DNA of 64,000 nt from positions 7,260 through 71,259 of the forward strand of contig JAFZAL010000007.1 of assembly GCA_017557195.1 (NCBI GenBank), written 5' to 3'. Shown one piece after another: positions 1 to 64,000 of the stretch (positions within the stretch are counted from its first letter, which is position 1; the number at the start of each line of letters is the position of its first letter). Position numbers and translations under genes: made by a program. A model generated the notes under the pieces. The model did no database searches, was not told where the DNA came from, and was given only the letters and a program-made list of their open reading frames with translations. The DNA is from Thermoguttaceae bacterium (lineage in GTDB: Bacteria > Planctomycetota > Planctomycetia > Pirellulales > Thermoguttaceae).

Positions 1-13
1 GATTCGAAATGGA

Positions 14-1591
14 ATGACGCCGGAGACGATTGAAACTATCGCGACCGTCGTTCCGCAAACGGCTGTTCAGACGCAGGCGTGGCTGGCTCAGGCTTCGGAA
101 TCCGCCGTGGCGTACGAGCAAACGGAATCGCAGCCGCAGGCGGCGAAATGGTCGGCGGCGTTACAGCAAACGGTGAAAGTACTCGACGCCCCGCTGCTGC
201 GTCCGGTTTACGCTCAGGCGCTGGAAACGAACAACGCGGTCAGCGCCAGCGCAGCAATCGTCCATTTACGGGAAATCTACGACCGAGCCTGGGCGATTCT
301 CTCTGCTTCCGGAGACGACGCCGCTCAAAAGCGGCTGGAACTCAAGGCGGAAGTCGAACAGATTTACGATCAGCAGGTAACGCTCAATGAGGCGACAAAG
401 TCCATTCAAAAGGACGACAACATCGAAACGGCGACGCTGGCAAGCCGTCAGCAGGAGTTGGCAGACAGGGTCGGGGCGCTCGACGCTCCCAACATGACTG
501 TTGTAACAGATACTTTGTTACAAGCACGAGCGTATATGGCGCAAGCCGCCGAGTTCATTCAGCAAGGACAAAGCGTCGAAAACATTGCCGTCTGTCAAAA
601 CGAGGCGACAGAACGGTTAGAGCAGATTCTCGACACGCTCAACGAAGCGGAACAGCTGGCAATTCTGGCGATGAACAGAGCGAACGAATCGGAAGTCGCT
701 CAGCCGGATTCTGCCGACAATTCCGACGCCGACAGGCCGCAGAGCAAGGTTTCTATTGAAGACTTGAAACTACTGGAATTGCAGCAGCGTCAGGTTTTGG
801 AGCAAACGCGTCAGGCGTACGCTGACGCCTTGGACGCCGGGTCGATGACGCTTTCGGAAGAGTCCGCCGCGGTATTGGCGGACAGACAGCAACGGCTGGC
901 GTCGTTGACGTGGTTTTTGACGACTGTTACAGTTTCGCCGGAACTGCTTCGCGGGGAGCGTCCGAAAGACGCCGATTCTCCCGACTCTCTCGACGACGCC
1001 CTGTTGGGCGACCTGACCGCTGAGGTTGAGGAGAATCTATCCGACGCTCAAAAAGCCGAACGGGAACAAAAGCGAAAAGAGCAGGAATTCCTCGATACGG
1101 TTTGGAACGAGTTGGGAACCGCCGCGGTGTCGGAAGAGGACGCGCCGCTGCTGGAAATCGTCCGGCTCATGCGGCAGACGTACGAGCTGTTCAAGCTCCG
1201 CGACGCCGGCGAAATCAATCAGGGACTGCAGGAACAGATTTGCGATCATTTTATTTCGTTTATCAATCAGCTGTCGTTTTCCCGAAGTAAACAGAAGGAC
1301 GCTAACAGCAAAGCGCCGGAGTCGGGCGACAAGAAACAGAACGATCAAAACCAGAACGAAGGCGCCGACGACGAAAAGACAGTTGACGCCTCAACGCCGG
1401 GCGCGGGCGAGAAAACGTCTGACGGCGAGTCACAGACGATCTCAGACGAACAAGCTGAGACATTAAAGCGCCGCATCTGGGGCGAGCTTCCGCCGGAAAT
1501 CCAGCAGGCGTTCCCGATAGATACAAAACCGATTCCACTGCCGGGCTATCAAGACAAAATTGACCGGTACTGGAAAGAATTGGAAAAATGA
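14..1591 (+). CDS. hypothetical acidic Ala/Gln/Glu-rich protein; probably the 3' part of a gene that starts left of the window
   Basis: 525-aa ORF. The frame stays open back to position 2, so the ATG at 14 may be internal. No catalytic motif recognised. C-terminal motif GYQDKIDRYWKELEK. A hairpin repeat follows a few nt after the stop. Confidence 0.55.
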   Translation: MTPETIETIATVVPQTAVQTQAWLAQASESAVAYEQTESQPQAAKWSAALQQTVKVLDAPLLRPVYAQALETNNAVSASAAIVHLREIYDRAWAILSASGDDAAQKRLELKAEVEQIYDQQVTLNEATKSIQKDDNIETATLASRQQELADRVGALDAPNMTVVTDTLLQARAYMAQAAEFIQQGQSVENIAVCQNEATERLEQILDTLNEAEQLAILAMNRANESEVAQPDSADNSDADRPQSKVSIEDLKLLELQQRQVLEQTRQAYADALDAGSMTLSEESAAVLADRQQRLASLTWFLTTVTVSPELLRGERPKDADSPDSLDDALLGDLTAEVEENLSDAQKAEREQKRKEQEFLDTVWNELGTAAVSEEDAPLLEIVRLMRQTYELFKLRDAGEINQGLQEQICDHFISFINQLSFSRSKQKDANSKAPESGDKKQNDQNQNEGADDEKTVDASTPGAGEKTSDGESQTISDEQAETLKRRIWGELPPEIQQAFPIDTKPIPLPGYQDKIDRYWKELEK

Positions 1592-1597
1592 GTATAA

Positions 1598-1696
1598 TGG
1601 GTAGTGAGAGAGTGGTTAGTGGTAAGTGGTTAGTAGAAAGTGGTAAGTGAGATGAGCGCTTTGCGTCCTTACCACTTAGCGCTTAAAACTAACCAT
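1598..1696. repeat. 7-mer-arm hairpin element (GGTAAGT / ACTTACC arms)
   Basis: Left arm is ggtagtgagagagtggttagtggtaagtggttagtagaaagtggtaagtgag. Core is agcgctttgcgtcc (1655-1668). Right arm ttaccacttagcgcttaaaactaaccat is complementary to the left arm. Confidence 0.8.
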
Positions 1697-1706
1697 TGAA
1701 ACAAAC

Positions 1707-1779
1707 TATCCGAGGTCGGATTCGAACCGACGACCTTCGGTTTAGGAAACCGGCGCTCTATCCTCTGAGCTACTCAGAC
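1707..1779 (-). tRNA. tRNA-Arg (anticodon CCU)
   Basis: 73-nt cloverleaf on the minus strand. Acceptor GTCTGAG/CTCGGAT (G1-U72 wobble). D arm GCTC-AGAGGATA-GAGC. Anticodon arm CCGGT-TTCCTAA-ACCGA, with U33 and A37 flanking CCT. Variable loop AGGTC. T arm GTCGG-TTCGAAT-CCGAC. Discriminator A; CCA is not encoded. Confidence 0.85.
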
Positions 1780-1851
1780 AACCCGGAATTTTCATTCCTT
1801 AATACGTTTATATTTTTACCACAAACTCCAAAATTAGCAAGGAGGGGAACA

Positions 1852-1927
1852 AGTGCATAGTGCGTAGTGCATAGTGCATAGGGAAAAGAACTACGCACTA
1901 AGCACTAGGTACTAGGCACTAAGCACT
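1852..1927. repeat. 7-mer-arm hairpin element (GTGCATA / TATGCAC arms, no conserved core)
   Basis: Left arm agtgcatagtgcgtagtgcatagtgcatag, loop ggaaaagaa, right arm ctacgcactaagcactaggtactaggcactaagcact (imperfect reverse complement). Confidence 0.8.
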
Positions 1928-1936
1928 CCCTAAAAC

Positions 1937-3214
1937 ATGTATTCACAAAATCGTAATCGCACTGTCGTTATCGGCGGCGGCTTGGCGGGACTTAGCGCGG
2001 CGTGGAATGCGGCGCAAGCCGGTCATGATGTCGTTGTGCTGGAACGGTCGCCGTATCTGGGCGGACGGTGCGGGTCGTTTTACGATTTGCCGTCTCTGCG
2101 TTGGCTGGACAACTGTCCGCACTTATTTTTGGACTGTTGTGACGGCGTGAGGGAGTTCTTTACTCAAACGGGGTTGATCGAGTTCTGGAAGCCGGAACGG
2201 GAATTCTACTTTTATCCGCCGGGCAAACCGGCAACGGCGCCGCGAACGTTTAAAGAATCAGACCGGTTACCGGGCATGCTGCGACTGGAACCCGCCTTGA
2301 GGAGTTTGAACTACCTGTCGTGGAAAGAGCGGTTGAGAATCGTCTTTGATATGCTGGCCATTGCGCGTCAAAAGACGTTTGACGGCTCGTTCGGTCAGTG
2401 GCTCGACAAGCGTAAAACGCCGACGTCCGTTCGGACGCTGTTCTATGAGCCGATTGTGATGAGCGCTCTTTCCTGCTCGCTCGACCGTCCATGTTACAAA
2501 ATGGTTCGGAAAGTTTTCGTCTGCTCTTTCTTTGAGGGACGAAACCGATGGAACTGCTCTCTGCCGACCATTCCGCTTCGGGAACTGTTCGACGTCAAAC
2601 TGGCGGCGGCGTTACAAGATCAGGGGGTGGAAATTCGCCGCGGCTGTACGGTCGAGGAACTGGAGCGAGGCAAAAACCGCATTCGCGCCGTAAGACTGTC
2701 AACCGGCGAACGGATTCTTGCCGAGAAATACGTCCTGGCGACGAACTTCTCAACGGCGCAAACGCTCTTTCCTCCGCTTGCTCCGTTAGCGGAATCGTAT
2801 CAGACGGAATCCATTTCCAGCGTTCATTTCTGGACGGATTCGCCGTTTCTTCCCACGCCGCACGGGGTCTTTCCGGAACGGACGATACAGTGGATTTTCT
2901 CCGGCGAGAAAGACGAGCTGGGATACTATCATTGCGGCGTCGTTTCGGGTACGAACAGCTGGCAGGAACGAAAGAACGGGTTCAAATCCCAGGTTCGTCA
3001 GGAGTTGGCGGAACTCAACCCGGAATCGAAAATCCTGAGATTGGAAACAACGCATTGGAAGGACGCCGTTTGCGTTCCGTCGGTTGAATGGACGAAGGCA
3101 AGACAGAGCTGGTTTGAACAAACGACGCTGCCGGAGAATCTTGAACTCGCCGGCGACTGGACGAATCTTAACTGGCCGTCGACGATGGAAGCGGCGATCG
3201 CAATTAGCAATTAG
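1937..3214 (+). CDS. FAD-dependent oxidoreductase of the amine-oxidase / phytoene-desaturase family (HpnE-like hydroxysqualene dehydroxylase candidate)
   Basis: N-terminal Rossmann dinucleotide motif VVIGGGLAGLSAAWNAAQAGHDVVVLE..LGGR. C-terminal LAGDWT....PSTMEAAI, typical of this family. 425 aa. The subfamily assignment is inference only. Confidence 0.75.
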   Translation: MYSQNRNRTVVIGGGLAGLSAAWNAAQAGHDVVVLERSPYLGGRCGSFYDLPSLRWLDNCPHLFLDCCDGVREFFTQTGLIEFWKPEREFYFYPPGKPATAPRTFKESDRLPGMLRLEPALRSLNYLSWKERLRIVFDMLAIARQKTFDGSFGQWLDKRKTPTSVRTLFYEPIVMSALSCSLDRPCYKMVRKVFVCSFFEGRNRWNCSLPTIPLRELFDVKLAAALQDQGVEIRRGCTVEELERGKNRIRAVRLSTGERILAEKYVLATNFSTAQTLFPPLAPLAESYQTESISSVHFWTDSPFLPTPHGVFPERTIQWIFSGEKDELGYYHCGVVSGTNSWQERKNGFKSQVRQELAELNPESKILRLETTHWKDAVCVPSVEWTKARQSWFEQTTLPENLELAGDWTNLNWPSTMEAAIAISN

Positions 3215-3243
3215 CAATTGTCAATTAGCAATTGACGCAAGAG
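3199..3243. repeat. half element: (CAATTAG)x5 arm plus core-like gacgcaagag
   Basis: Sequence is cgcaattagcaattagcaattgtcaattagcaattgacgcaagag. The TAG stop of the upstream CDS (3212-3214) lies inside the second unit. No right arm is seen. Confidence 0.7.
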
Positions 3244-3252
3244 TTGTTTATA

Positions 3253-3279
3253 TAAAAAAAGCGGGAGTTTTACTCCCGC
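3253..3279 (-). terminator. rho-independent terminator for the minus-strand PEP-CTERM gene (possibly bidirectional)
   Basis: Stem GCGGGAGT (3261-3268), loop ttt, stem ACTCCCGC (3272-3279). On the minus strand the hairpin is followed by a T-run, the complement of aaaaaaa at 3254-3260. It lies 30 nt past the stop of the 3311..6646 gene. Confidence 0.6.
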
Positions 3280-3310
3280 GATATCTTTGTTACGACTTTA
3301 TATCTACTAA

Positions 3311-6300
3311 TTATTTCTTGTTAGCTTTCTTTCGCCAGAACAGCAGCCCGGCGGCGCCGAGAATGAGCAGCGCCCAAGTTGACGGTTCGGGCACGTAATA
3401 AGTTGTTGTCAGATACAGATTGCCGTCTTTGCCCTTTAAGGCGAATTGTCTATGAGTAGAATCGCTTCCGTATCGGTTGGTAAGCAAGTAGCTATAATCC
3501 CCGTTATCTACGTTAGCGCCCTCGATAAGAAGGTACCAGCAATCATCTACCGCCCAAGCGTCTTTATCGCCCTTTAGAAACTCAAGGGCAATGAGACCGC
3601 TATCGCTGGAATCGAACTCAAACGACCCGTTGCTAATATACAATACGTCGTGATAGTTAACGTCCTCTATGTCGCCGGGGAACGTTCCGAACTCAAACAG
3701 CGCGATTCCAGAGTCTTTAATTTGCACGTTCCCGGTAACATAGGCTTTACCGATAAGATCAGCATCCTCAAAGGAGCCGGGGGAGAAAACGCCTTTCTCG
3801 ACTTCCAAAGACGCATCGAGATAACCGGCGTAATCCACCCGACCAGAGGAAATAACGAAGCTCTCAGCTCCCACTAACCCGTCAGCCGCCGCGACAATTT
3901 GCAATGCGCCATCGCCGGTTTTCTCAACAACGCCGTTGCCAAGAACCTGCAGCTTGTCTTCTTCCATCGTTAGCTGTCGCGTTTTCGTTTCCGTATTCAA
4001 TTCGAGCATTGTAGCGTTTTCTGTTTTCTTTTCCAACGTAAATACGCCGGAATAATCTTCTATTTCGTCGAACTGAACGGTCAGCTTGCCGTCGTTGCTG
4101 ATCGTCGTGTCGTTGAAACGAAAATGGTTTGTCGTATCCGCGGTTTCTGTTCCAGGAATGAACTCTCTACCGTAAACGGTAACATTCGCCGCGCTGATTG
4201 ACGTGGAGCCGGCGTAAATGCCGCCATTGAACGTATAAACGCCATCGCCTACAAACGACAATTCATCTTTGCAGTAAATATCGTTCGCTAAAGCTTCACC
4301 TAGCGTCGATTCATCTCCCGTAGCTACATTGTTGAAAAAGTTGGCTTGCGATGGGTCGTCTTGAATAACTGAGCCATCAAAGACGATGCCGCCGCCCGAT
4401 TGGTAAATCGCGCCGCCGTTAATCGCCTTGTTATTTTTAATAGATAAAACGCTATTAGATGTAAAATTAATGTCGCTATTAACGTCGTTGTAAATCGCGC
4501 CGCCCTTGCCGTTTTCGGCGTAATTTCGATTGATTACCAGTTCGTCGATAGCATTAAACGTCAAGTCGTCGATATTTGTCGCGCCAGCGGCGGCAGTTCG
4601 GTAAATAGCCCCGCCGGAACCGGCATTTGCTATGTTGTCTGTAATAGCAAGATTATTCAAGGCGTTAAACGTCGTTGATCCGTCGGATGTGGCAACCTCG
4701 TAAATCGCGCCGCCGCTTTCTCCAGCCACGTTATTTTTAAAGTTAAGGTGCTCTCCTACGATTAAATTCTTTTTTGACTCGAGATAAATCGCGCCGCCAT
4801 TTTGGCTGGCGGTATTACTGCTAAATTCCAGGGAAATGCATTCTAGGTTGAAGTCATAATCAGGCGCAGAGTGGTAAATCGCGCCGCCGCTTATACCAGC
4901 CTCGTTTTGTTGAAAACTCATCGCGCCAAAGGAAACTAAGTCCATCTCGGAGTTAGCGTTATAAACAGCTCCGCCGGAACCGCCCGCCATATTGCGGGAA
5001 ACCGTTACCGTGCCGCTGTCGTGATTTCCATGGATACAAAACAACGGATTATCGTCGGAGGATGAGTTATAAATCGCGGAGGATGCGTTATAAATCGCGC
5101 CGCCGTTGCCGGTAGCGAAATTATTTTCAAAAGTCAATTTTGCATTGGTAGAACCTTCCTCCACGTTCGTAAGAATCTGCAACTTTTTTGCAGTGGAATA
5201 AATCGCTCCGCCGTTGCAACCATCTGCATTCCAGTAAGGCGCTGCTGGATCGTCGCTTGGACGATAACCAGCATAGTTATTACTAATAGTTAAGTTGTTT
5301 GTACCGTCAATTAAGATAGTATTCTCCGCGGCTTGACCGTTGTAATCGCCGCTATAAATGGCGCCGCCGTTGCCGGCAGAGGCGTAATTTCGTTTAATTG
5401 TCATCTCTGCGACAGCTTTAATTTCCGCGTTGGCGCCTTCGTTGTAAATAAACCCTCCGGAACCGGTATTTGCGAGGTTGTCTGTAACGGTAACCTTATT
5501 GGCGTCAAAGGTAATCTTTGCAGGCGCTTCGCCCTGGTTATAAATCACGCCGCCATTGTTACCAGCGGAGTTATTATTAACGTAGATTTCATTATTTGAC
5601 GCTTCTGACGCAATGATGTTTATGCTTCCACTGCCTGCGTTGTAAATCGCCCCGCCAGAACCATTGTTGGCGCTGTTATACGTCAAGCTGACTTTTGTAC
5701 TGGATGTGATGTTAATATTGCCGCTTGAATCGCTATAAATAAAGCCGCCAGAATTTGTGGCAGTGTTCTGATAAATGCGCAGACTGTTGGCGCCTGTTGC
5801 GGTAAGGGAAACGTCGCCTTTGTCGGTAGCGTAAATCACCCCTCCGCTATCCGACGCAGAATTAGAGGAAATATCGAGATTTGCGCTCGTACTGGTAAAA
5901 CCAGACGTATATGCAACGGACCCTCGAACGCCGCGAGTATTATTACTCAAATTTAAAGATGAGTTGACTTGATCGCTAAAGCTAATGTCTACTTTAAGCG
6001 GCTTTCCTTCATCAAAAACATCATCATCATTATCATTCGAGTTTCCAAAACCAAAAGTAGTATTATAAATGTTGAGATAACGTTCTGCGTTTATTTTCAC
6101 CGTCGAATTGCTATTGCTCGAGGATATTACCCCCTTCATATCATGAAATGACGCGCCGTCATTCAAATTAAGGGTAAGGAAATTACTCACGCCGGAATTC
6201 ATATTTAAAAAGACATTGTTGCCGCCGTACCAGCTGCCATAATATCCCACATTAGTTAAGGTTAGAGTCGCGTTGTTCGTTTGATCCACAAACTGAAACG

Positions 6301-6646
6301 CCGGGTTTTTCCCACAGGGGCTTAAGTCAATGTCAACGCTGGCGCCGGAGCCGGATTGAAGTGTAAAATCGGCGCCTCCGGGTATGGTAAACGTTCCATT
6401 TTGTTTCGTTTCGCCTGACATATAATAAACCTTCACATAGTCGCCAACGGCAAGGGAAGGGGAGGATAGCACCACGTTTACACGAGTTCCACTGGCGACT
6501 TGGGTTCCAGCGCTATTGTAACGTACAAATGTGTTTTGAGCATACAGGTTCCCGAGCGAGGCTCCGAATGCAGCCAAAGCGATAACGATTGTTAAAACGC
6601 GAGACGTGTTGAAACGTATGGATCGGAAAGTAGGAATAAAGTTCAT
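3311..6646 (-). CDS. PEP-CTERM-anchored surface protein with polymorphic-membrane-protein (Pmp-type) repeats
   Basis: N-terminal signal peptide (VLTIVIALAAFGASLGNLYAQ). About 15 GG[AFV][IV]Y motifs, each preceded by FxxN-like motifs (e.g. FENNFATGNGGAIYN, FQQNEAGISGGAIYH). C-terminus VPEPSTWALLILGAAGLLFWRKKANKK gives PEP motif, TM helix and basic tail. Confidence 0.85.
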   Translation of the reverse strand: MNFIPTFRSIRFNTSRVLTIVIALAAFGASLGNLYAQNTFVRYNSAGTQVASGTRVNVVLSSPSLAVGDYVKVYYMSGETKQNGTFTIPGGADFTLQSGSGASVDIDLSPCGKNPAFQFVDQTNNATLTLTNVGYYGSWYGGNNVFLNMNSGVSNFLTLNLNDGASFHDMKGVISSSNSNSTVKINAERYLNIYNTTFGFGNSNDNDDDVFDEGKPLKVDISFSDQVNSSLNLSNNTRGVRGSVAYTSGFTSTSANLDISSNSASDSGGVIYATDKGDVSLTATGANSLRIYQNTATNSGGFIYSDSSGNINITSSTKVSLTYNSANNGSGGAIYNAGSGSINIIASEASNNEIYVNNNSAGNNGGVIYNQGEAPAKITFDANKVTVTDNLANTGSGGFIYNEGANAEIKAVAEMTIKRNYASAGNGGAIYSGDYNGQAAENTILIDGTNNLTISNNYAGYRPSDDPAAPYWNADGCNGGAIYSTAKKLQILTNVEEGSTNAKLTFENNFATGNGGAIYNASSAIYNSSSDDNPLFCIHGNHDSGTVTVSRNMAGGSGGAVYNANSEMDLVSFGAMSFQQNEAGISGGAIYHSAPDYDFNLECISLEFSSNTASQNGGAIYLESKKNLIVGEHLNFKNNVAGESGGAIYEVATSDGSTTFNALNNLAITDNIANAGSGGAIYRTAAAGATNIDDLTFNAIDELVINRNYAENGKGGAIYNDVNSDINFTSNSVLSIKNNKAINGGAIYQSGGGIVFDGSVIQDDPSQANFFNNVATGDESTLGEALANDIYCKDELSFVGDGVYTFNGGIYAGSTSISAANVTVYGREFIPGTETADTTNHFRFNDTTISNDGKLTVQFDEIEDYSGVFTLEKKTENATMLELNTETKTRQLTMEEDKLQVLGNGVVEKTGDGALQIVAAADGLVGAESFVISSGRVDYAGYLDASLEVEKGVFSPGSFEDADLIGKAYVTGNVQIKDSGIALFEFGTFPGDIEDVNYHDVLYISNGSFEFDSSDSGLIALEFLKGDKDAWAVDDCWYLLIEGANVDNGDYSYLLTNRYGSDSTHRQFALKGKDGNLYLTTTYYVPEPSTWALLILGAAGLLFWRKKANKK

Positions 6647-7380
6647 AATGTTAATAACCTCTAAAAGTGTAAAAAGGGGTTAGTTAGGAGCGAGAAGTCG
6701 ACGCGCGGCGCCGGTTACGACTAACTGTAACCTCTTTGCTATTCTACAAAATTGCCTCGTTGTCCAATTTGCGAAGAACATAGACCAGGTAACGGCGGAT
6801 TATTACGTAATCTACCGTTGAATTGAAATTTTGCGCAAAGACCGATGGATAAACCAGAGCGATTACGGCAAATACAATTTGTCGAGTAAATGGTTTTATT
6901 CATAGTGTAACGGCTAAAAAGGGTAGGGGTTAACAGTAAACGACTCTAATTGACGTTGTAAACATCGGGGAGGGTAAGGCGATAGCCGCTACTGTGGTTA
7001 TTGGATTGCTCTTCCTGGTGGAACGCGTAAGAAACGTTTACAAAAATCAAAGTCAATTTTTGCTTAGTCGTTTACTTGACTAGTATTATAACTAATAATT
7101 TTAAATTTGAAGCGCCTGTTTCAAAAAATTTTTAAAAAAATTTCCCCCATTTTATTAAAAAGGTAGTAATTATACAGGCAACGCCGAATTGAGACCGCAG
7201 AAAACGACTTTTCTTCAACCCAACTCTGACTTTATAGCGTTCTTCCCGATTTTTTTCTTTTTCTCAACTTTTATTAAATACGTGGTCAGTTTGAAACGAT
7301 AATACCAATGATAACGATTAGGTAAAATCGGTATTTATGAATATATTTGTAAAGTAAAAATTGACAAAATAGGCGTTGTC

Positions 7381-10300
7381 GTGAGTACGGAACACAACAA
7401 TTTGTTTGCTGACTTTGAACCTCTGAAGAATGCGGGGATGTCGAATGCCGTGGATTTCTCGGCGTCGGAGCCGCTTTCAGGGTTGACTGACGGGACTTCT
7501 TCCCGTTTTCAAGGTTTGATTCCAGAACCGACGGACGCTCTGTTTGACAAAATGTGGGAATCGTGCGATTCCCTGAATAATAGCGTTCCCAATACGTCCG
7601 TTCCGAGTCTGAACGATCAAAAGGAGTTCCAACCTCTTTCCCCAGACGCCTTTATGAGACCAGTGAGCGTTCTGGAAGGACGAGGCTCGGCTCCGATTTT
7701 TGACGACGTCCTGCCGGAACAAAACCGTTCGCCCCGGCGTTCTTCCCAGCCAACTCAAATCGTTCCTTCAGAGAGCGAAATTGCGTATTTTGAACGAATG
7801 TGGGAAACTGGAGAGTTTCCAGAACACGAAACAGATCAAAAGTCTAACGTCTTGTCAAATGAGGAGTTAGAGTTGAGAATCGAGGATTCGGACCGCCTCC
7901 TGAGCTCAACTTGCAGTTCTAAACCGTTGTTCGACAGCGTTGAAATTCCGCAATTGCTGAATAGTAAAGCGGATGACCAGGAAGAGAATCGCAAGGGATT
8001 GGCGGCTAAACGCGAAGAGCGGATTCGTTCGCAGAGATCAACTGACGATTCCCCGCGCGCTGAACAGACCGCGCCTGCAGTTCAAACCTCCAAGTCGTGG
8101 GGCGGCTGGACGTTAAGTCTGATTAGCGCCGTGATCGCTCTGCTGGTTGGTCTGTTTATTTTTGGATGGAATATCCTCCCGGCGTATTTGGTGCAATGTC
8201 AGATTCAACAGGCGACGGGATTGTCTTTGCGATTGGACAACGTCCATCAGGATTATCGAGCGGGAATTACAAAGGTGGAGTCAATTCAGGCGTTTGATTC
8301 CGCTCAGCGTCCATTTTTTGAAACGGGACGTACGACGTTTTCCAGCAGTTTGCCGTATTTTGTTGGAAACAACAATAATATGAACTGGGCGATGGTTGAG
8401 GGAATTCGTTTTGCGCCGACGCCGTCCTACGTCAATCCCAACGCAGCGTCTTTGCGAAACAACGAGTTTTACAAGGCTCTCAAATCCGTTGAGAAAGAAC
8501 TGGACGATTCGCAGATAGATTTGTTGGTCAAGAATTCCGTTTCGACGATTTCGTCGCCGTACGAGCAGACGATTCGCCGCGCTGAACAGGAAGTTAAGGA
8601 TATTACGCAGCAAATTCAGGTTCTTCAGGAACGTCTGTTGTCTTCCGGCGACGAAGCGACTGACGCCGATAAAGCTCAAGCGACGTCTTATCAGCAGAGA
8701 ATGAAGATGGCGTTGAGCGACATGTCGATTGAGGAAAGCCTGTACAACCAAAGAAATGCGGCTCTGTTGAACAACCTCCGCAGCAAACGCGATCACAATC
8801 GGGCGGAATCGAACGTTCCCGCTGTTACGCATGGAGTTGTAACAGAATACCTCTTTGGTCAGGATTACACGGCGTTTACAGGTCAGTTCCTGTATGAAAT
8901 TCGACAATTCTGCCGATGGCTTCCAAAGGATTTGGAAAAGGCGCTGGGGCCGGTGGACAAGCTGGATCCGTCTGCGCTGTCGTTTCGTCGAATTGAAACT
9001 CAAGAACAGCTTGCGGTCGGTCAGATTCGTTTGACCGGTCAGACGCAGTTTATGAATCAGACGGTTCCGTTCTCGGCTGTAATTACCAATTATTCAACCA
9101 AGCCGAACGGCAAACCTCTCGTGTTGGACGTTGCCTTTGGAGAAGATCAGACGGCTCGTCTTCGCATGGAAGCGCGGCGCGGTGAAAACCGGACGGAAAT
9201 TAAAGTGGAGTATGTTTCTTCAAACGTTAATCCCGGAGCGCTGTTTGGTCTGGAAGACGGATTGCACGTTAAACTGGAACCGGATGAAAAGACTCCGTTT
9301 ATCCAAACGAGAAGCATTCAGTTTATTGTCGCCGATGGAAGAATTCAGGGCGAATACGCGATGGCTCAAACGGCGCCGTTCGTTTCGATTGGCGTCAGCG
9401 GCGTTCGTTCTCAAAGCAATGTCGAGAGATTGAATCAACTGGTTCAAAACGTTGAAAAGATTACTCTCAACGGCTCTATTAGCGGACAGTTCTCCAAACC
9501 GGAGCTTCGCGTCAGTTCGAATTTGGAATCGATGGGAATTCCCGTTTTGACAGTTGCCGCCAACGAATACGACCAGCGTATGGATGAGTATCGAACGGCT
9601 ATTGAAAAGAAGAGTTCCGAACTCATTGAACAGGAGCAAAAGCGAATTGCCAAAATCGCCGAGGACGTCAAAGTCAGCGCCAACGGCAACGCTCTGCTGC
9701 TCAACCAGCTCTGTTCAGGCGCGGTGGACTCGCAAATTGTCGTTGAGAAAGAGCCGGCAAACGCTGAGCCGGAAGTCAAAGAGGAAACGACGGACGAGGC
9801 AAAGCTTGCGGATTCCGAAGACGAATTAACTCTTCCGAGCGTGGAAGACCTGACCGTTGAGGACGATGCGTCGGCGGTTTCTCCCGAAGATATGCCGTTC
9901 CCGGAATTGCCAGTTCCTGAAGCGGAACCGGCTCAGGCGTCTGCTCAAATTGCAGCGGGCGACGTTATGGTCGAGGATCTGCCGCCTCTGGACGCTCCCG
10001 AAACGGCGCTGCCCATGGAAACGGAATCAAACGTTACACAAATCGCGCCTCAGCAGACCGAGCAAAACGCCCCGGTTGAAATGGTCGAAGAATATCCGGA
10101 ACTTCCTGCTCTGCCGAGCGTTGAAGAGTTGTTGTCAGAACAAGCTGATGCGAAAGAGCAGTCAGGGAATGCGGAACAGGGAATAAGCGCCAGCGCTTCG
10201 CCGTCTCAGACCTTTGGAGAGCTTCCCTCTCTTGAAGAACTGGCGCCTGAGTCTGGAATTCCAATGACGGCTCCGCAAACCAACGACAATTCAGCGGGAG

Positions 10301-10584
10301 TAACGATTAACGTCAATTCCAAGACCCCAACGGAATTGCAGGCGCTTCCTGGAACGGCTATGGATATTAACTCTCCGGATGCGAACTACGAGTCGCCGGA
10401 AATGGAGTTTATGGACGATGACAATGTGGATGGCTTAAATCCCGCCGTTCCGATGGAAGAAGCGCTTCCGGAAGAAGAAATCATATACGAAGAAGCCGTT
10501 CCGATGGTTGCGCCCAATACGGAATCGAACGTACCGAGCCGCAAAACGCCGCCGGCGCTTCCACTGATTATTGATGAAGAATAA
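7381..10584 (+). CDS. large hypothetical membrane-anchored protein with an acidic Pro/Glu-rich C-terminal region
   Basis: 1067-aa ORF with a GTG start (uncertain; an in-frame ATG lies at 7438). One clear TM segment (WTLSLISAVIALLVGLFIFGW). Structured central part and low-complexity acidic tail. Only 35 nt separate it from the next gene, suggesting an operon. Confidence 0.6.
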   Translation: MSTEHNNLFADFEPLKNAGMSNAVDFSASEPLSGLTDGTSSRFQGLIPEPTDALFDKMWESCDSLNNSVPNTSVPSLNDQKEFQPLSPDAFMRPVSVLEGRGSAPIFDDVLPEQNRSPRRSSQPTQIVPSESEIAYFERMWETGEFPEHETDQKSNVLSNEELELRIEDSDRLLSSTCSSKPLFDSVEIPQLLNSKADDQEENRKGLAAKREERIRSQRSTDDSPRAEQTAPAVQTSKSWGGWTLSLISAVIALLVGLFIFGWNILPAYLVQCQIQQATGLSLRLDNVHQDYRAGITKVESIQAFDSAQRPFFETGRTTFSSSLPYFVGNNNNMNWAMVEGIRFAPTPSYVNPNAASLRNNEFYKALKSVEKELDDSQIDLLVKNSVSTISSPYEQTIRRAEQEVKDITQQIQVLQERLLSSGDEATDADKAQATSYQQRMKMALSDMSIEESLYNQRNAALLNNLRSKRDHNRAESNVPAVTHGVVTEYLFGQDYTAFTGQFLYEIRQFCRWLPKDLEKALGPVDKLDPSALSFRRIETQEQLAVGQIRLTGQTQFMNQTVPFSAVITNYSTKPNGKPLVLDVAFGEDQTARLRMEARRGENRTEIKVEYVSSNVNPGALFGLEDGLHVKLEPDEKTPFIQTRSIQFIVADGRIQGEYAMAQTAPFVSIGVSGVRSQSNVERLNQLVQNVEKITLNGSISGQFSKPELRVSSNLESMGIPVLTVAANEYDQRMDEYRTAIEKKSSELIEQEQKRIAKIAEDVKVSANGNALLLNQLCSGAVDSQIVVEKEPANAEPEVKEETTDEAKLADSEDELTLPSVEDLTVEDDASAVSPEDMPFPELPVPEAEPAQASAQIAAGDVMVEDLPPLDAPETALPMETESNVTQIAPQQTEQNAPVEMVEEYPELPALPSVEELLSEQADAKEQSGNAEQGISASASPSQTFGELPSLEELAPESGIPMTAPQTNDNSAGVTINVNSKTPTELQALPGTAMDINSPDANYESPEMEFMDDDNVDGLNPAVPMEEALPEEEIIYEEAVPMVAPNTESNVPSRKTPPALPLIIDEE

Positions 10585-10619
10585 GCGTTAAAAATACAGA
10601 CGGTTAAACAGAGAAATAT

Positions 10620-13004
10620 ATGAAAAAGAATGTCTTCTGGCGAATATTCAGCGCAGCCGCGTTAACGACTATTGTTTGGAGCGCGGCATGTCTGAACGTC
10701 TATGGATTTACGAACAACTCCAATTCCGGAGGAACTCTGCTTGACGTATTTCGCGGACGCGGCAGTTCGTCCAACCCTTCTCCGACAGTCAGCGCGCCAA
10801 CTCCGCCTAACGCCGGTTACGAATCTCCTGTGTTGCCAGCTCCGCAATTGACCAATGTCAATGGGTATGGACAGCCGCAGGGCGTTGTTGAGACGCCTCG
10901 GCAATTCCCCAGTTCACAATACGTTCCGCCAGCAGTCCCAGCGCCGCAGGAACCGGTTCAAAACAAGTGGTCGTTAAAAAGCTGGCTGTCCGGCGCTGCG
11001 CCTGTTCAGCCGCAGCCTCAATATGTTGAACCCGCGCCGCCTCTGACGCCGTCGTATAATCCACCCCATTCCCATGCGAGTCATCCGGTTATGCCCAGTC
11101 ATCCGGTTATGCCCAGCGGGCAGAAAACGCAATATCCTGTTGTTCCGCTGGATTCGGAGGATTTTCGACCTCAGGAAGGCGCGATCTATAACGAAAAAGG
11201 GGAAATGATTTACAACCCCGCAAGCGGGGAACCCATGCCGAATTTCGCCGAGGGCGAGACTCTGCAGGGAAACGTCGATTGGGGTGTAACAGGTAACGAG
11301 AGCATGCCAGACGCGTCAATAATTCCTCCTGCAGCAATTCCACCCGCAGCTATTCCTCCTGCAGCAATTCCTCCCGCTGCAATTCCTCCCGCTGCCAAAG
11401 CCGACGCCGTTCCGAATAACGAATCGGAATCCACCGCCAAGCGGATTATTATGGGACGATCGAGCGCAGGACGTTCTGCGACGCCTGTCAATCAGGAACG
11501 GGTTTACAATCAAACGCCGAGTTCTCCAAGTGGCTCGGTTTATCCAACGCCAGAACCGATTCCCGCTCAAATGCCGGCTAATCCCTACGCTCAGCAGCCG
11601 ACTGTTAGTTCTGGAAATCCTCCTGTTGGAACAGGGAAAGCGATTATCAACGGAAATTCGGGAGCCTCAGCATTTAGCAAAACGTATACGCCAGGTCCGG
11701 TTCGGACAGACGTTCCGGCGGAACCTGTTATGGATATGTCAGGTCCAGATTTGACAGAAGCCTTGCCGCAGGATTCTGCCGTATCGCCGGCGCCGGCTGC
11801 TTCACCGGTAATCGAGGAAATACATAACGATTCGCCGCTGGAAAAACTCTCAGAGAAAAACAACGAAACCCCGGTTTTAGAACCGGTTCCGGAATCCGTT
11901 ACAGAGATTGACATTCCTAAAGAGAAAACAGGGAATAGGGAACAGGGAGTAGGGAATAGCGATTCGCCGAAGACGAATTCAACTCCTCTTGCAACGCGCA
12001 AGTCGCAAATTTCAACTTCCCAAGCTCCATTGATAGTCGAAATCTCCGGTCCTGAAGAAGTCGAGTTTGGCAAGAACGAGATGTTTTCTTTGAGCGTAAT
12101 CAATACGACCGACGCCGTTCGCCGTGACATTGATTTAAGCGTTCATCCAGAAGGATTTGGCGACGATAAAACCGCCAGTTTGACGCTTGAAGAACTGCAG
12201 CCGGGCGAGAAGAAGTCCGTTTATATGAAGCTCAATGCGCGTCAGTACAATAATTTGTCGCTGACGGCTCAGGTTCGTGACGCGTTGGGATTTGAAGCGG
12301 TGAAATCAATCAGCGTCCGCGTGAAAGACGAGTCTGTGAAGATCTCGATTCTGCCTCCTCAGGCGGAGAGCGCGTTCGTCGGACAGCCGACGCAGTACCT
12401 GATTCGAATTGTCAACAAGGGGGCTAAAACCGTTACGCTCAACGCAGTCGCGTTTTTTGGAAACGGCATTGAACCGATTCGAGCGTCCGGCGCGCCCAAT
12501 TCGATTCAAAGCGGTCAGGTTGTCGTCGATACGCCGATTGAACTCAAACAGGGCGAGATGCGCGATTTGAAAATTGTCGCCGTTGCATTCCAGCCGGGCG
12601 TTCATAAAATCCTGGTTCAGCTGTTTGATTCCCGCGGCGCGACGTATGCCGCCAAGGAGTCTTGCGCTTATCGCCAGCGCGAGTTTGACAATAACGATTC
12701 TGAAATCGCGGAAAAAGACGCCCGAATTGAACTCACGCCGGGCAAATCCGAAATCGGCGTCTGGAAACCGGCGGGAGATTCAGGCAGTAGGCAAGAGACA
12801 GTAGGCATGAGTGAGAGTACGCAAGCGACCAACGGGAGCGAATTTCGGCAGACGCGCGGTAGCGCGGATGGGGAGCGGCGCCTCGCCGCCTCGCAACTCG
12901 CAACTCCTGACGCGCCGGCTCAGAACGCCCCTGACGCCGTCCCGCTGACTCAACCGGATCAGGGCCCGCAAGGCGATTTGATTATGCCGATGTTCGCACA
13001 GTAA
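10620..13004 (+). CDS. secreted proline-rich protein with two C-terminal Ig-like (CARDB/DUF11-like) modules
   Basis: Signal peptide MKKNVFWRIFSAAALTTIVWSAA. Pro-rich repeats (HPVMPS x2, AIPPA x5). Two beta-sandwich-like modules (PLIVEISGPEEVEFGKNEMFSLSVINT... and VKISILPPQAESAFVGQPTQYLIRIVNKG...). The last ~75 codons run through repeat-element sequence. Confidence 0.65.
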   Translation: MKKNVFWRIFSAAALTTIVWSAACLNVYGFTNNSNSGGTLLDVFRGRGSSSNPSPTVSAPTPPNAGYESPVLPAPQLTNVNGYGQPQGVVETPRQFPSSQYVPPAVPAPQEPVQNKWSLKSWLSGAAPVQPQPQYVEPAPPLTPSYNPPHSHASHPVMPSHPVMPSGQKTQYPVVPLDSEDFRPQEGAIYNEKGEMIYNPASGEPMPNFAEGETLQGNVDWGVTGNESMPDASIIPPAAIPPAAIPPAAIPPAAIPPAAKADAVPNNESESTAKRIIMGRSSAGRSATPVNQERVYNQTPSSPSGSVYPTPEPIPAQMPANPYAQQPTVSSGNPPVGTGKAIINGNSGASAFSKTYTPGPVRTDVPAEPVMDMSGPDLTEALPQDSAVSPAPAASPVIEEIHNDSPLEKLSEKNNETPVLEPVPESVTEIDIPKEKTGNREQGVGNSDSPKTNSTPLATRKSQISTSQAPLIVEISGPEEVEFGKNEMFSLSVINTTDAVRRDIDLSVHPEGFGDDKTASLTLEELQPGEKKSVYMKLNARQYNNLSLTAQVRDALGFEAVKSISVRVKDESVKISILPPQAESAFVGQPTQYLIRIVNKGAKTVTLNAVAFFGNGIEPIRASGAPNSIQSGQVVVDTPIELKQGEMRDLKIVAVAFQPGVHKILVQLFDSRGATYAAKESCAYRQREFDNNDSEIAEKDARIELTPGKSEIGVWKPAGDSGSRQETVGMSESTQATNGSEFRQTRGSADGERRLAASQLATPDAPAQNAPDAVPLTQPDQGPQGDLIMPMFAQ
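11319..11396 (+). repeat. in-frame 15-nt tandem repeat x5 (AIPPA pentapeptide)
   Basis: Units attcctcctgcagca, attccacccgcagct, attcctcctgcagca, attcctcccgctgca and attcctcccgctgcc, differing by synonymous changes. Confidence 0.9.
11928..12010. repeat. degenerate 7-mer-arm element embedded in frame in a CDS (AGGGAAT arm plus attcgcc..gaattc centre)
   Basis: Sequence is cagggaatagggaacagggagtagggaatagcgattcgccgaagacgaattcaactcctcttgcaacgcgcaagtcgcaa, translated as TGNREQGVGNSDSPKTNSTPLATRKSQ. It resembles the intergenic element at 26340-26428. Confidence 0.6.
12781..12907. repeat. 7-mer-arm element embedded in frame near a CDS 3' end (GCAGTAG left arm, exact core, GCAACTC right arm)
   Basis: Left arm caggcagtaggcaagagacagtaggcatgagtgagag. 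Core ACGCAAGCG at 12819-12827. Right arm ctcgccgcctcgcaactcgcaactcc. Both TAGs in the left arm fall out of frame. Confidence 0.7.
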
Positions 13005-13005
13005 T

Positions 13006-13085
13006 GAGTGCGTAGTGTTTAGTGCATAGTGCGTAGGACGCAAGCGATTCTCTCACTATGCACTAAGTACTATGCACTATGCACT
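13006..13085. repeat. 7-mer-arm hairpin element (GTGCATA / TATGCAC arms)
   Basis: Left arm gagtgcgtagtgtttagtgcatagtgcgtag. Core ACGCAAGCG at 13038-13046. Right arm actatgcactaagtactatgcactatgcact. Starts 2 nt after the TAA at 13002-13004. Confidence 0.85.
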
Positions 13086-13094
13086 TCCCCCATC

Positions 13095-14321
13095 ATGACT
13101 CAATTCCATTCAACAGTTCTTTCTAACGGTTTGACGGTTTTGGCGGAAACGATTCCGTATGCGTACAGCGTCAGCGTCTGCTTTTTTGTCAAGACGGGCA
13201 GTCGTGACGAAACGACGGCGGAATCGGGCGTGAGTCATTTTCTGGAACACATGATCTTCAAGGGGACGCAAAAACGGACGGCAGAGGAAGTCAACCGCCT
13301 TTTTGACGATATGGGCGCGTCGAACAATGCCTGTACGAGCGAGGACGCGACGATTTTCTATGCGTCTTTTCTCCCGGAATATCTGGAACCGGTTATAGAA
13401 CTGTGGTCAGACGTTCTGCGCCCGGCTTTGAGGGAGTCGGACTTCAATTCTGAACGTCAGGTCGTTCTGGAAGAGCTGAAAATGTATCAGGACGAGCCGC
13501 CGTACGATATGGACGAGCAGGCGCGCCGGGCCTTTTTCAACGGGCATCCGCTGGGAAATCCGATTATCGGGACGGTTGACTCGCTCAACGCCATGACGCC
13601 GGAAATGATGCGGGAATATTTGAATCGTCAGTACGCCCCGAACAACATCGTTCTTTGCGCGGCAGGGAAAGTCGACTTCGATAATTTGACGCGTTTGGCG
13701 GAGAAGTACTGCGGCTCCTGGACGCCCCGAGACGTCACAAGAAATTTGCAATCGTTTACGCCCGGACAACGGCTCAATCGAATTGCCGACTCGACGGCGG
13801 CTGAGGAGTATATAATCGACTGGTATCCGGGACCGAATCCGGTTGGCCGCGATTATTATGCGGCAAAAATGTTCGCGTCGCTTATCGGGGACGAGTCTGG
13901 AAGCCGGTTCTACTGGAAATTATGCGACGTCGGTCTGGCGGATTCCGCTCTTTTTGTGTATTCAGACTATACGGAAACCGGCGCGTTTAACGCCTCGTTT
14001 TCCTGCGCTCCGGAAGAGGAAAAAACGTGCATGGACATCGTTGCCGACGTCTATGACGACGTCCTGAATAAAGGGTTTTCGGAAAAGGAACTCGACCAGC
14101 GCCGCCGCCGGGAGATGGCAAGTCTGATTATGCGCGAGGAGCGCGTCCTGTCACGAGCGTTTACGATTTCCTCTGACTGGATTTGCCGAAATCAGTATTT
14201 TACGCTTGACGACGAAATCAACATACTCAAAAGCGTTACACTGGACGAAATCAACGACATGGCAAAACGCTTCCCGCTCCGTCCCGCCGTTCGCTTTGCG
14301 GTCGGACCGAACGAAGAGTAA
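13095..14321 (+). CDS. M16 (pitrilysin-family) zinc metallopeptidase
   Basis: Inverted zinc motif HFLEH followed by MIFKGT. Typical N-terminus MTQFHSTVLSNGLTVLAE. I prefer the ATG at 13095, because the ORF-track start at 13029 lies inside the hairpin repeat. Confidence 0.85.
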   Translation: MTQFHSTVLSNGLTVLAETIPYAYSVSVCFFVKTGSRDETTAESGVSHFLEHMIFKGTQKRTAEEVNRLFDDMGASNNACTSEDATIFYASFLPEYLEPVIELWSDVLRPALRESDFNSERQVVLEELKMYQDEPPYDMDEQARRAFFNGHPLGNPIIGTVDSLNAMTPEMMREYLNRQYAPNNIVLCAAGKVDFDNLTRLAEKYCGSWTPRDVTRNLQSFTPGQRLNRIADSTAAEEYIIDWYPGPNPVGRDYYAAKMFASLIGDESGSRFYWKLCDVGLADSALFVYSDYTETGAFNASFSCAPEEEKTCMDIVADVYDDVLNKGFSEKELDQRRRREMASLIMREERVLSRAFTISSDWICRNQYFTLDDEINILKSVTLDEINDMAKRFPLRPAVRFAVGPNEE

Positions 14322-14375
14322 TTCGTAATAGACGAGACGGGGCTCTCTAATTTCTAAAATCCCGTATCGGGGGGA

Positions 14376-14404
14376 TTGCAATTATATTCTCGTTGGTATA
14401 AAAT
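14376..14404 (+). promoter_or_regulatory. candidate sigma70-like promoter for the 14467 gene
   Basis: TTGCAA (14376-14381), a 17-nt spacer, then TAAAAT (14399-14404), about 60 nt upstream of the ATG. Pattern match only; promoter rules for this lineage are poorly known. Confidence 0.25.
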
Positions 14405-14466
14405 GATATTAAAATATTGTTCTCCCCGAGAAATTATAAACAACGTTTTACCCTGCCTAATTAGTC

Positions 14467-17409
14467 ATGAAAACAATTCAATCCTTTATTATTGCGACAG
14501 CGTGTCTTTTGACAGTTGCGTCGTTTGCGGACGAAGCCGTTATTATTTCCATCAAGACGGACAGCCAAAGCTATCCGATTTACAAAAGCTCGTTCGCCTG
14601 TGACGGGGATAAAGCCAATTTCTGGCATACGGAGTTTGAAAAGCGTCAGCCAGCGCCGCCGCACTGGGTGGAATTCGATTTGAAGAATACGGAACTTGTT
14701 CGCGGCGTTTCGTATACGCCCCGGCAGGATTCCAACAATAACGGGACGTTCTGTCAGACGGAAATTCGCGTCTATGCTAATCCTGAAAATCCGAGCGCTC
14801 CCGTCTGGTCCGGCAATCTGGATTCCCGGCGAAAGAACGTCAAGGACACTGTTACAATTCTGTTTGACAAGCCTGTCGAGGGACGGTTTGTCAAGGTAAC
14901 GGTTTTGTCTTCGGTTGGAAATCAGCCGTACGCCTCAGCGGCGGAACTGCAGCCCATTGTCGACGGCAAGACGTTTACTGCGGACGCCAACGTCTACTTG
15001 AAGAACGTTCCCGGCGCTGACCCGGAACTGATTAGTCAGTACAATCTTTTGCTGGCGGACATCGACAACCGTCAGCGATACGACAAAATCGCCGGGCAGA
15101 TTTACGACCCCCAGGCGGGGATTCTGCCAAAGGACAAAACGCCGGCAGACGTCATTTATCGCCGAACCCTCGCCGCTGTCAACCGCCTGGAAAAGATTGA
15201 CCCTGAGTTAGCGGAGCCGTTTCTGGCGGAGCTGAAAGCGCTCAACCCGGCTGAGAACAAGACGCTGACGGTTGAACAGAGTTTTGCTCTGTTTGAAAAG
15301 ATCGCGAAAGTCCGGCGGCGGGTGATGTTTGCCGACCCGGATCTGGATTTCGACAAGCTGCTGTTTGTCAAAAAACATCGCGCGACGTTCAACCATCTTT
15401 GCGACCAGTACTACGGCGTCAACATACTTCCCGGAGGAGGGATTTTTATGCTGGAAAACGCGTTTGACCCGGATTCTGCCCCAACGGTCAAAAACGTTCT
15501 GGAAAACTCCGTTGTCGAGTCCGGGCGCCTCAAGGGCGACAACCTCAAGACCGGCGGTTTCGCGACGCTGGCTCTGGACTACGACGCTCAGAAAATCGCC
15601 TTTGCGTACGTCGAAGCGAAGGGCGACAGAGGGCATAAAGCCCATACAGACTTGACCAAAGGACATTGGGAACAGACGCGCTGTCTGCATATCTTTACCG
15701 CTAACGTTGACGGTACGGACGTTCGGCAGATTACGGACGGGACGTGGAACGACTTCTATCCGTGCTTCCTGCCCAACGGACGTCTGGCGTTTATTTCCGA
15801 ACGCCGCGGGGGCTATCTGCGCTGCGGCCGCGAATGTCCGAACTATACGATATTTGATATGAACCCGGACGGGACGCTCATGCGCTGCTTGAGTTATCAC
15901 GAAACCAACGAATGGGCGCCGTCCGTCTCCAACGACGGGAAAATCGTCTGGACGCGCTGGGATTACATCGACCGTCACGGTTGTACGACGCATGCGCCCT
16001 GGATTATGACGCTCAACGGGTCTGACCCCCGCGCTATCCACGGGAACTTTACGCTCCGGCGTCAACGGGCGGATACCGAAATGGATATTCGGGCGATTCC
16101 AAATTCCTCCAAATTCGTTGCGACCGCCGGCCCGCACCATGGTCAGAACTACGGCTCGCTGATTATTATCGATCCGTCTCGCGCGCCAGAGGAAGAGACA
16201 GATGCGATGGCATGTACCAAGCGTTTGACGCCGGACGTCGATTTCCCGGAATCGCAGGGCGGGGCGCAGGTATGGGGATTTGCTTACCCGATTTCCGAAG
16301 ACCTGTTTTTGGCGGTAGCCGACTATTCCTTCGCGCCCGGTAAGGGAATGCAATGGGATAAAAGCGGCAATGGAGACTACGGGATCTATCTGCTCGATCG
16401 GTTTGGGAACCGGGAACTGATTTATCGCGACCCTGAAATCGGCGTTGCGACGGTTCTGCCGTTTGTTAAGCGAACGCGCCCGACGGTTGCGCCTGAATTG
16501 GTTAAACCAGGCGAGATCCCGTCACAGGAATACATCCCGCTGCCGGAACGGGACTGGACAAAGCGTCCCCAAGCGGAAGTAACAATCGCCAACGTCTATC
16601 AGAGCCTCAAACCGTGGCCGGAAAATACAAAGATCAAGTCGTTGAGAATTGTTCAGCTTTATACGATGTCCGTTCCGTCCGGCTGGGGTTATCATACGGG
16701 TCGTCAGGAACCGTCGTCGATGGATAGCGTCAACCTTGTTCGAGGCGTAATCGGAACCGTTCCGGTTGAAGAAGACGGCTCAGCGCATTTCACCGTTCCC
16801 GCTCAGGTGGAACTCTTCTTCCAGGCGTTGGACGAAAACGGAAACGCGGTGCAGTCGATGCGTTCCGGGACGTACTTCCAGCCCGGCGACAACGTTTCCT
16901 GCGTGGGCTGTCACGAACCCAAAGGACAGATTACCCGGTCGTCGAGCGTCCTGCCGTTGGCGTTTACCCGCCCGGCGTCCGTCCCGGTTCCAGACGTTGA
17001 AGGGAGCCGTCCCGCCAACTTCATCGACCTCGTTCAGCCCGTTCTGGACAAACACTGCGTAGAATGTCATGAAAAGCCGGAGAGCAAAACATTCTCTCTG
17101 GCGGGCAAACCGTATTATAAGAAGAACGGCGCGGCGTTCTATCATTCGTATTATAACCTGATGTATAACGGCTGGGGGTTCTGCGATTACGGTTCCTCCG
17201 TCCGGACAACGCCCGGTCAGTTCGGCGCGCTGAAATCCCCGCTTCTGCCGTTGCTTGATAAAGGTCATTACGGCGTTAAACTGTCAGAGGAAGAGCGGCA
17301 TCGAATCGCCCTCTGGATGGATATGCTCTCGCCGTTTTTCAGCGTCTACGAACCGGAACAGCAGAACATACAGCTGCAAGGAGAAAAGGTTTATCCGACG
17401 CTGGAATGA
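14467..17409 (+). CDS. secreted multidomain protein: F5/8 type C (discoidin) domain, TolB-like beta-propeller region and two CXXCH motifs
   Basis: Signal peptide MKTIQSFIIATACLLTVASFA. Discoidin-like FWHTEF...HWVEFDL...VRGVSYTPRQD...FVKV. Propeller-like repeats (PNGRLAFISER, NDGKIVWTRWD). CVGCH at 16900-16914 and CVECH at 17056-17070. Confidence 0.8.
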   Translation: MKTIQSFIIATACLLTVASFADEAVIISIKTDSQSYPIYKSSFACDGDKANFWHTEFEKRQPAPPHWVEFDLKNTELVRGVSYTPRQDSNNNGTFCQTEIRVYANPENPSAPVWSGNLDSRRKNVKDTVTILFDKPVEGRFVKVTVLSSVGNQPYASAAELQPIVDGKTFTADANVYLKNVPGADPELISQYNLLLADIDNRQRYDKIAGQIYDPQAGILPKDKTPADVIYRRTLAAVNRLEKIDPELAEPFLAELKALNPAENKTLTVEQSFALFEKIAKVRRRVMFADPDLDFDKLLFVKKHRATFNHLCDQYYGVNILPGGGIFMLENAFDPDSAPTVKNVLENSVVESGRLKGDNLKTGGFATLALDYDAQKIAFAYVEAKGDRGHKAHTDLTKGHWEQTRCLHIFTANVDGTDVRQITDGTWNDFYPCFLPNGRLAFISERRGGYLRCGRECPNYTIFDMNPDGTLMRCLSYHETNEWAPSVSNDGKIVWTRWDYIDRHGCTTHAPWIMTLNGSDPRAIHGNFTLRRQRADTEMDIRAIPNSSKFVATAGPHHGQNYGSLIIIDPSRAPEEETDAMACTKRLTPDVDFPESQGGAQVWGFAYPISEDLFLAVADYSFAPGKGMQWDKSGNGDYGIYLLDRFGNRELIYRDPEIGVATVLPFVKRTRPTVAPELVKPGEIPSQEYIPLPERDWTKRPQAEVTIANVYQSLKPWPENTKIKSLRIVQLYTMSVPSGWGYHTGRQEPSSMDSVNLVRGVIGTVPVEEDGSAHFTVPAQVELFFQALDENGNAVQSMRSGTYFQPGDNVSCVGCHEPKGQITRSSSVLPLAFTRPASVPVPDVEGSRPANFIDLVQPVLDKHCVECHEKPESKTFSLAGKPYYKKNGAAFYHSYYNLMYNGWGFCDYGSSVRTTPGQFGALKSPLLPLLDKGHYGVKLSEEERHRIALWMDMLSPFFSVYEPEQQNIQLQGEKVYPTLE

Positions 17410-17546
17410 GATTAGGCAATAGGCGCGAAGAGCATCCAGTTTCAGGGGGGCGGGTATTACCCGCCAAAAAAATCAACCTTTGATTTTCGCGGACAATGTC
17501 CGCTCCCCAGAAACCTACTGCCTACTGCCTCTTGCCTAATGCCTAT
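17410..17546. repeat. composite element between convergent genes: GCAGTAG-family arms enclosing two short GC hairpins
   Basis: Left arm gattaggcaataggcg. GC hairpins gggcgggtattacccgcc (17448-17465) and gcggacaatgtccgc (17489-17503). Right arm ctactgcctactgcctcttgcctaatgcctatc. Confidence 0.75.
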
Positions 17547-20500
17547 CAATCCTTCGTCTCAATCTTGAATTCGTCTGAATTCGCCTTGAGTTCCGGGGCG
17601 TACATGGCTTCGCCGGTTGCTGGCAGAGCCGAGACGACGCCGGGCGTTTCCGCCTTGAGCTTGTAGCTGACAGAGCATTTGCCCCGAGCCAGCGTTCGGC
17701 AGAAGAAGCTGACCTTCTGATCGCGGAATTCAACGTAGGCGCCGATTTCGTTGCCGTTGTAGCCGCTGCGAACGTCCATCGGTTCAAAGCCCGCCGGCTT
17801 CTTGTCTTCAAAGACGAGGTACTCGTAGTCGTTCTTGCTTTCGAGCGTCAGGTCGACCAGAATAATATCGCCGGACTTGACGACGTCGCCGACTTTGAGT
17901 TCCTGGCGAACGTACTTGTCGATCTTGACTTCAACCGCCTGACCGCGTTTTCCAACGGCGTTTTCGGTTGCAGATTCATCGCGAACGAGCTTGTAGTACT
18001 TTCGCTGAACCTTGATTTCCAAGCCCGAGGCGGGAATGAAATCTTCCAGCGTAAAGTAGTTCACGTACGCGTTGAAGTACAGCGGACCGGAGCCGGTTCG
18101 TTTGAGTTCCAGCGTATGCTTGCCCTCGGTAATTGCTTCGCCCTCGAGAACGAACGTTCCGTCAAAGGAGAACAGGTTTTCCTTGTCGATTTTGACCGTC
18201 TTGACCGTCTTGCCGTCCAGAACGACGTCGACCGTCATTTCCGGATCCATTTCGTCGGTTTCGCGGAGGTATTCCGCAAAGGCTTCCAGAACCAGCGCGG
18301 TGTCTCGGGTGGAATTCCAGTACGTAGCGTGTTTGCGGTTGTTGAGCAGGTACTTAACCAGCCGCGAAGCTTCGTCAATTTTATCTGTTCTGCACAGCAG
18401 TTTGAGATACCAGGCTTGCGTTTCGATTTCGGAACCGTACCAGTACCAGAACGGGGTTCCGCCCAGGTCGAGCCACGCGGTCTGATTTTCGTCGTCCTGA
18501 CGCAGGAACTGAGTCAGGTTGCGAACAACCATGTCGCGCTTGTCGGTCTGTTCCGTCATGTCGAAGCCCAAGCCCATCAGCGCCAAGGCGTACGGAGACA
18601 TGTTGAGTCTGTCGCGATAGACGTATTCGCCCATCGCAGCGTTGTGACGTCCGGATTCAATCAGAACCGTATAAACAAGGGCGTCGAGGTTGTCGGCGGA
18701 AGTCTTGTAACGATAGCCGAACTCCTTCGCCAGTTTGGGATTTTCTTTGACTTTGTCGCCGCGCTGGAGCAGTTCGACCTGTTCCGATTCGTAGCGTTCG
18801 AGCCAGTCAACGCCGCGTTTGAGAACGTTGGCGTCCACCTTCACATCGCTGGCTTGAGCGATTGTCAAGCCGTGAACGACGACCGCGGTCGTATGGGCGG
18901 AGGAATGTTCCCCGTAGCCGGAGAACCAGCCCCAGCCGCCGTCAGAGCATTGCATATCGGTCAGACGTCCGATTCCAAACTTGACGATTTTATCCAGCTC
19001 ATTCGGATTGAAGACAGGGCTTGCCAACGTTTTCTTCCATTGCGCGGCGCGTTTCGCAGCGTCGCCGATTTCCTGAGCGTTGAGGTTTGTCGCTTTCTGT
19101 TCCAGATCGGCAATGTCAACGCCCATGTCGCGAACGACCTTCTGGCAAATCGCCGCCGGGAGGAACCGGTTGAGCGTTTGTTCCGTACAGCCGTAGGGAT
19201 AATCTACCAAATACGGAACAGCGTCAAACATCGCGCCGGCAAGCGTCGGAGAGAATCGAACTTCCAAACGGGTCTGCTCCGGCTTGCGTTCTTTCGGAAC
19301 GGTGAACTCAACCGTTTCAGACGCCGTTTCTTTCTCGGAACGAATCGCGCCGGAGAAAGAATCCTGCTTGAGAATACCGTGAGTAATAATCGGGAACTTA
19401 ACTTCCATGGCGTCCGACTCTTCGTCCGTCAGGGCGAACATGCGGACAACCGCGTCTCCCTCGGATTTGGCAGTAAACGTCCAATCGACGCGGGTTTCTC
19501 CGCCGGCGGCAATATTGACTTCTTGCGAGGTCTTATCTTCCGTAGCGAGGTTGTCGCCCGTCTCGACTTTGACCTCAACGGACTTTTCGGATTCCAGATA
19601 GTTGTGGACGATTGCCGAGAGGACAATCTTATCCGTCTGAACGAGGAATCGCGGGGTTTGAGCGCGAATAATCAGGTTCTTTCGGGTAATGACTTCCGTC
19701 TCCGCCTGACCGACTTCGGTGCGCTTGCCCATCGCCCAGGCTTTGATTTTCCACGTCGTGAGGTTTTCCGGCATCTTGAGCGAGATTTCCGCTTCGCCGT
19801 TTTCGTTTGTAACAATCGCGCCAGTCCAGTAGGCGGAATCGGCGAAATTCGTTCGGACAGTCGCCTGAACTTTGGCTCCCGATTTGTCGGTTTCAGCTTC
19901 CAGAGCTTCTTCTTCAGCGGGAGCGGCGTCGGCATCAAATGCAACGTCGTCAGCAGCCGCTTCTTCCGCGACCATCATGTCGGCGCCATCCATTGCCCTG
20001 TTCATCATCATGGGGGCTTCAGCCGCCATCGGGGCTGCCTTAAACATCTTTCTGTCAACAGCGCCCGCTGCCATAACATTCGCCCGCGCTTTTCCGGCGC
20101 CTCTGCCGGCAAATTCGCCTTTTTCCATTACAGTCCCACCAAAGTCCTGCTTTAAGACGTTTCCGAAAATACCCAGCGTATCCATTCCAACGGCGTTTTC
20201 CGGGTACTGGGTTTGGAGATATGTTCTGAGCGAATTGTCAATGGAGCCGGGGTAATGGCTGCGCTTCCAGTTCCAGAAGAAGGAGGAAATGTCGCCCACG
20301 TTCGAGCCGCCGGAGATGTATTCCAGGGACTTGTCGTAAATTGTTACAACCGCCTGACCGACAAACGGGTTGCCTTGCAGGTCTTTGAGGACGATTTTCG
20401 CCGTTGCGTCTTCGCCGGGCTTGTAGTTCTCTTTGGACGGGATAACGTCCATGACGAGAACGCGTTTGGCGGGCGGGACGCAAATCTGTCGCGTTTCCGA

Positions 20501-23500
20501 AAAGACCTGATTCTTTGCGACGGTTACCGCTTCGACGAAGAAGTTAGGCATGTCGCGCATCTCGATTTTCAAATCGTAAAATCCGGTTTTGCCGTTCATT
20601 TCGACCTTTTCCGGCGGCAGACAAACGCCGTTTGCCGCGCGCGGGAAAATCCAGACTGCAGCGTCCTGTTGGTCAACGTTAATCGTCAAGCGGAGCGTTT
20701 CGCCCGGATTGCACGTGTCTTTTTCGGGAATGATTTCCAGGTCGGCGAATCGGTAATCTTTGCTGGAGAACCCGTCGCCGCGAACTGTTACAAGCTGCCC
20801 GCCTTTGCAGACGTGGTCTGCGCCGTCGTCAACGGTGTATTCAACCCGGTACTGACCGGCTTTTTTCAAATTGAGCGAAACGGTCGCGGAACCGTTTTCG
20901 TCTGGATTAATGTCTTTCGACCAGACTTCCTTTTCTTCCGGCGTTCCGTCTGATTTATACGTAACCTGATAGAACTTCGCCGTTCCCGTTCCGGAAACCG
21001 GCTTGTTGTCTAACGTTTGAGCCTTGAAATTGGCTGTCAGGACGTCGCCGACCTGATAAACGCCGCGGTTTGTCCAGGCGCAGATCGTAAACGGCTTGGC
21101 GGAAACGAGAACCTTTCCTGAACCGTTAATCGTGCGGCGAGACGCGTCTGTAACTTCAACGGAGACGTCGTACTGCTGATTTTGGTCGCCGAAAATCATT
21201 TTGGCGATTTCGGTGTCGATTTCGACGTCGTACGTTCCGTCGTCTTTCAGATCAACTTCTTTTTCAAAGACGACTTCCGGCGGGTTATGCGGGAAGTAAT
21301 GCCACGACGGGTACGGTCGCACGCAGCCCCAGGAATTCCAGCCTGGATACCACGGGTATTCGTAGGAGAACCACCAGTATCCTTTGCCGAAAAGCCAGTC
21401 CCACGGCATTGCCGGGAACCAGCGTTCGTTGTATTCTGAACGGGTTACTTTGATCTTCGCCTTGGCGTGAGAAACCGGCTCGCCGAAATAGTACTTCGCC
21501 TTGACGGACGCGCTGATCTTTTCGCCCAGCGCAACCGGTTTTTCCGGGGCTTTGACTTCGACCTGGAATTCCGGCTTTCGATATTCTTCAACGCGGAAAT
21601 AGCCGGAACCGTACAGTTGAGCGCCCGGATTGCGGACGTTTATCGAGTACCCGCCCAGCATGGCGTCGGAAGCCAGTTCGATTTCGTCTGCATAACCGCC
21701 GAACTCGTCAAAAGTAATGTCTTTGCGGAGCAGTTCCTCGCCGCGCGGGTTGGTAATAAACAGTTCCGCCGACGTATTGGCGAAGTCAGAACCGTCTTTG
21801 TCGTACTGAGAACGGCGCGCCCAGAACTTGAACTGGACTTTTTGAGCCGGTCGATAAACCGGACGGTCTGTCATGCTGAAAACGCGAACGGCGTTGTACT
21901 GATTGTCGTACTGTCTGTTGAAATCGTTCCCGCCTCCCCAGAAAGAGCGGAATCCCTGATACGCTTGATGTTTTCCGTCTTGTCCTTTGATCGTAATGAG
22001 CCAGTTATAACTGCCGCTATAAGCGACAAGCCTGTCGTTGGGGACGGTAAACTGCCCGTTTTCGTCGGCTGTTACAAAAAAGCTGTCTTTAATAATCTGC
22101 TGTTTTCTGTCCTGATTGGAATATTTAACAGCGTATCCAAAGAAATCAACAACTGAATGCGGCAGAGCTTTTCCGGTGTTGGAGTCGGAAACAAAGAACC
22201 AGAATTTGTTGTCGATGTTCTTTTTAATCAGAACCGTGTTATTAATCCAGACGACGGCGTAATGCGTATTGCCGCCGGCGACGATCGCTTCGATCAGATA
22301 AGCTCCCGCTGATGGGAACGTAACGTCCATGTCGATTTGTTTATCGAAATGATTATCCTCCGGCGTCAGAGATGTATCCCATTTTTTGATTTCTTCTTTG
22401 ACGTACTTGTTCTGTTTTTGAATAACCAACCGATAGGCGATGTTGTCAATATTGATGTTGTCATGATTGATGTTTCGAGGCTCCTGCGCCATTTTAATCT
22501 CGGCTTTGGCGTCTTGAATCAGAGCGTCGACGTCAATGCGATTAATCTTGAATCGCACCGTGGTCGCGTTTCTGAACAGGAACCCAATCGTTGCTTTCAT
22601 GCCGTCTTGACGAGAAGAGACAATTCGTCCCCATGGGTTGACGATTTGCTCGTACATGCGTTTCGCCCATTCATCGCCCTGATCCGCGCCCTGTTTCCAG
22701 TACTTGGCGGCTGTGGGGAACTGACGTCTGTTGAGGTAAATCTGCCCCAACTGAGACCAGTTGTCCAATTCCTTGTAAATTGAGATGAAATTGTAATCTT
22801 CCGGCAGATCGAAACGTTTGATTCCTGTTGCCAGACGAGCGATCGTTTCCGTATCGGACAGGGTTTCCAGCTTGAAGATGCTGGACATTTTGTCTTCGCC
22901 GGTATCGTTTGCGGGATTAAAGTTGAAGCCTGCGATTGTATGAACGCCGAACTGTTGATAAGCGAAATCAGCGCGCATCAACAACGCCACTTTTTTAGAC
23001 GCTTCAAATTGTTCCGCCTTGTCGAGCAGAAAACGCCAGCGTTCGCCGTCGGACTGGGCAGCGTCAAAAGATTCCGGCTTGGCGTAGAAAACCGGATTCC
23101 CTTCTTCGTCTACTGGGGCGGAACTGTTAGGACGCCCATAGTAACGGCGACCGTAGTAATTGTCCGGACTCTGATAATCCGGGAGTTTGGAGATGTCGGT
23201 AAGCGTTTGAAGCTCCCATGCTCCGGAACCTCCGCGACGGTTCATAAACGCATTGGCGAAGTCGATGTAAAACTGCCCTTTTTCCTCGTCAGAGTAGTCG
23301 GACTGATCCAGATGTTTTTCCGCTTCCGTTAACAGCTGCAGAGAGCGAATTCTGTCTCGTTCCTGAGCAAACATGCGCTCGCCGCCGGAACGGTTTTGTC
23401 CGCGCTTGAACTTGTTGTCAACCCGGAATCCATAGGGCGTCAGGAAACCTTCGCCGTAGATTTTCCCAACCGCCTGAAGCGTTCTGGAATCTTCCGGGAA

Positions 23501-23797
23501 CTTCTCCACGACGTTTTCCAGAAAATCGTCAGCCTCGGCAATTCGATTAACTCTGTTCATGCAGTTAATCGTTTGCTGCAGAATTTCGAAAATGTTACGG
23601 CATTTTTCAGGGCTTTCCTGTTCAAAAAACTTTTTTGACAGATCCAGAGCCTCGTTGAAATTGCCCTGTTGTTGAAGTTCAGAGAATTTTTCCATGGGAA
23701 ATTTTTGTGTTGAAGAGTCGTCAGCCAAGGCTGTAAAAGCCTGTCCTGCAATCATAGCCAAACAGGCGACAAACGGAGTGAATAATTTGTATAACAT
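17546..23797 (-). CDS. alpha-2-macroglobulin family protein with thioester motif
   Basis: 2083 aa. Signal peptide MLYKLFTPFVACLAMIAGQAFTALA. Thioester motif YPYGCTEQ (GCTEQ encoded at 19178-19192, minus strand). Many MG-like beta-sandwich segments. A Met/Ala/acidic low-complexity stretch (about 19870-20110) sits upstream of the thioester domain. Confidence 0.9.
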   Translation of the reverse strand: MLYKLFTPFVACLAMIAGQAFTALADDSSTQKFPMEKFSELQQQGNFNEALDLSKKFFEQESPEKCRNIFEILQQTINCMNRVNRIAEADDFLENVVEKFPEDSRTLQAVGKIYGEGFLTPYGFRVDNKFKRGQNRSGGERMFAQERDRIRSLQLLTEAEKHLDQSDYSDEEKGQFYIDFANAFMNRRGGSGAWELQTLTDISKLPDYQSPDNYYGRRYYGRPNSSAPVDEEGNPVFYAKPESFDAAQSDGERWRFLLDKAEQFEASKKVALLMRADFAYQQFGVHTIAGFNFNPANDTGEDKMSSIFKLETLSDTETIARLATGIKRFDLPEDYNFISIYKELDNWSQLGQIYLNRRQFPTAAKYWKQGADQGDEWAKRMYEQIVNPWGRIVSSRQDGMKATIGFLFRNATTVRFKINRIDVDALIQDAKAEIKMAQEPRNINHDNINIDNIAYRLVIQKQNKYVKEEIKKWDTSLTPEDNHFDKQIDMDVTFPSAGAYLIEAIVAGGNTHYAVVWINNTVLIKKNIDNKFWFFVSDSNTGKALPHSVVDFFGYAVKYSNQDRKQQIIKDSFFVTADENGQFTVPNDRLVAYSGSYNWLITIKGQDGKHQAYQGFRSFWGGGNDFNRQYDNQYNAVRVFSMTDRPVYRPAQKVQFKFWARRSQYDKDGSDFANTSAELFITNPRGEELLRKDITFDEFGGYADEIELASDAMLGGYSINVRNPGAQLYGSGYFRVEEYRKPEFQVEVKAPEKPVALGEKISASVKAKYYFGEPVSHAKAKIKVTRSEYNERWFPAMPWDWLFGKGYWWFSYEYPWYPGWNSWGCVRPYPSWHYFPHNPPEVVFEKEVDLKDDGTYDVEIDTEIAKMIFGDQNQQYDVSVEVTDASRRTINGSGKVLVSAKPFTICAWTNRGVYQVGDVLTANFKAQTLDNKPVSGTGTAKFYQVTYKSDGTPEEKEVWSKDINPDENGSATVSLNLKKAGQYRVEYTVDDGADHVCKGGQLVTVRGDGFSSKDYRFADLEIIPEKDTCNPGETLRLTINVDQQDAAVWIFPRAANGVCLPPEKVEMNGKTGFYDLKIEMRDMPNFFVEAVTVAKNQVFSETRQICVPPAKRVLVMDVIPSKENYKPGEDATAKIVLKDLQGNPFVGQAVVTIYDKSLEYISGGSNVGDISSFFWNWKRSHYPGSIDNSLRTYLQTQYPENAVGMDTLGIFGNVLKQDFGGTVMEKGEFAGRGAGKARANVMAAGAVDRKMFKAAPMAAEAPMMMNRAMDGADMMVAEEAAADDVAFDADAAPAEEEALEAETDKSGAKVQATVRTNFADSAYWTGAIVTNENGEAEISLKMPENLTTWKIKAWAMGKRTEVGQAETEVITRKNLIIRAQTPRFLVQTDKIVLSAIVHNYLESEKSVEVKVETGDNLATEDKTSQEVNIAAGGETRVDWTFTAKSEGDAVVRMFALTDEESDAMEVKFPIITHGILKQDSFSGAIRSEKETASETVEFTVPKERKPEQTRLEVRFSPTLAGAMFDAVPYLVDYPYGCTEQTLNRFLPAAICQKVVRDMGVDIADLEQKATNLNAQEIGDAAKRAAQWKKTLASPVFNPNELDKIVKFGIGRLTDMQCSDGGWGWFSGYGEHSSAHTTAVVVHGLTIAQASDVKVDANVLKRGVDWLERYESEQVELLQRGDKVKENPKLAKEFGYRYKTSADNLDALVYTVLIESGRHNAAMGEYVYRDRLNMSPYALALMGLGFDMTEQTDKRDMVVRNLTQFLRQDDENQTAWLDLGGTPFWYWYGSEIETQAWYLKLLCRTDKIDEASRLVKYLLNNRKHATYWNSTRDTALVLEAFAEYLRETDEMDPEMTVDVVLDGKTVKTVKIDKENLFSFDGTFVLEGEAITEGKHTLELKRTGSGPLYFNAYVNYFTLEDFIPASGLEIKVQRKYYKLVRDESATENAVGKRGQAVEVKIDKYVRQELKVGDVVKSGDIILVDLTLESKNDYEYLVFEDKKPAGFEPMDVRSGYNGNEIGAYVEFRDQKVSFFCRTLARGKCSVSYKLKAETPGVVSALPATGEAMYAPELKANSDEFKIETKD

Positions 23798-24125
23798 GAC
23801 TAAATTTTGGCGTTACGCCTGAAAATAAGGGACAAAAAATCAAAAATGCCCGCCGAGATAAAACGCCGTTGCTGCAAAAACAGCCGAGCGCTTTAATTTC
23901 TCTCAATTTCTCGATTCTACCATATTATTACGATGAGAAAAAGACCTTGTTAGGATTATTTCGTTAAAATTTGAAAGATTTTAGCCTTTTTCGGTATCCC
24001 CCTACTTAAATTGAAGCCCATTAGACGTTATAATTATTAGTCAGGAAGAAGCGAGAATCGCGAGGCGATAAAAAGGTATTGCTCTCTTGTTATTCCATTT
24101 TATTTAATTTTGAAAATAAAAACCC

Positions 24126-26342
24126 ATGAATCCGTATCAACAGTGGCTCGGTCTTTATAACTTTTCGGGCGTGAAGCCCAATTACTACGAATTGCTCGGC
24201 TTGCAGTTTGGCGAAAGCAACCCGTACGTCATTGAGCAAGCCGCCAACGAGATGGCGACTCGTCTTAACAGCGTCAATCCGGGGATGGACGTCGCTGTTT
24301 GGAATTCGATTATGGCGGAAATCCAAAACGCTCAGATGTGTCTTTGCAATCCGGCGTCCCGAATGGAATACGACAATTCCCTTCGCGGCGGAATGGGCGG
24401 ATTTGGCGGGGGTTATTCCGCTGGCGCTGCTTTTGGCGGCGGAAATATGGGTTATAGTCAACCGCAGATGGCGCAGCCGCCCATGTCGCCCGTATCCGGC
24501 GGATTTGGGGGCGGTTACTCTGCCGGGGCTGCGTTCGGAGGTTCGCCCGGTCCTCAAATAGCTGCGCCGCCGATCCCGTCTGCTCCCCCTGTCCCTTCAT
24601 CCCCGTCTGCTGCGACCGTTGCGCCTGTTCGTCCTGCAACTCCATCGGCTTCTCCCACAGCAACTCCCGTTGCAACAGCCGCCGTTGCTGCCGGCGCTGC
24701 AACAGCGGTTGCCGCAACAGCAGTTGCGTCTGCTGCCAAGGCAAGCGCGCCAACGCCGCCTCCGTCTCCAACGGGTGGAGCGAATTTGAATTTGGGTAAT
24801 TCCAAAAAGAAAAAAATCCATAAAAAGGGAGCTGCCGGGGCTGGCGCTCTGTATGGAATTTATACGGCTTTGGGGCTGGGAGGTTTAATTCTTTTGATTT
24901 GGCTTATCAGCAGCCTGGCAAACCAGTCAACGGAAGATTCAAAAGACAATCAGCCCAAAATTATCGTCGTTGACAATACTCCTGCCAAGGGGGTAAATCT
25001 GCCGAGGACGATCGAAAAGAAAGTTGACGAATCAGAAAAAGTCAAACCGGTAGTCGCGCCCAAGAGAAAGATCGTTTCCAGACGTACAAAAGACGGCGTC
25101 CCAATTCGTCATGTCGTAGACGATACAGACGCCGTTGACGACGTTGCCATCGGAGACGGCAGAATTATCGACGGCGAAGTTACAGACGACGCGCCGGACA
25201 TTCGGGAATTGGGCGTTTCAGACGACCGGGGCGGCGTTATTGACGAACGCTCAGACGATTTCCGCATTGGAACCAACCGGGTTGTTGTTGACGATAACGA
25301 CAACGTCGATTCCGTTGAAGAAGCAATTGAACATGCAACGGGAATTGACATCGCTCCAAACGAAGACGGCGAACCCGCTCCCAACTTCTCCGCTCGACAT
25401 GACGAAGGGGGAACCGTTGAGGTTATTGACGACCCGCGATTAGGAACCGGAGTTGAAGGAGCTATTCAGGTTACCCGCCGTCCGCGCACTTCCGTCTTTG
25501 ACGCTGACAGACCCGCTGTTGTCGAGAACGTTCGACCGGCAGTCGAGACTCCCGTTACCCCAGTCGCTCAACCGGGCGCAGCCGTTCCCAGTTCCGTTCC
25601 GGAAGACGTCAATTACGATAACGTCGCAGACGATTTGGTTATTGAAAAATCTGCTCCTAATGTTGAAACTCCTGCTGTTGAGAAAGAACCCGCCCCGGCG
25701 GTCGAACAGCCTCAACCCGCTGTAGAAGAACCGAAGGCGGAAGAACCTCAGCCTGTTGCAGAACCCGTTCAGCCCGCTGCTGATCAGCCGAAGACGGAAG
25801 AACCAGCTCCAGCAGCTGAACAGCCCAAGGAGGAACAGCCGAAGGCAGAAGAGCCTCAACCGGCGACGGAGCAGCCCAAGGCGGAAGAACCCAAACCGGC
25901 TAAACCCTCTAAATTTGACATTCCGAAAGAGTCTGAACTCATGACGGCGGAAGCCAAAATCAATGCTGACAACGCAGACGCGCTCAAGTCTGGCGATGCC
26001 GCTGGCAGAGTCGCGTTGGCTCAAAAGCTCATAGACGATTCCGCCTCGCAGTCGCCCGCCGATCATTACGCCGCTTTAACCAAAGCGCGCGATCTGGCAA
26101 CGGACGCACAAAACGTAGACGTCGCGATAAAGGCGATTGAACTCAAGGCGAAAGCGTTTAACAACGTTGATTCCTATAACGAAGGGGTTGATGTTCTCTT
26201 GTCCTGCAAGCCCAACGCCTGGCCGGAAAGTCAGAAAAAGGCTGTAGTTTCCGCCGCGGAGAAATGGCTTGGCGTTGCCAGGAAAAAGAACGATAACCGA
26301 ACGGCTAAAAAGCTGCAGGATATTATTGACGCCAATAAATAG
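24126..26342 (+). CDS. membrane-anchored protein with an N-terminal J-like domain lacking HPD, a Pro/Ala/Glu-rich linker and a helical C-terminal domain
   Basis: N-terminus NPYQQWLGL...NYYELLGLQFGESNPYVIEQAANEM is J-domain-like but has no HPD. GGFGGGYSAGAAFGG occurs twice. TM segment ALYGIYTALGLGGLILLIWLI. Repeats of the type PKAEEPQP. The TAG stop lies inside the first unit of the following repeat. Confidence 0.7.
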   Translation: MNPYQQWLGLYNFSGVKPNYYELLGLQFGESNPYVIEQAANEMATRLNSVNPGMDVAVWNSIMAEIQNAQMCLCNPASRMEYDNSLRGGMGGFGGGYSAGAAFGGGNMGYSQPQMAQPPMSPVSGGFGGGYSAGAAFGGSPGPQIAAPPIPSAPPVPSSPSAATVAPVRPATPSASPTATPVATAAVAAGAATAVAATAVASAAKASAPTPPPSPTGGANLNLGNSKKKKIHKKGAAGAGALYGIYTALGLGGLILLIWLISSLANQSTEDSKDNQPKIIVVDNTPAKGVNLPRTIEKKVDESEKVKPVVAPKRKIVSRRTKDGVPIRHVVDDTDAVDDVAIGDGRIIDGEVTDDAPDIRELGVSDDRGGVIDERSDDFRIGTNRVVVDDNDNVDSVEEAIEHATGIDIAPNEDGEPAPNFSARHDEGGTVEVIDDPRLGTGVEGAIQVTRRPRTSVFDADRPAVVENVRPAVETPVTPVAQPGAAVPSSVPEDVNYDNVADDLVIEKSAPNVETPAVEKEPAPAVEQPQPAVEEPKAEEPQPVAEPVQPAADQPKTEEPAPAAEQPKEEQPKAEEPQPATEQPKAEEPKPAKPSKFDIPKESELMTAEAKINADNADALKSGDAAGRVALAQKLIDDSASQSPADHYAALTKARDLATDAQNVDVAIKAIELKAKAFNNVDSYNEGVDVLLSCKPNAWPESQKKAVVSAAEKWLGVARKKNDNRTAKKLQDIIDANK

Positions 26343-26428
26343 GGAATTGGGAGTAGGGAATAGGGAATGGTAATTCGCCTTCGGCGAATTTAAAAACTAC
26401 TCCCTACTCCCTATTTCCTACTCCCTAA
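26340..26428. repeat. 7-mer-arm hairpin element (AGGGAAT / ATTCCCT arms, alternative central hairpin)
   Basis: Left arm tagggaattgggagtagggaatagggaat. Central hairpin aattcgcc-ttc-ggcgaatt (26372-26390). Right arm actactccctactccctatttcctactcccta. Confidence 0.8.
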
Positions 26429-26434
26429 TAAATA

Positions 26435-28621
26435 ATGAAGTCCGCCGGTTTTCTGTCGACGTTGGGCGTAGGATTATGCGTTGTCGCTTTTTCAGCGTTT
26501 TTCCTTGCCCCAATGTATCAGCCGATGTTCTCAAACCGGCTGACGTTTCTTTGGAGTTGTCTGTTGGCGTCAGACATTTTGAGCTTTAATTGGCTTTTTC
26601 TTCCAGAGGAATGGCGCGCCTCGGAGACGGTCAAGGCGTTTTTCGACAGCTTCAACACGTCGTTTCTTCCGATAAACCGCTGGTCTATTCTGCTCATTGT
26701 TACAATCGAAGCTCTCTGGATTTATTCGCTCGGATCGCTGATATTTCGCTTCTTGAAAAATCCGTTGGAAGAATCTCCGCTGCTGCGATTCTGCTTGACC
26801 TGTTTGACCGGCGCAGCGGCGCTGTCCGCGCTGACGGGTTTTCTCGGCTTGATCGGTTGTCTGCAAAGCTGGCTTTTCTGGACGCTGGCGGCAGGGACGA
26901 TATTGACGCTAGTATGGAAAATTAGGGATGCGGTTTTACTCAAATCGCCTCAGATTAGTTGCGAGTTGCGAGAAGATGGAATGTGTAATTCCGTTCGATT
27001 TTTCCGGGGGCTTACGCACCCCGGCTCGCCCTACTGCCTACTGCCTACTGCCTTAATCGCTTTCTTCTGTCTCCTCGCTGTTCTCCCCGCCATGACGCCG
27101 CCATTTGATTTTGACGTTCGGGAATACCATCTGGAATCGGTCAAGGAATTCTGGCTTTCTGGGCGAATAACTGCGCTGCCCAACAACGCTTACGCCAACA
27201 TGCCCCTGGGAGCGGAAAGCCTCGTTTTGGTTTCAATGGCGCTTTCCGGCGACTGGTTTTTAGGTGCGCTGGCAGGCAAGACGCTTTTAAGTCTGTCCGT
27301 ACCGCTGACAGCGCTGCTTCTTTTCGCTCTTGGCGAGAAATACCTTTCCAAACGCGCTGGACTGATCGCAGCGCTTATTTACGTTTCCGCGCCGTTAATC
27401 ATTCGCAACGCTCAGTTTGGAATGATTGACGACGTCTTGACGATGTACGCCTTGGCAACGGCGGCAGTCCTGTTAGAAATTGTCAATCAACGTTTAACAA
27501 CAGAAACTGATATATCCCCAACTCTCGCAACTCGCAACTCGCAACTCGCAACTTTATTGGGCGCGATGGCGGGAATGGCGTCGGCGATAAAATATCCGGG
27601 CGCGCTTTTTGTAGCCTTGCCGTGCTTTATCGTAACCTTCTGGAAGAGCAGCCGTCTGCGACTCCAGCTCCCTGTTGTAACGTTTCTTCTGACCGCTTTG
27701 CTTATCGGGGGCGTTTGGTATTTGAAGAACGCGATCCTGCTGGGGAACCCGGTTTATCCGCTGTGTTCCAGCCTGTTTGGAAACGAATTTCCCGTTGGCT
27801 TTTCAGCTGAATCGTACGCTCGATGGCAAACCGTCCACGCGCCTCATGGCTGGGCTTGGTCAGCAATATACAAGCCGATTGTCCTTTTCTTCTATTCTTC
27901 CGACGTTGCCAGCCCGCTGTTTCTGCCCGTTTTGGCGTGCTGTATATTGTTTTGGAAACGACTGCCGGATTATGCGCGCTGGTCGCTGATTTACAGCAGT
28001 CTTTTTCTGGTCGGGTGGCATGTAACAACTCACAGAATTGAACGATTCCTGTTGCCCGTCGTTCCGTTTATCGCCTTGGCTGGCGGCGCGGTTTTTGACG
28101 TCATTCTTTCCAACGTTTCCGTCTGGATGGGACGAGTTCTCAAAGGCGTTTTGGCTCTCGGCGCAGCGTATTCCCTCCTGATTTTAGCGTATCCGTTTCT
28201 CGGAGCGTTCGGAACGTTCGATACAATCTCCGAGATGCGGTCGTCTCCCCTGAGACTGTGCGAGGGATTGACGCAGCTTGTTACACTGAGATCCGAAGAA
28301 CTGCTCAAAATGAAGGATTCCGGCGAACGCGTTTTGCTCATCGGCGACGCCGCGGTTTTCGACTGGCCCGTTCCCATTGACTATTCCGTCTGCTTTAATT
28401 CCGACGACTTTATAGATTCTGTTACAAGCAAACTTCAGGGAGACAATCCGCCCAAATTGATCGTTGTCAATTTAAGCGAGATAAACCGATACCAGACTAC
28501 AGAATACGGGTACAGCTCAAAAGTTAAAGCGGCCCTGGAATTGTTGGATAATCCAGACCGCTTTACTCCAATTTATCGTTCAGAATGGATGACGACGACT
28601 GTTTACGAATTGAAACAATAG
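26435..28621 (+). CDS. polytopic membrane protein, GT-C-fold glycosyltransferase-like (ArnT/PMT family-like), carrying in-frame repeat insertions
   Basis: 728 aa with many hydrophobic helices. A DE-type loop motif FDFDVREYH follows a TM helix, as in ArnT/PMT enzymes. Repeat sequence is read through in frame at 26957-27052 and 27521-27553. It may be a fusion of two ancestral ORFs. Confidence 0.6.
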   Translation: MKSAGFLSTLGVGLCVVAFSAFFLAPMYQPMFSNRLTFLWSCLLASDILSFNWLFLPEEWRASETVKAFFDSFNTSFLPINRWSILLIVTIEALWIYSLGSLIFRFLKNPLEESPLLRFCLTCLTGAAALSALTGFLGLIGCLQSWLFWTLAAGTILTLVWKIRDAVLLKSPQISCELREDGMCNSVRFFRGLTHPGSPYCLLPTALIAFFCLLAVLPAMTPPFDFDVREYHLESVKEFWLSGRITALPNNAYANMPLGAESLVLVSMALSGDWFLGALAGKTLLSLSVPLTALLLFALGEKYLSKRAGLIAALIYVSAPLIIRNAQFGMIDDVLTMYALATAAVLLEIVNQRLTTETDISPTLATRNSQLATLLGAMAGMASAIKYPGALFVALPCFIVTFWKSSRLRLQLPVVTFLLTALLIGGVWYLKNAILLGNPVYPLCSSLFGNEFPVGFSAESYARWQTVHAPHGWAWSAIYKPIVLFFYSSDVASPLFLPVLACCILFWKRLPDYARWSLIYSSLFLVGWHVTTHRIERFLLPVVPFIALAGGAVFDVILSNVSVWMGRVLKGVLALGAAYSLLILAYPFLGAFGTFDTISEMRSSPLRLCEGLTQLVTLRSEELLKMKDSGERVLLIGDAAVFDWPVPIDYSVCFNSDDFIDSVTSKLQGDNPPKLIVVNLSEINRYQTTEYGYSSKVKAALELLDNPDRFTPIYRSEWMTTTVYELKQ
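26957..27052. repeat. chimeric 7-mer-arm element embedded in frame in a CDS
   Basis: Left arm agttgcgagttgcgag. GC hairpin ccgggg-gcttacgca-ccccgg (27004-27024). Right arm cctactgcctactgcctactgcc. Translated as [31 protein letters not shown]. Confidence 0.7.
27521..27553. repeat. (GCAACTC)x4 arm embedded in frame in a CDS
   Basis: Sequence actctcgcaactcgcaactcgcaactcgcaact, translated as TLATRNSQLATL. Confidence 0.75.
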
Positions 28622-28624
28622 GCA

Positions 28625-29167
28625 TTACCGTTTTGCCAGCCACTCTTCCTTTGAGATGCAGAATGTATGGACTGTTCGAAACGTGTCGTCTAAAGGAAAT
28701 GGGACTTTTTCGGTTGTATGATGAAACTTAAATCCGCATTTTTCCTCTACGCGATACGACCGTACATTTCCGTCATAGATATTACACCAGATTTTATCAA
28801 GTTGCAAGTCCTCAAAACCGCGTCTCAACATTTCTCTGGCAGATTCTGTGATGAGTCCTCGTCCCCAATACGGAACGCCAATCCAATAGCCGATTTCAGC
28901 TTCCGTATCGGGAATATCCGAGTTACTCGCTTTTCCAATCATCAGCCCAATGCTGCCAACCGGATGACCAACTTCCTTCAAAATAACAGCGTAGGTTTCC
29001 GGAGCTGAGAGAACATTTTGAATAATCTCGAGGCTGTTTTCTACACTCGTATGAACAGCCCATCCCGCAGCAGGACCAACTTCCGGACTGCTTGCGTATT
29101 TATACAACGCTTCCGCATCGGAGTCTTCCCACGGGCGGAGAATGAGCCGCGTCGTTTCCAAAATCAT
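28625..29167 (-). CDS. GNAT-family N-acetyltransferase (RimJ/RimL-like)
   Basis: 180 aa. Sequence LILRPWEDSDAEALYKY...IGYWIGVPYWGRGLITESAREMLRRGF...NVRSYRVEEKCGFKF matches the acetyl-CoA-binding fold pattern. Confidence 0.85.
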   Translation of the reverse strand: MILETTRLILRPWEDSDAEALYKYASSPEVGPAAGWAVHTSVENSLEIIQNVLSAPETYAVILKEVGHPVGSIGLMIGKASNSDIPDTEAEIGYWIGVPYWGRGLITESAREMLRRGFEDLQLDKIWCNIYDGNVRSYRVEEKCGFKFHHTTEKVPFPLDDTFRTVHTFCISKEEWLAKR

Positions 29168-29216
29168 TTTGATAATCTCTCGTTGATTGAGTTGCGTGAC
29201 AGCGTTAATTAAATTT

Positions 29217-29346
29217 TAAACACGAAAAACACGAAACAAACGAAACTTACGAAAAATTTAAAAAATAATTCTTTCGTGTTTTTCCCGTCCCTTTTCGTAT
29301 ATTTCGTGTTTAAAACTACTGCCTACTGCCTATTGCCTACTGCCTT
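29217..29346. repeat. compound element: ACACGAA / TTCGTGT arms followed by a (CTACTGC)x3 arm
   Basis: Left arm aaacacgaaaaacacgaaacaaacgaaacttacgaaaaa. Right arm ctttcgtgtttttcccgtcccttttcgtatatttcgtgtt. Then ctactgcctactgcctattgcctactgcc, which abuts the purT stop codon (29345-29347). Confidence 0.75.
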
Positions 29347-30532
29347 ATTTCACGTTTCCCAGTTCGAGGTCTTCGCTCATCTTGAAAACGCGGGCGAGGG
29401 CGGCGTCAACGGTTTCGTCTCGAGCCAGCAGAACGCCGACGCGGCGATGTCCGTGGACTTCGCCTTTGCCGAAAATACGCATCGTCGTGTTGGGAGCTTC
29501 GAGGACTTTATCCAGATTGGAGAACGTAACGTCGTCGCTGTCTCCGCGGGCGACAATTGCCTTGGACGCCGACGGGCCGTGGAATGCAATGTTGGGAATG
29601 GGAAGCCCGAGAATGGCGCGGGCGTGGAGCGCGAATTCCGACAGGTCTTGAGAAATCATCGTAACCATGCCTGTGTCGTGGGGTCTGGGGGAAACTTCGC
29701 TGAAAATGACCTTGTCGCCCTTGATGAACATTTCGACGCCGAAAATACCGCGACCGCCCAGCGCGCCGGTGATCTTGCCGGCAATTTCCTGAGCTTTCGC
29801 CTTCGCTTCGTCTGACATGGGCTGCGGCTGCCAGGATTCCTGGTAGTCGCCGTCTACCTGATGATGCCCAATCGGTTCGAGGAACGACGTTCCGCCCGCG
29901 TGACGAACGGTCAGAAGGGTAATTTCGTAATCGAAATCGATAAACCCTTCGACGATGACTTTTCCCGCGCCGGCGCGTCCGCCTTCCTGAGCAATTTGCC
30001 AGCATTTGTCGACGTCGTCCGCCGATTTGCAAACGCTCTGACCGTGTCCGGACGAGGACATAATCGGTTTGATAACGCACGGCGTTCCGATGGCTTCTAC
30101 CGCCTGTTTGAATTCTTCGTAATTGGCGGCGAAACGATACGGGGACGTCGGCAAACCGAGTTCCTCAGCCGCCAGACGGCGAATCCCTTCCCGGTTCATG
30201 GTCAGGAACGCGGCGTTGGCAGTCGGGATAACCGTATACCCTTCTTTTTCCAGTTCAACGAGCGTCGGCGTAGCAATCGCTTCGACTTCCGGAACGATGT
30301 AGTCGGGCTTTTCCTTTTCGATGACTTCGCGCAGCTGTTTGCCGTCGAGCATGTTGATGAAGTAGCTCCGGTGCGCCACCTGCATGCCCGGCGCATTGTC
30401 GTAGCGGTCAACAGCGACAACTTCGACGCCCAAGCGCATCATTTCAATTACAACTTCTTTGCCAAGTTCGCCTGAACCGAGCATCAAAACCTTAACAGCC
30501 GACGGTCTGAGAGCCGTTCCCAATGTAGTCAT
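29345..30532 (-). CDS. purT: formate-dependent phosphoribosylglycinamide formyltransferase (GAR transformylase 2)
   Basis: 395 aa. N-terminus [48 protein letters not shown] plus an ATP-grasp body ([23 protein letters not shown]) are characteristic of PurT. Confidence 0.93.
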
Positions 30533-30654
30533 AGCGTTTTAAGAAAGGAAAAAGGTTATCGATGAGGGAGAAAGAGGAAACGCTCCTCTGGTTTATCGCC
30601 CTCGAATTATCTAATAGACATTTTAGCACAGGACGAAAAGATGTCAAGCTGTGG

Positions 30655-30800
<146 letters not shown>

Positions 30801-30919
30801 CCATTTTTCTTGTAAATTTGTCGAACAATTCATTGACAAAGCAGAAAGAATCTGTTATAATAATATATAAGGGCTAATAAATTCGAATATTTCGTCCAGA
30901 TAATCAAAAAACTATTTCA

Positions 30920-32050
30920 ATGAGAATCTATAAACACGCTTTTACACTGGTTGAACTGCTGGTCGTGATTACCATTATCGGTATAATCATGGGTTTGTCG
31001 CTGCCAGCGCTCAATGCCGCTCGCGAATCAGCGCGCGTATTGCAGTGCAAAAACCATTTAAAACAGCTGGGAACGGCTTGTTGGACGCATAACGCGGAAC
31101 AGCTTACGCTTCCCACCGGCGGATGGGGCTGGCAGTTTGCCGGCGACCCGGCTCGCGGGTTTAGAGAACTGCAAACCGGCGGCTGGCTGTACAATATTTT
31201 ACCATATATGGATAACCGGGCGCTGCACGACATGCCTGGACCTGGTCGTATGAAAACGCCGGTTCCGGAGTTTCACTGCCCGTCAAAGCGCAAGCCGATT
31301 CGGTATCCGTTTTCGCATTCCGGCAACGTGATGTGCTATAGACCGACGCTGTCTTCCAATAGCGTTCAGACGTTTAACGGCGAAACAGAGGTCGCTCGAA
31401 ACGATTACGCCGCCAACGGCGGCACTCGCGCCGATCCCTGTATTACAGGTACGTCATCAGGCTATTATGACGCGTTAAACAAGTACTTTAGTATGAACAA
31501 CGCGCAAGCCATTATCGGCATTCGAGCTTATTTCAAAGGCGAACATAATAACGTGAACGACAATACGGGATCGTACTGTCCCGGCGGCGCGTTTTCAATT
31601 CATACAATTTCGGAACGAGACGGCGCGTCCAACACCATCATGTTGGGCGAACGTCACGTCAATCCGGACGAATACTATACCGGAACCGCCAGCGACGACG
31701 ACCAGGGCTGGGATCAAGGGTACGACCGAGACACCGTCCGGTGGGGCGGCGCGGATAAATCCCTGTTTGGGATGGCGATGGCCGATTTGAACTATACGCC
31801 AGAAATTATGGCTAGAATCAAGGCGTATTACACGCGTCAAAATTTGAGTAATAACCATTGGATTCCCATTCAGGACAAAGCTGGATACACGTCGCCGTCC
31901 AGATGGGGATCCCCGCATGGAGACTCGATAAACTTTTGTATGGTTGACGCGTCCGTAGTTTCAGTCAGTTACGGTGTTGATCCGTTTATTTTCTATTGTC
32001 TTTGCTCGCATTGCGATGGTCAGGCAATTCCGGCTGATACATTTAAATAA
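30920..32050 (+). CDS. DUF1559 / H-X9-DG family protein with prepilin-type N-terminal methylation motif
   Basis: N-terminus [46 protein letters not shown]-terminus [16 protein letters not shown] (H-X9-DA variant). Confidence 0.9.
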
Positions 32051-32206
32051 ATTTGACACAGTATAAAAAACGAAATTCGTTTTTCGTTTTCCATTTGATA
32101 TTTAATTCCTGTACATTAACTCATCACTCGACGTCAAGTTATAAACATTGGCGAAAAGCAGTTATTAAATGCGCTATTATCATTTATAGATTTAGAGGAG
32201 GAATCC

Positions 32207-33331
32207 ATGAGAATTTATAAACGCGCCTTTACGCTTGTTGAACTTTTGGTTGTGATTACGATTATCGGCATAATCATGGGTTTGTCGTTGCCAGCTCTGA
32301 ATGCAGCGCGAGAGTCAGCTCGTATTTTACAATGCAAAAACCATCTTAACCAGTTGGGGAAAGGTTGTTTGACTCATAATGCAGAACAGCTTACGCTTCC
32401 GACCGGCGGCTGGGGATGGCATTTTGCCGGTGCGCCTTCTCGCGGATTTAGAGAATTGCAGCCCGGCGGTTGGCTGTATAACGTTTTGCCCTACATAGAC
32501 AACCGCACTCTGCACGACATGCCTGGTCCGGAACGCTGCATGACCCCGGTTCCGGAATTCCATTGTCCGTCAAAACGTAAGCCGATTCGATACCCGTTCT
32601 CTCCTGGCGACTCTACAATGATGTTGCCGGATCAGGGGCTGAAGAGTCTGAAATCTTGTGGCATCAGTGAAATCGCCCGAACTGACTATGCTGGCAACGC
32701 CGGCACCCGAGCGGATCCTGACGTTGCCGGCACCGCCAGCGGTTGGGACGATTTGCATCAATACGCCCGCGCCGGAAATAAGACTACGGTCGTTGCGTTG
32801 CGAAATTTCTGGAAAGGCAAGTGGAATACCATCACCGACACAACCGGCTGTTTCTGCGCCGGCGCCGGACAGACGACTCACGCTATTTCCGAACAGGACG
32901 GAGCGTCCAATACAATCATGATTGGCGAACGACACGTCAATCCGGACGAGTATTATACCGGCGCGGCAAGCGACGACGACCAGGGCTGGGATCAAGGGTA
33001 TGACCGCGACACAATTCGTTGGGGCGGTTCAGACGAAAAACTGCTCAGCATGGGTAACGGCGATTTGAACTACACGCCAGAACGAATCAACATTGCCAAA
33101 GCGTATTTTACTCGACAGAATTTGAGCAAGAATTACTGGATTCCCATTCAGGATAAAGCCGGGTACACGTCCCCGTCCCGATGGGGTTCTCCGCATGGAG
33201 ACTCTATCAACTTCTGCATGGCAGACGGCGCTGTCCGTTCTGTCAGCTATGGCGTTGATCCGTTCCTGTTTTACTGCCTGTGTAATTACAAGGACGCCCA
33301 GTCCATTCCGTCAAATACGTTTAAAGAATAA
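32207..33331 (+). CDS. DUF1559 / H-X9-DG family protein with prepilin-type N-terminal methylation motif (tandem paralogue)
   Basis: The N-terminal ~60 aa are nearly identical to the previous gene. C-terminus [16 protein letters not shown] is canonical H-X9-DG. A strong SD (gaggagg) lies 5-6 nt upstream of the ATG. Confidence 0.9.
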   Translation: MRIYKRAFTLVELLVVITIIGIIMGLSLPALNAARESARILQCKNHLNQLGKGCLTHNAEQLTLPTGGWGWHFAGAPSRGFRELQPGGWLYNVLPYIDNRTLHDMPGPERCMTPVPEFHCPSKRKPIRYPFSPGDSTMMLPDQGLKSLKSCGISEIARTDYAGNAGTRADPDVAGTASGWDDLHQYARAGNKTTVVALRNFWKGKWNTITDTTGCFCAGAGQTTHAISEQDGASNTIMIGERHVNPDEYYTGAASDDDQGWDQGYDRDTIRWGGSDEKLLSMGNGDLNYTPERINIAKAYFTRQNLSKNYWIPIQDKAGYTSPSRWGSPHGDSINFCMADGAVRSVSYGVDPFLFYCLCNYKDAQSIPSNTFKE

Positions 33332-33356
33332 CGCTTAGCTAAACGTTACAACGCAG

Positions 33357-33473
33357 CCCACGCCTTTAGGCGTGGGATAACAAAAGATATAAATAGTGGT
33401 AAGTGGTAAGTGGTAAGTGGTAAGGATGCAAGCGCTGCCCCTACTAACCACTAACAACTAACAACTTACCACT
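33357..33473. repeat. GC hairpin plus 7-mer-arm hairpin element (GGTAAGT / ACTTACC arms) between convergent genes
   Basis: GC hairpin cccacgcc-ttta-ggcgtggg (33357-33376). Left arm agtggtaagtggtaagtggtaagtggtaag (33395-33424). Core gatgcaagcgc. Right arm ctactaaccactaacaactaacaacttaccact. Confidence 0.85.
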
Positions 33474-33480
33474 CGCAATA

Positions 33481-35022
33481 CTATTTTTCTTCCGGAACGA
33501 TGTTGACGCCGTAAAGGTCTTCAAACAGACGCCCCTGTACAGACAACAGCTTTTTCATCAAGACCGGATCTACGCCAGGAGAGCAAAGGACTGTTAAATT
33601 GTCATTCTCCCGGACAAGTTCAATTCCGGAAAGGTCTGCCCCAACGCCCTGCATGAGGGCGTCTGCAACGCGTAAAAACGCAGACAGCTTTGAAACGATC
33701 GCGCGCTGTTCCCGCGGCAGAGCCATGTAATACTCATGAGTCGGCTTGGGCGGAGATTTGCGGTAATATCGCGCCGTTTGAGCGACGATGTCTATATCCA
33801 GACGGCTTAATCCGAAAATATCCGAATTGGCGATAAGATAATACGTATGCTTGTGATGCGCTCTGGCGGCGAGAAAGTATCCCGCTTCGTGAAGCAATCC
33901 CGCAGCGTAGAGCATAAGCCGATGCCGCGGCGTGAGTCCGGACAGGTCTTTAAACAAGTCAAACAGGTTGACGGCGCAGTCCGCCAATCGAGAGCTGTAG
34001 TCCAAATCCACCAGGAACTTTTCGCCCAGAGCGCGAGCGGAATCTATAACGCCCGCCGCCCAGGATTTATCTTCTATGCCAGCTATGTTCAGAGCCTGAT
34101 TTTGAACCAGACCGTCAATCATCTTTGCCGCGCAAAGGTGCATCTTTTTCAGTTTGGTTTGACGAAGAAGATAGCGGAAAATGGTACAGGCAGGGATGAT
34201 TCTTTGCGCTTCTTCAAAGGGAATCTGATATTCCCGGCTGAGTTCCAGTTCGCTTTTGTCCGAAAAATGCTCGACAAACGTTTCGATGCTTTTGGCTTCG
34301 AGGTCTTCCAACGGCTGAGCCGTTTCGCCGCCAACAACCAATTGAGAAATGGACCTTGCAGAGCCGCCGGAAACGGCGATTATACGGTCAATCGAACCCA
34401 GATGAAGGGCGTTAATTGACGTAAACATAACGGTGTCGATATGCGCTTCAAGCCGTTGCAGGTACTGTTTGGGCAGCATTTCAGCGCTTTGATACTGCTC
34501 TCGCAAACGAACGGTTCCGGTATTGACGGAAACCGCATTGACCAGCTTTCCGTTTTGCAGAACCGTCAAGAGCGTGTTTCCCCCGCCGACTTCGACAAGA
34601 AGAACTCGTCCTTTTTCCAGTTTCGATTTTTCGGACAGGGAATTGCTGACCGCAGAAAGAATCAAATGGCTTTCTTCCGACGGGTCAAGAATTTCTACCT
34701 GAATTCCGCAGGCGTTATAGATTCTGTCCTGAAAGACGTCCGCATTAATTGCCTCGCGAACAGCGGACGTAGCGACGCAGCGAACGTTTTGAACCTTGTA
34801 TTTTTCGAGGATTTTATTATAGTCCCGAAAAATGGCGACGGCAGTTCGCATGGAATCGTTGCTGATTCTGTCAGTACAAAACGTATCCTGTCCAAGTCGA
34901 ACGGATTTGTTGTACTGACCAATTGTTTCAAACTTTCCCGTCGATTCGACTTGAGCCAGCGTCATGCGAATCGAATTGGAACCGACGTCAATAGCGGCAA
35001 TGATTGTAACAGAGTCTTCCAT
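33481..35022 (-). CDS. ppx: exopolyphosphatase / guanosine pentaphosphate phosphohydrolase (Ppx/GppA family)
   Basis: 513 aa. N-terminal ASKHA-fold motif IAAIDVGSNSIRMTLAQV, then EVGGGNTLL. C-terminal HD-like region LLHEAGYFL...HHKHTYYLI. Confidence 0.88.
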   Translation of the reverse strand: MEDSVTIIAAIDVGSNSIRMTLAQVESTGKFETIGQYNKSVRLGQDTFCTDRISNDSMRTAVAIFRDYNKILEKYKVQNVRCVATSAVREAINADVFQDRIYNACGIQVEILDPSEESHLILSAVSNSLSEKSKLEKGRVLLVEVGGGNTLLTVLQNGKLVNAVSVNTGTVRLREQYQSAEMLPKQYLQRLEAHIDTVMFTSINALHLGSIDRIIAVSGGSARSISQLVVGGETAQPLEDLEAKSIETFVEHFSDKSELELSREYQIPFEEAQRIIPACTIFRYLLRQTKLKKMHLCAAKMIDGLVQNQALNIAGIEDKSWAAGVIDSARALGEKFLVDLDYSSRLADCAVNLFDLFKDLSGLTPRHRLMLYAAGLLHEAGYFLAARAHHKHTYYLIANSDIFGLSRLDIDIVAQTARYYRKSPPKPTHEYYMALPREQRAIVSKLSAFLRVADALMQGVGADLSGIELVRENDNLTVLCSPGVDPVLMKKLLSVQGRLFEDLYGVNIVPEEK

Positions 35023-35036
35023 GATTTATTTGTTTA

Positions 35037-35115
35037 AGTTGCGAGTAACGAGTAACGAGTTGCGAGAAACGCAAAGCGCCTCATAAAATATCTCGCAACT
35101 CGCAACTCGCAACTC
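35037..35115. repeat. 7-mer-arm hairpin element (GAGTTGC / GCAACTC arms)
   Basis: Left arm agttgcgagtaacgagtaacgagttgcgag. Core acgcaaagcg (35069-35078). Right arm ctcgcaactcgcaactcgcaactc. Confidence 0.85.
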
Positions 35116-35124
35116 ACTACTCTA

Positions 35125-37284
35125 TTACAGGGCGGCGGCAGGCTGCGGAGCCGGAACGTTGGACTTTTCCGGAGCCGGCTGAACTTTAATGGTCGCCGGG
35201 TTGGGCATGTTCGCTACGCCGACCTGAAGAGCTTTGACGTAATCCGCGGTAATGTCGAGAGCTTCTCGCAGATACGGAGTTTCTTCAATATCGGTTCCGT
35301 CCTGTTTAATAGTGTCCTCGAGCTGCTTTTTCTCTTCCTCTTCCGGAATAAGCTCAGCGCGTTCCTCGAAAAACTTCTTTTCGTTAAGCGTGATATTGGA
35401 CTTGTCCTTGTTTTTCAAATAGCACTCGATTTTTCGCTTGGTCTTTTGGAAATCTTCACTCTGAGCGCAGCGAACGGCAGACGCCTGTTTGAGGTATTTG
35501 ACAACAGCGGGCGATACGAGGTTGAATTTCTGATAGACTTGAGCGGGAACCTGATCAAATGCCAGAGCGTAATCGAGGTCGGACTCGCCGACGTCCATGT
35601 GAGTTGTAATCGACGGAAGTTCAACGTCAGCCAGAACGCCGCGGTTTTGCGTGGAGTCTCCATCCGGTCGATAGAACTGCTGAATGGTAACCTTCAACGC
35701 GCCCATCTTCGGAGCCGCGCCGAAGGAGAACAGCGCTTCGCCCAGCGGCAACAGACTTTGAACGGTGCCTTTTCCGTGAGTGGAATGGTCGCCGACAATC
35801 AAGCCGCGGCCGTAGTCCTGAATCGCGCCGGCAAAAATTTCGCTGGCGGAGGCGGAAAACTTGCTGATCAAAACTACCAGCGGTTTGTCCCAGGTTACGT
35901 CTGAGTCGTGGTCTGAATAACATTCAATTTTGAAGTTGTTCTCGCCAACGGATTTCGTTCGGCTTGGACCTTTGACTTGTACAACCGGACCGGTCTTGAT
36001 AAACAAACCGGTTGTGTTGATGGATTCCGGAAGCGACCCGCCGCCGTTGGCGCGAAGGTCAACGATGCAGGCGTCGCAGCCCTGAGCGTTGAAGTCTTCC
36101 AAAATGCGTTTCATGTCGCGAGTAGTGCTGCGGTATTCCGCTTTGCCGTTTCGCATGCCGGACATGTCTGCATAGAAGCTGGGCAAATCGATAACGCCGA
36201 TTTTATAGGGCGTTCCATCGGGTTTGGTTCCCGCTTCAAAAACTTTGCCTTTGGCGGCAGAGTCTTTCAATTCGATTTTAGCGCGGGTGATTTTGATGTC
36301 TTTGGTTTTTCCGCCGTCTGCCGGCAAAACTTCCAGACGAACAACAGTATTGGCTTTGCCGCGAACCTTTTTGACGACGTCGTCGAGTTTCATATCGACT
36401 ACGTCTTCAAACGGACCGTCTGCGCCCTGACCAACGCCGATGATTTTGTCCTCAACCTTGAGCGAGCCTTCTTTTTCGGCCGCTCCGCCGGGAACGAGGT
36501 GCTTGATAATCGTATAGCCGTCTTCCGAACCCAACGTCGCGCCGATGCCTTCCAGCTCCAGACGCATGTTGATTTCAAAGTTTTCCAGGGCGCTGGCGGA
36601 CATGTACGTTGTATGCGGGTCAAACGAAGTCGTCATCGCGGTAAGGTACATTTCCAACAGTTCGTTGGAGTCCGTTTGGTGCATGCGCTTCTGAAAGCTC
36701 TTATATCGGCGAGACAGCTTGTCGATGGCTTCCTGACCTTCTTTGTCGTCAACTTTCAAAATGAGCAGATCGTACTTGACTCTCTTGCGCCATCGTTCCA
36801 TGGCTTCAGCAGAGGTTTTGGGATAGTCCAGCTTGTCGCGATCCAGACAGATGGTTTCGTCAACTGTAAAGTCGATCGGCTGTTTGAGCAGTTCCTGAAC
36901 CTGAGCCATGCGTTCGTCAAGACGAATGAGATACGTCTTGAAAATAACGTACGCGAAACGAATGTCGCCTTTTGACAGCCATTCTGGCATGTTAGGAACT
37001 TGTCTTTTGAAAGCGTCAATGTCTGACTTGAGAAAATACGCTTTTTGGTAGTCCAGCGTTTTGATGAAATTGTCCAGCCAGCGTTCGGAGTATTCCACAT
37101 CAATCTTCTTTTGGGACAGATGCTCGTGCGGCATGAGGATGTCGATTATTCTGGCGATTTGTTTATCTGTTGCGTTGGGGTCGCGAAGCCCATCTTCGCC
37201 GTAAGATGCGGAAACTGCACAGAAAAAGACGACTGCAAGCGAAGAAATAACGCTCAACAGGTTACGCGTGTTGAAATGACTCAT
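35125..37284 (-). CDS. prc: tail-specific (C-terminal processing) protease, peptidase S41A
   Basis: 719 aa with a signal/anchor N-terminus. PDZ-like segment. S41 catalytic region DLRANGGGSL...SKFSASASEIFAGAIQDYGRGLIVGD.STHGKGTVQ. Prc-typical FYRPDGDSTQNRGVLADVELPS. Confidence 0.88.
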   Translation of the reverse strand: MSHFNTRNLLSVISSLAVVFFCAVSASYGEDGLRDPNATDKQIARIIDILMPHEHLSQKKIDVEYSERWLDNFIKTLDYQKAYFLKSDIDAFKRQVPNMPEWLSKGDIRFAYVIFKTYLIRLDERMAQVQELLKQPIDFTVDETICLDRDKLDYPKTSAEAMERWRKRVKYDLLILKVDDKEGQEAIDKLSRRYKSFQKRMHQTDSNELLEMYLTAMTTSFDPHTTYMSASALENFEINMRLELEGIGATLGSEDGYTIIKHLVPGGAAEKEGSLKVEDKIIGVGQGADGPFEDVVDMKLDDVVKKVRGKANTVVRLEVLPADGGKTKDIKITRAKIELKDSAAKGKVFEAGTKPDGTPYKIGVIDLPSFYADMSGMRNGKAEYRSTTRDMKRILEDFNAQGCDACIVDLRANGGGSLPESINTTGLFIKTGPVVQVKGPSRTKSVGENNFKIECYSDHDSDVTWDKPLVVLISKFSASASEIFAGAIQDYGRGLIVGDHSTHGKGTVQSLLPLGEALFSFGAAPKMGALKVTIQQFYRPDGDSTQNRGVLADVELPSITTHMDVGESDLDYALAFDQVPAQVYQKFNLVSPAVVKYLKQASAVRCAQSEDFQKTKRKIECYLKNKDKSNITLNEKKFFEERAELIPEEEEKKQLEDTIKQDGTDIEETPYLREALDITADYVKALQVGVANMPNPATIKVQPAPEKSNVPAPQPAAAL

Positions 37285-37516
37285 AATTATTCAAGGTTAA
37301 GGTGAAATGCTGCAATAAGGCAACAATATGTATAAACTGAGCTGTCAAACAAATTCAGTTTGAATTCCAATTTTTAAGGAATTTGATTGTCAACAGCAAA
37401 AACGACTTTCTCTATAATACCACTTTTTGCTAAAAAATCAAGGGCGATTGGGGAGAAAGTTGGAAGTTGGGAAAAATGAAGGATTACATTAAACAAGGGT
37501 AATCGTCTTAACCCTG

Positions 37517-38140
37517 TCAATCGTCTGGCAATTCTTTTTTCCCCCTGTTCTCACTTTCTGAGGCGGCGGATTCATTAGGATCCGTTGCTGTGATGTCGAT
37601 TATCTGGACATCTGATTTTTGATTGGAATGACGTTCGCTTGATTCGGAATAATAGTCCTGAGAACTGTCTTCTGAATTGTAATTGGAATCGTTTTGACTG
37701 TCGTCGTCCGAAGATGCGCTTGTAAACATGTGCATTCGAAACTGCGATTCCATGCCAGCTGGAATTTCAAAAAACAAATTCTGCAAAAACAGTTTGCGAA
37801 CAATCCATCGAATTGGCGGTAAAAACAAAAACAGACCTATAACGTCCGTTATCAGCCCTGGAATGATCATCAGTATGCCGGCGAACAAAATCAGAACTCC
37901 GTCTCGCATTTCGTCGGTTGACGAGATGTTATGCCGTTCCATGTAGAGAATGCGCTTCCAGCAAATAGAGCCTTCCCAACGCATGAGTATAATACCCAAA
38001 ATAATCGAACCCAATATCAAAGCCAGAAGAATCAAACTGTTGTAAGCCTGCATGAACCTGTACATTGTGTACAGTTCTGCTGCTACGACAATAAAAAACA
38101 CCGGCCATTTCCAGCCAAAAACTTTGGGCGATTGCTGCAT
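37517..38140 (-). CDS. fxsA: FxsA family membrane protein with an acidic/Ser-rich C-terminal tail
   Basis: FxsA signature IPGLITDVIGLFLFLPPIRWIVRK. I prefer the ATG at 38140 (MQQSPKVFGW...), which lies 1 nt after the upstream stop, over the ORF-track start at 38206, which overlaps the upstream gene by 65 nt. Confidence 0.8.
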   Translation of the reverse strand: MQQSPKVFGWKWPVFFIVVAAELYTMYRFMQAYNSLILLALILGSIILGIILMRWEGSICWKRILYMERHNISSTDEMRDGVLILFAGILMIIPGLITDVIGLFLFLPPIRWIVRKLFLQNLFFEIPAGMESQFRMHMFTSASSDDDSQNDSNYNSEDSSQDYYSESSERHSNQKSDVQIIDITATDPNESAASESENRGKKELPDD

Positions 38141-38141
38141 A

Positions 38142-39287
38142 TTATAAAAATGACTGTTGTAACGCGTCGATGAGTTGGTCAACGTCTGACTCGTTATTAA
38201 ATCCATGAACGGAAACCCGGAATCCTCCGTTTCGCACCGTCAATTCTACTCCTTTTTCTACGAATTTTTGAGCAATAAGTGCGAGTTTTTCTTCTCCAAT
38301 TTCAGGAATTCTAAAGAAAATTATACCAGAACCGTGAAGAAAGTCATTTTCTTGAGAAATATCTGTTTTAAATTCGACAGGGAACTGCTGAAGCCGTTCG
38401 ATTAAATACCGGCGGATTTTAAGTATTTGATTTGTAATGGTTTCCTGCCCGTATTTGAAGATTGTTTTCAGAGAATCCGTCATCGTCAGCCAGGCGGGCG
38501 TGGCGGTGGTGGCGGTCATAAACCGCTGAGCGTTTTTCATTTCCGGCCAGTCAGAACGCGAGAAATCAGTATGGTTTTCCACAGACGCCCAGCCGAAATT
38601 GATGTTGCGTAATAAACCGTTGACTGCGTTTTTGCAGTAGAAGAATCCGGAGCCTTGAGCGCTCAAAAGCCATTTCTGCGCACCGACGGAGAGGAAGTCG
38701 ACGTCTGTGTCTTTGACGTCAAAGGGGAACGCGCCCATGCCTTGAATGCCGTCTACGCACAGCAGCGCGCCGTGGGAGTGAACCATCTCGGCGATTTCCT
38801 TGATATTGGCGCGCCAGCCGGTGCAATAGCTCACCCAGCTGACGGAAACCAGACGCGTGCGCTTGTCGATGTACGGTTCCAGCGCCGCGGCGGTCAGTTT
38901 GCCGTCTGGAAGCGGGACTCGGCGCGGCTCCACGCCCCGATTGGCGAGAAACGTCCACGGGTAAATATTGGCGGGGAACTCGTTGTCCGGAAAGACGACG
39001 TTGTCGCCCGGCTCCCATGGCAACCCTTCCGCGACGATTTTCAGTCCCTCGGACGTGGAACGAGTCAGCGCAATTTCGTCGTCCTGAGCGTTGACCAGCT
39101 TTGCGGAAAGCGGAATGGCGCGGAGCATTTTCTCGTACCACAGCGGCCAGTATTTAGACGCTCCGTTGGTTGACTGCTGCGTCCAGCTCAACATGCCAAA
39201 GAATACGGAGTTGGAAAAGGGACCTAATGAAGCGCTGTTGAAATAGCAGATGTTCTCACAAATTGGGAATTCGTCGCGAAATGACAT
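38142..39287 (-). CDS. class V aminotransferase-fold PLP enzyme (cysteine desulfurase / epimerase-like)
   Basis: 381 aa. N-terminus YFNSASLGP. Candidate PLP-lysine region DFLSVGAQKWLLSAQGSGFFY. Substrate specificity is not determinable here. Confidence 0.8.
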   Translation of the reverse strand: MSFRDEFPICENICYFNSASLGPFSNSVFFGMLSWTQQSTNGASKYWPLWYEKMLRAIPLSAKLVNAQDDEIALTRSTSEGLKIVAEGLPWEPGDNVVFPDNEFPANIYPWTFLANRGVEPRRVPLPDGKLTAAALEPYIDKRTRLVSVSWVSYCTGWRANIKEIAEMVHSHGALLCVDGIQGMGAFPFDVKDTDVDFLSVGAQKWLLSAQGSGFFYCKNAVNGLLRNINFGWASVENHTDFSRSDWPEMKNAQRFMTATTATPAWLTMTDSLKTIFKYGQETITNQILKIRRYLIERLQQFPVEFKTDISQENDFLHGSGIIFFRIPEIGEEKLALIAQKFVEKGVELTVRNGGFRVSVHGFNNESDVDQLIDALQQSFL

Positions 39288-39321
39288 GGGGGGAGTTTTT
39301 GGAGTGAGGAGCGCATTAAAT

Positions 39322-39412
39322 GAGTAGTGGTAAGTAGTTAGTGGTAAGTGGTTAGTATGATGAACGCTTGACGTCCTTTATATTAACCACTAAATACTTA
39401 CTACTTACCACT
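39322..39412. repeat. 7-mer-arm hairpin element (GGTAAGT / ACTTACC arms)
   Basis: Left arm gagtagtggtaagtagttagtggtaagtggttagt. Core gaacgcttgacgtcc. Right arm ttaaccactaaatacttactacttaccact. Confidence 0.8.
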
Positions 39413-39418
39413 AAAAAA

Positions 39419-40165
39419 TTAGCAGAACGTAACCTTGGGGTTCGCGAATCGCAGACCATCGCCGTCGTGATAGTTGGCGTATTCGGTAACGATGGTTCCC
39501 TGCGGTCCGCCCATCATGCAGTGCCAGGATTCCAGCTTTGCCAGGTGGCTGATGGAGCCGACGTGAAGTTCTTCATAATGCTTCAGATGAGTGAACGGCT
39601 GCTGGCTTTCCGGAACTGGAACGGGGAACGGACGGTTGTCTTCGCCGACTTCGGCAAAGTTGTAGATGCTTCCGTAGCGAACGTGCCAGGATTCCATCTT
39701 GGCGGGGTACTTGGTCGGATGATGAGAGTGTTCCGGAATCATCTGGAACGGGAGCAGATAAATGTCGTGTCCGAAATAGCTGAATCCCGGCTCGTTGCGG
39801 TTGAGCCAAATGATTCCGCCCATGCCGACGTGAGCGAAATCGCCGATGCCGCCTTCCAGAACCCAGAATTCGGCGTTGTCGCGGAATCCCTTCGGGTACG
39901 GATAGCCGAAACGATCGAACATTTCCATGTACGCGTCCTTGGCGCGGCCGGCGAGGAATTTGCCGTCTGCGTCATAGAAGTAAGAGTTGTCATAGACCTT
40001 AACGCCGTCTACAATTTTGTAACCGTCAGCCATTTGAGTTCCTTTCTTTGGGCATTGTTTAGCCGCGCAAGAGCCATCGGCTTTTGCTTGGTCTGAAATG
40101 AAAAGTGTACTTGCTGCCGCAGCCGCTGTAGCTGAAAGCATAGTACGTCGATTGATGTGTTCCAT
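39419..40165 (-). CDS. Tat-signal-bearing protein with cupin-like His cluster
   Basis: N-terminus MEHINRRTMLSATAAAAASTLFISDQAKA has a twin arginine plus a hydrophobic region. The motif PEHSHHPTKYPAKMESWHV resembles HxH...E...H cupin metal sites. Function is unknown. Confidence 0.6.
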   Translation of the reverse strand: MEHINRRTMLSATAAAAASTLFISDQAKADGSCAAKQCPKKGTQMADGYKIVDGVKVYDNSYFYDADGKFLAGRAKDAYMEMFDRFGYPYPKGFRDNAEFWVLEGGIGDFAHVGMGGIIWLNRNEPGFSYFGHDIYLLPFQMIPEHSHHPTKYPAKMESWHVRYGSIYNFAEVGEDNRPFPVPVPESQQPFTHLKHYEELHVGSISHLAKLESWHCMMGGPQGTIVTEYANYHDGDGLRFANPKVTFC

Positions 40166-40289
40166 TTTGAACGCCTCTGTTGTTAAACTGAAAAATAGTT
40201 ATTTTCTATTATTATGATTCATTTCTGTATTAATTGCAATAGGGGGGCATGGGATTTTTCGAAATTTATTTTGTTCAGCCCGGATCGCG

Positions 40290-40632
40290 GCTGTCTCCTG
40301 CCGCTGGAAAAATCTCACGCGGAGACGCGGAGGCGCGGAGGATGTTCGAGAAGTTTTAAAAATTTCTTTGCGATCTTTGCGGCTAAAAAATTCTTTTGCG
40401 GCAGGGGACTGCCGCCATCCAGGGAAGCGTTTTCGGCTGCGTCGGAAGTTTCTTTGTGTTCTTTGTGTTCTTTGTGATTAAAAAATTTCTTTGGCGGACG
40501 AAGACGTCCGCGAACCAGCGGGACGAGCGGGCTTTCCGCGTTCAATGATTTTTGGAGGCTTCCGCCGCAAGCTCTCCCCTCAAGACGAGCGCTTTGCGTA
40601 ATTACGAATTCCGCATTACGAATTACGCATTC
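40290..40632. repeat. repeat-dense intergenic tract (several short tandem repeats, a GC hairpin, a core and an ATTACGC arm)
   Basis: Contains cgcggag x3 (about 40317-40340), recurring tttctttgcg / ttcttttgcgg / tttctttggcgg, and tctttgtgt x3 (period 9, about 40451-40477). Also hairpin gcggacg-aaga-cgtccgc (40494-40511), core cgctttgcgt (40590-40599) and arm aattacgaattccgcattacgaattacgcatt. Confidence 0.7.
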
Positions 40633-40714
40633 TTTCATCCCCCCTTGATTTTCCCTATAAATGATATAATATAATAGAACTGGATTTGTTTGTTAACTAA
40701 AAGGAAATTATTAT

Positions 40715-42136
40715 ATGGAAATGTCGTTCGCCATATTGGCGGCAGCGGAGGGCGTTGCGGAACAGGCGAGTTCCGCGCCTCCGAGTACTTTGCCCGGTTG
40801 GGAAAACTGGGCGATACTGCTATTGAGCGTCGCGTGCGCGTTGGGGATATCGTTTTTGTGCTCCCTGTGCGAGGCTGCGTTTCTGTCTTTGAGTCCTGGG
40901 CAAGTCGAGGAAATTGCCGAGCTGTATCCGTCCCGCGGACTCGTCTGGACGAATTTCAAAACGCACATGGAATACCCCATTGCGGTTATTTTGCTGCTCA
41001 ATACAGCGGCTCATACCATCGGCGCTACCGTTGCCGGCGCACAAATCCATTATATGTACGGGAACGCGCAAGTAACGGCGTTTTCGATTCTCTTTACGTG
41101 GCTGATGCTCCAGTACACGGAAATCCTGCCGAAAACGATTGGCGTTCGCAACAACCTGTATATTTGCGAGCTGACGACGTGGCCCATGCGGGTTTTGATT
41201 TGGATATTTACGCCGATTGTCTGGCTGCTTTACTTGCTCAACAGACCGTTTGAAGGACCGAAAAAGACCTCGGATTCCGAAAGAACGCTCAGCGAGCTGG
41301 CGGCTCTGGTCGGCGTGGCGCAGTCGTCAAATTTGCTTGATAAAACGCAGGAACGGATTATGCTCCAAACGTCCAAGTTGCATCTGCGGACGACGTCTGA
41401 AATTATGGTTTCCGCCCTGGACGTTACGTTTATTTCGTCAAAACAAACGCTTTTAGAGGCGATTCTGGTCGCTCATATAGACCCTCACACACGGTTTCCC
41501 GTTATTGACGGCGACGACGTCAACAAGGTTTTGGGATACGTCAACTTCAAAGAGATGGTTGCCTGGGCAAGAACCAGCCCTGACGAACCAAACGTCTTGC
41601 CGATTCTTCGCCCGGTGAACTTCGTCAATGAAGACGAGGAAATTTCTGACACTCTCCATTTGTTTGTTGAGCGGCACGCTCATTTGGCGATAGTTCAGGA
41701 CGAGCAGAAGCAGACGCTGGGAATTGTTACATTGGAAGACATCGTCGAGGAACTTGTCGGCGATCTGGACGACGATTTCAACGCGGACGAGAAGATTCCT
41801 GAATCGTCGGACGGCGGGCGAATGGCGTCGCTGCCGAAGTTTATCAACGACTTGTCCGAGCACGTGTTTATTATCGGCGGCGGGGCGTTGATGAGCGAGG
41901 TGATCCCGGTTCTCAATAAAGAAAAATGCTGCGGCCGCTGGTACGGCGACGCGCCGTCGGGCACCATTTCCCAATGGCTTTTAACGCAAATAGACGGCCC
42001 TCTGAAAGCCAACAAACGGGTGTCGGTCAACGGCTGGGATTTCATCGTTCGACGAACGCGTCACAACAAGGTTTTTGACGCTCTGGTTCTGCCATACGGA
42101 CAGAACGAAGAGCTTCGGGAGGAACAGCAGTCATGA
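40715..42136 (+). CDS. CNNM-family transporter-associated protein (DUF21 membrane domain plus CBS pair; HlyC/CorC-like) with extra C-terminal domain
   Basis: DUF21-type N-terminus (FLCSLCEAAFLSLSPGQVEE...NTAAHTIGATVAG...YTEILPKTIG). CBS pair region (RFPVIDGDDVNKVLGYVNFKE, AIVQDEQKQTLGIVTLEDIVEELVGDL). Confidence 0.85.
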   Translation: MEMSFAILAAAEGVAEQASSAPPSTLPGWENWAILLLSVACALGISFLCSLCEAAFLSLSPGQVEEIAELYPSRGLVWTNFKTHMEYPIAVILLLNTAAHTIGATVAGAQIHYMYGNAQVTAFSILFTWLMLQYTEILPKTIGVRNNLYICELTTWPMRVLIWIFTPIVWLLYLLNRPFEGPKKTSDSERTLSELAALVGVAQSSNLLDKTQERIMLQTSKLHLRTTSEIMVSALDVTFISSKQTLLEAILVAHIDPHTRFPVIDGDDVNKVLGYVNFKEMVAWARTSPDEPNVLPILRPVNFVNEDEEISDTLHLFVERHAHLAIVQDEQKQTLGIVTLEDIVEELVGDLDDDFNADEKIPESSDGGRMASLPKFINDLSEHVFIIGGGALMSEVIPVLNKEKCCGRWYGDAPSGTISQWLLTQIDGPLKANKRVSVNGWDFIVRRTRHNKVFDALVLPYGQNEELREEQQS

Positions 42137-43236
42137 CGCAGTCGGATATTAACCATATCGTCCTGTTCGCCGGCGGGCTGACGCTGTCGATTGCCTGCTC
42201 AACGATCTGTTCGCTGTGCGAGGCGGCGCTGTTAAGTCTGACGCCGGGGCAGATTGAGGAATTCGCGCGTCGAAACAAAACCAAAGGCGCGATCTGGCGC
42301 AATTTCAAACAGAATATTCGCGATCCGATTTCCGCGATCTTGCTGCTCAATACGTCCGCCCATACCATTGGGGCGACGATCGCCGGCGCGCAATTTCAGC
42401 TGCTTTTTCATAACATCCCGCTGACTGTATTTTCAGTGGTCTTTACGTGGGTGATGTTACAATTTACGGAGATATTGCCCAAGACGCTGGGGGTTCGTTA
42501 CAACGTTGGCGTTGCCAGCATTATGACCCGTCCGATGCAGTTTATGGTTTGGGCTGCGCTGCCGTTTATGCGAATCGTGCGATTTCTCAACCGTCCATTT
42601 GAACGGGAATCGCGATCCGCGCCGACGTCTCCGACCGATGAAATTTCCGCTCTGGCGGGAATTGCCCGGCTGCGAAAACAGCTCGACGTTCATCAGGAGC
42701 GCATTTTCCGTCAGACCGCCGCGTTACAGGAACAGTATGCCTTTGAGGTCATGATTCCGGAGACGCAAATCAAGTTCATTTCCACCGACATGACGCTTGC
42801 GGAGGCGATTGACGTCATTCACGCTGACCCGCATACGCGGTTCCCCGTCGTGGAAGGTCAGGACGTCAACAACATTTTGGGCTACGTCAATTTCAAAGAG
42901 CTGATCGCCTGGTCGTCCGTCAACCCGAAAGCGCCCAACGTCCGCGGCGTTATGAGAAAGATTCATTTTATCGAACCGCAGGCGGAACTGTCGGACGTTC
43001 TCAAGTTATTTGTCAACCAGCACGCGCACATGGCGATTGTAACCTCCGGAGACGTCAATAAAAACGGCGAAGGCGGAGAAACGCTCGGTCTGATTACGCT
43101 GGAAGACATTCTGGAAGTCCTCTTTGGGGAGTTGGAAGACGAATTCGACGCCCCCTTCGGCGGCCGCCGCTCTTTCGCGACGCTGCAAAAACTGCGTGCG
43201 AAGAGAAACGTCAAAAGCAAGACGAGCGAGAATTAA
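42133..43236 (+). CDS. CNNM-family transporter-associated protein (DUF21 plus CBS pair), tandem paralogue
   Basis: Same motif set as the previous gene (ICSLCEAALLSLTPGQIEE, NTSAHTIGATIAG, FTEILPKTLG, RFPVVEGQDVNNILGYVNFKE, GLITLEDILEVLFGELEDEFD). Its ATG overlaps the upstream TGA as ATGA at 42133-42136. Confidence 0.85.
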   Translation: MTQSDINHIVLFAGGLTLSIACSTICSLCEAALLSLTPGQIEEFARRNKTKGAIWRNFKQNIRDPISAILLLNTSAHTIGATIAGAQFQLLFHNIPLTVFSVVFTWVMLQFTEILPKTLGVRYNVGVASIMTRPMQFMVWAALPFMRIVRFLNRPFERESRSAPTSPTDEISALAGIARLRKQLDVHQERIFRQTAALQEQYAFEVMIPETQIKFISTDMTLAEAIDVIHADPHTRFPVVEGQDVNNILGYVNFKELIAWSSVNPKAPNVRGVMRKIHFIEPQAELSDVLKLFVNQHAHMAIVTSGDVNKNGEGGETLGLITLEDILEVLFGELEDEFDAPFGGRRSFATLQKLRAKRNVKSKTSEN

Positions 43237-43308
43237 AAAACTACTCTGGACAAGATTCTGAATATTTGGTATACAGTCAAAAAACACTCCAAATATAAGG
43301 AATCCAAA

Positions 43309-44466
43309 ATGAACAAATACATCGTATTAAGCGCAGCTGCGCTTGTTATCAGTCTTACTGTTGGCTGTCAAAACTGCGGATATAAAACCGCTCATTGTTC
43401 GCGATATCAAACGCTTGTCGGAACGACGCGTCTGGCGTCGCCGCAGACGAATTGCCGTTATAATGCCTGCGGCGTCAGCAATGCTTGCAATACATGCAAT
43501 ACGTGTAATACGTGCGATACGCAAATGCTTGCCAATAACAGCCCGCTATATTCCAATGCGTACGCTCAGGATGCAAGCCAAAACGGATGGTATCAATCGT
43601 ACGCCGCCGAGAACGCTTCTTCAAGCGCCAGCTTGCTGGATGGAACTCAGCAGACGGCTCAAAGCGAAGCCCCGCTTCGCTGGCGCCGCGTTACAGAGGA
43701 AGAACAGCAATACGCCAACTCGGCAGTCAATCCGACGTCGGCTGGAGTTACGTCTGCTTTGAGCGCTCCTGCTTTTGGATCGCCCGCTCCTGCGTCTGCG
43801 TTAGGACCAAACACTTCCCGCAGAGCGACAAGGGGAGTCGCTTCCGCGTTGGAAACGCCTGATTATCCTGCGCCGAACGCGGCGTCTCAGTATCCGGGAC
43901 AATATCCAAGACAGTATCCCGGTCAGTATCCAGGACAGTACCCCAATTCTTCCCCCAGAGCGGCGAGAGGCGTCGCTTCAGCGTTGGATACGCCTGGATA
44001 TCCCGAACAGGCCGCCGCGCCGCAATATCCGGGTCAGTATGCTGGTCAATACCCAAACACTTCTCCCCGAGCGACCAGAGGCGTTGATTCGGCGTTAAGC
44101 GTTCCCAATCATCCGCTGCCTCCTCAGTATGCTGGTCAGTACCCTAACTCTCCCCGAGTTGCGTCTGGGGTGAATCCGTCGTACAACAATCCTTCGTACG
44201 GCGCGCCTACGTCGGGAACCGGCGAAGAACCGCTGCGTTGGCGTCACGCTACGGAGGAAGAACAGCAATACTATAATTCTCCCCACAGAGCGTCTGCTCC
44301 CATGAATGGAACGGATAATTCCGCTTACAGCGCTGACCAGTCCCTGACGGTTCCGGTTTATTCCGGGAATAACGCCGACGCTTCCCAAACGCAGGGAAAT
44401 TTAACGATGCCGGAAATTGACCCGAACGCTCTGCCATCGCTCAATCCGGAATCTGGAACGTTTTAG
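43309..44466 (+). CDS. repeat-rich secreted protein (possible lipoprotein)
   Basis: Signal-like N-terminus ending LTVGC. CNTCNTCNTC cluster. Four R[AG][AT]RGV[AD]SAL.[TV]P modules interleaved with QYPGQYP repeats. EEPLRWR..TEEEQQY occurs twice. Confidence 0.6.
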   Translation: MNKYIVLSAAALVISLTVGCQNCGYKTAHCSRYQTLVGTTRLASPQTNCRYNACGVSNACNTCNTCNTCDTQMLANNSPLYSNAYAQDASQNGWYQSYAAENASSSASLLDGTQQTAQSEAPLRWRRVTEEEQQYANSAVNPTSAGVTSALSAPAFGSPAPASALGPNTSRRATRGVASALETPDYPAPNAASQYPGQYPRQYPGQYPGQYPNSSPRAARGVASALDTPGYPEQAAAPQYPGQYAGQYPNTSPRATRGVDSALSVPNHPLPPQYAGQYPNSPRVASGVNPSYNNPSYGAPTSGTGEEPLRWRHATEEEQQYYNSPHRASAPMNGTDNSAYSADQSLTVPVYSGNNADASQTQGNLTMPEIDPNALPSLNPESGTF

Positions 44467-44505
44467 ACGGCAAGGGAAATAATAGTAGGATAATTCCTCT
44501 TCAAG

Positions 44506-45291
44506 ATGGATTTTGAAGTCAAACTGACGGATATTTTTGAAGGTCCAATGGATCTGTTGCTGTACCTTGTACGGAAACAGGAGCTGGACATTTGCAATCT
44601 TCCGTTAAGTATAATCACTCAGCAATTTCTGGAATTCATAAAGGTTCTGGAATTTATGGACTTCAACGAGATCGGCGAGTTTCTCTGGGTGGCGGCTCAG
44701 CTTATTGAAATCAAATCGAAGCAGATTCTGCCGGATGCGGAGGCGATTGAGCAGGACGAAGTTGAGCAGGACAAGACCTGTTTTATCGCTCATCTATTGG
44801 AATACAAAAAATATCGGGACGCGGCGGCGGATTTGGAACGCTCCGGCGAATTGATGCAGCAGAATTATCCGCGTTTGGCGAACGACCTTCCTCCGCGCGC
44901 TCAGAACTTTGCGGCGGAACCGATAAAACGCGTCGAGTTGTGGGATCTGGTCAGCGCGTTTGGGCGAATCGTCAAGGAATCCCAGGTCGATCCGCAAAGC
45001 CGAATTGTCAACAACGAGCCGCCCATTTACGTCTATATGCAGCGGATTCAGGACAAGCTCAAAACACAGGGAACGACCACGTTTTCCGAACTGTTTCAGC
45101 CTGGCATGAAACGCAACGCTTTAATCGGCACGTTTTTGGGTGCGATGGAACTTATTCGGCATTTTGGCGTTCAGGCTCAGCAGTACGAGCTGTTTGGAGA
45201 AATCTGGATTTCCAAAGGCGAACACTGGACCGAAAACCTGGATCTGTCTCAAGTCGACACCTACGGCTCAACGCCCACGCCGGCAGCATGA
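44506..45291 (+). CDS. scpA: segregation and condensation protein A
   Basis: 261 aa. N-terminus FEGPMDLLLYLVRKQELDICNLPLSIITQQFLEFI and C-terminus ALIGTFLGAMELIRHF are characteristic of ScpA. Confidence 0.88.
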   Translation: MDFEVKLTDIFEGPMDLLLYLVRKQELDICNLPLSIITQQFLEFIKVLEFMDFNEIGEFLWVAAQLIEIKSKQILPDAEAIEQDEVEQDKTCFIAHLLEYKKYRDAAADLERSGELMQQNYPRLANDLPPRAQNFAAEPIKRVELWDLVSAFGRIVKESQVDPQSRIVNNEPPIYVYMQRIQDKLKTQGTTTFSELFQPGMKRNALIGTFLGAMELIRHFGVQAQQYELFGEIWISKGEHWTENLDLSQVDTYGSTPTPAA

Positions 45292-45292
45292 T

Positions 45293-45379
45293 GAGTTGCG
45301 AGTTGCGAGTAACGAGTTGCGAGAAAACGCAAGCGTCCTAGCAACTCCTCTCGCAACTCGCAACTCGCCTCTCGCAACT
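45293..45379. repeat. 7-mer-arm hairpin element (GAGTTGC / GCAACTC arms)
   Basis: Left arm gagttgcgagttgcgagtaacgagttgcgag. Core ACGCAAGCG at 45327-45335. Right arm tagcaactcctctcgcaactcgcaactcgcctctcgcaact. Starts 2 nt after the scpA TGA. Confidence 0.88.
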
Positions 45380-45480
45380 TACTATACAGTTTTCATCTCT
45401 TTTTGTCGATAAGAGGATAATGGACGCTTTTTGTATAAGCGTTCGTATGGAATTGTGTTAATATAGTAAATCCAGTAAAA

Positions 45481-46170
45481 ATGGGTCTGTTTGATTTCTG
45501 GCGAAAAAAGGACGCACAGCCGGCAGCGACAGCTGACGGACAGTCGAAATCCGCTTCTTCAGCGTCGGATAAGGGCAAAGCGTCGAAACCGGCGAAGAAG
45601 ACCGCGTCTAAAAAATCGAAGAAAGCCGATCCCGGTCCAGACCCGCTGCAGCTAGCGGTTGACAAAATTGCCACTCGTCCGCAAGGAGAGTACGTCTTAT
45701 ACGATCAGGCGGCTAACCTGTTCCCGCATCGGATTTTAGAACTCGGAATCGACGATGGAGAGCGCATTTCGACCCTGCTTCAGTTTGGAACGCTGGTCGT
45801 TGATCCGGCGGAACTGCTCTATGTCGGCTTGGACTGGTTTGAGGACAGAACGGAGCAGCAACGTCCTGGATTGACGCTCAGCCAGGCGGCAAAACTGTTT
45901 GCCAAATTGGGCGTAAAAGCGAAATTGCAGCCGGGCGACCCACTGACGTCTTTTTTACCGATTGCCAATTCTCTTACGGCGAAAAAGGTGGACTGGGTTA
46001 TGATTTCCAGCGAAATTCGCCCGAAGGTTATGCGTCAGCTTTGGCCTCTGTTCCCGCGAATTCTGAAGCCGGAAACGAGATTCTTTTTGGAAAAAAACGG
46101 CGAATACAAGCTCATCGCGCCGGAAGAAGTTGAACGCATCGCCAAAAAGGCGGAAGATCTGAACAGGTAG
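45481..46170 (+). CDS. hypothetical protein with a Lys/Ser/Ala-rich N-terminus
   Basis: 229-aa ORF. Basic low-complexity N-terminus (KGKASKPAKKTASKKSKKA). The globular remainder has a weak Rossmann/methyltransferase-like ILELGIDDGE segment. The TAG stop lies inside the next repeat. Confidence 0.5.
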   Translation: MGLFDFWRKKDAQPAATADGQSKSASSASDKGKASKPAKKTASKKSKKADPGPDPLQLAVDKIATRPQGEYVLYDQAANLFPHRILELGIDDGERISTLLQFGTLVVDPAELLYVGLDWFEDRTEQQRPGLTLSQAAKLFAKLGVKAKLQPGDPLTSFLPIANSLTAKKVDWVMISSEIRPKVMRQLWPLFPRILKPETRFFLEKNGEYKLIAPEEVERIAKKAEDLNR

Positions 46171-46378
46171 TAGGCAGTAGGCAGTAGAGAATGCGTAATT
46201 AGTAATGCATAATTATGCAAGCTCTGCTCGTAATTCTTCTCGCAACTCGCAACTATTCTCCAGCCTGCCCATTCATTTTTAAAACTTTGCGAACTTTGCG
46301 TGAGACTTTTTTTAATTCCGAATTCCGCATTAACAATTACGCATTACGAATTACAAATTACGCATTACGCATATAACC
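46167..46378. repeat. compound element with four unit families (GCAGTAG, GCGTAAT, GCAACTC, ATTACGC/ATTCCGC)
   Basis: Runs gtagtaggcagtaggcagtag, then aatgcgtaattagtaatgcataatt, core-like atgcaagctctgc, then ctcgcaactcgcaact. Continues with ctttgcgaactttgcg and ends aattccgaattccgcattaacaattacgcattacgaattacaaattacgcattacgc. Confidence 0.75.
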
Positions 46379-46500
46379 GGACTTTTCGGAATATCCATCG
46401 TCAGCGGAAGAAAAAAAGATAAATTGCGATTAGACTCAAAATCTTCCGAATATTATTTCTGTTGTTAGTTAGCTTTGAAATAACGCAGCGAGGATTGATT

Positions 46501-48147
46501 GTGAGTCAATTTAATATTTTTTCAGAATTGGATCATTGCGTTGAAACAGACGCTCGCCCCTGTTTGCCGTCGATTGATTCGATGGGGTCTTTACCGGCGT
46601 TGTTGAGAAGTTACGAGAAAATACTCGGCTGGGCGTTTCGATTTGTTCCTCGCTCCGAATCCGGAAATCGTTTAGAGAACAATCAGGAATCAGAGAAAAA
46701 ATCGGCGTCTTCGGAGAAGCGGAATTCTGACGCCCAATCCTTGCCAGGGTTAAAAAATGACATTGCCAGCGTTCCGGTTGAGATTCATCTTTCAAACGGA
46801 AAATCGCACGAAATCGGCATAATAGAATACCGCTGCGCCGGCAGTGCATGGAGCTCTTTGGGGGCGTTAGCCCGACAGGCGGCGTCTGCAATCGCGGACA
46901 TGCTTGGCGAATCTCTTTCAATGCGTTATCAGCTTTGGCGCAGAGAATCAGAACTGGCGTCGAGCAGCGCGTTGTCTGCCAGTCTGCAAAAATCGGAAGA
47001 CCGCCAATTGGCGTTTGTGTTACAAGATATCCTTCACAGCGCATGTGACGCTTTGGGCTGCGTTGCCGCGTCAATGAACCTTCTGGACGACAAAACGTCC
47101 GTCTTGAAAATGCGTTCCTGCTGGGGCTTGCCGACAGAACGGCTTTTAGATCCGGCAAGATCGCTGAAAAAGTCTGCGGCGGATTTGGAAGCGATGCTCA
47201 AGCGAACCGTTGTCATGGAAAACGAATCCGAGATGCGTCAATGGAACTCGCCGGAAGATTTTTCGGCGGCTTTGTGCGTCCCGATAATTTCGCAGTCCAA
47301 TATTTTAGGAACGGTCTGGTTTTATTCTCAAAACGCGCGCCGCTTTTCAAATCGACAGATTCGTTTGGCAGAACTGGTTGCCGGCAGATTGGCGGCGGAA
47401 CTCGAACGGGACGCGCTCATGGGAGCGTATATTGACCAGGAATCGTTCAGAAAAGAGATCGAAACCGCTTCGTTAATTCAAAAGAATCAACTGCCCATTT
47501 CCGCGCCCTGGATTGAAAAATGGGACATGGCGGGCAAGGTCAGGCAAAAGCGCGACTTCGGCGGGAATTTTTACGACTGGTTTACGCTGCCGGAGGGAGA
47601 AATCGTCTGCGCGCTGGCGGACTGCCAGGATCAGGGAACGACGGCGGCTCTGACCGCGGCGATGGTGAAATCGTCCCTGCGTTCGCACGCCCAGTACCAA
47701 AACAACGTCAACGACCTCATGGCGCAGGTCGACAGAACGATCTGGGCAAGCTCCGCCGCCGACCAGTACGTCAATCTGTTTTGCGCCATTCTCGATTCAA
47801 AGTCAGACAGAGTACATATTTCAACGTCTGGCAATATAAAGGTTTATCGAGTAACCGCATCGGGCGCCCAGCAGATTTCCCAGCCGACGCCGGCTCTAGG
47901 GCAGGCTCCGGAGACGGAATTCGCAGCCTATAGCGTCGAACTGAAAAACGATGAGGTCCTGGCTGTCTTTTCCTGCAATTTCGACAGCGTCGGCGACGAA
48001 CTAAACAGAATACTGAACAACGTTCAAACCCGCCTTAACCGTTCCGCCCGTTGCTGTGTCCGAGAAACGTTTAATTGGCTGGAAAGTCAAAACGTCATCC
48101 CGTCTGCGGCTGACTACTCTTTGATGATTATCAAAAGAAAACAATAA
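46501..48147 (+). CDS. GAF-domain-containing PP2C-type (SpoIIE-like) serine phosphatase
   Basis: GAF-like segment (ASMNLLDDKTSVLKMRSCWGLP...VPIISQSNILGTVWFYS). PP2C/SpoIIE segment (GGNFYDWFTLPEGEIVCALADCQDQGTTAALTAAMVKSSLRS). I prefer the GTG at 46501, with gagga 7-8 nt upstream, over the ORF-track TTG at 46462. The start is uncertain. Confidence 0.78.
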   Translation: MSQFNIFSELDHCVETDARPCLPSIDSMGSLPALLRSYEKILGWAFRFVPRSESGNRLENNQESEKKSASSEKRNSDAQSLPGLKNDIASVPVEIHLSNGKSHEIGIIEYRCAGSAWSSLGALARQAASAIADMLGESLSMRYQLWRRESELASSSALSASLQKSEDRQLAFVLQDILHSACDALGCVAASMNLLDDKTSVLKMRSCWGLPTERLLDPARSLKKSAADLEAMLKRTVVMENESEMRQWNSPEDFSAALCVPIISQSNILGTVWFYSQNARRFSNRQIRLAELVAGRLAAELERDALMGAYIDQESFRKEIETASLIQKNQLPISAPWIEKWDMAGKVRQKRDFGGNFYDWFTLPEGEIVCALADCQDQGTTAALTAAMVKSSLRSHAQYQNNVNDLMAQVDRTIWASSAADQYVNLFCAILDSKSDRVHISTSGNIKVYRVTASGAQQISQPTPALGQAPETEFAAYSVELKNDEVLAVFSCNFDSVGDELNRILNNVQTRLNRSARCCVRETFNWLESQNVIPSAADYSLMIIKRKQ

Positions 48148-48152
48148 TAGTT

Positions 48153-48210
48153 TTGGATTTAGGGATGAGGCTGCTAATTCCGCAGACGCAGCTCTATTCC
48201 CTATTTTCTA
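48153..48210. repeat. degenerate 7-mer-arm hairpin element (AGGGAAT family)
   Basis: Left part ttggatttagggatgagg. Central hairpin gctgc-taattccgcagac-gcagc. Right part tctattccctattttcta. Confidence 0.55.
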
Positions 48211-48343
48211 AAACTTCTCTCGCTTTTCGACGTTAGATTTTCTATCATCTTGCCTTCAATTGACGTCAATAAAAATAAAAAATCTATAAATATACGTCAA
48301 ATTCGTCTGGACAAAAACTGGAATTTTGGGTAAAATACCGTCC

Positions 48344-49240
48344 ATGTCAGAAGTAAAGTCGAGTATACACGTATCGGTTATGCCCGATGAGGTGTTGGAA
48401 TATATCAATCCTCAGCCGGGTCAGGTCGTCGTTGACGGCACGCTGGGCGGGGCGGGGCACGCGAAAATGATCGCGTCCCGGCTGGTTCCCGGCGGCTGTC
48501 TGATTGGCTTGGATCGAGACGCTGCGCCATTACAGCTGGCGGAAGAAACGCTCAAGGGACTGCCGGTTATTCTGGCGCAGTCCAACTTTTGCGATCTGCC
48601 TGAAACGCTGGAAGAAATCGATGGAATCGATAAAGTCGACGCGATTTTGCTTGACCTGGGACTGTCGAGCGACCAGTTGGCAGACCGTTCCCGCGGGTTC
48701 AGCTTTAATTCCGACGGTCCGCTGGACTTGCGCTTTGACGTCGATCATGGCGAGCCTGCGTGGAAACTGCTCAACCGGCTGTCCCAGCAGACGCTGGCAG
48801 ACCTGATTTATCAGTACGGCGAGGAACGTTTCAGCCGTCGAATCGCTCAAAAGATTGTCGAAACCAGACGTTCCAATCCGATTAAAACCGCCGCTCAACT
48901 GGCGGAACTGGTTCGTTCCTGCGTTCCGGTCGAACGCAACAGAAAAAACGCCATTGATCCCGCAACGCGAACGTTTCAGGCGCTTCGCATTGCCGTCAAT
49001 GATGAATTGAAGTCGTTGGAAATCGCGCTCAAACGGTTTCCAGACGTCCTTAAACCGGGGGGAATCCTGGCGATTATCAGCTTTCATTCCCTGGAAGACC
49101 GACGCGTTAAAGAGGCGTTTCGCAATGACGATCGCTACGAAGTTTTAACGCCCAAAGCCTTGACAGCGTCCCCGGAAGAAATTGAAGTCAATCCGCGCAG
49201 CCGATCCGCAAAACTGCGAGTCGCAAGAAGAAATGCGTAA
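48344..49240 (+). CDS. rsmH: 16S rRNA (cytosine1402-N4)-methyltransferase
   Basis: Motifs HVSVMPDEVLEYINPQPGQVVVDGTLGGAGHA, DLGLSSDQL, ALRIAVNDEL, ISFHSLEDRRVK and ARSAKLRVARR are all characteristic of RsmH/MraW. I prefer the ATG at 48344 over the upstream TTG. Confidence 0.93.
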   Translation: MSEVKSSIHVSVMPDEVLEYINPQPGQVVVDGTLGGAGHAKMIASRLVPGGCLIGLDRDAAPLQLAEETLKGLPVILAQSNFCDLPETLEEIDGIDKVDAILLDLGLSSDQLADRSRGFSFNSDGPLDLRFDVDHGEPAWKLLNRLSQQTLADLIYQYGEERFSRRIAQKIVETRRSNPIKTAAQLAELVRSCVPVERNRKNAIDPATRTFQALRIAVNDELKSLEIALKRFPDVLKPGGILAIISFHSLEDRRVKEAFRNDDRYEVLTPKALTASPEEIEVNPRSRSAKLRVARRNA

Positions 49241-49385
49241 TTCGTAATGCGTAATTCGTAATTACGCTTCGCGTTCATCGTAGTTTTATTGTGACGCTTG
49301 CGTCAATTCCGCATTCAAATTCCGCATTACAAATTTTTGAGGCGCTTTGCGTCAATTACGCATTACGCATTAAACATTACGAATT
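49233..49385. repeat. dimeric 7-mer-arm element (GCGTAAT / ATTACGC and ATTCCGC arms, two cores)
   Basis: Left arm atgcgtaattcgtaatgcgtaattcgtaatt contains the rsmH TAA (49238-49240). Cores CGCTTGCGT (49295-49303) and cgctttgcgt (49343-49352). Arms caattccgcattcaaattccgcattac and aattacgcattacgcattaaacattacgaatt. Confidence 0.85.
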
Positions 49386-49393
49386 AAAGTACC

Positions 49394-52300
49394 ATGAGCC
49401 GAAGAAATCGCAATAATCGATACAATTCTCGCAACCGAAACAAGTGGGATGAAGGTTACGACGACGAGTACTTTGACGATGACGATCAGCTGGAGTCTGA
49501 AGACGACGATTCTTCAGAGGATCAGGACGAGTACGAAGACGAAGAGTACGAAGAGTACGATTCCGAGGAGGAAGACGACGAGTCGGACGATGAACAGTAC
49601 GAAGACGAAGAGTACGACGAGGACGACGAAGAGGAGTATGACGAAGACGAGTCTGAGGACGAGGAAGAATACGACGAGGACGACGAAGAAGAGTATGATG
49701 AAGACGAGTCTGACGAGGAAGAGGTAGACGAAGAAGACGAAGAGGAAGAAGAGGAATCCGATGACGACGAAGACGACGAATTAGACAGCGAAATCGAAGC
49801 GGCGGCGGAATCGACGGCAAAGAAAACTATTGGGAATTCCGATCTGCTGAGCAAGCTTCGCGGTCAGATGCGTCCGCAGCTTAAAGAGGATTCGTCCGAG
49901 TCAAATAAAGACGTCGAAATTAACGTCTCGCCGCTGTCGCTGTTTGGTCAGCCGATTTCTCAAAACAATAAAAAGAGCAATACGTCCAGCGCTATGCCTC
50001 AGCACGCCAATGCGAGAATTGTTCAAACTGCAACAGTTGGTTCCAAACAGCCGCAGTCCGCGCCAAGCGCGTCTGTTCAGAAGTCTGGCAGCGGTCGGGT
50101 TATTACTGCTCAGTCTCAAAATGGGGCAAGCGTTACCTCTGTTCAGCCTCGAGATTTAGAAGCGGAAAAAGCGGAAGCGGATAAAAAGCAAAAAGAAAAG
50201 GAGCGTCTGGAACAGGAACAAAAGACGAAAGAAGAAAAAAGCGCTCGCATCCTCGATAAATTTAAACGAAAGAAGTCCTCTGGCGAATCCGCTGTGAGTA
50301 AAACCAAAGCGGGCGCTTCCTGGGTATGGTCAAAAATGTCGTCTGGCGCCGCCTGGATTGGGGCGGGAATTGCCGCCTGCTTTGTCTGGATGTTTTGGTC
50401 TAAACCCAAGCAGGCGTGGCAAACATGGCGAATTTTCAACGCTTCCTGGTGGTCTGGACTTGGCTCTGGCGCCTGGAACGCCGTTAAGAAACCGTTTGTC
50501 AAAAAGCCCGTCGAGACCGCTCAAACGGAAGGCGCGGAAGCTGTTCCGTCCGGGTCCGCTGATGCGTCTGTCAGCGCTGTAACATCAGAACCGGCAACCG
50601 TCAGAAAGAGGAAATCCCGAAAGAAGAATGTGGATATTTGGGACGCCGACGCGACTCCTGGCGCCGAAGCTGGAACGGACGCTTTTGCCAGCAAGGAACC
50701 GGATAGCCGCAGAAGACTCTATTTCTCTTTGAGTTCAATTGGCGCCGCGGCAATTATGTTCCTGCTGGTTCTTCCTTCAATGCTTAATGGAAGCAAAAAG
50801 AGCGATGAAAACGCAGTCGCCCTTAACGGTCAGGAAACCGTTTCTGACGTTACAAATCAGGATGTAAACAAACCGGTTTCTGAAACTGTCCCGGCGTCTG
50901 AGAACGGATTGGAGAATAACAATCAGGGAATTGTAAACAACAACGAAACGTCTCGCGTACGCGCGTTTAATTCGCCTAACGGCGACGTTCAGACAGGGTA
51001 TCCCGCTGGTAGAACGCCTTCGACCAATGGGAACAATTTCAATTCGCCTCGCGGAGACTCCCGAATGGGGTATCAAGCTGGCGGCGCTCCTTCGACCAAC
51101 GGGAACAATTTTAACTCGCCTCGCGGAGACTCGCGGACGGGATATCCAGCAGGAAACGCGCCTATGACCAACGGGAACAATTTCAATTCGCCTCGCGGAG
51201 ATTCGCGGACGGGATATCCAGCAGGAAACGCGCCTTCGAATTACAACGCGACTTCCTATGACCCGCGCTCAACTCGCCAATCGCCGACGGCGCCGCTTGA
51301 GATTGACGCTCCGGAAGTAACAACTCCTGAAATTGCGGCTCCTGAAGTTTCAGATTTGGGTTTGGACGCTCCCGAACTTCCCTCGCCGGAAGCGACGGCT
51401 CCTGAAGTAACGGACTTGGGCTTGGACGATTCCGAACCTTCCGTTCCTGAATTAACGACTCCGGAAGTTACGGATTTAGGTTTGGACGATATGGAACTGC
51501 CCGCCCCGGAAGATACCGCCTCGGAAGTTACAGCTCCGGAAGTTACGGATTTGGGTTTGGACGATTCCTTGCCGACTCCGGAACTTCCGAGCGACGATGA
51601 GGTCCCTGTTCCAGACCTGTCCGATTCGGAATTGGAAGCTCCGGCTGTTGATATAGAAGTTCCGGAAATTCCCGATGAAACGACGCAGGCAGGCGAAGAT
51701 CCGTTGAATGACGCAGCGCCTGAAGTCCCGGACTTGGACAATTCGGAAGTAACAGCTCCCGAAGAAACGGATATTGCGCCGACGCCGGATTTGACGTCGT
51801 CCGTTGAACCGTCCAGCGACGCTGATTTACCAACGCCTGAAACCGACGTTCCGGAGTTGTCTATGCCTGAATTGTCTGATCCTCAACCAGTTGATTCCAA
51901 TCTGGAAGAAACGCCGACAGTTCCAGAGCCGGATGCGTTGGAAACGGGAATTGCGTCCCAGCTGACAGAGCCTGAGCCAATTCCTGAAACGCCGTTGACT
52001 CCGGAAGAGAGTTTGCCAAACGACTCGCAGCTTGCCGCATCTCCAACGGAAACGTCTCCCGCGGATTCGTCCGTAGAGTTGGGAGCGCCTGGGCCTTTGG
52101 TTTCCTCAGCAAACGAAAACGCCGCTGACGTTCAGACGCAGACGGCTGCCAACGTCAGTCCGAGCGCTGTAAATAATGAGCCTTTGACGAACTCTGGCTA
52201 CGGGACGAGCGAATACAACAACAGTTATGCGAACAATTACAACAACGTCCCGGAATACAGTCCGACGTATGTCAACACCGGCTCGTATACGGTTCAGCCT

Positions 52301-52696
52301 AATGACAGCTTCTGGACGATTGCCAAGCGCGTATACGGCAGCGGAGAATACGCCAGAGCGCTGGCGCAGTATAACAGTTCTCTCGTCAGTCCGCAGTCGC
52401 TGACAGTGTCAGTTCAAATCAAGACGCCGCCAGTGGAAACGTTGGAACGGCAGTTCCCGGGATTGTGCCCCTCTCGCGGTTTGGCGTCTTCTGCGGCGTC
52501 GACAGCGAACGCGGCTCCGGCGGGAACTCGCGTGTATATTGTTGACCAGGAAGAAAGCGTGATGGAAATCGCCCGCCGCGAGTTGGGAAGCATCCTGTAC
52601 TGTTCTCAGGTTTACGCTCTTAACCAGGAACAGCTTTCCGGCAGCGTTGACCGCGTTAAACCCGGCGTTCGACTGCTGCTGCCCGTTCAAAAATAA
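49394..52696 (+). CDS. giant membrane-associated protein: hyper-acidic N-terminus, TM segments, repeat-rich region and two C-terminal LysM domains
   Basis: 1100 aa. About 115 residues are almost only D/E/Y/S. TM-like segments (AAWIGAGIAACFVWMFW, IGAAAIMFLLVLPSML). Four 24-aa repeats and PEVTDLGLDD-type repeats. LysM-like YTVQPNDSFWTIAKRVYGSGEYARALAQYN and VYIVDQEESVMEIARRELG...VKPGVRLLLP. Confidence 0.7.
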   Translation: MSRRNRNNRYNSRNRNKWDEGYDDEYFDDDDQLESEDDDSSEDQDEYEDEEYEEYDSEEEDDESDDEQYEDEEYDEDDEEEYDEDESEDEEEYDEDDEEEYDEDESDEEEVDEEDEEEEEESDDDEDDELDSEIEAAAESTAKKTIGNSDLLSKLRGQMRPQLKEDSSESNKDVEINVSPLSLFGQPISQNNKKSNTSSAMPQHANARIVQTATVGSKQPQSAPSASVQKSGSGRVITAQSQNGASVTSVQPRDLEAEKAEADKKQKEKERLEQEQKTKEEKSARILDKFKRKKSSGESAVSKTKAGASWVWSKMSSGAAWIGAGIAACFVWMFWSKPKQAWQTWRIFNASWWSGLGSGAWNAVKKPFVKKPVETAQTEGAEAVPSGSADASVSAVTSEPATVRKRKSRKKNVDIWDADATPGAEAGTDAFASKEPDSRRRLYFSLSSIGAAAIMFLLVLPSMLNGSKKSDENAVALNGQETVSDVTNQDVNKPVSETVPASENGLENNNQGIVNNNETSRVRAFNSPNGDVQTGYPAGRTPSTNGNNFNSPRGDSRMGYQAGGAPSTNGNNFNSPRGDSRTGYPAGNAPMTNGNNFNSPRGDSRTGYPAGNAPSNYNATSYDPRSTRQSPTAPLEIDAPEVTTPEIAAPEVSDLGLDAPELPSPEATAPEVTDLGLDDSEPSVPELTTPEVTDLGLDDMELPAPEDTASEVTAPEVTDLGLDDSLPTPELPSDDEVPVPDLSDSELEAPAVDIEVPEIPDETTQAGEDPLNDAAPEVPDLDNSEVTAPEETDIAPTPDLTSSVEPSSDADLPTPETDVPELSMPELSDPQPVDSNLEETPTVPEPDALETGIASQLTEPEPIPETPLTPEESLPNDSQLAASPTETSPADSSVELGAPGPLVSSANENAADVQTQTAANVSPSAVNNEPLTNSGYGTSEYNNSYANNYNNVPEYSPTYVNTGSYTVQPNDSFWTIAKRVYGSGEYARALAQYNSSLVSPQSLTVSVQIKTPPVETLERQFPGLCPSRGLASSAASTANAAPAGTRVYIVDQEESVMEIARRELGSILYCSQVYALNQEQLSGSVDRVKPGVRLLLPVQK
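50966..51240 (+). repeat. in-frame 72-nt tandem repeat, about 4 copies (FNSPRGDSRTGYPAGNAP.TNGNN)
   Basis: Units start at 50966, 51038, 51110 and 51182. Units 2-4 contain an RGD tripeptide; unit 1 has NGD. Confidence 0.9.
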
Positions 52697-52774
52697 CAGG
52701 AAATACGACTGAATGTTACAAGTAATTTAACCGTCGTTTTTCCTTCCCTCCCTTTTTTATCGAAAGGATAGTTT

Positions 52775-54877
52775 GTGAGTAAAAAAGTATTTAATCCATA
52801 TCGGGATTTGCTCGATATTCCATCGTTGAAAGACGAAAATCCGTCAGATTATCAGCTTCTGGGAATCGAAGATTTCGAGAGCGACTCGGGAAAGATTGCC
52901 GCCGCTCATGAAAAACGTTCGCAGCGAATAGCGGATTTGTATCAGCTTATTACGAGAATGTCTCAGCAGATAGACGAAGCCCGCGATCGCATTTCCGATT
53001 CTCAGAAAAAAGAAGAATACGACAATCTTTTAAGAAAAACCGGCCGCGCCGGCGTGGCTCATCTTGGAAAAGGCGGCTCGTTTGCCCTGCTGTTTTCTTT
53101 TGTTTTGAGTATTTTTATTGTAGTGGTTTCGACGTTCTACATCTATCCGATGGTTGTTCCAACTCCGCCGGAGAACTATGGCGATTCCGTTACAACTCTG
53201 CCGGAATATAAAGAATCCCAAACCCAAAAGGAAATCGACATCCTTAAAGTTCAGCAGGAAGACATTTCAACCATGGACGTCAATTTCAACCTCCCGATTG
53301 ACGTTGACGCCGATTCTTCAGTAGATCTCCTTGACGTTCCAGCTGCAGACATTCCTGGCGAAGAAACGTCCATTGACGACCTGTCTGTTACAGACATCCC
53401 ATTGAATGACGACGCGCAGGCGGCTGAACAGCCCGCTGAACTGGAAGTTCCCGATATTGAAGAACCCGCGCCAGAACAACCAGCGGTAGAAGAACCCGCG
53501 GCAGAGGAACCAGCGGCAGAGGAACCAGCAGAACCAGAAGTTCCGGCTTTGGAAGCTCCTGCGATAGAAGAACCTGCGGTTGAAGAGCCTGCAGTCGAGG
53601 AACCTGCCGCGCCGGAAGAACCGTCTTTACCTGAAACGCCGGCAGTTGATCAACCAACTGAGCCTGAAGAACCCGTTGATGAACAGCCTCAGACGCCGGA
53701 AGTTCCAGACGTTCCCGAGGTCGAGCAGTCTGAAGTCGAATCTCCTGCGGAGCCTGAAGAACAAACCATCGAAAGACCTTCTGAAGAATCGCCGGAGGTT
53801 CTTGTTGATCCTGAAATTCCGGACGCGCCCTCGCTTCCTGGCGTTCCCGACAGGGTCGGTTCCCAAGTGGACGTGGGGAGCGCCGAAACCGGCTCTTTCG
53901 GAGGCATAACCTCGTCCACTCGCCCGCGCGGTTTCGCGCCCGATTCTGACACGCCGACTGTTCCGAAGTTGTCAGATAGAGATAACGCCGGGATTCCAGA
54001 ACTGCCGCCGCTAGAGGAAGTTGCGGATTCTGGTCCTCCCGAAGCGCCTCAACCGCCGGTTATTCCAGAGTTGGCGTCTGTTGATGAACCGGTTGTAACG
54101 CATGATGGAGGGCGGGTATTACCCGCCGAAAAGTTGCGAGAAGCGAGTAACGAGTGGCGAGAAAACGCAAGCGTTACACAAAATCCTCTCGCAACTCGCA
54201 ACTCGCAACTCGCAACTCGCCCGTACGGCGTTGTACTGGAAGACGTTGACAAAGTTGATAAGCTGGATCAGTTTGTTCAGATGGGGCAGAAAGCTCGCAC
54301 TGACGAGGATTTTGCTCAGTTGCTCGTTTCCGCTCGGCAGGCGGAAGAAGAATTGATGAAAGAAAAACAGTTCCCAAAAGCGCAGCAAATTGCTGACGTT
54401 GTTTACGCTGCTTGCGCTCGTTTGGCTGACAAATCGTATCGCGCCGAGGCGTATCAGCACAAAGAAATCGTTTCTCGGCGGGCTGCATGGTGGGACGCCG
54501 CCCGCGCGGCTGAAGCAAAAATGCAGTCAAACGGAAGCGTTACTCCTGCTGAGGCGAATATTGTCGCCCGATGGAAAATTGAAGTAGAAAACGATTGGGA
54601 AACCGGGCTCAAATACCTGGCTTTTAGCGATAACGAACAGATTCAGCTCGCGGTGAAAAGAGATCTCGCCGCCAATCCGGAGAACGTTCGTCATTGTCTG
54701 GTTGTTGCGAATGACTGGTGGAATCTCTCTCAAGATCCGGTTCCGATGCAAAAACAGTATAGACAACGCGCCAGCATGTGGTATTCCAAAGCTCTGCCGT
54801 CAATTGCGGACAAACAGATTCGAACTCTCGTAGAAAAACGAATCTCGATAGTGGATCAGGGCTATCCAAAACACTGA
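52775..54877 (+). CDS. membrane-anchored protein with N-terminal J-like domain lacking HPD, acidic Pro/Glu/Ala linker and helical C-terminal domain; carries a complete repeat element in frame
   Basis: GTG start with aagga 7 nt upstream. N-terminus NPYRDLLDIP...SDYQLLGIEDFESDSGKIAAAHEKRSQ. TM segment FALLFSFVLSIFIVVVSTFYIY. EEPA(V/A)EEPA repeats. Same architecture as the 24126 gene. Confidence 0.68.
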   Translation: MSKKVFNPYRDLLDIPSLKDENPSDYQLLGIEDFESDSGKIAAAHEKRSQRIADLYQLITRMSQQIDEARDRISDSQKKEEYDNLLRKTGRAGVAHLGKGGSFALLFSFVLSIFIVVVSTFYIYPMVVPTPPENYGDSVTTLPEYKESQTQKEIDILKVQQEDISTMDVNFNLPIDVDADSSVDLLDVPAADIPGEETSIDDLSVTDIPLNDDAQAAEQPAELEVPDIEEPAPEQPAVEEPAAEEPAAEEPAEPEVPALEAPAIEEPAVEEPAVEEPAAPEEPSLPETPAVDQPTEPEEPVDEQPQTPEVPDVPEVEQSEVESPAEPEEQTIERPSEESPEVLVDPEIPDAPSLPGVPDRVGSQVDVGSAETGSFGGITSSTRPRGFAPDSDTPTVPKLSDRDNAGIPELPPLEEVADSGPPEAPQPPVIPELASVDEPVVTHDGGRVLPAEKLREASNEWRENASVTQNPLATRNSQLATRPYGVVLEDVDKVDKLDQFVQMGQKARTDEDFAQLLVSARQAEEELMKEKQFPKAQQIADVVYAACARLADKSYRAEAYQHKEIVSRRAAWWDAARAAEAKMQSNGSVTPAEANIVARWKIEVENDWETGLKYLAFSDNEQIQLAVKRDLAANPENVRHCLVVANDWWNLSQDPVPMQKQYRQRASMWYSKALPSIADKQIRTLVEKRISIVDQGYPKH
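54110..54220. repeat. complete composite element (GC hairpin, GAGTTGC arm, exact core, (GCAACTC)x4 arm) embedded in frame in a CDS
   Basis: GC hairpin gggcgggtattacccgcc (54110-54127) is identical to 17448-17465. Left arm agttgcgagaagcgagtaacgagtggcgag. Core ACGCAAGCG at 54165-54173. Right arm ctctcgcaactcgcaactcgcaactcgcaactcgc. Translated as GRVLPAEKLREASNEWRENASVTQNPLATRNSQLATR. Confidence 0.85.
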
Positions 54878-54885
54878 GAATCAAG

Positions 54886-54977
54886 GTGAGAAGTGCGTAG
54901 TGCATAGTGCATAGTGCATAGTTCATAGTGAGGGGAGCGCTTGCGTCCTAAATACTATGCACTAAGTACTAACTACT
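54886..54977. repeat. 7-mer-arm hairpin element (GTGCATA / TATGCAC arms)
   Basis: Left arm gtgagaagtgcgtagtgcatagtgcatagtgcatagttcatagtg. Core CGCTTGCGT at 54938-54946. Right arm actatgcactaagtactaactact. Confidence 0.85.
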
Positions 54978-55012
54978 ATTTTGCGTATTTCGTGTTAAAA
55001 TAACTTTTTATC

Positions 55013-56077
55013 ATGCAAAACATTGTTCTTTGTTATCCTGTAAATGAAGCTCAAATAGAGCAAATCACTCAAGCCGCCGGACCGGAATACAATATAATTT
55101 CAGTTGGTCAGAAAGAAATCAAAGAAGCGATTTTCGACGCGGATATTTTCTGCGGACACGGAAAGCTGACCGGCGCGGCTGGCATCGATTGGGATGCGGT
55201 TGTCGAAAAAGGGCGTCTTCAGTGGATTCAGTCGTCTGCGGCGGGCATGGACCATTGCCTCGTTCCCGCTACGATTAATTCCTCTATTCACGTAACCAGC
55301 GCGTCAGGCGTTTTGTCTGATCAGGTTGCGGAACATACAATCGCGCTGTTGACCGGGTGGATGAGACGTCTTAAAACGTTTGTTCTGGCGGAATCAACCC
55401 GAGATTTTACGCGCCGTCCGACCTGGGATTTGACGTATCGAACCGTTCTCATCGTTGGATTGGGCGGGGTAGGGCGGCGCCTGTCGGAACTGCTGCGCCC
55501 GTTCCGCGGCAAGATCATGGCGGTTGATCTCTTCCCGGACAAAGTCCTTCCGCCAACGGTTGACGAACTCTATCCGGCAGACGAACTCGACGCTGTTTTG
55601 CCCAAGGCGGACGTCGTTGTTACATGTTTGCCGTTGAATCAGTTTACTCGCAAGACGTTTAACGCAGAACGATTTTCCAAGTTCAAAAAGGGCGCGCTGT
55701 TTGCCAACATGGCGCGAGGCGCTTTGGTTGACCACGACGCCATGGTTGCCGCGCTGGATTCTCAGCAGCTTATCGGCGCTGTTATGGACGTTACCGACCC
55801 GGAACCGCTTCCGCCGGAAAGCCCGTTGTGGGAACGTCCGAACGTGTTAATAACGCCGCACGTTGCCGGACAAAGCCGCTGGAGAATCGAGAATATGACG
55901 TATATGTTCTGCGAGAATCTTCGTCGCTGGAAAGCGGGCGAGCCGCTGGTAAACTATCTGACCAGAAAAGAACTCGGGTTCCCCATGCGAGGAACCGGAC
56001 ACCCGCTCTGGTCGGAAATCGCTCAGGACATCGTCCCGAAACAGCGCGGCGAAATGGGCGTCGAGACATTTTATTGA
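55013..56077 (+). CDS. NAD-dependent D-isomer-specific 2-hydroxyacid dehydrogenase family protein
   Basis: NAD-binding VLIVGLGGVGRRLSELL. Catalytic-region pattern ANMARGALVD...D.EPLP..SPLW...NVLITPHVAG. Confidence 0.88.
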   Translation: MQNIVLCYPVNEAQIEQITQAAGPEYNIISVGQKEIKEAIFDADIFCGHGKLTGAAGIDWDAVVEKGRLQWIQSSAAGMDHCLVPATINSSIHVTSASGVLSDQVAEHTIALLTGWMRRLKTFVLAESTRDFTRRPTWDLTYRTVLIVGLGGVGRRLSELLRPFRGKIMAVDLFPDKVLPPTVDELYPADELDAVLPKADVVVTCLPLNQFTRKTFNAERFSKFKKGALFANMARGALVDHDAMVAALDSQQLIGAVMDVTDPEPLPPESPLWERPNVLITPHVAGQSRWRIENMTYMFCENLRRWKAGEPLVNYLTRKELGFPMRGTGHPLWSEIAQDIVPKQRGEMGVETFY

Positions 56078-56084
56078 TAAACGC

Positions 56085-56300
56085 ATCTTTTTAAACACGA
56101 AAAACACGAAGCGCATAGTGCATAGTGCATAGTGCATAGTGCATAGTGCATAGTGCATAGTGCATAGTGCATAGTGCATAGTGCATAGTGCATAGTGTAT
56201 AGTGTATAGTGCATAGTGCATAGTGCATAGGACGCAAGCGCTCATCTCACTAAGCGCTAACCACTTACCACTAACCACTTACCACTATTTCGTGTTAAAA
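56085..56300. repeat. chimeric element with a 17-unit GTGCATA microsatellite as left arm, exact core, and ACTTACC-family right arm
   Basis: Starts aaacacgaaaaacacgaa. About 17 units of (GTGCATA) span 56111-56230, two of them GTGTATA. Core ACGCAAGCG at 56232-56240. Right arm ctcactaagcgctaaccacttaccactaaccacttaccact. Ends tatttcgtgttaaaa. Confidence 0.9.
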
Positions 56301-56316
56301 AAACTCACTTACTGCC

Positions 56317-57222
56317 ATGGATAATCGTAAAATAATCGGAATCGGAGAATTGCTTTGGGACTGCGTTGGTGAAAGCCGCCGTCCAGCCGGCGCGCTGGCA
56401 AACGTCGCCTATCACGCTACTCAATGGGGACTGCCGTCCAGTCTTTTCTCTCGCGTTGGAAACGATGCTTTGGGTAAGGAACTGACAGATTATCTCGCCA
56501 GCCGCGGCGTGGATACGTCCTGTATTCAAATTGACGACAAACTGCCCACTTCGACTGTAGACGTCGACGTATCTCGACCGGACAAGCCGACGTTTGTCAT
56601 TCACGAAAACGTTGCCTGGGACAACATGCAGTACACGCCTCAATGGGAACAGCTGGCGTACGAAGCGCAGGCGCTTTGTTTCGGTACGCTGGCTCAGCGG
56701 TGCGATGTGTCTCGAGATACGCACGATTGCGTTCTGGCGGCCATTCCCGAGGACTGCCTGACGCTCTTTGACCTCAATTTGCGTCCGCCGTTCTTCTATC
56801 GGAAATGGATTGAACGGTCGCTGTTTTCTGCCTGGATTGTTAAAATCAGCGCAGACGAAACGGAATTCTTCGCCAACGAAATGGGTTTTGGCATTTCCAC
56901 GCCGGGAAAGGAACTCGCCAGAGCGATTCGAGAGAACTTCAGCATTCCCGTCGTTTGTTTTACGTTTGGGAAAGACGGCTGTTCTCTCTATACCGATGAC
57001 GACTCAATCGTCCTGCCGGGCGTTCCGATTCAACCGCTGCCCGGCGCGGACGCGGTGGGCGCCGGCGACGCCTTCGACGCCGCTTTGATTTACGGGTTCC
57101 TCAACGAATTCCCGCCGGAAAAGACGCTCAATCTGGCAAACCGCGCCGCCGCTTACGTCGCTTCGCAGATTGGATCCATGCCGGATGTGAAAGAATTCTA
57201 TCAAACGCTGCTCAATGAGTAA
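56317..57222 (+). CDS. PfkB-family carbohydrate kinase (fructokinase-like)
   Basis: 301 aa. N-terminus IGIGELLWD. C-terminal PfkB signature DAVGAGDAFDAALIYG. Sugar specificity is not determinable. Confidence 0.88.
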   Translation: MDNRKIIGIGELLWDCVGESRRPAGALANVAYHATQWGLPSSLFSRVGNDALGKELTDYLASRGVDTSCIQIDDKLPTSTVDVDVSRPDKPTFVIHENVAWDNMQYTPQWEQLAYEAQALCFGTLAQRCDVSRDTHDCVLAAIPEDCLTLFDLNLRPPFFYRKWIERSLFSAWIVKISADETEFFANEMGFGISTPGKELARAIRENFSIPVVCFTFGKDGCSLYTDDDSIVLPGVPIQPLPGADAVGAGDAFDAALIYGFLNEFPPEKTLNLANRAAAYVASQIGSMPDVKEFYQTLLNE

Positions 57223-57253
57223 CTCAGCGCGCTGCGACCTGAATAATTAGCGC

Positions 57254-57301
57254 CCGTCTGAACAGTTTCCATGAGATTGTTCAGACGGCTTTTCTGTTGT
57301 T
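57254..57301 (+). terminator. rho-independent terminator after the PfkB kinase gene
   Basis: Stem ccgtctgaaca (57254-57264), 13-nt loop, stem tgttcagacgg (57278-57288), then cttttctgttgtt. Confidence 0.7.
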
Positions 57302-57552
57302 GACAAAAAGATTGCTCTAAATTATATAAATATAATCAGATTAAATAATAAAATTAACGATTGATTTTAATCTTTTCTATTCAAAAACTTGAAAAACTTT
57401 AGCATTTCTTTGAACTTTTTAAAAAAATTTTCAGAAAATCTGTTATTTGGGGTCTGTTCGATCCGTAAATTTAGAGTATATTGAGTAGAATATTTAATAT
57501 ATAATTGTAGTAGTATTTAGATTGACGAATTATCACATCACAGAAAAGATAA

Positions 57553-59967
57553 ATGGAAAATAGACCGAATAACCGTCCTGACGATTCCGAAAGAGACAAC
57601 GACTCTCCCAATTCGCGAATGGAGAACAACAGGAATTCTGACAGCGAAGGCCGCCCGCCGCGGCAGGGGATTCCCTTTTTTGTCGTTTTGCTCATTATTG
57701 CGATTTTGATTTTCCTTATGCCGTCCAGCTGGTCTGGAAGTCAGGAAGGGGAAATTCCCTACGGCATGTTTATCGAACAGCTTCAAAACGATAACATCGC
57801 CAAAGTCGAGATGGTCGGGGCTAAAATTACCGGCGAGTTCAAAAATCCGCCGTATAATCCGGAATATTTAGAGTATTGTACGAGTAAAGGTTTGCCTTTG
57901 CCGCCCGATGCGACTAAACCGGAACAAAAGTCAGAAGAGCCAGCCCCGGCAGAATCGACTCCGTCAGAATCAGCTCCCGCCCAGTCAGCGCCTGCTCAAC
58001 CCGAGTCCACGGGAGAACAGCCCGCGGAAGCAAATCCTTCTCAATCCGCCCCTGTTGAGCCTAAAAGCGAAGTTTCCAACGCTCAACAAGCGGAAAAAAC
58101 AGCTGCGGAATCAAAACCAGCGGAAGAATCTAAACCCGCCGCGTCTGCAAAGCCTGCTGAAATAAAGCCTGATGATTCTTCAAAGAAAGAATCGGACAAA
58201 AAGGTCAAACGTGGCTTTTTCCTTCGCACTCCGCCTGAGAAATTGGGGAAAAAGTTCTTTTGCATCGCTCCGGTTTTGACATTGCAGGACAATTCCGTCA
58301 ACCAGCTTTTGACCGAAAAGCTTGGAGAGAACTATTCTGCGTCCGAGCCGCCTGACTATTCCAACTATTTGGCGATATTGTACATTATCATAACAGTTGG
58401 CATTTTTATCTTTATTCTGTTTATGATGAGACGCTCTCGGGAACAGATGGGCGGCGGATTCATGTCGGGCTTTAGCCGATCTCCAGCCAAAAAGTTTGAA
58501 CCGTCTCAGGGTCGAACTACGTTCAAAGACGTTGCCGGTCTGGACGGGGTTAAAACCGAGCTGGAAGAAATCGTTGAGTATTTGAAAAATCCTGAGAAAT
58601 TTGCCAAACTTGGCGCTCGAATTCCCAAAGGCGTTTTGCTCAACGGCCCTCCCGGAACCGGTAAAACCCTTTTGGCGCGCGCTGTTGCCGGAGAGGCGGA
58701 CGTCCCGTTCTTCTCTATCAACGGTTCGGAGTTCATTCAGATGTTTGTCGGCGTTGGCGCCAGCCGCGTTCGCGATCTGTTTGGCTCTGCCAAAGAACAG
58801 GCTCCTGCTATTATTTTCATAGACGAAATCGACGCTGTTGGACGTCTTCGCGGAACAGGCGTCGGCGGCGGACACGACGAACGAGAGCAGACGCTTAACC
58901 AGATTCTGTCTGAAATGGACGGCTTCGCCCCGACGGAATCCGTTATCGTTATGGCGGCGACGAACCGCCCGGACGTTCTCGATCCGGCGCTGCTTCGTCC
59001 TGGACGATTTGACCGGCACATTACTGTTGACCGTCCAACGTCCAAAGGTCGTTTGGAGATGTTCAAAGTTCATACGCGGCACGTTCCTCTGGCGCCAGAC
59101 GTTGATTTTCAGCGTTTGGCGGCGGCGACAATCGGCTTGACAGGAGCCGATATTCGCAACATCGTCAACGAAGCCGCTCTTTGGGCAACGCGTCATGACA
59201 AAGAAGCCGTTGACATGTCAGACTTTGAATACGCCAAAGACAAAGTCATCATGGGCGCAAAGCGGGAAGAAGTTCTTACAGAAAAAGAACGGCGTATGAC
59301 CGCCTACCATGAAGCGGGACACGCTCTGCTGGCGTGGCTGACCCCTGGCAGCGAACGCGTCAATAAAGTTACGATTGTCCCGCGCGGGTTCGCTTTGGGC
59401 GTAACTCAGCTTGTTCCAGACGAAGATCGGCTGAGCGTATCCGAATCCCAGCTTCGCGACCGTCTGGCGTTTATTATGGGCGGGCGCGCGGCGGAAAAAG
59501 TCGTCTTTGGCGAAGTTACCGCGGGCGCGGAAAACGACATCAAACAGTCAACGTCGATCGCTCGCAAGATGGTTGTCAACTGGGGCATGAGCAAACGAAT
59601 CGGGCCTGCGGCGTTTAAGGTTTCGGAAGAACACCCGTTTTTGGGCAAGGAAATTTCCGCCGGCTCGCGAGATTTCAGCGAGTACACCGCTCAAATTATC
59701 GACGAGGAAGTTTTGCTCATTCTTCGAGAAGCGGACTCCAGAGCGGAGGAAACGCTTCAGGAGCATCGCAACAAGCTGGACGCTTTGGCGGAAGCCCTTT
59801 TGCTCAAAGAAGAATTGACGGAATCGGAAATTGAAGTCATTCTTGGCGCGCCGGCATATAAAAAAGCCGACACGGATTCAGACGAGTCAGAGTCAAACGC
59901 CGATTCGCAGGACGACGTTCAGCCGAAAGACGAATCCTCGTCAGACGATCCGGAGGATAAAGACTGA
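57553..59967 (+). CDS. ftsH: ATP-dependent zinc metalloprotease FtsH (long form with low-complexity insertions)
   Basis: Walker [19 protein letters not shown]. Walker [33 protein letters not shown]. Zinc motif HEAGHAL. 804 aa, including a ~110-aa Pro/Ala/Glu/Ser-rich insert between the two TM helices and an acidic C-terminal tail. Confidence 0.95.
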
Positions 59968-59996
59968 TCCTTCTGTCAGAACGTCTTTAGAATAAC

Positions 59997-60040
59997 AAAA
60001 AACAACAGGGAATCGACGCAAATCGATTCCCTGTTGTTTT
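59997..60040. terminator. bidirectional rho-independent terminator between convergent ftsH and the Cys-rich gene
   Basis: Perfect 16-bp stem aacaacagggaatcga (60001-60016) / tcgattccctgttgtt (60023-60038) with loop cgcaaa. Flanked by an A-run on the left and a T-run on the right. Confidence 0.75.
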
Positions 60041-60074
60041 ACTAATTCTTAGAACTGTTTTGCATTATTTTAGC

Positions 60075-60698
60075 TCAGTTGCAAGCCGGGGCGCAAGCCG
60101 GGGCAGCGGGAGCGGCGCAAGCCGGAGCCGGAGCGCAAGGTCCGCAAGCCGGAGCCGGAGCGCAAGTACCGCAAGCCGGGGCGCAGGGACCGCAGGAACC
60201 GCACGGCGCGAACAGGTTAGCGAAGAATCCGTTGAACGGATAGCAAGGATCGCTGAACAGGCGCGGTTTGCAAGGATTGCAGGCGTCGCAAGCTCCGCAG
60301 GAACCGCAAGCCGGGGCGGCGGGGGCGCAAACCGGACCGCAAGCCGGAGCCGGAGCTCCGCAACCGCATCCGCAGGAACCAGCTGGCAAACCGCACTGAT
60401 TGCATTTGCAGCTGAAAATGTCGCGAATGTTGCCCAAGACGCAGCGAAGAACCGGGAAGCACGGGGTGCAAGGATCGCACGTTCCACAAGCCGGGGCAAC
60501 AGGACCGCAGGTTGTGCAAGGAGCAGCGCAGGCGGGAGCCGGGGCGCAAACCGGGGCGGCGGGGGCGGCGCAGGCTGGAGCCGGATCGCACGCGGGTCCG
60601 CAAGGATTGCAGGAACTGCATCCGAAAAGAGCAGCCTGAGCGCTGTAAGCGCTAACAAGACTAATAATCGCAACAACACTAATGACTACACGTTTCAT
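60075..60698 (-). CDS. secreted cysteine/proline/alanine-rich protein (38 Cys in 207 aa)
   Basis: Of four overlapping ORFs in this GC-rich tract, only this one has all three supports: an SD (aaaggag about 9 nt upstream of the ATG), a classic signal peptide (MKRVVISVVAIISLVSAYSAQAA) and a terminator just downstream. The body is built of CGPCAPAPAC-type repeats. Confidence 0.7.
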   Translation of the reverse strand: MKRVVISVVAIISLVSAYSAQAALFGCSSCNPCGPACDPAPACAAPAAPVCAPAPACAAPCTTCGPVAPACGTCDPCTPCFPVLRCVLGNIRDIFSCKCNQCGLPAGSCGCGCGAPAPACGPVCAPAAPACGSCGACDACNPCKPRLFSDPCYPFNGFFANLFAPCGSCGPCAPACGTCAPAPACGPCAPAPACAAPAAPACAPACN

Positions 60699-61090
60699 AC
60701 CAGAAACTCCTTTAAAATAAAAATGGGTTGAAAAATTTTTAATCGTAGTGGAAACAGTCTGTTCCCATTGGATGTTTACAACATCGACATAATCGATTGA
60801 ATAACTTTTGATTGAAAAATCCTTTTTTTCTATTGTCAGCTAAATTCCTGTTAAAATGTAACGATTATTCCGGATAATTTGCCATAAATGCCCAAAATCC
60901 CCCAGATTCCGGGCGGTTTTGGACATTTATTTAAATTTTTTTAATATTTTTCAGGAAAATCGCATGGGAAGCCCTTGTCATTTCTAAAAAAATAAGTTAT
61001 TATATAGTTTGTTAAATGTAATTGTCAACGTTCAATAAATATTGTGTTAATATTAAAAACGTTGGCGCATGTATTTGAGAGGAATTAACA

Positions 61091-61309
61091 ATGAAAAAGA
61101 CTTTCGCTTTTGTTTGCGCTTGCCTGTTTGGTTTGGCAGTTGTTGGTTGCGATCAACCGGCTGCTACGGACACAACTCCTGCCGCTCCGGCTGATGAAAC
61201 CCCCGCTGCTGAAGCTCCGGCTGATGAAGCTGCTCCTGAAGCTGCTCCGGTTGTCGAAGAAGCTCCGGCTGAAGAAGCTGCTCCGGCTGAAGAAGCCCCG
61301 GTTGAATGA
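61091..61309 (+). CDS. small acidic Pro/Ala/Glu-rich lipoprotein
   Basis: SD gagagga 8 nt upstream. Lipobox LAVVGC after a basic/hydrophobic N-terminus. The mature part is PA/PE low complexity. A clean terminator follows. Confidence 0.6.
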   Translation: MKKTFAFVCACLFGLAVVGCDQPAATDTTPAAPADETPAAEAPADEAAPEAAPVVEEAPAEEAAPAEEAPVE

Positions 61310-61394
61310 TTTGTCATTCACGGTTGTGGATTGAATTCTAAAAATAATGCAGATTTTGAGTCATTCAAATCTACATTATTGAAATGCAAATAAT

Positions 61395-61424
61395 AGGGCG
61401 TTTATTTTTAACGCCCTTTTTTAT
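61395..61424 (+). terminator. rho-independent terminator
   Basis: Stem agggcgtt (61395-61402), loop tattttt, stem aacgccct (61410-61417), then a T-run. Confidence 0.75.
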
Positions 61425-61450
61425 TTTATTTAAGAAATCTGCTGTCAACG

Positions 61451-61879
61451 GTGTCGGATGTCGTTCGTTCTGCTGTACTGCATGTACTGGTATTAATTGT
61501 CAGTCTTGTTTTTGTGTGTGCGCCGGCGCTAATGGTTTTGACGCCTGACAAGCATTGCCGATTCATCTGGGCAGATAAACCCACGCCTAAGTTGTGCGGA
61601 TTCAAACTGATTACCGGGCACGACTGTCCCGGCTGCGGCATGACCCGCTGTTTTGTCTGTATGGTTCATGGGAACGTTCTTGAGGCGATTCATTTTCATC
61701 CCTGGGGAGCGGCGGCGTATATGCTGTTGCTTATTCAGATTCCATATAGAATTTACGCTTTGATTCGTCTTCGCCGCGGACTTCCCAATTGGTATTTCCC
61801 ATACTGGATGCAATTCTTCTGCGTTTTTTTGGGGTTGTATTTTGTTCAGTGGTTTATTCGACTTTATTACGGAGCCTGA
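61451..61879 (+). CDS. DUF2752-family membrane protein
   Basis: Signature CGFKLITGHDCPGCGMTRCF (CPxCGxTR) followed by hydrophobic helices. GTG start; the start is uncertain. Confidence 0.7.
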   Translation: MSDVVRSAVLHVLVLIVSLVFVCAPALMVLTPDKHCRFIWADKPTPKLCGFKLITGHDCPGCGMTRCFVCMVHGNVLEAIHFHPWGAAAYMLLLIQIPYRIYALIRLRRGLPNWYFPYWMQFFCVFLGLYFVQWFIRLYYGA

Positions 61880-61883
61880 CGCT

Positions 61884-62867
61884 ATGTGGATTCTATCGAC
61901 TGTTGTTTTGCTGTCCGTTTTAGTATGGTTAGTTCTTTTTACAAATCGAAAGCGTTTAACGGCGTCTCGATTGGCGTCAATTGGGAGTCGGCTGGTTCAG
62001 TATGCGCTGATGATTCTGGTTTTGTTAACCGGGACGATGTCTGTAATTCAGGCTGCCGGTTTGGGAGATCGTTTTGTCTTTGTGCCGACGAAGTCCGTAT
62101 CCCGATATTGGAATCCTGACCGCGCCGAGTTCAAGCCGGAAGACGTGTATTATCAGTCTCCCTCGGGTAATAAAATTCACGCCTGGAGAATAACGCCCCA
62201 TCTTGAACCTGGGCAAAAACCGAGTTGCTATATCATCTATTTCCATGGCAATTCCGGGAATCTGACCCATCATTATTATTACAACATTTGGCTGGTAAAG
62301 AACTTAAATGCTGAAGTCTTTGCTGTGGATTACAGCGGGTATGGAGAAAGTACAGGACATCCAACAGAAAAGAACTGTTACGCCGATGCGTTGGCTGGTA
62401 TGAAGGAATTCGTCAAACGGGCGGGAATTGAGCCGGGACAGGTGATTCCGATGGGGCGTTCTTTGGGCGGCGCGATGGCTATGCAGTTGGCGATGGACAT
62501 GCAGAAGGCGGGAACGCCTTGCAGGGCTGTTGTTCTGGAAAGCACATTCAGCAGCATTACCGACATGGCGAACAACGCCATTCTTGGCGGGGCTTCTTTT
62601 GTTACAACCAAAATGGATACGAATTCAAAGCTCCAGAAGTATACCGGGAACGTGTTAATTACCCATGGAAAGCAGGACTCTGTCGTTCCGTACGTTCAGG
62701 CGTTGAAGAACTACAAAACCGCATCCGGCGTGGAAACGCGTCAGGGAAAACTGGCGTTTATCATTCATCGTTTGGATCACATGGACATTCCTGACGGCTA
62801 CGCTGAGGCTCTTCGCGATTTCTTCGACGGCAAGCTGGAAGGGAAAGTCAATCTGCCCAGAGAGTAG
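61884..62867 (+). CDS. alpha/beta-fold hydrolase with N-terminal membrane anchor
   Basis: Oxyanion-type YFHGNSGN. Nucleophile elbow GRSLGG. Late HG..D and H residues. The ATG at 61884 lies 5 nt after the upstream stop; the ORF-track start at 61842 overlaps the upstream gene. Confidence 0.8.
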   Translation: MWILSTVVLLSVLVWLVLFTNRKRLTASRLASIGSRLVQYALMILVLLTGTMSVIQAAGLGDRFVFVPTKSVSRYWNPDRAEFKPEDVYYQSPSGNKIHAWRITPHLEPGQKPSCYIIYFHGNSGNLTHHYYYNIWLVKNLNAEVFAVDYSGYGESTGHPTEKNCYADALAGMKEFVKRAGIEPGQVIPMGRSLGGAMAMQLAMDMQKAGTPCRAVVLESTFSSITDMANNAILGGASFVTTKMDTNSKLQKYTGNVLITHGKQDSVVPYVQALKNYKTASGVETRQGKLAFIIHRLDHMDIPDGYAEALRDFFDGKLEGKVNLPRE

Positions 62868-62930
62868 CGCTGCCGTTTGATTGGGGAACCGTTATTTATC
62901 CGTTTTTTAATTTGTAACAAAAAAATTATC

Positions 62931-63725
62931 ATGCTTATTGCCACCTGGAACGTCAATTCTGTTCGCACTCGTTTACCACGATTAATTCCTTGGCTTCAGC
63001 AGGATCAGCCGGATATTGTCTGTCTGCAGGAAATCAAATGTACGGAAGAACAGTTCCCGTTCAAAGAGATTGAACAGGCGGGATACAGCGTCATTCTCAA
63101 CGCTCAAAAGACGTACAACGGCGTTGCAATCTTGTCGCGAATGGAGCCAGACGACGTCCAGGTCGGGTTCGAGTATTGGGACGATACATTCAACGGGAAA
63201 TCATGCGCCCGGCTTCTTTCAGGCTGGTATACGGACGACGAAGGACGAACGATTCGGGTGGTCAACTGTTACGTTCCCGTCGGCGACCAGCCCGGTACGG
63301 AAAAGGCCCAGTACAAGCTGGACTGGTACGAAGCTCTGATAAACGAGCTTACCATTTCCGCCTCGCCGGACGACGAAATTGTTCTGGTCGGCGACATGAA
63401 CGTTTTTCGTTCTGCTATCGACGCCAAGTCTCCTCAAACTTACGAAGGCGGACCGCTGGGCTATCCCCTTTTGCGAGAGAAGTTTGACTCACTTCTCAAA
63501 TGGGGGTTTCATGACGTTTTCCGGGAATTGTACCCTCAAAAGGTTGATTATTCGTGGTATGATTATCGGAGTTTGGGATTCGAACGCAAAGACGGCTTGA
63601 GAATCGACTATATTCTCGCAACGCGCCCGACCGCCGCCCGATTCAAGGAAGTCAAAATGGAAATCGACATGCGCGCCGGCGAGAAACCCTCTGACCATTT
63701 GCCGGTCATTGGATTGTTGGAATAA
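62931..63725 (+). CDS. xthA: exodeoxyribonuclease III
   Basis: Motifs MLIATWNVNSVRTRL, DIVCLQEIK, GDMNV, RIDYILA and SDHLPV are ExoIII/EEP-family motifs. I prefer the ATG at 62931 over the upstream TTG. Confidence 0.92.
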   Translation: MLIATWNVNSVRTRLPRLIPWLQQDQPDIVCLQEIKCTEEQFPFKEIEQAGYSVILNAQKTYNGVAILSRMEPDDVQVGFEYWDDTFNGKSCARLLSGWYTDDEGRTIRVVNCYVPVGDQPGTEKAQYKLDWYEALINELTISASPDDEIVLVGDMNVFRSAIDAKSPQTYEGGPLGYPLLREKFDSLLKWGFHDVFRELYPQKVDYSWYDYRSLGFERKDGLRIDYILATRPTAARFKEVKMEIDMRAGEKPSDHLPVIGLLE

Positions 63726-63861
63726 AAAACGTAATTGATTGCTATAGCGCGAAAAAGGTCGTTTCCCCTTGACCGCCCGGCTCTATACGCTATAATATAT
63801 TTAGTTTAACGTCGAAGTATCGGCGGATATTTTATCTTAACTTAAATCCCTGATTACCAAC

Positions 63862-64000
63862 ATGACTGACCAACCGCTTCCCTCCTATATTCCGGAAGAC
63901 GAAGATAAAGAAGCCTTGCAAAAAATGGACAAACGCACTCGAGCGCGCATAGTCGCTTTTCAGATGTGCGTTCAGGACGACGCCAATCCGCAAGCCCCGG
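63862..64000 (+). CDS. 5' fragment of an ORF running off the window (weakly NusB-like N-terminus)
   Basis: The ATG at 63862 is followed by 46 open codons (MTDQPLPSYIPEDEDKEALQKMDKRTRARIVAFQMCVQ...). The R.RAR...A.Q pattern is reminiscent of NusB, but the fragment is too short to call. Confidence 0.3.
   Translation, partial: MTDQPLPSYIPEDEDKEALQKMDKRTRARIVAFQMCVQDDANPQAP

Follow-up and report, generated by a model that had tools for sequence, protein, structure and literature searches.

The sites that a preliminary description of this DNA had singled out as hairpin repeats are probably best explained, taken as a whole, as a family of small interspersed repeats, non-coding and mosaic, that is specific to this lineage of gut-associated Thermoguttaceae. 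We analyzed a 64 kb stretch (referred to as the window) whose host is an uncultured, ruminant-gut member of the Thermoguttaceae (Planctomycetota); among its proteins, ScpA and others have their matches in Thermoguttaceae MAGs. The hairpin-repeat family is real and abundant in the window, and all 17 sites first proposed contain what had been described there. The reading we favor is of dispersed hairpin repeats that form a mosaic resembling REP/BIME and STRR systems, probably remodeled by slippage and arm-to-arm exchange and with a possible role at the RNA level.

Enrichment and distribution

A stringent criterion (TRF was also run) yielded 22 period-7 tandem arrays in the window, as compared with 0, 0, 1, 6, 0, 0 and 2 arrays for periods 5, 6, 8, 9, 10, 11 and 12; related loci (179 kb) hold 74 period-7 arrays and unrelated loci (67 kb) none. 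On both strands, the 9-mer ACGCAAGCG occurs at exactly the seven positions reported before, against 1.22 +/- 0.98 occurrences in dinucleotide shuffles (0 of 100 shuffles reach seven), and its one-base-longer variant ACGCAAAGCG was recovered at 1657, 30695, 35069, 40590 and 49343, as had been claimed. At least 44 of 54 matches to ACGCAA(A)GCG lie within period-7 flanks.

The 21-22 nt core pattern was found at 24 loci across six Thermoguttaceae MAG species, flanked by heptamer arrays except in two marginal copies (L019 and L044). The analysis covered about 400 kb of the lineage, most related loci having been chosen for carrying the type-A core. Nine matches in other phyla all lack arms, 34 of 41 metagenome matches have them, and viral sequences gave no match to the pattern.

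Modular build of the elements

Each element is a short conserved center module between two inverted heptanucleotide arrays, which allows both strands to form extended hairpins whose stems have a mismatch about every 7 bp. There are at least three types of center: type A, GGACGCAA(A)GCGCTCNNCTCAC; the shorter type B, ACGCAAAGCGCCTCA; and a 7-8 bp mini-hairpin under a C(UNCG)G cap, in which the loop reads T-N-C-G in all of about 15 copies, with all four N occurring. The single ACGCAAGCG-type center first proposed describes only about 10 of the 17 sites (1852 is coreless, and 26340 and 17410 have other centers), and the conserved core, although present, is longer than stated (21-22 nt in type A) and asymmetric. 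Polarity is strong: the G-rich array, rich in TAG and AGT, lies 5' and its complement 3' in 20 cases, with the reverse order seen once, and AGT/ACT occurs in 81 of 119 units (22% expected). The elements and related features are as follows (MFE and z-score where available).

1598-1696: type-A element, left GTGGTWA units, right TTACCAC-type (MFE -32.7, z -4.1); 7 nt past the stop at 1591, adjoining tRNA-Arg (1706-1780, - strand)
1647-1668, - strand: its 22-nt core, GGACGCAAAGCGCTCATCTCAC
1852-1927: coreless hairpin, center AGGGAAAAGAAC, AGTGCAT x4 against GCACT-type x6, about one mismatch per 7 bp (z -6.7)
3198-3243, + strand: GCAATTA array, then degenerate core ACGCAAGAG (3235-3243); absent from the earlier list
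About 3261-3279: stem-loop with a flanking A-run, after the 3198 array
11927-12010, - strand: UNCG-type element in gene 10620-13004, GGGAATA-type arm, degenerate CTCGCAA arm, center GAATTCGTC-TTCG-GCGAATC; translated in frame as KTGNREQGVGNSDSPKTNSTPLATRKSQ, a hypervariable linker
12785-12906, + strand: composite element in the same gene, GGCAGTA-type units, core ACGCAAGCG (12819-12827), a module of about 60 nt (ACCAACGGGAGCGAATTTCGGCAGACGCGCGGTAGCGCGG...), then CTCGCAA x2.4; translated in frame, hairpin signal absent (z +0.5); the module also occurs elsewhere in orthologs, and its reverse complement at junction J3 of L048
13006-13085, + strand: type-A element, GTGCNTA x4 arm, TATGCAC-type arm (MFE -41.8, z -7.0); begins 2 nt past the stop at 13004
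13036-13056, + strand: its core, GGACGCAAGCGATTCTCTCAC
17410-17546: TAGGCAA / CCTACTG outer arms around a composite center of three small hairpins (GGGGGGCGGGTATTACCCGCC..CGCGGACAATGTCCGC), also found in L026 (z -7.2); takes up the entire convergent gap between stops 17409 and 17546
26338-26428, + strand: UNCG-type element, TAGGGAA-type arm, CTACTCC arm (MFE -49.0, z -8.3); begins at the TAG stop of gene 24126-26342, with the next start 7 nt after its end
26372-26390, + strand: its center, AATTCGCC-TTCG-GGCGAATT
26955-27053: chimeric element, GAGTTGC x2 left, CCTACTG x3.4 right, unrelated GC hairpin between (z -2.2); inside the mechanically called ORF 26435-28621, whose true start is possibly downstream of it
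27524-27553, + strand: solo CTCGCAA x4.3 array, in frame in a mechanically called PMT_2-like membrane-protein ORF
29217-29346: 9-mer-arm hairpin AAACACGAA / TTTCGTGTT (z -5.0 on +, -6.5 on -); a CTACTGC x4 array, unpaired, runs up to the stop of gene 29345-30532 (- strand)
30652-30800, + strand: chimeric element in a divergent intergenic region, AATGCGG x5, core-B TTACGCAAAGCGCCTCA (ACGCAAAGCG at 30695-30704), non-complementary CTATTCC x5 and CTACTGC x6 (z -1.9, not a hairpin)
33395-33473, + strand: type-A-like element in a convergent gap, AGTGGTA x4.3, variant core GGATGCAAGCGCTGCCCCTAC, TAACCAC-type arm (z -3.9)
35037-35115, + strand: GAGTTGC-class element, core-B AAACGCAAAGCGCCTCA (ACGCAAAGCG at 35069-35078), CTCGCAA x3.4 (z -5.7); paralogue of 45293 and 54132
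39322-39412, - strand: GTGGTAA-class hairpin, degenerate core GGACGTCAAGCGTTCATCATAC on the - strand (MFE -43.7, z -8.1)
40587-40632, - strand: one-armed fragment, core TTACGCAAAGCGCTC (40590-40599), AATTACG array, complementary arm absent (z -1.9)
45293-45379, + strand: GAGTTGC-class element, core AAAACGCAAGCGTCC (ACGCAAGCG at 45327-45335), CTCGCAA arm (MFE -48.2, z -8.4); begins 2 nt past the ScpA stop and does not differ between strains of 98% identity; contigs of other assemblies end within it
46165-46378: mosaic of at least four array classes (GGCAGTA, AATGCGT/AGTAATG, CTCGCAA, ATTACGC), degenerate core ATGCAAGCTC (z -2.2); begins at the TAG stop of gene 45481-46170
48153-48210, + strand: short hairpin, TAGGGAT ... 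TATTCCC around GCTGC..GCAGC (z -3.0)
49230-49388, - strand: three-core cluster, AATGCGT / AATTCGT / AATTCCG arrays (z -3.8); overlaps the rsmH stop (49240), ends 6 nt ahead of the next start (49394)
49265-49274, 49295-49303 and 49343-49352, - strand: its cores
54132-54220, + strand: complete GAGTTGC-class element in gene 52775-54877, core 54165-54173 (MFE -41.0, z -6.5); translated in frame (KLREASNEWRENASVTQNPLATRNSQLATRP), orthologs lacking it or having other elements instead
54884-54978, - strand: type-A element at junction J8, GTGCATA arm, TATGCAC/TAAGTAC arm (z -3.2)
54928-54948, - strand: its core, GGACGCAAGCGCTCCCCTCAC
56085-56300, + strand: nested element, outer AAACACGAA / TTTCGTGTT arms, GCATAGT x16.9 left arm, TAAGCGC/TAACCAC/TTACCAC right arm (MFE -81.5, z -5.1)
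56230-56250, + strand: its core, GGACGCAAGCGCTCATCTCAC

Since the 48153 hairpin (junction J5) is conserved in L047 and L048, it is probably a stable feature in its own right, unlike typical members of the family.

Placement relative to genes

The initial impression that nearly every gene junction is occupied was too strong: a stringent array is present at 13 of 35 mechanically called junctions, and at about 18 after curation (about half). The proximity to stop codons held up: among the 16 elements of the window that come after the end of a gene, 15 lie within 10 nt of that gene's stop, and some elements supply the TAG stop of the preceding gene. Elements are tolerated between a stop codon and the conserved leader of the following gene, in convergent gaps, in some divergent regions (which hold 17 arrays) and in disordered protein linkers. 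The sites had been taken to be wholly intergenic; they are mostly extragenic, but those at 11927-12010, 12785-12906, 27524-27553 and 54132-54220 lie inside long ORFs, as do the exact 9-mer matches at 12819 and 54165 that two of them contain. The two genes hosting the 11927, 12785 and 54132 elements are real, as judged by ortholog alignments, and the in-gene copies occupy disordered linkers in which stop-free frames are kept.

Dispersal and turnover

Copies within one genome agree over 60-70 nt, down to the order in which unit variants follow one another, yet their flanks are unrelated; whole elements have been copied to unrelated loci. Orthologous junctions in five syntenic genomes bore out turnover: J3, J4, J6, J8 and J9 differ in class, center or orientation, or lack an element, and the neighboring junctions J7, J10 and J11 are conserved. 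Between species, orthologous sites differ in how many units they have, in unit class and in the orientation of the center; J6 (the junction of the 49230 cluster), for example, is 19 nt long in L047, 38 nt in L048 and 175 nt in L049, and at J9 (the 56085 site) L038 and L049 have the core in opposite orientation with about 5 units. Three elements compared at 98% strain identity showed no change at all, indicating that slippage is slow or that the arrays are constrained.

These observations bear on two other readings. If each array were a local microsatellite, produced by polymerase slippage with no dispersal, one would expect the unit-variant gradients seen inside single arrays and the single arm of 17 units, and in many bacteria, according to Mrazek 2007 as reported in PMC4679880, no long simple repeats are more over-represented than heptamers, an excess ascribed to slippage. 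A 21-nt core without repeat character nevertheless recurs at dozens of loci, paralogues share their unit-variant order between unrelated flanks, and neither the G-rich-5' polarity nor matched arms are expected from independent slippage; this reading, already disfavored, is highly improbable. We regard it as more improbable still that the arrays are phase-variation (contingency) loci, in which gain or loss of 7-nt units would switch genes by shifting frames or promoter spacing. The unit length is not divisible by three, and arrays do occur in a glycosyltransferase-like ORF (27524) and in linkers of putative envelope proteins; against this, strains at 98-99.98% identity showed no difference in unit number, the majority of arrays lie downstream of stop codons, and in-ORF copies sit in disordered linkers, in frame across species.

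For the favored mosaic of dispersed repeats, replication slippage would lengthen and shorten the arrays, and template switching or recombination within the inverted repeat would keep the two arms alike and could also invert the center. Dispersal would require some copying activity. No transposase was seen in the window, and no terminal inverted repeats, target-site duplications or clear element termini were found, so that mobility is judged here only from paralogous copies and from presence or absence between species.

Folding, arm matching and a possible RNA role

Folding on the + strand against 100 dinucleotide shuffles gave z <= -3 at 12 of the 17 sites (best -8.4), with the others weaker; the chimeric or one-armed copies at 30655, 40587 and 46167 fold weakly (z about -2). 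The fraction of cells paired is 78.9%, versus 15-44% with the structure slid. The proposal that covariation maintains the stem is correct in that arms match by unit class (pairing within one copy, -25.8 kcal/mol; with arms of other classes, -13.0 kcal/mol), but there is no fine compensation, because a copy's own arms pair no better than same-class arms of other copies (-27.2 kcal/mol).

Once in place, the hairpins may work in RNA, forming stable stem-loops at 3' ends or between cistrons, with stop codons in all three frames ahead of them. A stronger version holds that they exist mainly through host selection as RNA elements (3'-UTR or intercistronic stabilizers, attenuators, unconventional terminators or bidirectional stop-and-insulate signals), their repetitiveness being a by-product of easy hairpin formation; we consider this, in both its parts, a less probable alternative, although one with several points in its favor. 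The C(UNCG)G loop, in which all four N occur, is an RNA-specific stability motif, and its UNCG strand is mRNA-sense about 9 times versus 3; the core-sense strand is the mRNA strand 25 times versus 11; elements lie directly against stop codons, in some cases contributing the TAG; the G-rich strand, which forms the 5' arm, contains stops in all three frames in 62 of 103 arrays; the three elements compared between 98%-identical strains have zero substitutions; and the same role has been proposed for STRR hairpins (PMC2670836). On the other side, elements occur in divergent regions and inside ORFs, a single junction may have any class, either orientation or no element across related species (as at J6 in L047), and several chimeric copies do not fold. 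U-tracts are absent from the elements, yet classical stem-plus-T-run terminators are found nearby (57254, 59999 and 61395), and no element qualified in terminator-like scoring of the stretch 44000-62000. The signals also conflict with one another, in that the type-A arms show an excess of A.C over G.T mismatches (105 versus 53) on the core-sense strand, the one more often in mRNA.

Relation to known repeat systems

The suggested likeness to REP/BIME or MITE systems applies to behavior (interspersed, hairpin-forming, mosaic and mostly extragenic, with paralogous copies and turnover) but not to membership, which is not supported, given the lack of a tagged palindrome, TIRs and TSDs and of a transposase in the window. 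It is unlikely that these are REP/REPIN-type elements moved by a RAYT (an IS200/IS605-like Y1 transposase) reading the small center hairpin on single-stranded DNA. High copy number, clusters in alternating or tandem arrangement, a small conserved center able to fold as a mini-hairpin, GTAG in several unit types, and the GTAG-tagged REPs reported from the PVC superphylum (PMC3733652) would fit such a system. Yet the family lacks a single conserved palindrome with a GTAG/CGTC tag, and neither the window nor the annotated syntenic loci contain a Y1 or HUH gene. A palindrome of 20-40 bp that is conserved and bears a fixed 5' tag is likewise missing; the family has variable tandem heptamer arms and at least three unrelated types of center.

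We found no description of such repeats for Planctomycetota or Thermoguttaceae in the literature, but the modular build, at first not recognized as that of a described family, has precedents elsewhere. The STRR of filamentous cyanobacteria are intergenic hairpins of 7-bp tandem repeats, for example between hupS and hupL (PMC2670836), and Xanthomonas has convergent inverted pairs of heptamer arrays directly downstream of ORFs (PMC4692102). The family shares with the former intergenic hairpins built from 7-base tandem units, and with the latter inverted heptamer arrays near gene ends; the RNA role proposed for it has likewise been suggested for REP elements and STRR hairpins, and differs from that of a canonical terminator. 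It is a lineage-specific variant of the type known in cyanobacteria and Xanthomonas, and not a new class of element.

Abundance, period and folding of the repeats

The repeat family (small hairpin elements, typically composed of two inverted heptamer arrays around a short conserved centre) is real and abundant. A preliminary description had reported 17 such sites in the window, and the sequences there match what was described; the 9-mer ACGCAAGCG occurs at exactly the seven positions claimed for it, and its longer variants (ACGCAAAGCG) are present at all five. For the 9-mer, these seven occurrences compare with an expectation of 1.22 ± 0.98, and none of 100 dinucleotide-preserving shuffles reached seven. 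Tandem Repeats Finder lists approximately 45 period-7 arrays in the window, and one stringent rule yields 22; the same rule applied to periods of 5, 6, 8, 9, 10, 11 and 12 returned 0, 0, 1, 6, 0, 0 and 2 arrays, respectively.

The predicted hairpins also hold up against shuffled sequence (100 dinucleotide shuffles for each site): 12 of the 17 sites have z ≤ -3, with the strongest fold at 45293-45379 (z = -8.4), and the chimeric or one-armed sites at 30655, 40587 and 46167 fold poorly (z about -2). A search of the window against Rfam at the gathering threshold returned tRNA-Arg as its sole match and placed no element in any family.

Units, polarity and centres

Heptamers repeated in tandem make up the stems, which measure 14-120 nt and fall into several unrelated classes (grouped by heptamer unit, for example GTGCNTA); conserved sequence is confined to the centres. 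The unit vocabulary is wide yet non-random, with AGT or ACT in 81 of 119 array consensus units (22% expected) and TAG or CTA in 83 of the 119. In adjacent array pairs the G-rich array precedes the C-rich array 20 times and follows it once, a polarity that is valid on both strands because the arms are inverted repeats. Stop codons are found in all three frames of the G-rich strand in 62 of 103 arrays, and the C-rich strand is without any stop codon in 70 of the 103.

Type A centres have a longer, asymmetric core of 21-22 nt, GGACGCAA(A)GCGCTCNNCTCAC (copies aligned on the 9-mer), for which only a weak mini-hairpin is predicted. Type B is the shorter ACGCAAAGCGCCTCA, with arms of AATGCGG, GAGTTGC or GGCAGTA. 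A third centre, missed in the preliminary description, is the mini-hairpin (A)ATTCGCC-TNCG-GGCGAAT(T); in the sequence contexts inspected, its loop reads T-N-C-G at all of the approximately 15 loci within heptamer arms (TTCG 8, TGCG 3, TACG 2-3 and TCCG 1-2). In RNA, C(UNCG)G is an exceptionally stable tetraloop. From its sequence, the 8-mer CGCAAGCG may be readable as C(GCAA)G on one strand and as G(CUUG)C on the other. Extra modules lie within or adjoining the arrays (a unit of approximately 95 nt beginning GACAGGGTCGGTTCCCAA and a three-hairpin unit beginning GGGGGGCGGGTATTACCCGCC), and the whole family is a mosaic, much like BIMEs.

Arm pairing

That the stem is maintained by covariation, as initially proposed, proved correct only at the level of the unit class. 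The mean duplex energy is -25.8 kcal/mol when an element's two arms are paired with each other and -18.4 kcal/mol when they are paired with arms from elsewhere in the family (permutation p < 1e-4); pairing is just as strong with arms from same-class copies (-27.2 kcal/mol) and poor across classes (-13.0 kcal/mol). Fine compensatory covariation within a class was rejected because own arms pair no better than those of other same-class copies. Over 29 type A copies, 78.9% of cells are paired, versus 15-44% in slid structures, and the covariation score (0.131 versus 0.088) lies above all 500 shuffles, with the signal coming mostly from the GTGCNTA versus GTGGTWA classes.

A mismatch is usual at every seventh pair. 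In type A elements from all loci the left-arm units are diverse (GTACTTA, GTGCTTA, GCGCTTA) and the right-arm units are mostly TATGCAC, and on the core-sense strand A.C-type mismatches outnumber G.T-type mismatches by 105 to 53 (p = 4e-5). The arm asymmetry yields T.T and A.C mismatches on that strand. The idea that the G.U versus A.C asymmetry marks a structured RNA strand was rejected, because it points opposite to the commoner mRNA-sense strand; the asymmetry may instead reflect descent from an asymmetric master copy. At 56085-56300 the arm asymmetry runs the other way, consistent with only the core having flipped.

Position relative to genes and a possible role in RNA

Array density is approximately 37 times higher between genes than inside mechanically called open reading frames (ORFs), and the arrays are distributed over gaps between co-directional (58), convergent (17) and divergent (17) genes. 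Their reported proximity to stop codons is borne out, in that 15 of the 16 window elements that come after a gene are within 10 nt of its stop; at 26340, 46168 and 49240 the element itself supplies the TAG stop. An element typically ends where the next gene's short, conserved leader begins. About half of the gene junctions are occupied, short of the 'nearly every' junction first claimed. The window's single tRNA gene, tRNA-Arg(CCT) at 1706-1780 on the minus strand, has an element on each side (1598-1696 and 1852-1927). The repeats give rise to two artefactual ORFs among those called mechanically: one GTG start (13029) falls inside the 13006-13085 element, and the 102-aa ORF at 30562-30870 is largely heptamer arrays.

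No heptamer element between 44000 and 62000 has a U-tract or a terminator-like score, and classical stem-plus-T-run terminators score at 57254-57288, 59999-60040 and 61395-61417; these heptamer elements are not of the short GC-rich stem, small loop and U-tract form that defines an intrinsic (Rho-independent) terminator. One site, 48153-48210, is nearly base-for-base the same in related loci of two other species (L047 and L048, gene junction J5), unlike other elements, and may stand outside the family as a genuine regulatory hairpin or terminator, the SpoIIE-like gene lying upstream of it. An RNA-level role for the hairpins, favoured by the UNCG signature and by modest orientation biases (the UNCG strand is the mRNA-sense strand approximately nine times versus three, and the core-sense strand lies on the mRNA strand 25 times versus 11) and opposed by the mismatch asymmetry, the copies in divergent regions and the chimeras that do not fold, is plausible but unproven.

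Elements inside genes and accessory modules

Gene 52775-54877, a real gene, contains an element (54132-54220) in frame within a Pro/Glu-rich linker. The element is common to some of the gene's orthologues, and others have native sequence or, at that position, a different element, namely a UNCG-type GGGAATA hairpin (L048) or GGCAGTA/CTCGCAA arms plus the 95-nt module (L049). Gene 10620-13004 is real too, and has translated elements in two hypervariable linkers, with recurring heptamer-coded peptides (GNREQGVGNS, PLATRNSQLAT, NRQETV) that vary among orthologues. Three accessory modules are found in or beside the elements.

Accessory modules in the window
53849-53945: separate dispersed module of approximately 95 nt, GACAGGGTCGGTTCCCAAnTGGAnGnGGGnAnCGCCGAAAnCnGCTnTTTCGGAGnCAnAACCTnGTCCnCTCGCCCG, inside gene 52775-54877
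17440-17510: three-hairpin module, GGGGGGCGGGTATTACCCGCC-AAAAAAATCAACCTTTGATT-CGCGGACAATGTCCGC, with a second locus in another species (L026, about 3225-3300)
12828-12889: module of approximately 60 nt, ACCAACGGGAGCGAATTTCGGCAGACGCGCGGTAGCGCGGATGGGGAGCGGCGCCTCGCCGC, 3' of the ACGCAAGCG core, translated as 'TNGSEFRQTRGSADGERRLAAS'

The 95-nt module recurs at the related loci L019, L026, L036, L049 (three copies), L061, L065 and L085 and twice in the orthologue protein P0122; it is often joined to CTCGCAA arms, and in gene 52775-54877 it gives the in-frame peptide 'DRVGSQVDVGSAETGSFGGITSSTRPRG'. The first hairpin of the three-hairpin module, on its own, is an in-frame insert in the same gene (54108-54127). 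The 60-nt module is present as its reverse complement at L048 2484-2560 (junction J3) and again in P0158, the orthologue of gene 10620-13004, its place and orientation varying between related genomes. Such modules are read in frame within disordered linkers of genuine proteins and vary from one species to the next, and the family is thus a visible source of new protein sequence. The 1100-aa protein encoded at 49394-52696 has a long acidic, low-complexity region rich in D/E/Y (49499-49753) and a weak LysM domain, and its gene contains tandem repeats of 72 nt and 60 nt within the coding sequence (51015-51490); orthologues of the protein are 1128-1173 aa.

Host and distribution of the family

The gene content of the window is typical of Planctomycetota (DUF1559 proteins with an N-terminal methylation motif, PEP-CTERM and very large secreted proteins). 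All ScpA homologues with a source name come from Thermoguttaceae, Pirellulales or Planctomycetia metagenome-assembled genomes (MAGs), one window protein is identical to IKX40_00505 (a hypothetical protein from a Thermoguttaceae bacterium MAG, NCBI), and several gut-type metagenome assemblies contain identical or 98%-identical contigs. A cyanobacterial origin, which the heptamers had suggested, is ruled out by these Thermoguttaceae protein and genome matches together with the count of HIP1 (GCGATCGC), which is not enriched in the window (2 versus 3.8 expected). A viral origin was rejected as well (the core has 0 matches in viral contigs).

The family is lineage-restricted. In a genome collection holding one genome per species, the core pattern was found at 33 loci, 24 of them from six species of Thermoguttaceae MAGs (recovered from rumen, goat gut and comparable sources), where a purine-rich array (AGTGCAT, AGTGCTT, AGTGGTA and others) lies on one side of the core and a complementary array (TATGCAC, TTACCAC and others) on the other; these arrays are absent from only two marginal copies. 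The remaining nine loci, in other phyla, have no arrays alongside and are expected chance matches. Among metagenome core matches, 34 of 41 have arms, and some are arranged as tandem clusters. At least 44 of 54 matches to ACGCAA(A)GCG in approximately 310 kb of Thermoguttaceae DNA have period-7 flanks, and 74 period-7 arrays were counted in 179 kb of related loci versus 0 in 67 kb of unrelated loci. No period-7 array was found in 35 kb from three ScpA relatives (L009, L012 and L013; 60-88% protein identity), which are non-syntenic and serve as negative density controls only; the genome of L013 does carry elements at other loci. The L009 contig, from another metagenome (ScpA at 73% identity), is free of heptamer arrays across 11.7 kb; genes for a sodium:solute symporter and ScpA are preceded there by a complete CRISPR-Cas operon (1-6950; Cas3, Cas6, DevT/DevR-like, Cas5, a Cas4-Cas1 fusion and Cas2).

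Turnover and candidate steps

Copies within a genome can have 60-70 nt in common, including the order of unit variants, between unrelated flanks (RUG11551 loci L014, L029 and L025; window sites 35037, 45293 and 54132). We compared gene junctions among five syntenic genomes (the window, L047, L048, L049 and L038). The heptamer-free junctions J7, J10 and J11 are well conserved, and at J3, J4, J6, J8 and J9 the arm class, centre type and length differ, or the element is absent (J6 spans 19 nt in L047 versus 153-175 nt elsewhere). The J9 core is on the plus strand in the window, with 17 left units, and is inverted in L038 and L049, with approximately five units, the flanking right arm being common to all; the change of orientation could be an inversion between the arms or replacement by another copy. 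Strains at 98% identity have 145 differences over 7.4 kb, of which three fall in approximately 600 nt of intergenic DNA and none inside the three elements covered. J6 and the ORF linker were searched for a clean pair of empty and filled sites that would expose target-site duplications; the changes at both look like replacements, so no insertion signature is readable.

The family is dispersed, mosaic and hairpin-forming; it is copied as units and remodelled between species, and its elements lie where they are tolerated, behind stop codons and within disordered linkers. As to mechanism, we infer candidate steps only: unit number would be altered by slippage, the inverted arms would be held alike by template switching or recombination between them (with a flip of the centre possible), and the elements would be dispersed through a further activity. 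Heptamers are the favoured repeat unit in many bacteria, according to the summary of Mrazek 2007 in PMC4679880.

Implications

The repeats occupy a large share of the non-coding DNA in a lineage of uncultured gut planctomycetes. They break assemblies, since two contigs from independent short-read assemblies (L006 and L007) end exactly inside the left arm/core of the 45293-45379 element (mapping to 45323), and they are probably one cause of the fragmented MAGs in this lineage. Knowing the family helps to explain this fragmentation and mis-called gene ends and starts (as at 13029 and 30562-30870). How bacterial heptamer repeats of the STRR type arose, spread and function has been an open question since 1990, and this lineage adds features that are absent from or unreported for the classical cases: conserved centres with a tetraloop signature, strict arm polarity, centres that face opposite ways at orthologous positions, and array-free DNA samples from close relatives. 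These make comparative enzyme searches and RNA-level tests feasible, and the first three, with the in-frame copies, are handles on the nature of bacterial heptamer repeats.

Comparison with known repeat systems

Rickettsia palindromic elements form hairpins, lie in frame in protein-coding genes and are translated; they are unique-sequence elements of approximately 100-150 bp, not heptamer arrays. The translated in-frame copies described here resemble them, and the heptamer arrays and the host differ.

The elements had been likened to REP/BIME or MITE systems, and the likeness to REP/BIME stands for behaviour and fails for sequence. The REPs of Proteobacteria (REP/BIME and REPIN elements) each consist of one conserved, imperfect palindrome with a GTAG/CGTC tag and are linked to RAYT genes (PMC3116915, PMC2817692, PMC3733652). 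In both systems short hairpin repeats lie outside genes, at their ends, in high copy number and in mosaic clusters, with non-autonomous dispersal and a proposed part in mRNA stabilisation. Unlike REPs, the Thermoguttaceae elements have stems of variable tandem heptamers in place of a conserved 20-40 bp palindrome; GTAG occurs inside some units and not as a fixed terminal tag, and no RAYT (Y1 transposase) gene was found in the window or the annotated syntenic loci. Nor do they correspond to MITEs: the paralogous copies end in degenerate heptamers, with no common terminal inverted repeat and no visible target-site duplication, and no related insertion sequence was found.

The TAACTGA heptamers of marine Beggiatoaceae, some Cyanobacteria and Bacteroidetes are intergenic, with three-frame stops in forward orientation and some copies translated inside ORFs, and almost all are direct repeats just upstream of start codons, with one inverted case (MacGregor 2015, PMC4679880). 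The intergenic heptamer arrays, three-frame stops and occasional translation are shared with Thermoguttaceae, and the reverse complement TCAGTTA contains AGT; unlike the Thermoguttaceae elements, the TAACTGA system uses one unit type and has neither hairpin nor core.

The closest precedents are STRR hairpins, the SDR modules of Nostoc and the GGGAATC arrays of Xanthomonas. Cyanobacterial STRR heptamers were reportedly described by Mazel et al. in 1990, and STRR1 (CCCCAGT) and STRR3 (CAACAGT) both contain AGT. [quoted passage not shown] Like STRRs, the Thermoguttaceae arrays consist of tandem 7-bp units of many types, are mostly intergenic and, when inverted, give long hairpins between co-transcribed genes. 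They differ in phylum and in unit sequence, in surrounding conserved centres (the ACGCAAGCG core or the UNCG mini-hairpin), where STRRs are not core-defined, and in their strict G-rich-5' polarity.

Nostoc punctiforme is reported (Elhai et al., 2008) to carry SDR1-8, modules of 21-27 nt often inside tandem heptamer repeats, with an inferred common secondary structure and a mobility inferred from their distribution; they are not known to have a mobilising enzyme. The likeness is one of architecture only (a conserved module of approximately 21 nt inside heptamer arrays at dozens of loci, with modules that nest and combine); the host phylum differs, and the sequences are not known to be related. 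An SDR5 insertion in HIP1 is mentioned in PMC4390886.

The GGGAATC repeats of Xanthomonas, with the GGGGAYT repeats of Nostoc (Rehm et al. 2015, PMC4692102), form arrays of 2 to 26 units that in Xanthomonas are 89-93% intergenic, follow the preceding ORF at a mean distance of 28 nt, include 70-75 convergent inverted pairs capable of forming stem-loops, and vary in length and sequence between related species (PMC4692102). A GGGAATA class is present among the Thermoguttaceae elements; unlike Xanthomonas, with its one dominant G4-prone unit, Thermoguttaceae have many classes, most of them not G4-capable, and no conserved centre module is reported for the Xanthomonas arrays.

The occurrence of such arrays in Thermoguttaceae and Xanthomonas (convergent GGGAATC pairs), and of related arrays in cyanobacteria (as STRR and as heptamer-embedded SDR modules) and Beggiatoaceae (TAACTGA), would be in keeping with a view of TAG/AGT-anchored arrays with a 5' G-rich arm as the product of one unrecognised, widely distributed mechanism. 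This could be a hairpin-directed copy-and-paste or templated repeat-adding activity, in which small tetraloop-capped modules (GCAA/CUUG or UNCG) would act as mobile seeds, gene ends would gain bidirectional 'three-frame stop plus hairpin' insulators, and new peptide segments could be written into disordered protein linkers; taken as a whole, we regard this view as improbable.

The modular build had been put forward as that of an unrecognised family, a claim that probably holds for the phylum and is too broad for bacteria at large: no description of such elements in Planctomycetota was found in the literature searched, one survey reports GTAG-tagged REPs in the PVC group (PMC3733652), and close heptamer-hairpin precedents exist elsewhere. 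The family is probably undescribed for the Thermoguttaceae lineage, and it is not a separate category but of a kind already known from other bacteria.

Follow-up and report, generated by a model that had tools for sequence, protein, structure and literature searches.

Short tandemly repeated repetitive (STRR) heptanucleotide sequences were reportedly described in cyanobacteria by Mazel et al. in 1990, and to our knowledge no mechanism has been established for these repeats in the decades since. The family treated here was found in a window (the whole stretch of DNA analysed, 64,000 nt) from a Thermoguttaceae bacterium (Planctomycetota), covering positions 7,260-71,259 of contig JAFZAL010000007.1 in assembly GCA_017557195.1. 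It resembles the STRR sequences in its tandem 7-nt units, its mainly intergenic location and its many unit types per genome. Furthermore, two Nostocales loci (L081, 2139-2222; L082, 11245-11325) carry a G-rich array, a spacer and a complementary C-rich array as the window family does, and this shared layout links the family to the cyanobacterial repeats. In contrast to the STRR sequences, however, the host is a planctomycete and not a (heterocystous) cyanobacterium, the units CCCCAGT, TTGGTCA and CAACAGT are absent among the 27 unit types counted across the window and related loci, and the window family has type-specific conserved cores as well as in-frame copies within ORFs.

A second precedent is the TAACTGA heptamer, a direct repeat of Beggiatoaceae, Cyanobacteria and Bacteroidetes (MacGregor 2015, PMC4679880). 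Forward TAACTGA repeats carry stops in three frames and so can share no more than a few nt with a gene end, repeats in the reverse orientation can be translated and occur within ORFs, and the stop content was read as a constraint on repeat distribution (PMC4679880); both the frame argument for heptamer repeats and the distribution constraint are thus already published. The same division into a forward orientation that closes all frames and a translatable reverse holds for the TAG- and TAA-bearing types described here, although not for the GAGTTGC type. TAACTGA repeats differ in being direct repeats of a single unit that lie mostly just upstream of start codons, whereas the window family consists of inverted pairs of many unit types around a core, mostly starting at stop codons, and TAACTGA itself is absent among the 27 types.

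Two further groups of palindromes are comparable. Rickettsia palindromic elements (RPEs) are non-repetitive palindromes of 100-150 bp that are tolerated in frame in protein genes. The window family likewise includes in-frame palindromic repeats that add a peptide segment, but there is no sequence relationship and only stop-free or stop-mutated copies lie within ORFs. The arms of REP sequences are not tandem repeats and have a single conserved 5' GTAG, whereas the arms of the window family are tandem heptamers; REPs have an associated RAYT (Y1 transposase) gene. REP/BIME and REPIN sequences resemble the family in being short, abundant extragenic palindromes or hairpins at gene ends, with mosaic or chimeric forms, and the possible roles of REP/BIME sequences include mRNA stabilisation and interference with translation termination near the stop codon (both points in part from PMC3116915). 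Literature searched on the present units, on heptamer repeats in Planctomycetes and on STRR hairpins yielded no description of the window family.

The element at 13006-13085 and its family in the window

The window is ordinary chromosome of a ruminant-gut Thermoguttaceae planctomycete carrying housekeeping genes, and no transposase was found among its genes or in the ~20-kb related loci. The gene at 14467-17409 encodes a 980-aa protein of this gut planctomycete with an F5/8 type C domain and a hydrazine-synthase-alpha middle domain (PF18582). The proteins of 49394-52696, 52775-54877 and 60060-60731 contain long low-complexity repeats, acidic or rich in proline (DEEY, EEPA, and the 27-nt CGCAAGCCGGAGCCGGAG), that are unrelated to the heptamer family.

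The element at 13006-13085 begins 1 nt past the TAA of gene 10620..13004 and occupies the entire gap between that stop codon and the ATG of the M16 peptidase gene at 13095 (Table 1). Written in units, its left arm reads GAGTGCG TAGTGTT TAGTGCA TAGTGCG TAG and its right arm CACTATG CACTAAG TACTATG CACTATG CACT. TAG triplets at 13013, 13020, 13027 and 13034 cover all three + frames in the 5' arm (13006-13038), and the reverse complement of 13054-13085 has TAG in all three - frames; the outward readings keep one TAA each (13064 on +, 13021 on -). The two arms form a predicted hairpin of -43 kcal/mol (z = -6.6), with a value of -37 kcal/mol on the - strand. This element is a single member of a multi-type family of small heptamer-based palindromes that is both abundant and dispersed.

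Arrays were detected with TRF and a custom period-7 scan, which together gave 22 elements or half-elements comprising 40 heptamer arms in the window, or ~1 per 3 kb. All follow a shared plan of a G-rich heptamer array, a type-specific core of 15-26 nt and a C-rich heptamer array, so ordered that the G-rich strand reads toward the centre on both strands: G equalled or exceeded C in 19 of 19 left arms of the window and C exceeded G in 21 of 21 right arms, and this polarity was strict even in chimeric copies unable to pair. Arm units are C-poor and show an N-A-G-N4 pattern; the AAT-type units (AATGCGG, AATTCGT) are without AG. The commonest unit in the window, GAGTTGC/CTCGCAA (10 of the 40 arms), had been omitted from the unit survey of the first-pass annotation, although the units that it did list were correct. 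A G-quadruplex reading of the arms was set aside because G-runs occur in the TAGGGAA type only.

The cores contain a small palindrome. Arms of the TAGTGCA and AAGTGGT types are paired with the core GGACGCAA(A)GCGCTCATCTCAC and TAGGGAA arms with AATTCGCC-TTCG-GGCGAATT, and CGCAA(A)GCG occurs 16 times in the window, 12 of them as a core flanked by arms and pointing one way or the other; no rule relating core orientation to gene direction or transcription emerged among the window copies. Elements are found in gaps flanked by convergent, co-directional or divergent genes, the divergent promoter-region copies being those at 30656-30800, 1852-1927 and 40586-40631. Arrays facing a gene end begin no more than a few nt from its stop codon (median ~1 nt), while the distance to start codons has a median of ~30 nt, and no target-site rule was found that accounts for the tight abutment to stop codons. 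MITEs combine terminal inverted repeats with a target-site duplication; inverted arms are present here, and no direct repeat was seen by eye at the flanks of the copies inspected.

Other small repeats accompany some copies. A second repeat, AAACACGAA(AAACACGAA) ... TTTCGTGTT(AAAA), forms an outer inverted repeat (56085-56112 with 56287-56305) around 56113-56287 and is present at two other intergenic sites (29218-29256 with 29275-29312; 54988-55000). In addition, a hairpin, GGCGGGTATTACCCGCC, was seen at several intergenic sites beside or inside heptamer elements (17447-17470 and 54110-54127; ~15828-15845 in locus L007).

Table 1. Coordinates of the element at 13006-13085, of the other family members in the window and of the elements at the M16 site in related loci.
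Feature	Position	Strand	Remark
Upstream gene stop TAA and in-frame TGA (13005-13007)	13002..13007	+	794-aa gene 10620..13004, called in public contigs
5' arm, 4.5 units of TAGTGCR heptamer, G-rich, G-C = +10	13006..13038	+	
Loop, 15 nt, CGCAAGCGATTCTCT	13039..13053	+	within family core motif GGACGCAAGCGATTCTCTCAC, which overlaps arm ends
3' arm, 4.5 units of CACTATG, C-rich	13054..13085	+	
M16-family peptidase gene, downstream	13095..14321	+	ATG 9 nt past right arm
E1, AAGTGGT/TTAGTGG arms, core reversed	1598..1697	.	between gene end and tRNA-Arg
E2, TAGTGCA arms, without CGCAAGCG core	1852..1927	.	divergent/5'-UTR position upstream of 1937..3214
E3, half element, GCAATTA array and GACGCAAGAG core remnant	3200..3246	+	gives TAG stop (3212-3214) to gene 1937..3214
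E4, in-frame copy in ORF 10620..13004	11927..12010	+	peptide GNREQGVGNS...LATRKSQ; sole in-frame TAG position is CAG
E4b, degenerate in-frame copy in ORF 10620..13004	12785..12911	+	TAGGCAG-type arm, TACGCAAGCGACC core, CTCGCAA arm
E6, between convergent genes	17411..17545	.	arms 1 and 0 nt from two stop codons; other small hairpins between arms
E7, TAGGGAA/CTACTCC arms, core AATTCGCC-TTCG-GGCGAATT	26338..26427	.	first TAG (26340-26342) is stop of 24126..26342
E8, chimeric in-frame copy in ORF 26435..28621	26957..27053	+	
E9, in-frame CTCGCAA array in ORF 26435..28621	27524..27553	+	peptide LATRNSQLAT
E10, solo CTACTGC array	29316..29345	-	abuts stop of - strand gene 29345..30532
E11, chimeric, divergent intergenic	30656..30800	.	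AATGCGG arm, core, (CTATTCC)5(CTACTGC)6
E12, AAGTGGT/ACTAACC arms	33393..33474	.	between convergent genes
E13, GAGTTGC/CTCGCAA type	35037..35122	.	arm after - strand gene end blocks one frame only
E14, AGTGGTA type, core reversed	39326..39415	.	
E15, half element, core and AATTACG array	40586..40631	.	
E16, GAGTTGC/CTCGCAA type, hairpin -50.7 kcal/mol	45293..45379	.	1 frame blocked on +, 0 on -
E17/E18, mosaic: TAGGCAG and AATGCGT arrays, core, CTCGCAA, ATTACGC array	46165..46377	.	TAG 46168-46170 is stop of 45481..46170
E19, composite, AATGCGT/ATTACGC type	49232..49386	.	TAA 49238-49240 is stop of RsmH-like gene 48326..49240
E20, complete GAGTTGC/CTCGCAA element, in frame in ORF 52775..54877	54132..54220	+	peptide KLREASNEWRENASVTQNPLATRNSQLATR
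E21, TAGTGCA type, core reversed	54892..54981	.	
E22, chimeric, 17 units GCATAGT, core, ACCACTT/ACCACTA units	56113..56287	.	inside outer inverted repeat AAACACGAA...TTTCGTGTT
M16 site, window	13006-13085		TAGTGCR arms
M16 site, L007	9915-9995		GCAATTA/ATTACGC
M16 site, L008	9866-10000		GGGAATA ... CTCGCAA
M16 site, L009	9581-9660		TAGGCAG
M16 site, L032	9905-10000		TAGGGAA

Stop codons in the arms

The first-pass annotation had taken the arms for symmetric three-frame stop cassettes, and its premises are partly sound. A period of 7 is coprime to 3, so that 21 nt suffice for a unit with a stop to close every frame; each of the six unit types that it listed does carry a stop, and five of their complements are stop-free as claimed, but CTAATTG, the complement of CAATTAG, has TAA. 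The chimeric copy placed near 56085-56300 was recovered at 56113-56287, and the repeat-peptide ORFs (CTMHYAL; PIPYSLF/LLPTAYC) are indeed read-throughs of the stop-free orientation. The stops said to lie just before the stem-loop were instead found inside the stem.

When the 40 arms were read inward, three frames were blocked in 20, two in 10, one in 4 and none in 6, while in the outward reading three frames were blocked in 3 and none in 22; among intergenic arms, all three frames were closed in 19 of 32 inward as opposed to 3 of 32 outward. The 5'/3' asymmetry in stop content is therefore real, but the statement that the stop-bearing orientation is the 5' arm on both strands, while true at 13006-13085, does not hold as a rule, given that only half of the arms close all frames and 6 of the 40 close none. 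Right arms often carry TAA variants (e.g., CACTAAG, ACTAACC), (G/A)TAG in TAG-bearing arms recurs in every unit and not once per element, and arms with stops are nearly confined to DNA outside ORFs or to the non-coding strand. The GAGTTGC/CTCGCAA unit contains a stop in neither orientation.

Whether such counts exceed expectation was judged against a column-permutation null, in which the seven unit columns were permuted per arm so that composition, periodicity and variant pattern were kept. Inward all-frame arms numbered 20 against 15.5 ± 2.7 under the null (P = 0.07), and outward all-frame arms numbered 3 against 6.5 ± 2.1; the inward excess is thus modest and non-significant, and is accompanied by a deficit in the reverse reading. 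By unit type, stops were present in 19 of 27 in the G-rich orientation (14.2 expected) and in 8 in the C-rich orientation (7.0 expected). The data come from one 64-kb window and ~100 kb of related loci, and different arms of a given type do not count as independent. These counts do not sustain the claim that stop-bearing heptamers are over-represented relative to composition-matched ones. At positions outside stops the excess of G over C was no weaker (288 G, 105 C), and most of the inward/outward asymmetry follows from the fact that the arms are C-poor and stop codons contain no C. Nor were stop-bearing arms favoured at gene ends: all frames were blocked in 8 of 16 arms following the end of a protein gene versus 11 of 16 arms that no ribosome can enter, these being directed at gene starts or divergent promoters.

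The pattern of mismatches within arrays also differed from that expected of a conserved stop codon. Stop-triplet positions showed a lower mismatch rate (11.6%) than the rest of the unit (19.7%), but the whole of this difference came from A and G. Mismatch rates within TAG arrays were 18% at T, 6% at A and 5% at G, with 7-26% at the other four positions. Variants of TAG were GAG (15), AAG (15) and CAG (6) as against TAA (5) and TGA (1), so that most destroy the stop. In GAGTTGC arrays aligned in the same register, the first and last positions were the most variable and the third the most conserved, with 11% at the second-position A. The conserved unit is therefore best described as N-A-G-N4 and not as a stop.

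Arrays nevertheless shape gene ends. Four genes (1937..3214, 24126..26342, 45481..46170 and 48326..49240) end on a stop codon supplied by the first array units, and any ORF running into an array with stops is capped there, which is a passive effect. Element copies also lie in frame inside four ORFs, including 10620..13004 (two), 26435..28621 (two) and 52775..54877 (one complete), where they are stop-free or stop-mutated and add peptide segments such as LATRNSQLATR, GNREQGVGNS and SRQETVG/SRQEAVG. ORF 10620..13004 is open in five species; its C-terminus is conserved downstream of the element-derived segments, which themselves differ by species, and its one in-frame TAG position is CAG or GAG.

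Distribution and turnover

Period-7 arrays were present in four close relatives, the closest genomes being Thermoguttaceae MAGs from goat and rumen samples. Loci of ~20 kb from other Planctomycetota, two further Thermoguttaceae MAGs among them, contained none, and the family is therefore not phylum-wide. A wider scan with (CTCGCAA)3 gave matches in at least 120 metagenome stretches, with 80 loci listed (L087-L166) from many samples; among the matches listed, the GAGTTGC type was present in 80 metagenome contigs of 31-73% GC, many with the arrangement (GAGTTGC)n-loop-(GCAACTC)n. The G-then-C order was followed by 16 array pairs versus 2 in related loci and by 22 versus 2 in unrelated metagenome contigs among the matches listed. 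Because many metagenome contigs have the same order with stop-free units, the polarity is independent of stops.

Individual loci illustrate the range of forms. Hairpins with the G-rich arm first include L100 247-325, L123 865-951 and L109 6791-6864 from metagenomes, while, as rare exceptions, the C-rich arm comes first in L007 12558-12669 and L008 12559-12670 (both CTAG-based, AGCTCCT ... AGCTAGA) and in L088 11519-11585 (AAGTCCC ... ACTTGGG). L144 1-520 is a giant nested palindrome in which arrays of GAGTTGC followed by TAGGAAG-like units (~250 nt) have their mirror image in CTATTCC followed by CTCGCAA arrays (~270 nt), an arrangement that suggests growth or insertion at the centre. Period-7 arrays, with one TAGTAG-type inverted pair, were also seen in Patescibacteria/Parcubacteria loci (L044 7483-7562; several in L069).

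The orthologous site 5' of the M16 peptidase carries five different element types in five species (Table 1). The adjoining gene retains 72-79% identity at third codon positions, from which it follows that replacement of the element is faster than point substitution; the same identity led us to reject saturated divergence as the cause of the differing elements. The L032 copy at this site matches the window element at 26338-26427 in both arms and core, and from such sequence comparison replacement here appears to involve whole units. At another site the TAGGCAG type is kept in four species with a changed copy number. A reading of the arrays as hypermutable microsatellites was discarded on the basis of identical arrays at elements E1-E5 in five or six independent assemblies of one strain.

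Folding, competing explanations and significance

Copies with matched arms had folding energies of -31 to -57 kcal/mol (z = -6.6 to -8.8) on both strands, while weak folding (z = -0.5 to -3) characterises the chimeric copies, which make up approximately half of the total, so that the hairpin is not essential for persistence. Energies on the + and - strands differed in no consistent direction, and strand preference was dropped as a clue to RNA function. Like Rho-independent terminators, the elements can form a stable hairpin downstream of genes, but intrinsic terminators are marked by a GC-rich stem with a loop of 3-8 nt and a U-tract right after the stem, whereas no U-tracts or T tails were found on the elements, and their loops are 15-26 nt long. 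The terminator scan called no full heptamer hairpin in the window, and its lone match at the present locus was a minimal 5-bp stem (12995-13012) overlapping the start of the 5' arm. An intrinsic-terminator reading was accordingly rejected in view of the missing T-tails, the long loops and the presence of canonical terminators elsewhere in the window. Strong canonical terminators were located in intergenic DNA at 59999-60040, 57254-57288, 61395-61417 and 3261-3279, some of them bidirectional with A- and T-tracts; most intergenic regions with such terminators are without a heptamer element, and 3261-3279 lies beside the half-element at 3200-3246. Searches of the window against Rfam, at gathering and E ≤ 1 thresholds, returned only tRNA and sub-threshold miRNA-hairpin noise.

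We consider it probable that the element belongs to a dispersed palindrome family whose stops are a by-product of unit length and composition and are not selected, the elements themselves being selfish or structural repeats. C-poor N-A-G-N4 units, stop codons without C and a period of 7 would together suffice for many arms to close three frames inward, and the complements of such arms would mostly leave frames open. The confinement of stop-bearing copies to non-coding DNA, and the persistence in frame of stop-free or stop-mutated ones, would then be passive. Elements presumably behave as selfish or structural repeats that spread as whole units (arms with the matching core), are reshaped by slippage and arm-to-arm correction, and come to take up the gap from a stop codon to the start codon that follows. 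The strong RNA or DNA hairpins of matched copies may in addition stabilise or process transcripts.

An RNA role could also be the primary one, with the elements acting as functional hairpins at gene 3' ends (terminators without a U-tract, RNase III sites or 3'-end stabilisers like E. coli REP) and the arms being an easy way to a long stem. The stability of matched copies on both strands, the fact that elements begin at stop codons, and the retention of some element at the same intergenic site in five of five species despite sequence turnover are consistent with this proposal, yet in the chimeric copies, about half of the total, folding exceeds that of shuffled sequences little or not at all, cores are oriented randomly relative to transcription, copies also lie in divergent regions and inside ORFs, and neither U-tracts nor Rfam matches were found. 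We therefore regard it as unlikely.

It is similarly improbable, in our estimation, that the family constitutes an undescribed class of polar heptamer palindromes, marked by whole-unit spread, fast replacement, in-frame insertion and occurrence in contigs of 31-73% GC, in which a dedicated protein (a mobilising enzyme or a ring-shaped RNA/ssDNA binder) recognises the arrays, so that this recognition, and neither base pairing nor stops, would account for polarity and AG periodicity. NAG-N4 triplets are bound by HutP and GAG/UAG repeats by TRAP, while a GTAG lying 5' of a hairpin is recognised by REP-associated Y1 transposases. In the corresponding account of the arrays as recognition platforms, the N-A-G-N4 on the core-ward strand would be bound by an oligomeric RNA/ssDNA binder or a mobilising enzyme, with stops incidental to AG. 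The arrays do hold at least three NAG triplets 4 nt apart, as in HutP-like operators, although this is a pattern match only. In TAG arrays A and G are 3- to 4-fold better conserved than T and most N4 positions, and GAGTTGC arrays have a broadly similar profile in which G is the most conserved and A less so (11%). Polarity that is strict even in non-pairing chimeras argues for a strand-specific feature and not for simple base pairing, and the type-specific cores with their small palindrome also favour a recognition platform. However, the window offers no candidate protein among its housekeeping genes, the AAT-type units are without AG, and the conservation profile could stem from descent of arrays from a common unit and not from current binding, all of which makes a platform of this kind distinctly unlikely.

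Least tenable is selection of the arms as symmetric three-frame stop cassettes that, with the stem-loop, insulate from translational read-through and transcription on either side, which we judge very improbable: the inward bias of intergenic arms, array starts a few nt from stop codons, the four genes ending at an array stop and tandem stops (TAA-TGA in frame at 13002-13007; TGA-TGA at 45289-45294) are in its favour, but composition yields most of the asymmetry, gene ends are not enriched, TAG arrays do not conserve their T, the most frequent type has no stop on either strand (with 35092-35122, which follows a gene end, and 45350-45379 blocking 0-1 frames inward), whole elements are translated inside ORFs, copies occupy divergent promoter regions, and the elements are without a U-tract while canonical terminators occur elsewhere. 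Composition, gene-end position, the T of TAG and the in-frame copies thus speak against the combined translational and transcriptional insulator that had been suggested. Weak filtering in favour of arms with stops close to genes may nonetheless operate, and arm composition could in principle itself have been shaped by such a filter.

The stop-cassette idea amounts to no new principle, and the cassettes do not appear to be selected. The arrays matter for annotation in that they create spurious repeat-peptide ORFs, set where some genes end, and add LATRNSQ, GNREQGVG and SRQEAVG segments to real proteins. Beyond annotation, the family merits genome-wide study for its strict polarity, its AG periodicity, its whole-unit turnover at fixed sites and its spread well beyond the cyanobacteria.

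Follow-up and report, generated by a model that had tools for sequence, protein, structure and literature searches.

A modular hairpin repeat with heptamer-array arms carried in frame within a protein linker of a ruminant-gut Thermoguttaceae bacterium

How can a hairpin-forming repeat lie in frame inside a protein-coding gene? This question was raised by a first-pass annotation of a 64-kb stretch of DNA from a Thermoguttaceae bacterium (hereafter the window), in which a complete repeat element appeared to be read through within a long ORF. The element proved to be real and in frame, with its hairpin, arm, core, and CTCGCAA array all in place. Segment 54110-54220 is a copy, about 110 bases long, of a dispersed, non-autonomous, hairpin-forming repeat family, and the ORF runs through it as GRVLPAEKLREASNEWRENASVTQNPLATRNSQLATRPYG. 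The host gene, the parts of the element, and the related repeats in the window are located in Table 1.

Table 1. Positions of the host gene, its element, and related repeats in the window
Feature	Position	Strand	Basis or remark
Host CDS, 700 aa	52775..54877	+	ORF list; 14 co-linear orthologues
GC hairpin, 18 nt, GGGCGGGTATTACCCGCC	54110..54127	+	Read as GRVLPA; identical to 17448-17465
Left arm, degenerate GAGTTGC-type heptamers	54132..54161	+	TRF period 7, 4.3 copies, 73% matches
Core, GAGAAAACGCAAGCG plus spacer TTACACAAAATCCT	54159..54187	+	ACGCAAGCG motif common to most window elements
Right arm, (CTCGCAA)x4.7, read as PLATRNSQLATR	54188..54220	+	TRF 100% matches
Nearest intergenic GAGTTGC-type copy (reference)	45293..45379	+	Alignment; hairpin -50.7 kcal/mol, z = -8.5
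Complete intergenic type B two-hairpin unit	17448..17515	+	Nested between AGGCAAT and CCTACTG arms
Type C repeat, about 95 nt, peptide DRVGSQVDVGSAETGSFGGITSSTRPRGFAP	53849..53945	+	In frame, same host CDS
Chimeric element, GT-C-like ORF 26435..28621	26957..27053	+	GAGTTGC arm, two small hairpins, CCTACTG arm in stop-free orientation
Lone (CTCGCAA)x4.3 arm, PTLATRNSQLATL	27524..27553	+	In frame, GT-C-like ORF 26435..28621
Chimeric element, ORF 10620..13004 (Pro-rich protein)	11927..12010	+	AGGGAAT-type arm, small core, degenerate CTCGCAA arm
Chimeric element, ORF 10620..13004	12781..12907	+	AGGCAGT arm (in-frame TAG replaced), type D core, CTCGCAA arm

The right arm pairs with the left arm in a predicted long RNA hairpin (-41.6 kcal/mol, z = -6.0). 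The left arm, which reads AAGTTGC GAGAAGC GAGTAAC GAGTGGC GAG, can be aligned to the arms of intergenic copies, and the core GAGAAAACGCAAGCG has an exact match in the intergenic copy at 45318. A four-sequence alignment including the CDS copy and the intergenic copies at 45289 and 35036 gave a mean column identity of 88%, and the arm-variant pattern GAGTAAC-GAGTKGC-GAGAAAACGCAAGCG was common to the CDS copy and the intergenic copies; the element is thus a genuine copy of a dispersed repeat, as had been proposed. (GCAACTC)2, with at most one mismatch, occurred 13 times in the window against 0.01 expected. Among the window, the fetched loci, and the JGI metagenomes (exact search), the spacer variant TTACACAAAATCCT was found only in the window element and in L001, one of the orthologous loci, and, apart from L001, neither the window nor the fetched loci yielded a donor copy with the TTACACAAAATCC spacer. 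An exact search of the JGI metagenomes with the CDS-specific core returned no matches, and the shorter arm-plus-core pattern returned four copies there, all intergenic.

The 18-nt GC hairpin at the start of the segment does recur at 17448-17465, as had been reported; GGGCGGGTATTACCCGCC has two plus-strand sites in the window versus none expected by chance. It had been counted as part of the element. It is present at that place, but it is the remnant, namely the first stem-loop, of a separate two-hairpin "type B" repeat unit. The full unit, GGGACGGGTATTACCCGCC..GCGGACAATGTCCGCTCCCCGGAAACATTACCCGCC, is found in frame at the same place in L001. The idea that the window hairpin arose from the L001 type B unit through one deletion between two ATTACCCGCC repeats was rejected, since the 56 nt that these bound are not divisible by 3 and the junction upstream is different as well.

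Each element of the family consists of a short, modular core between two inverted arrays of a 7-nt unit, and the types of unit can be exchanged for one another (AGTGCAT, AGTGGTA, AGGGAAT, AGGCAGT, AATGCGT/AATTCGG, and GAGTTGC). The commonest core contains ACGCAAGCG; a AATTCGCC-NNNG-GCGAATT hairpin, the type B unit with its two hairpins, or the long type D sequence can take its place, and elements nest within each other. The window carries about 37 period-7 arrays, nearly all of them in intergenic spacers. Over 296 kb from the clade, 206 of the 308 TRF rows with a period up to 10 were period 7, against at most 67 for any other period in that range. Five elements with complementary arms and one intergenic AGTGCAT copy folded with z = -3.7 to -8.5. 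The family occupies most 3' and operon-internal intergenic spacers in a ruminant-gut Thermoguttaceae clade, and when 185,579 species genomes were searched with one core variant, 24 of 24 exact matches fell in six ruminant-gut Thermoguttaceae/planctomycete MAGs. Array length changes by slippage: the downstream spacer holds 13, 16, or 18 GCATAGT units among strains with identical CDSs. At the gathering threshold, Rfam matched only a tRNA (1707-1779) in the whole window and none of the repeats, and our literature search found no paper combining "Planctomycetes" and "heptanucleotide".

At its N terminus the host protein has a helical part that includes one membrane helix, and at its C terminus a domain that is helical throughout; the two are joined by a disordered, acidic and Pro-rich linker some 330 residues long. 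Pfam gave only sub-threshold matches to the protein. In the AlphaFold2 model, pLDDT was below 50 at residues 163-492 and about 90 at residues 495-694. The element peptide (residues 446-485) lies inside the low-confidence linker, just ahead of the confident helical domain, in agreement with the predicted location in a disordered linker. No stop codon separates the two halves of the ORF. In both flanking domains, pN/pS was 0.11-0.22 relative to the close orthologues L001, L002, L003, and L006, and 0.25-0.30 relative to the more distant L004. All 14 orthologues are single, in-frame ORFs, though their insert lengths differ, and the gene order (host - 2-Hacid_dh - PfkB - FtsH) is conserved. The exact 700-aa protein is encoded on six contigs from independent assemblies, and two of these, compared at the DNA level, showed 0 nt differences over the 2103-nt CDS. 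The element is therefore not an assembly artefact, and the open frame does not stem from an assembly error. This conservation suggests that segment 54110-54220 is translated throughout, including peptides spanning ...SVTQNPLATRNSQLATRPYGVVLEDVDK. When the 40-aa element peptide was compared by phmmer with 1.84 billion representative proteins, a single, unrelated PLATRHS-repeat protein (P0092) matched; the peptide is too short for such a search to be informative.

Comparison of the orthologous loci showed that the linker stretch between PPVIPEL and GVVLEDVD varies by lineage, with the N- and C-terminal domains kept in one frame. L001 carries the same element as the window, and L002 and L006 have a native Pro-rich linker with no element at the site. 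Four loci hold other elements, all in frame: complete elements with TAG-bearing arms in L003 (AGGGAAT/ACTCCCT) and in L005 and L007 (AGGCAGT+CTCGCAA), and an AATTCGG element, of a stop-free type, in L004. One of these four holds a nested insert. The alignment thus bore out the suggestion that the element is a lineage-specific insertion. The flanks of L004, L005, and L007 are 97-100% identical, yet the site has three different arrangements in these loci. In the window, L001, and L003, the element stands in place of about 138 nt of native linker and is not a plain interruption of it, so the history of the site goes beyond simple insertion. No clean target-site duplication was seen; the sole empty/filled pair, L007 versus L004, has similar 11-12-nt flanks but lies in a repetitive protein region and is ambiguous.

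The window and L001 share an element that is 96/96 identical over the alignment proper (96 nt), and by reading of the sequences the identity spans about 108 nt including the immediate flanks. The surrounding linker is 84.5% identical between the two, and the synonymous divergence of the flanks is about 0.2. Such identity is unexpected under pure neutral drift; it calls for gene conversion or transfer in the recent past, or for selection acting on the sequence or on the hairpin.

The first-pass annotation had held that only a unit type free of stops in all six frames, GAGTTGC/GCAACTC, forms a complete insertion in coding sequence. Tandem GAGTTGC/GCAACTC is indeed stop-free on both strands, but the property is not unique to it, being shared by AATTCGG, AATGCGG, AATTCCG, and about 50% of random heptamers. 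The whole 54110-54220 element is open in three of six frames; intergenic copies of the AGTGCAT and AGGGAAT types are closed in all six. Units that are stop-free on both strands made up 19 of 36 coding arrays versus 18 of 166 non-coding arrays (odds ratio 9.2), and 4 of 13 versus 11 of 130 when only independent loci were counted (odds ratio 4.8, p = 0.03). Where AGGGAAT or AGGCAGT arms would place a TAG in frame, CAG, GAG, or CAA stands instead. In-frame elements of types other than GAGTTGC were also present at the independent loci L009, L024, L030, and L031. "Only" is therefore wrong and "enriched" is right, because other units are stop-free and because TAG-bearing units (as in L003, L005, and L007) occur in frame with the TAG replaced.

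Further in-frame repeats were found in the window. The type C repeat of the host CDS occurs among host orthologues in the window protein and, twice each, in P0002 and P0006, and is absent from P0003, P0004, P0005, and P0007; additional copies lie in L005 (three), L018, and L024. In-frame copies previously described in two other proteins were confirmed at 26957-27053, 27524-27553, 11927-12010, and 12781-12907. The arms of the first of these, in a GT-C-like protein, are not complementary, and its RNA fold reached only z = -2.5; GT-C-like orthologues have different element peptides at this loop. At the lone arm in the same protein, orthologues have RLAASQLA or a multi-element insert of about 50 aa, and the distant P0051 has no insert. 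In the Pro-rich protein, the AGGGAAT-type arm has its in-frame TAG replaced by CAG, the element forms no long hairpin (z = 0.2), and orthologues differ at this position. The long type D core of the second Pro-rich element begins with ACGCAAGCGACCAACGGGAGCG and has an intergenic copy in L035 and L037. The peptide of this element, TQATNGSExRQTRGSADGERRLAASQLAT, is found at another site of the same protein in P0079 and P0088, and a similar peptide occupies the GT-C loop of P0042, P0044, and P0045. The copies in both proteins are thus lineage-specific and lie in loops and linkers, the same pattern as in the host gene, which upholds the view that the repeat is tolerated there.

A second proposal for the GT-C-like protein, that the element at 26957-27052 marks a fusion of two ancestral ORFs, was rejected: in eleven orthologues, one of them only 39% identical, a single ORF spans both the GT-C part and the membrane part at the N terminus. 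Short GT-C versions of 507-509 aa were set aside as evidence for a fusion, since their starts lie within 250 nt of a contig end. In L033 the contig breaks off within the repeat, and in L032 the sequence upstream of the arm is AT-rich and unrelated.

These observations are probably best explained by a selfish or neutral family of modular hairpins with heptamer-array arms that is filtered for frame and stops in coding linkers. Elements would now and then land in coding DNA, and the pattern of survivors suggests three conditions for persistence. The net length change would have to preserve the reading frame. There could be no in-frame stop, which would be easy for GAGTTGC and AATTCGG units, stop-free on both strands, and would require short arrays or arrays with variant units for TAG-bearing types. 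The site would have to be a disordered linker or loop. An occupied site may then change further by heptamer slippage (shown for intergenic arrays only), by nested insertion, and by replacement or deletion of whole modules, and such ongoing turnover would leave near-identical strains with different element peptides, always in frame. Because related strains carry different elements or none at this spot, the repeats seem to be fast-changing, probably neutral coding filler, and the peptide encoded here, ...NPLATRNSQLATR..., most likely has no role beyond that of a spacer.

A further, unlikely reading is that modules are moved or overwritten by an active copying or recombination system, working through single-stranded hairpins or gene conversion, that targets existing arrays. 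Conversion would then keep the element homogeneous, at 96/96 despite flanks that differ by 7-15% between the lineages. Specific sites, among them coding linkers of envelope proteins, would be rewritten cassette by cassette in strain-level time. If so, bacteria would have a mobile or diversifying repeat system of a new kind, able to generate protein linker variants.

We consider it improbable that the in-CDS hairpin is instead kept for a function at the RNA or DNA level, as a domesticated regulatory structure and not as neutral filler, with possible roles in ribosome pausing before the C-terminal domain, RNase processing or mRNA stability, or transcription attenuation. The fold of the CDS copy is near that of the intergenic copies, the in-frame copies of L003 and L004 also fold strongly (z = -6.9 and -5.5, respectively), and the complete identity with L001 in a diverged linker is what such a function could produce. 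However, the gene is otherwise conserved in L002 and L006, which lack the element, other lineages carry unrelated elements, and some in-frame copies elsewhere have non-complementary arms and form no long hairpin (z = 0.2 and -2.5). Gross differences among near-identical strains fit turnover better than conserved function.

Quite improbable, too, is that element sites are adaptive hypervariable cassettes with frame preservation built in, which diversify putatively exposed linkers and loops of envelope proteins through module replacement by recombination or gene conversion, for example, against phage or host recognition. The three arrangements between near-identical flanks, the re-use of hot spots in three envelope-type proteins (membrane-anchored, GT-C membrane enzyme, and secreted), and the finding of every variant in frame would suit such cassettes, but purifying selection alone would also leave in-frame survivors. 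Neighboring non-coding spacers show the same turnover, which is therefore a property of the repeats and not of coding sites, and no reverse transcriptase, recombinase, or other dedicated machinery was found among the window ORFs (Pfam).

It is very unlikely that the in-CDS heptamers act as a contingency (phase-variation) locus, turning the C-terminal domain on and off as single 7-nt units are gained or lost. Heptanucleotide repeats serve as phase-variation tracts in Haemophilus (PMC8262952); the CDS holds a perfect array of 4.7 units of 7 nt, and intergenic arrays of the family vary in copy number between otherwise identical strains. Still, the CDS array is short, its copy number is equal in the window, L038, L039, and L001, and all 14 orthologues are in frame. 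An SSR contingency locus is one whose repeat number varies within the CDS and shifts its frame; here, variation was seen in intergenic arrays only. Last, a repeat mis-assembly, two real ORFs, or a decaying gene is almost certainly not the explanation: clade assemblies do break at these repeats and one gene caller gave a short GT-C product starting just past an element (P0046), but besides the identical CDS in independent assemblies and the uninterrupted frame, the same element is found in L001 from another sample and lineage, it is shorter than a sequencing read, and purifying selection acts, in that frame, on the downstream domain.

The preferred reading, modular hairpins filtered in coding linkers, invites comparison with known repeat systems. 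Rickettsia palindromic elements (RPEs) are small palindromic repeats that occur in intergenic DNA and in frame in unrelated protein genes, where the added lineage-specific peptides are tolerated by the fold; they are about 150 bp long and form defined families, each encoding one conserved peptide (PMC10969869). The Thermoguttaceae elements likewise place a palindromic repeat in frame as a lineage-specific addition, as orthologue alignments, DNA comparison, and folding indicated, affecting three or more proteins of the window and several from related loci. They differ in being modular, with interchangeable heptamer arrays and cores, nested and chimeric, and in turning over at the same site between near-identical strains. 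The host phylum is also different, and by their core distribution and the described architecture the elements fall outside the Rickettsia RPE sequence families. We know of no sequence relation between the two.

In the STRR (short tandemly repeated repetitive) sequences of cyanobacteria, 7-bp units stand in tandem in intergenic DNA and have the capacity to fold into hairpins; it has been proposed that they influence transcript stability (PMC2670836). TRF and folding showed tandem 7-bp intergenic units with the same capacity in our sequences. Unlike STRRs, these are hosted by Thermoguttaceae (Planctomycetota) and not by filamentous cyanobacteria, their unit sequences differ from the known STRR units, and their arms are regularly set as inverted arrays around a core. 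Elhai et al. reportedly described, in Genome Research in 2008, very small hairpin elements (small dispersed repeats, SDR) embedded in tandem heptamer repeats with nested insertions; similarly, the small hairpin cores here sit within inverted heptamer arrays and nest in each other. Frequent in-frame coding copies are, to our knowledge, not a described feature of STRRs.

With REP/BIME elements and with bacterial MITEs such as Correia, ERIC, and BOX, the family shares abundant short palindromic intergenic copies that fold into stable hairpins at the 3' ends of genes. When intragenic, some MITEs give in-frame fusions (PMC10969869). The arms of the present elements are inverted repeats, with no clear target-site duplication and no parent IS seen in the window, and no gene for a RAYT (the IS200/IS605-like Y1 transposase of REP/BIME), nor for any other transposase, was found among the window ORFs (Pfam). 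Tandem-heptamer arms of several interchangeable types are, as far as we know, not a feature of REPs or MITEs.

Beyond Rickettsia, the family adds a second clear example of palindromic repeats being routinely tolerated in frame in proteins, in a clade of barely studied, uncultured gut planctomycetes. In practical terms, the repeats break assemblies, truncate gene calls, and add spurious low-complexity peptides to protein databases. Because empty alleles can be set beside alleles filled in various ways, both the rate of turnover and the rules that govern tolerance (frame, stops, and disorder) are directly measurable. The modularity of heptamer arrays and cores parallels that of the unexplained STRR/SDR repeats of cyanobacteria and hints at a common mechanism.

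The repeat element at 54110-54220 lies in frame within ORF 52775..54877 (the host gene), and its make-up, described in the first-pass annotation as a hairpin, a GAGTTGC arm, a core, and a right arm, was borne out by the sequence. Tandem GCAACTC pairs (≤1 mismatch) occurred 13 times in the window versus 0.01 expected. In a four-sequence alignment, the host-gene copy, the copy in L001 (a locus fetched, like the other L-numbered loci, from a relative), and those at 45289 and 35036 in intergenic DNA had a mean column identity of 88%, with the same arm-variant pattern and core start. Judged by sequence, the host-gene copy is thus a true member of a repeat family. The 18-nt hairpin is not part of the heptamer element proper. 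At the corresponding position, the orthologous gene in L001 carries an entire type B (two-hairpin) unit in frame, of which the window retains only the first stem-loop, joined at a repeated ATTACCCGCC.

Locations of the element modules, linker variants, and associated repeats (window positions unless a locus is named)
Feature	Location	Details
18-nt GC hairpin	element start, 54110	identical to 17448-17465
Left arm, degenerate GAGTTGC-type	54132-54161	73% periodic matches
Core	between the two arms	contains GAGAAAACGCAAGCG
Right arm, (CTCGCAA)x4.7	54188-54220	perfect; tandem-repeat detection
Type B two-hairpin unit	17448-17515 (complete); L001 3476-3545, 4296-4350; L018 3228-3300	GGGGGGCGGGTATTACCCGCC ... 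GCGGACAATGTCCGCTCCCCRGAAAC
Type C repeat	53849-53945; L001 3176; L005 1089/1128/4258; L018 rc248; L024 rc1590	
9-mer arrays	56093-56110, 56288-56300, 29218-29256, 54985-55000; L001 4350-4500; L006 6171-6358	
Gene ends at elements	3212-3214, 26340-26342, 46168-46170, 49238-49240, 29345-29347, others	
Host-gene linker	L002, L006	native, Pro-rich, without repeat
Host-gene linker	L001	window's element and full type B unit
Host-gene linker	L003	AGGGAAT/ACTCCCT element, AATTCGCC core
Host-gene linker	L004	AGGCAGT arm and AATTCGG/CATTCCG element, ACGCAAGCG core
Host-gene linker	L007	AGGCAGT arm, AATTCGCC core, CTCGCAA arm
Host-gene linker	L005	like L007 without core hairpin; one ~95-nt type C copy nested in right (CTCGCAA) arm

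The window holds ~37 period-7 tandem arrays forming ~22 elements, almost all within intergenic spacers and often touching or providing the stop codon of the upstream gene. A typical element consists of a left heptamer array, a short core (most frequently one with ACGCAAGCG), and a right array in which the heptamer is reverse-complemented. Among the unit types are AGTGCAT, AGTGGTA, AGGGAAT, AGGCAGT, AATGCGT/AATTCGG, and GAGTTGC, and alternative cores between the arms are a AATTCGCC-NNNG-GCGAATT hairpin, type B, and the long type D. Chimeric arms occur, and elements were found nested within each other. Of the TRF rows obtained from 296 kb of this clade's sequence, 206 had period 7 and no other period ≤10 had more than 67, with period 9 ranking second (67 rows). 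A 9-mer (AAACACGAA) and the complementary TTCGTGTTT also occur in arrays, which form an outer inverted layer around heptamer elements and in some loci make up the entire spacer. Many genes terminate within the opening heptamer units of an element or immediately abut them. From whichever side an element is entered, TAG/TAA at unit junctions closes each of the three frames, and elements may therefore have trimmed or redefined the C-termini of genes. An exact search for one core variant (one genome per species, 185,579 species) gave 24 matches, confined to six MAGs from the ruminant gut that are labelled Thermoguttaceae or "uncultured planctomycete"; the window itself has its match in a Thermoguttaceae MAG. 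No transposase was found by Pfam among the window ORFs, which are ordinary chromosomal genes.

The host-gene copy is predicted to form an RNA hairpin of -41.6 kcal/mol (z = -6.0), and five folded elements with complementary arms, intergenic and coding, gave -34 to -51 kcal/mol (z = -5.5 to -8.5). That the coding copy is kept as a functional RNA hairpin is an unlikely reading. An Rfam search matched no family to the repeat. The most frequent coding form is a chimeric AGGCAGT-core-CTCGCAA element whose arms are unable to pair together.

Tandem GAGTTGC/GCAACTC contains no stops on either strand, as first noted; the same is true of AATTCGG, AATGCGG, and AATTCCG, and of half of random heptamers. 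In most other unit types, TAG/TAA is present where units join, confined to one strand (left-arm orientation). Complete elements of these types are closed in six of six frames, and GAGTTGC-type copies have one to three open. Stop-free units are enriched in coding arrays, making up 19 of 36 arrays within long open frames versus 18 of 166 elsewhere (odds ratio 9.2) when syntenic loci are included, and 4 of 13 versus 11 of 130 (odds ratio 4.8, p = 0.03) among independent loci. The earlier claim that only this unit type forms complete coding insertions was too strong, as TAG-bearing arms are common in coding DNA, where the would-be in-frame TAG has become CAG, GAG, or CAA.

Fourteen host-gene orthologues (38-89% identity) are co-linear over the N-terminal 200 residues and over the C-terminal domain from GVVLEDVD on. 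We compared the linker DNA from PPVIPEL to GVVLEDVD in seven syntenic loci, all of which keep their variant in frame. The native linker of L002 and L006 and the different elements of L003, L004, L005, and L007 mark the window's element as a lineage-specific insertion, as had been proposed. In L003 as well as in the window and L001, ~138 nt of native linker has given way to the element, a change that goes beyond plain interruption. The linker has been re-modelled within strain-level time, since the flanking gene sequences of L004, L005, and L007 are 97-100% identical. The host CDS contains a second in-frame repeat, type C (~95 nt, CCGACAGGGTCGGTTCCCAAKTGGA...CGTCCACTCGCCCG), which is structured, unrelated to the element, and encodes DRVGSQVDVGSAETGSFGGITSSTRPRGFAP; it is tandemly duplicated in the orthologous proteins P0002 and P0006 and missing from P0003, P0004, P0005, and P0007.

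The in-frame copies in two other genes likewise proved lineage-specific, with orthologues varying at all sites. Orthologues of the GT-C-like ORF 26435..28621 have differing element peptides at both sites, including a ~50-aa multi-module insert, and both sites in the Pro-rich secreted protein (ORF 10620..13004) differ between lineages. The long-core peptide TQATNGSExRQTRGSADGERRLAASQLAT occupies the C-terminal site of the latter in the window and the middle site in orthologues P0079 and P0088, and the GT-C loop of P0042, P0044, and P0045 contains one resembling it. Adaptive variation of such cassettes is a reading to which we give little weight. A suggested fusion of two ancestral ORFs at 26957-27052 was not supported, because in eleven orthologues, one at 39% identity, a single ORF encodes both the N-terminal membrane part and the GT-C part, and the 507-509-aa versions (P0046, P0048, and P0050) begin ≤250 nt from a contig end. 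Contigs from metagenomes tend to end in or close to these repeats, L033 (1-110) for example starting within a GAGTTGC arm, and truncated gene calls result. In L032 (1-250), unrelated AT-rich, non-coding-like DNA precedes the CTACTGC arm in the position expected for the N-terminal domain.

The host/2-Hacid_dh and 2-Hacid_dh/PfkB spacers carry a different element in nearly each locus, and the PfkB/FtsH spacer and the one preceding the host gene are conserved and without repeats. GCATAGT units in the downstream spacer (56113-56230) number 16 in the window, 13 in L038, and 18 in L039, counts from short-read assemblies that may be inexact; as the host CDS is nucleotide-identical in these, they indicate rapid heptamer slippage. 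Phase variation through such changes is very improbable, the linker variants being in frame throughout. The window and L001 elements are identical over 96 aligned nt (a ~108-nt tract when read directly), and this identity ends at the element's edges; the linker alongside is 84.5% identical and synonymous divergence of the flanking domains is ~0.2. This difference calls for recent conversion or transfer, or for sequence constraint. A donor copy sharing the spacer was looked for and not found in the window, in the fetched loci besides L001, or in JGI metagenomes (exact core). A candidate filled/empty pair for an AGGCAGT-AATTCGCC-CTCGCAA element (L004 1003-1091 versus L007 ~1010) lies in orthologues of window ORF 49394..52696, with GRRCGCCKGAY on both sides of the element; these flanks may have arisen by target-site duplication, or they may reflect repetition within the protein itself.

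The 700-aa host ORF is open straight across the element, and no orthologue has a stop codon between its N- and C-terminal parts. Against close orthologues (L001, L002, L003, and L006), pN/pS in one shared frame was 0.16-0.22 over the N-terminal part and 0.11-0.14 over the C-terminal domain. In the AlphaFold2 model (14-sequence alignment), pLDDT stayed <50 across residues 163-492 and was ~90 in the helical domain (495-694). Residues 446-485, the element peptide, fall at the end of this low-confidence linker, in agreement with its first placement between linker and helical domain. An artefact is hardly credible: the exact protein occurs on six contigs from independent assemblies, which rules out mis-assembly, and the two of six checked had zero nucleotide differences across the CDS. 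Within 48326-54877, the host gene is preceded by rsmH/mraW (PF01795) and by a gene for an 1100-aa protein with an extremely acidic N-terminus, coding repeats of 72 nt and 60 nt, and a C-terminal region resembling a LysM domain on visual inspection; Pfam gave no match for this protein and only sub-threshold hits for the host protein.

Small dispersed repeats sit nested in cyanobacterial STRR, an architecture like that seen here. STRR themselves, heptamer repeats with hairpins (PMC2670836), are also alike in architecture, and Rickettsia palindromic elements (RPE), which insert in frame within protein genes (PMC10969869), work in a comparable way. By sequence and host, the present family belongs to neither, and our literature search turned up no account of repeats like these from Planctomycetota. 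The reading with the best support is that of a modular family of repeats, selfish or neutral. Coding copies would be the survivors of a filter that keeps the frame, admits no stops, and favors structurally tolerant sites, and their turnover would continue through slippage, nesting, and the replacement of modules. The data show that the element belongs to the family and is lineage-specific, that the frame is conserved, that the site is disordered, that stop-free types are enriched, and that slippage occurs in spacers. We infer both the lack of a specific function for the element peptide and the route by which modules get copied. If an active copying mechanism does drive strain-level cassette turnover, the finding would be of greater interest.
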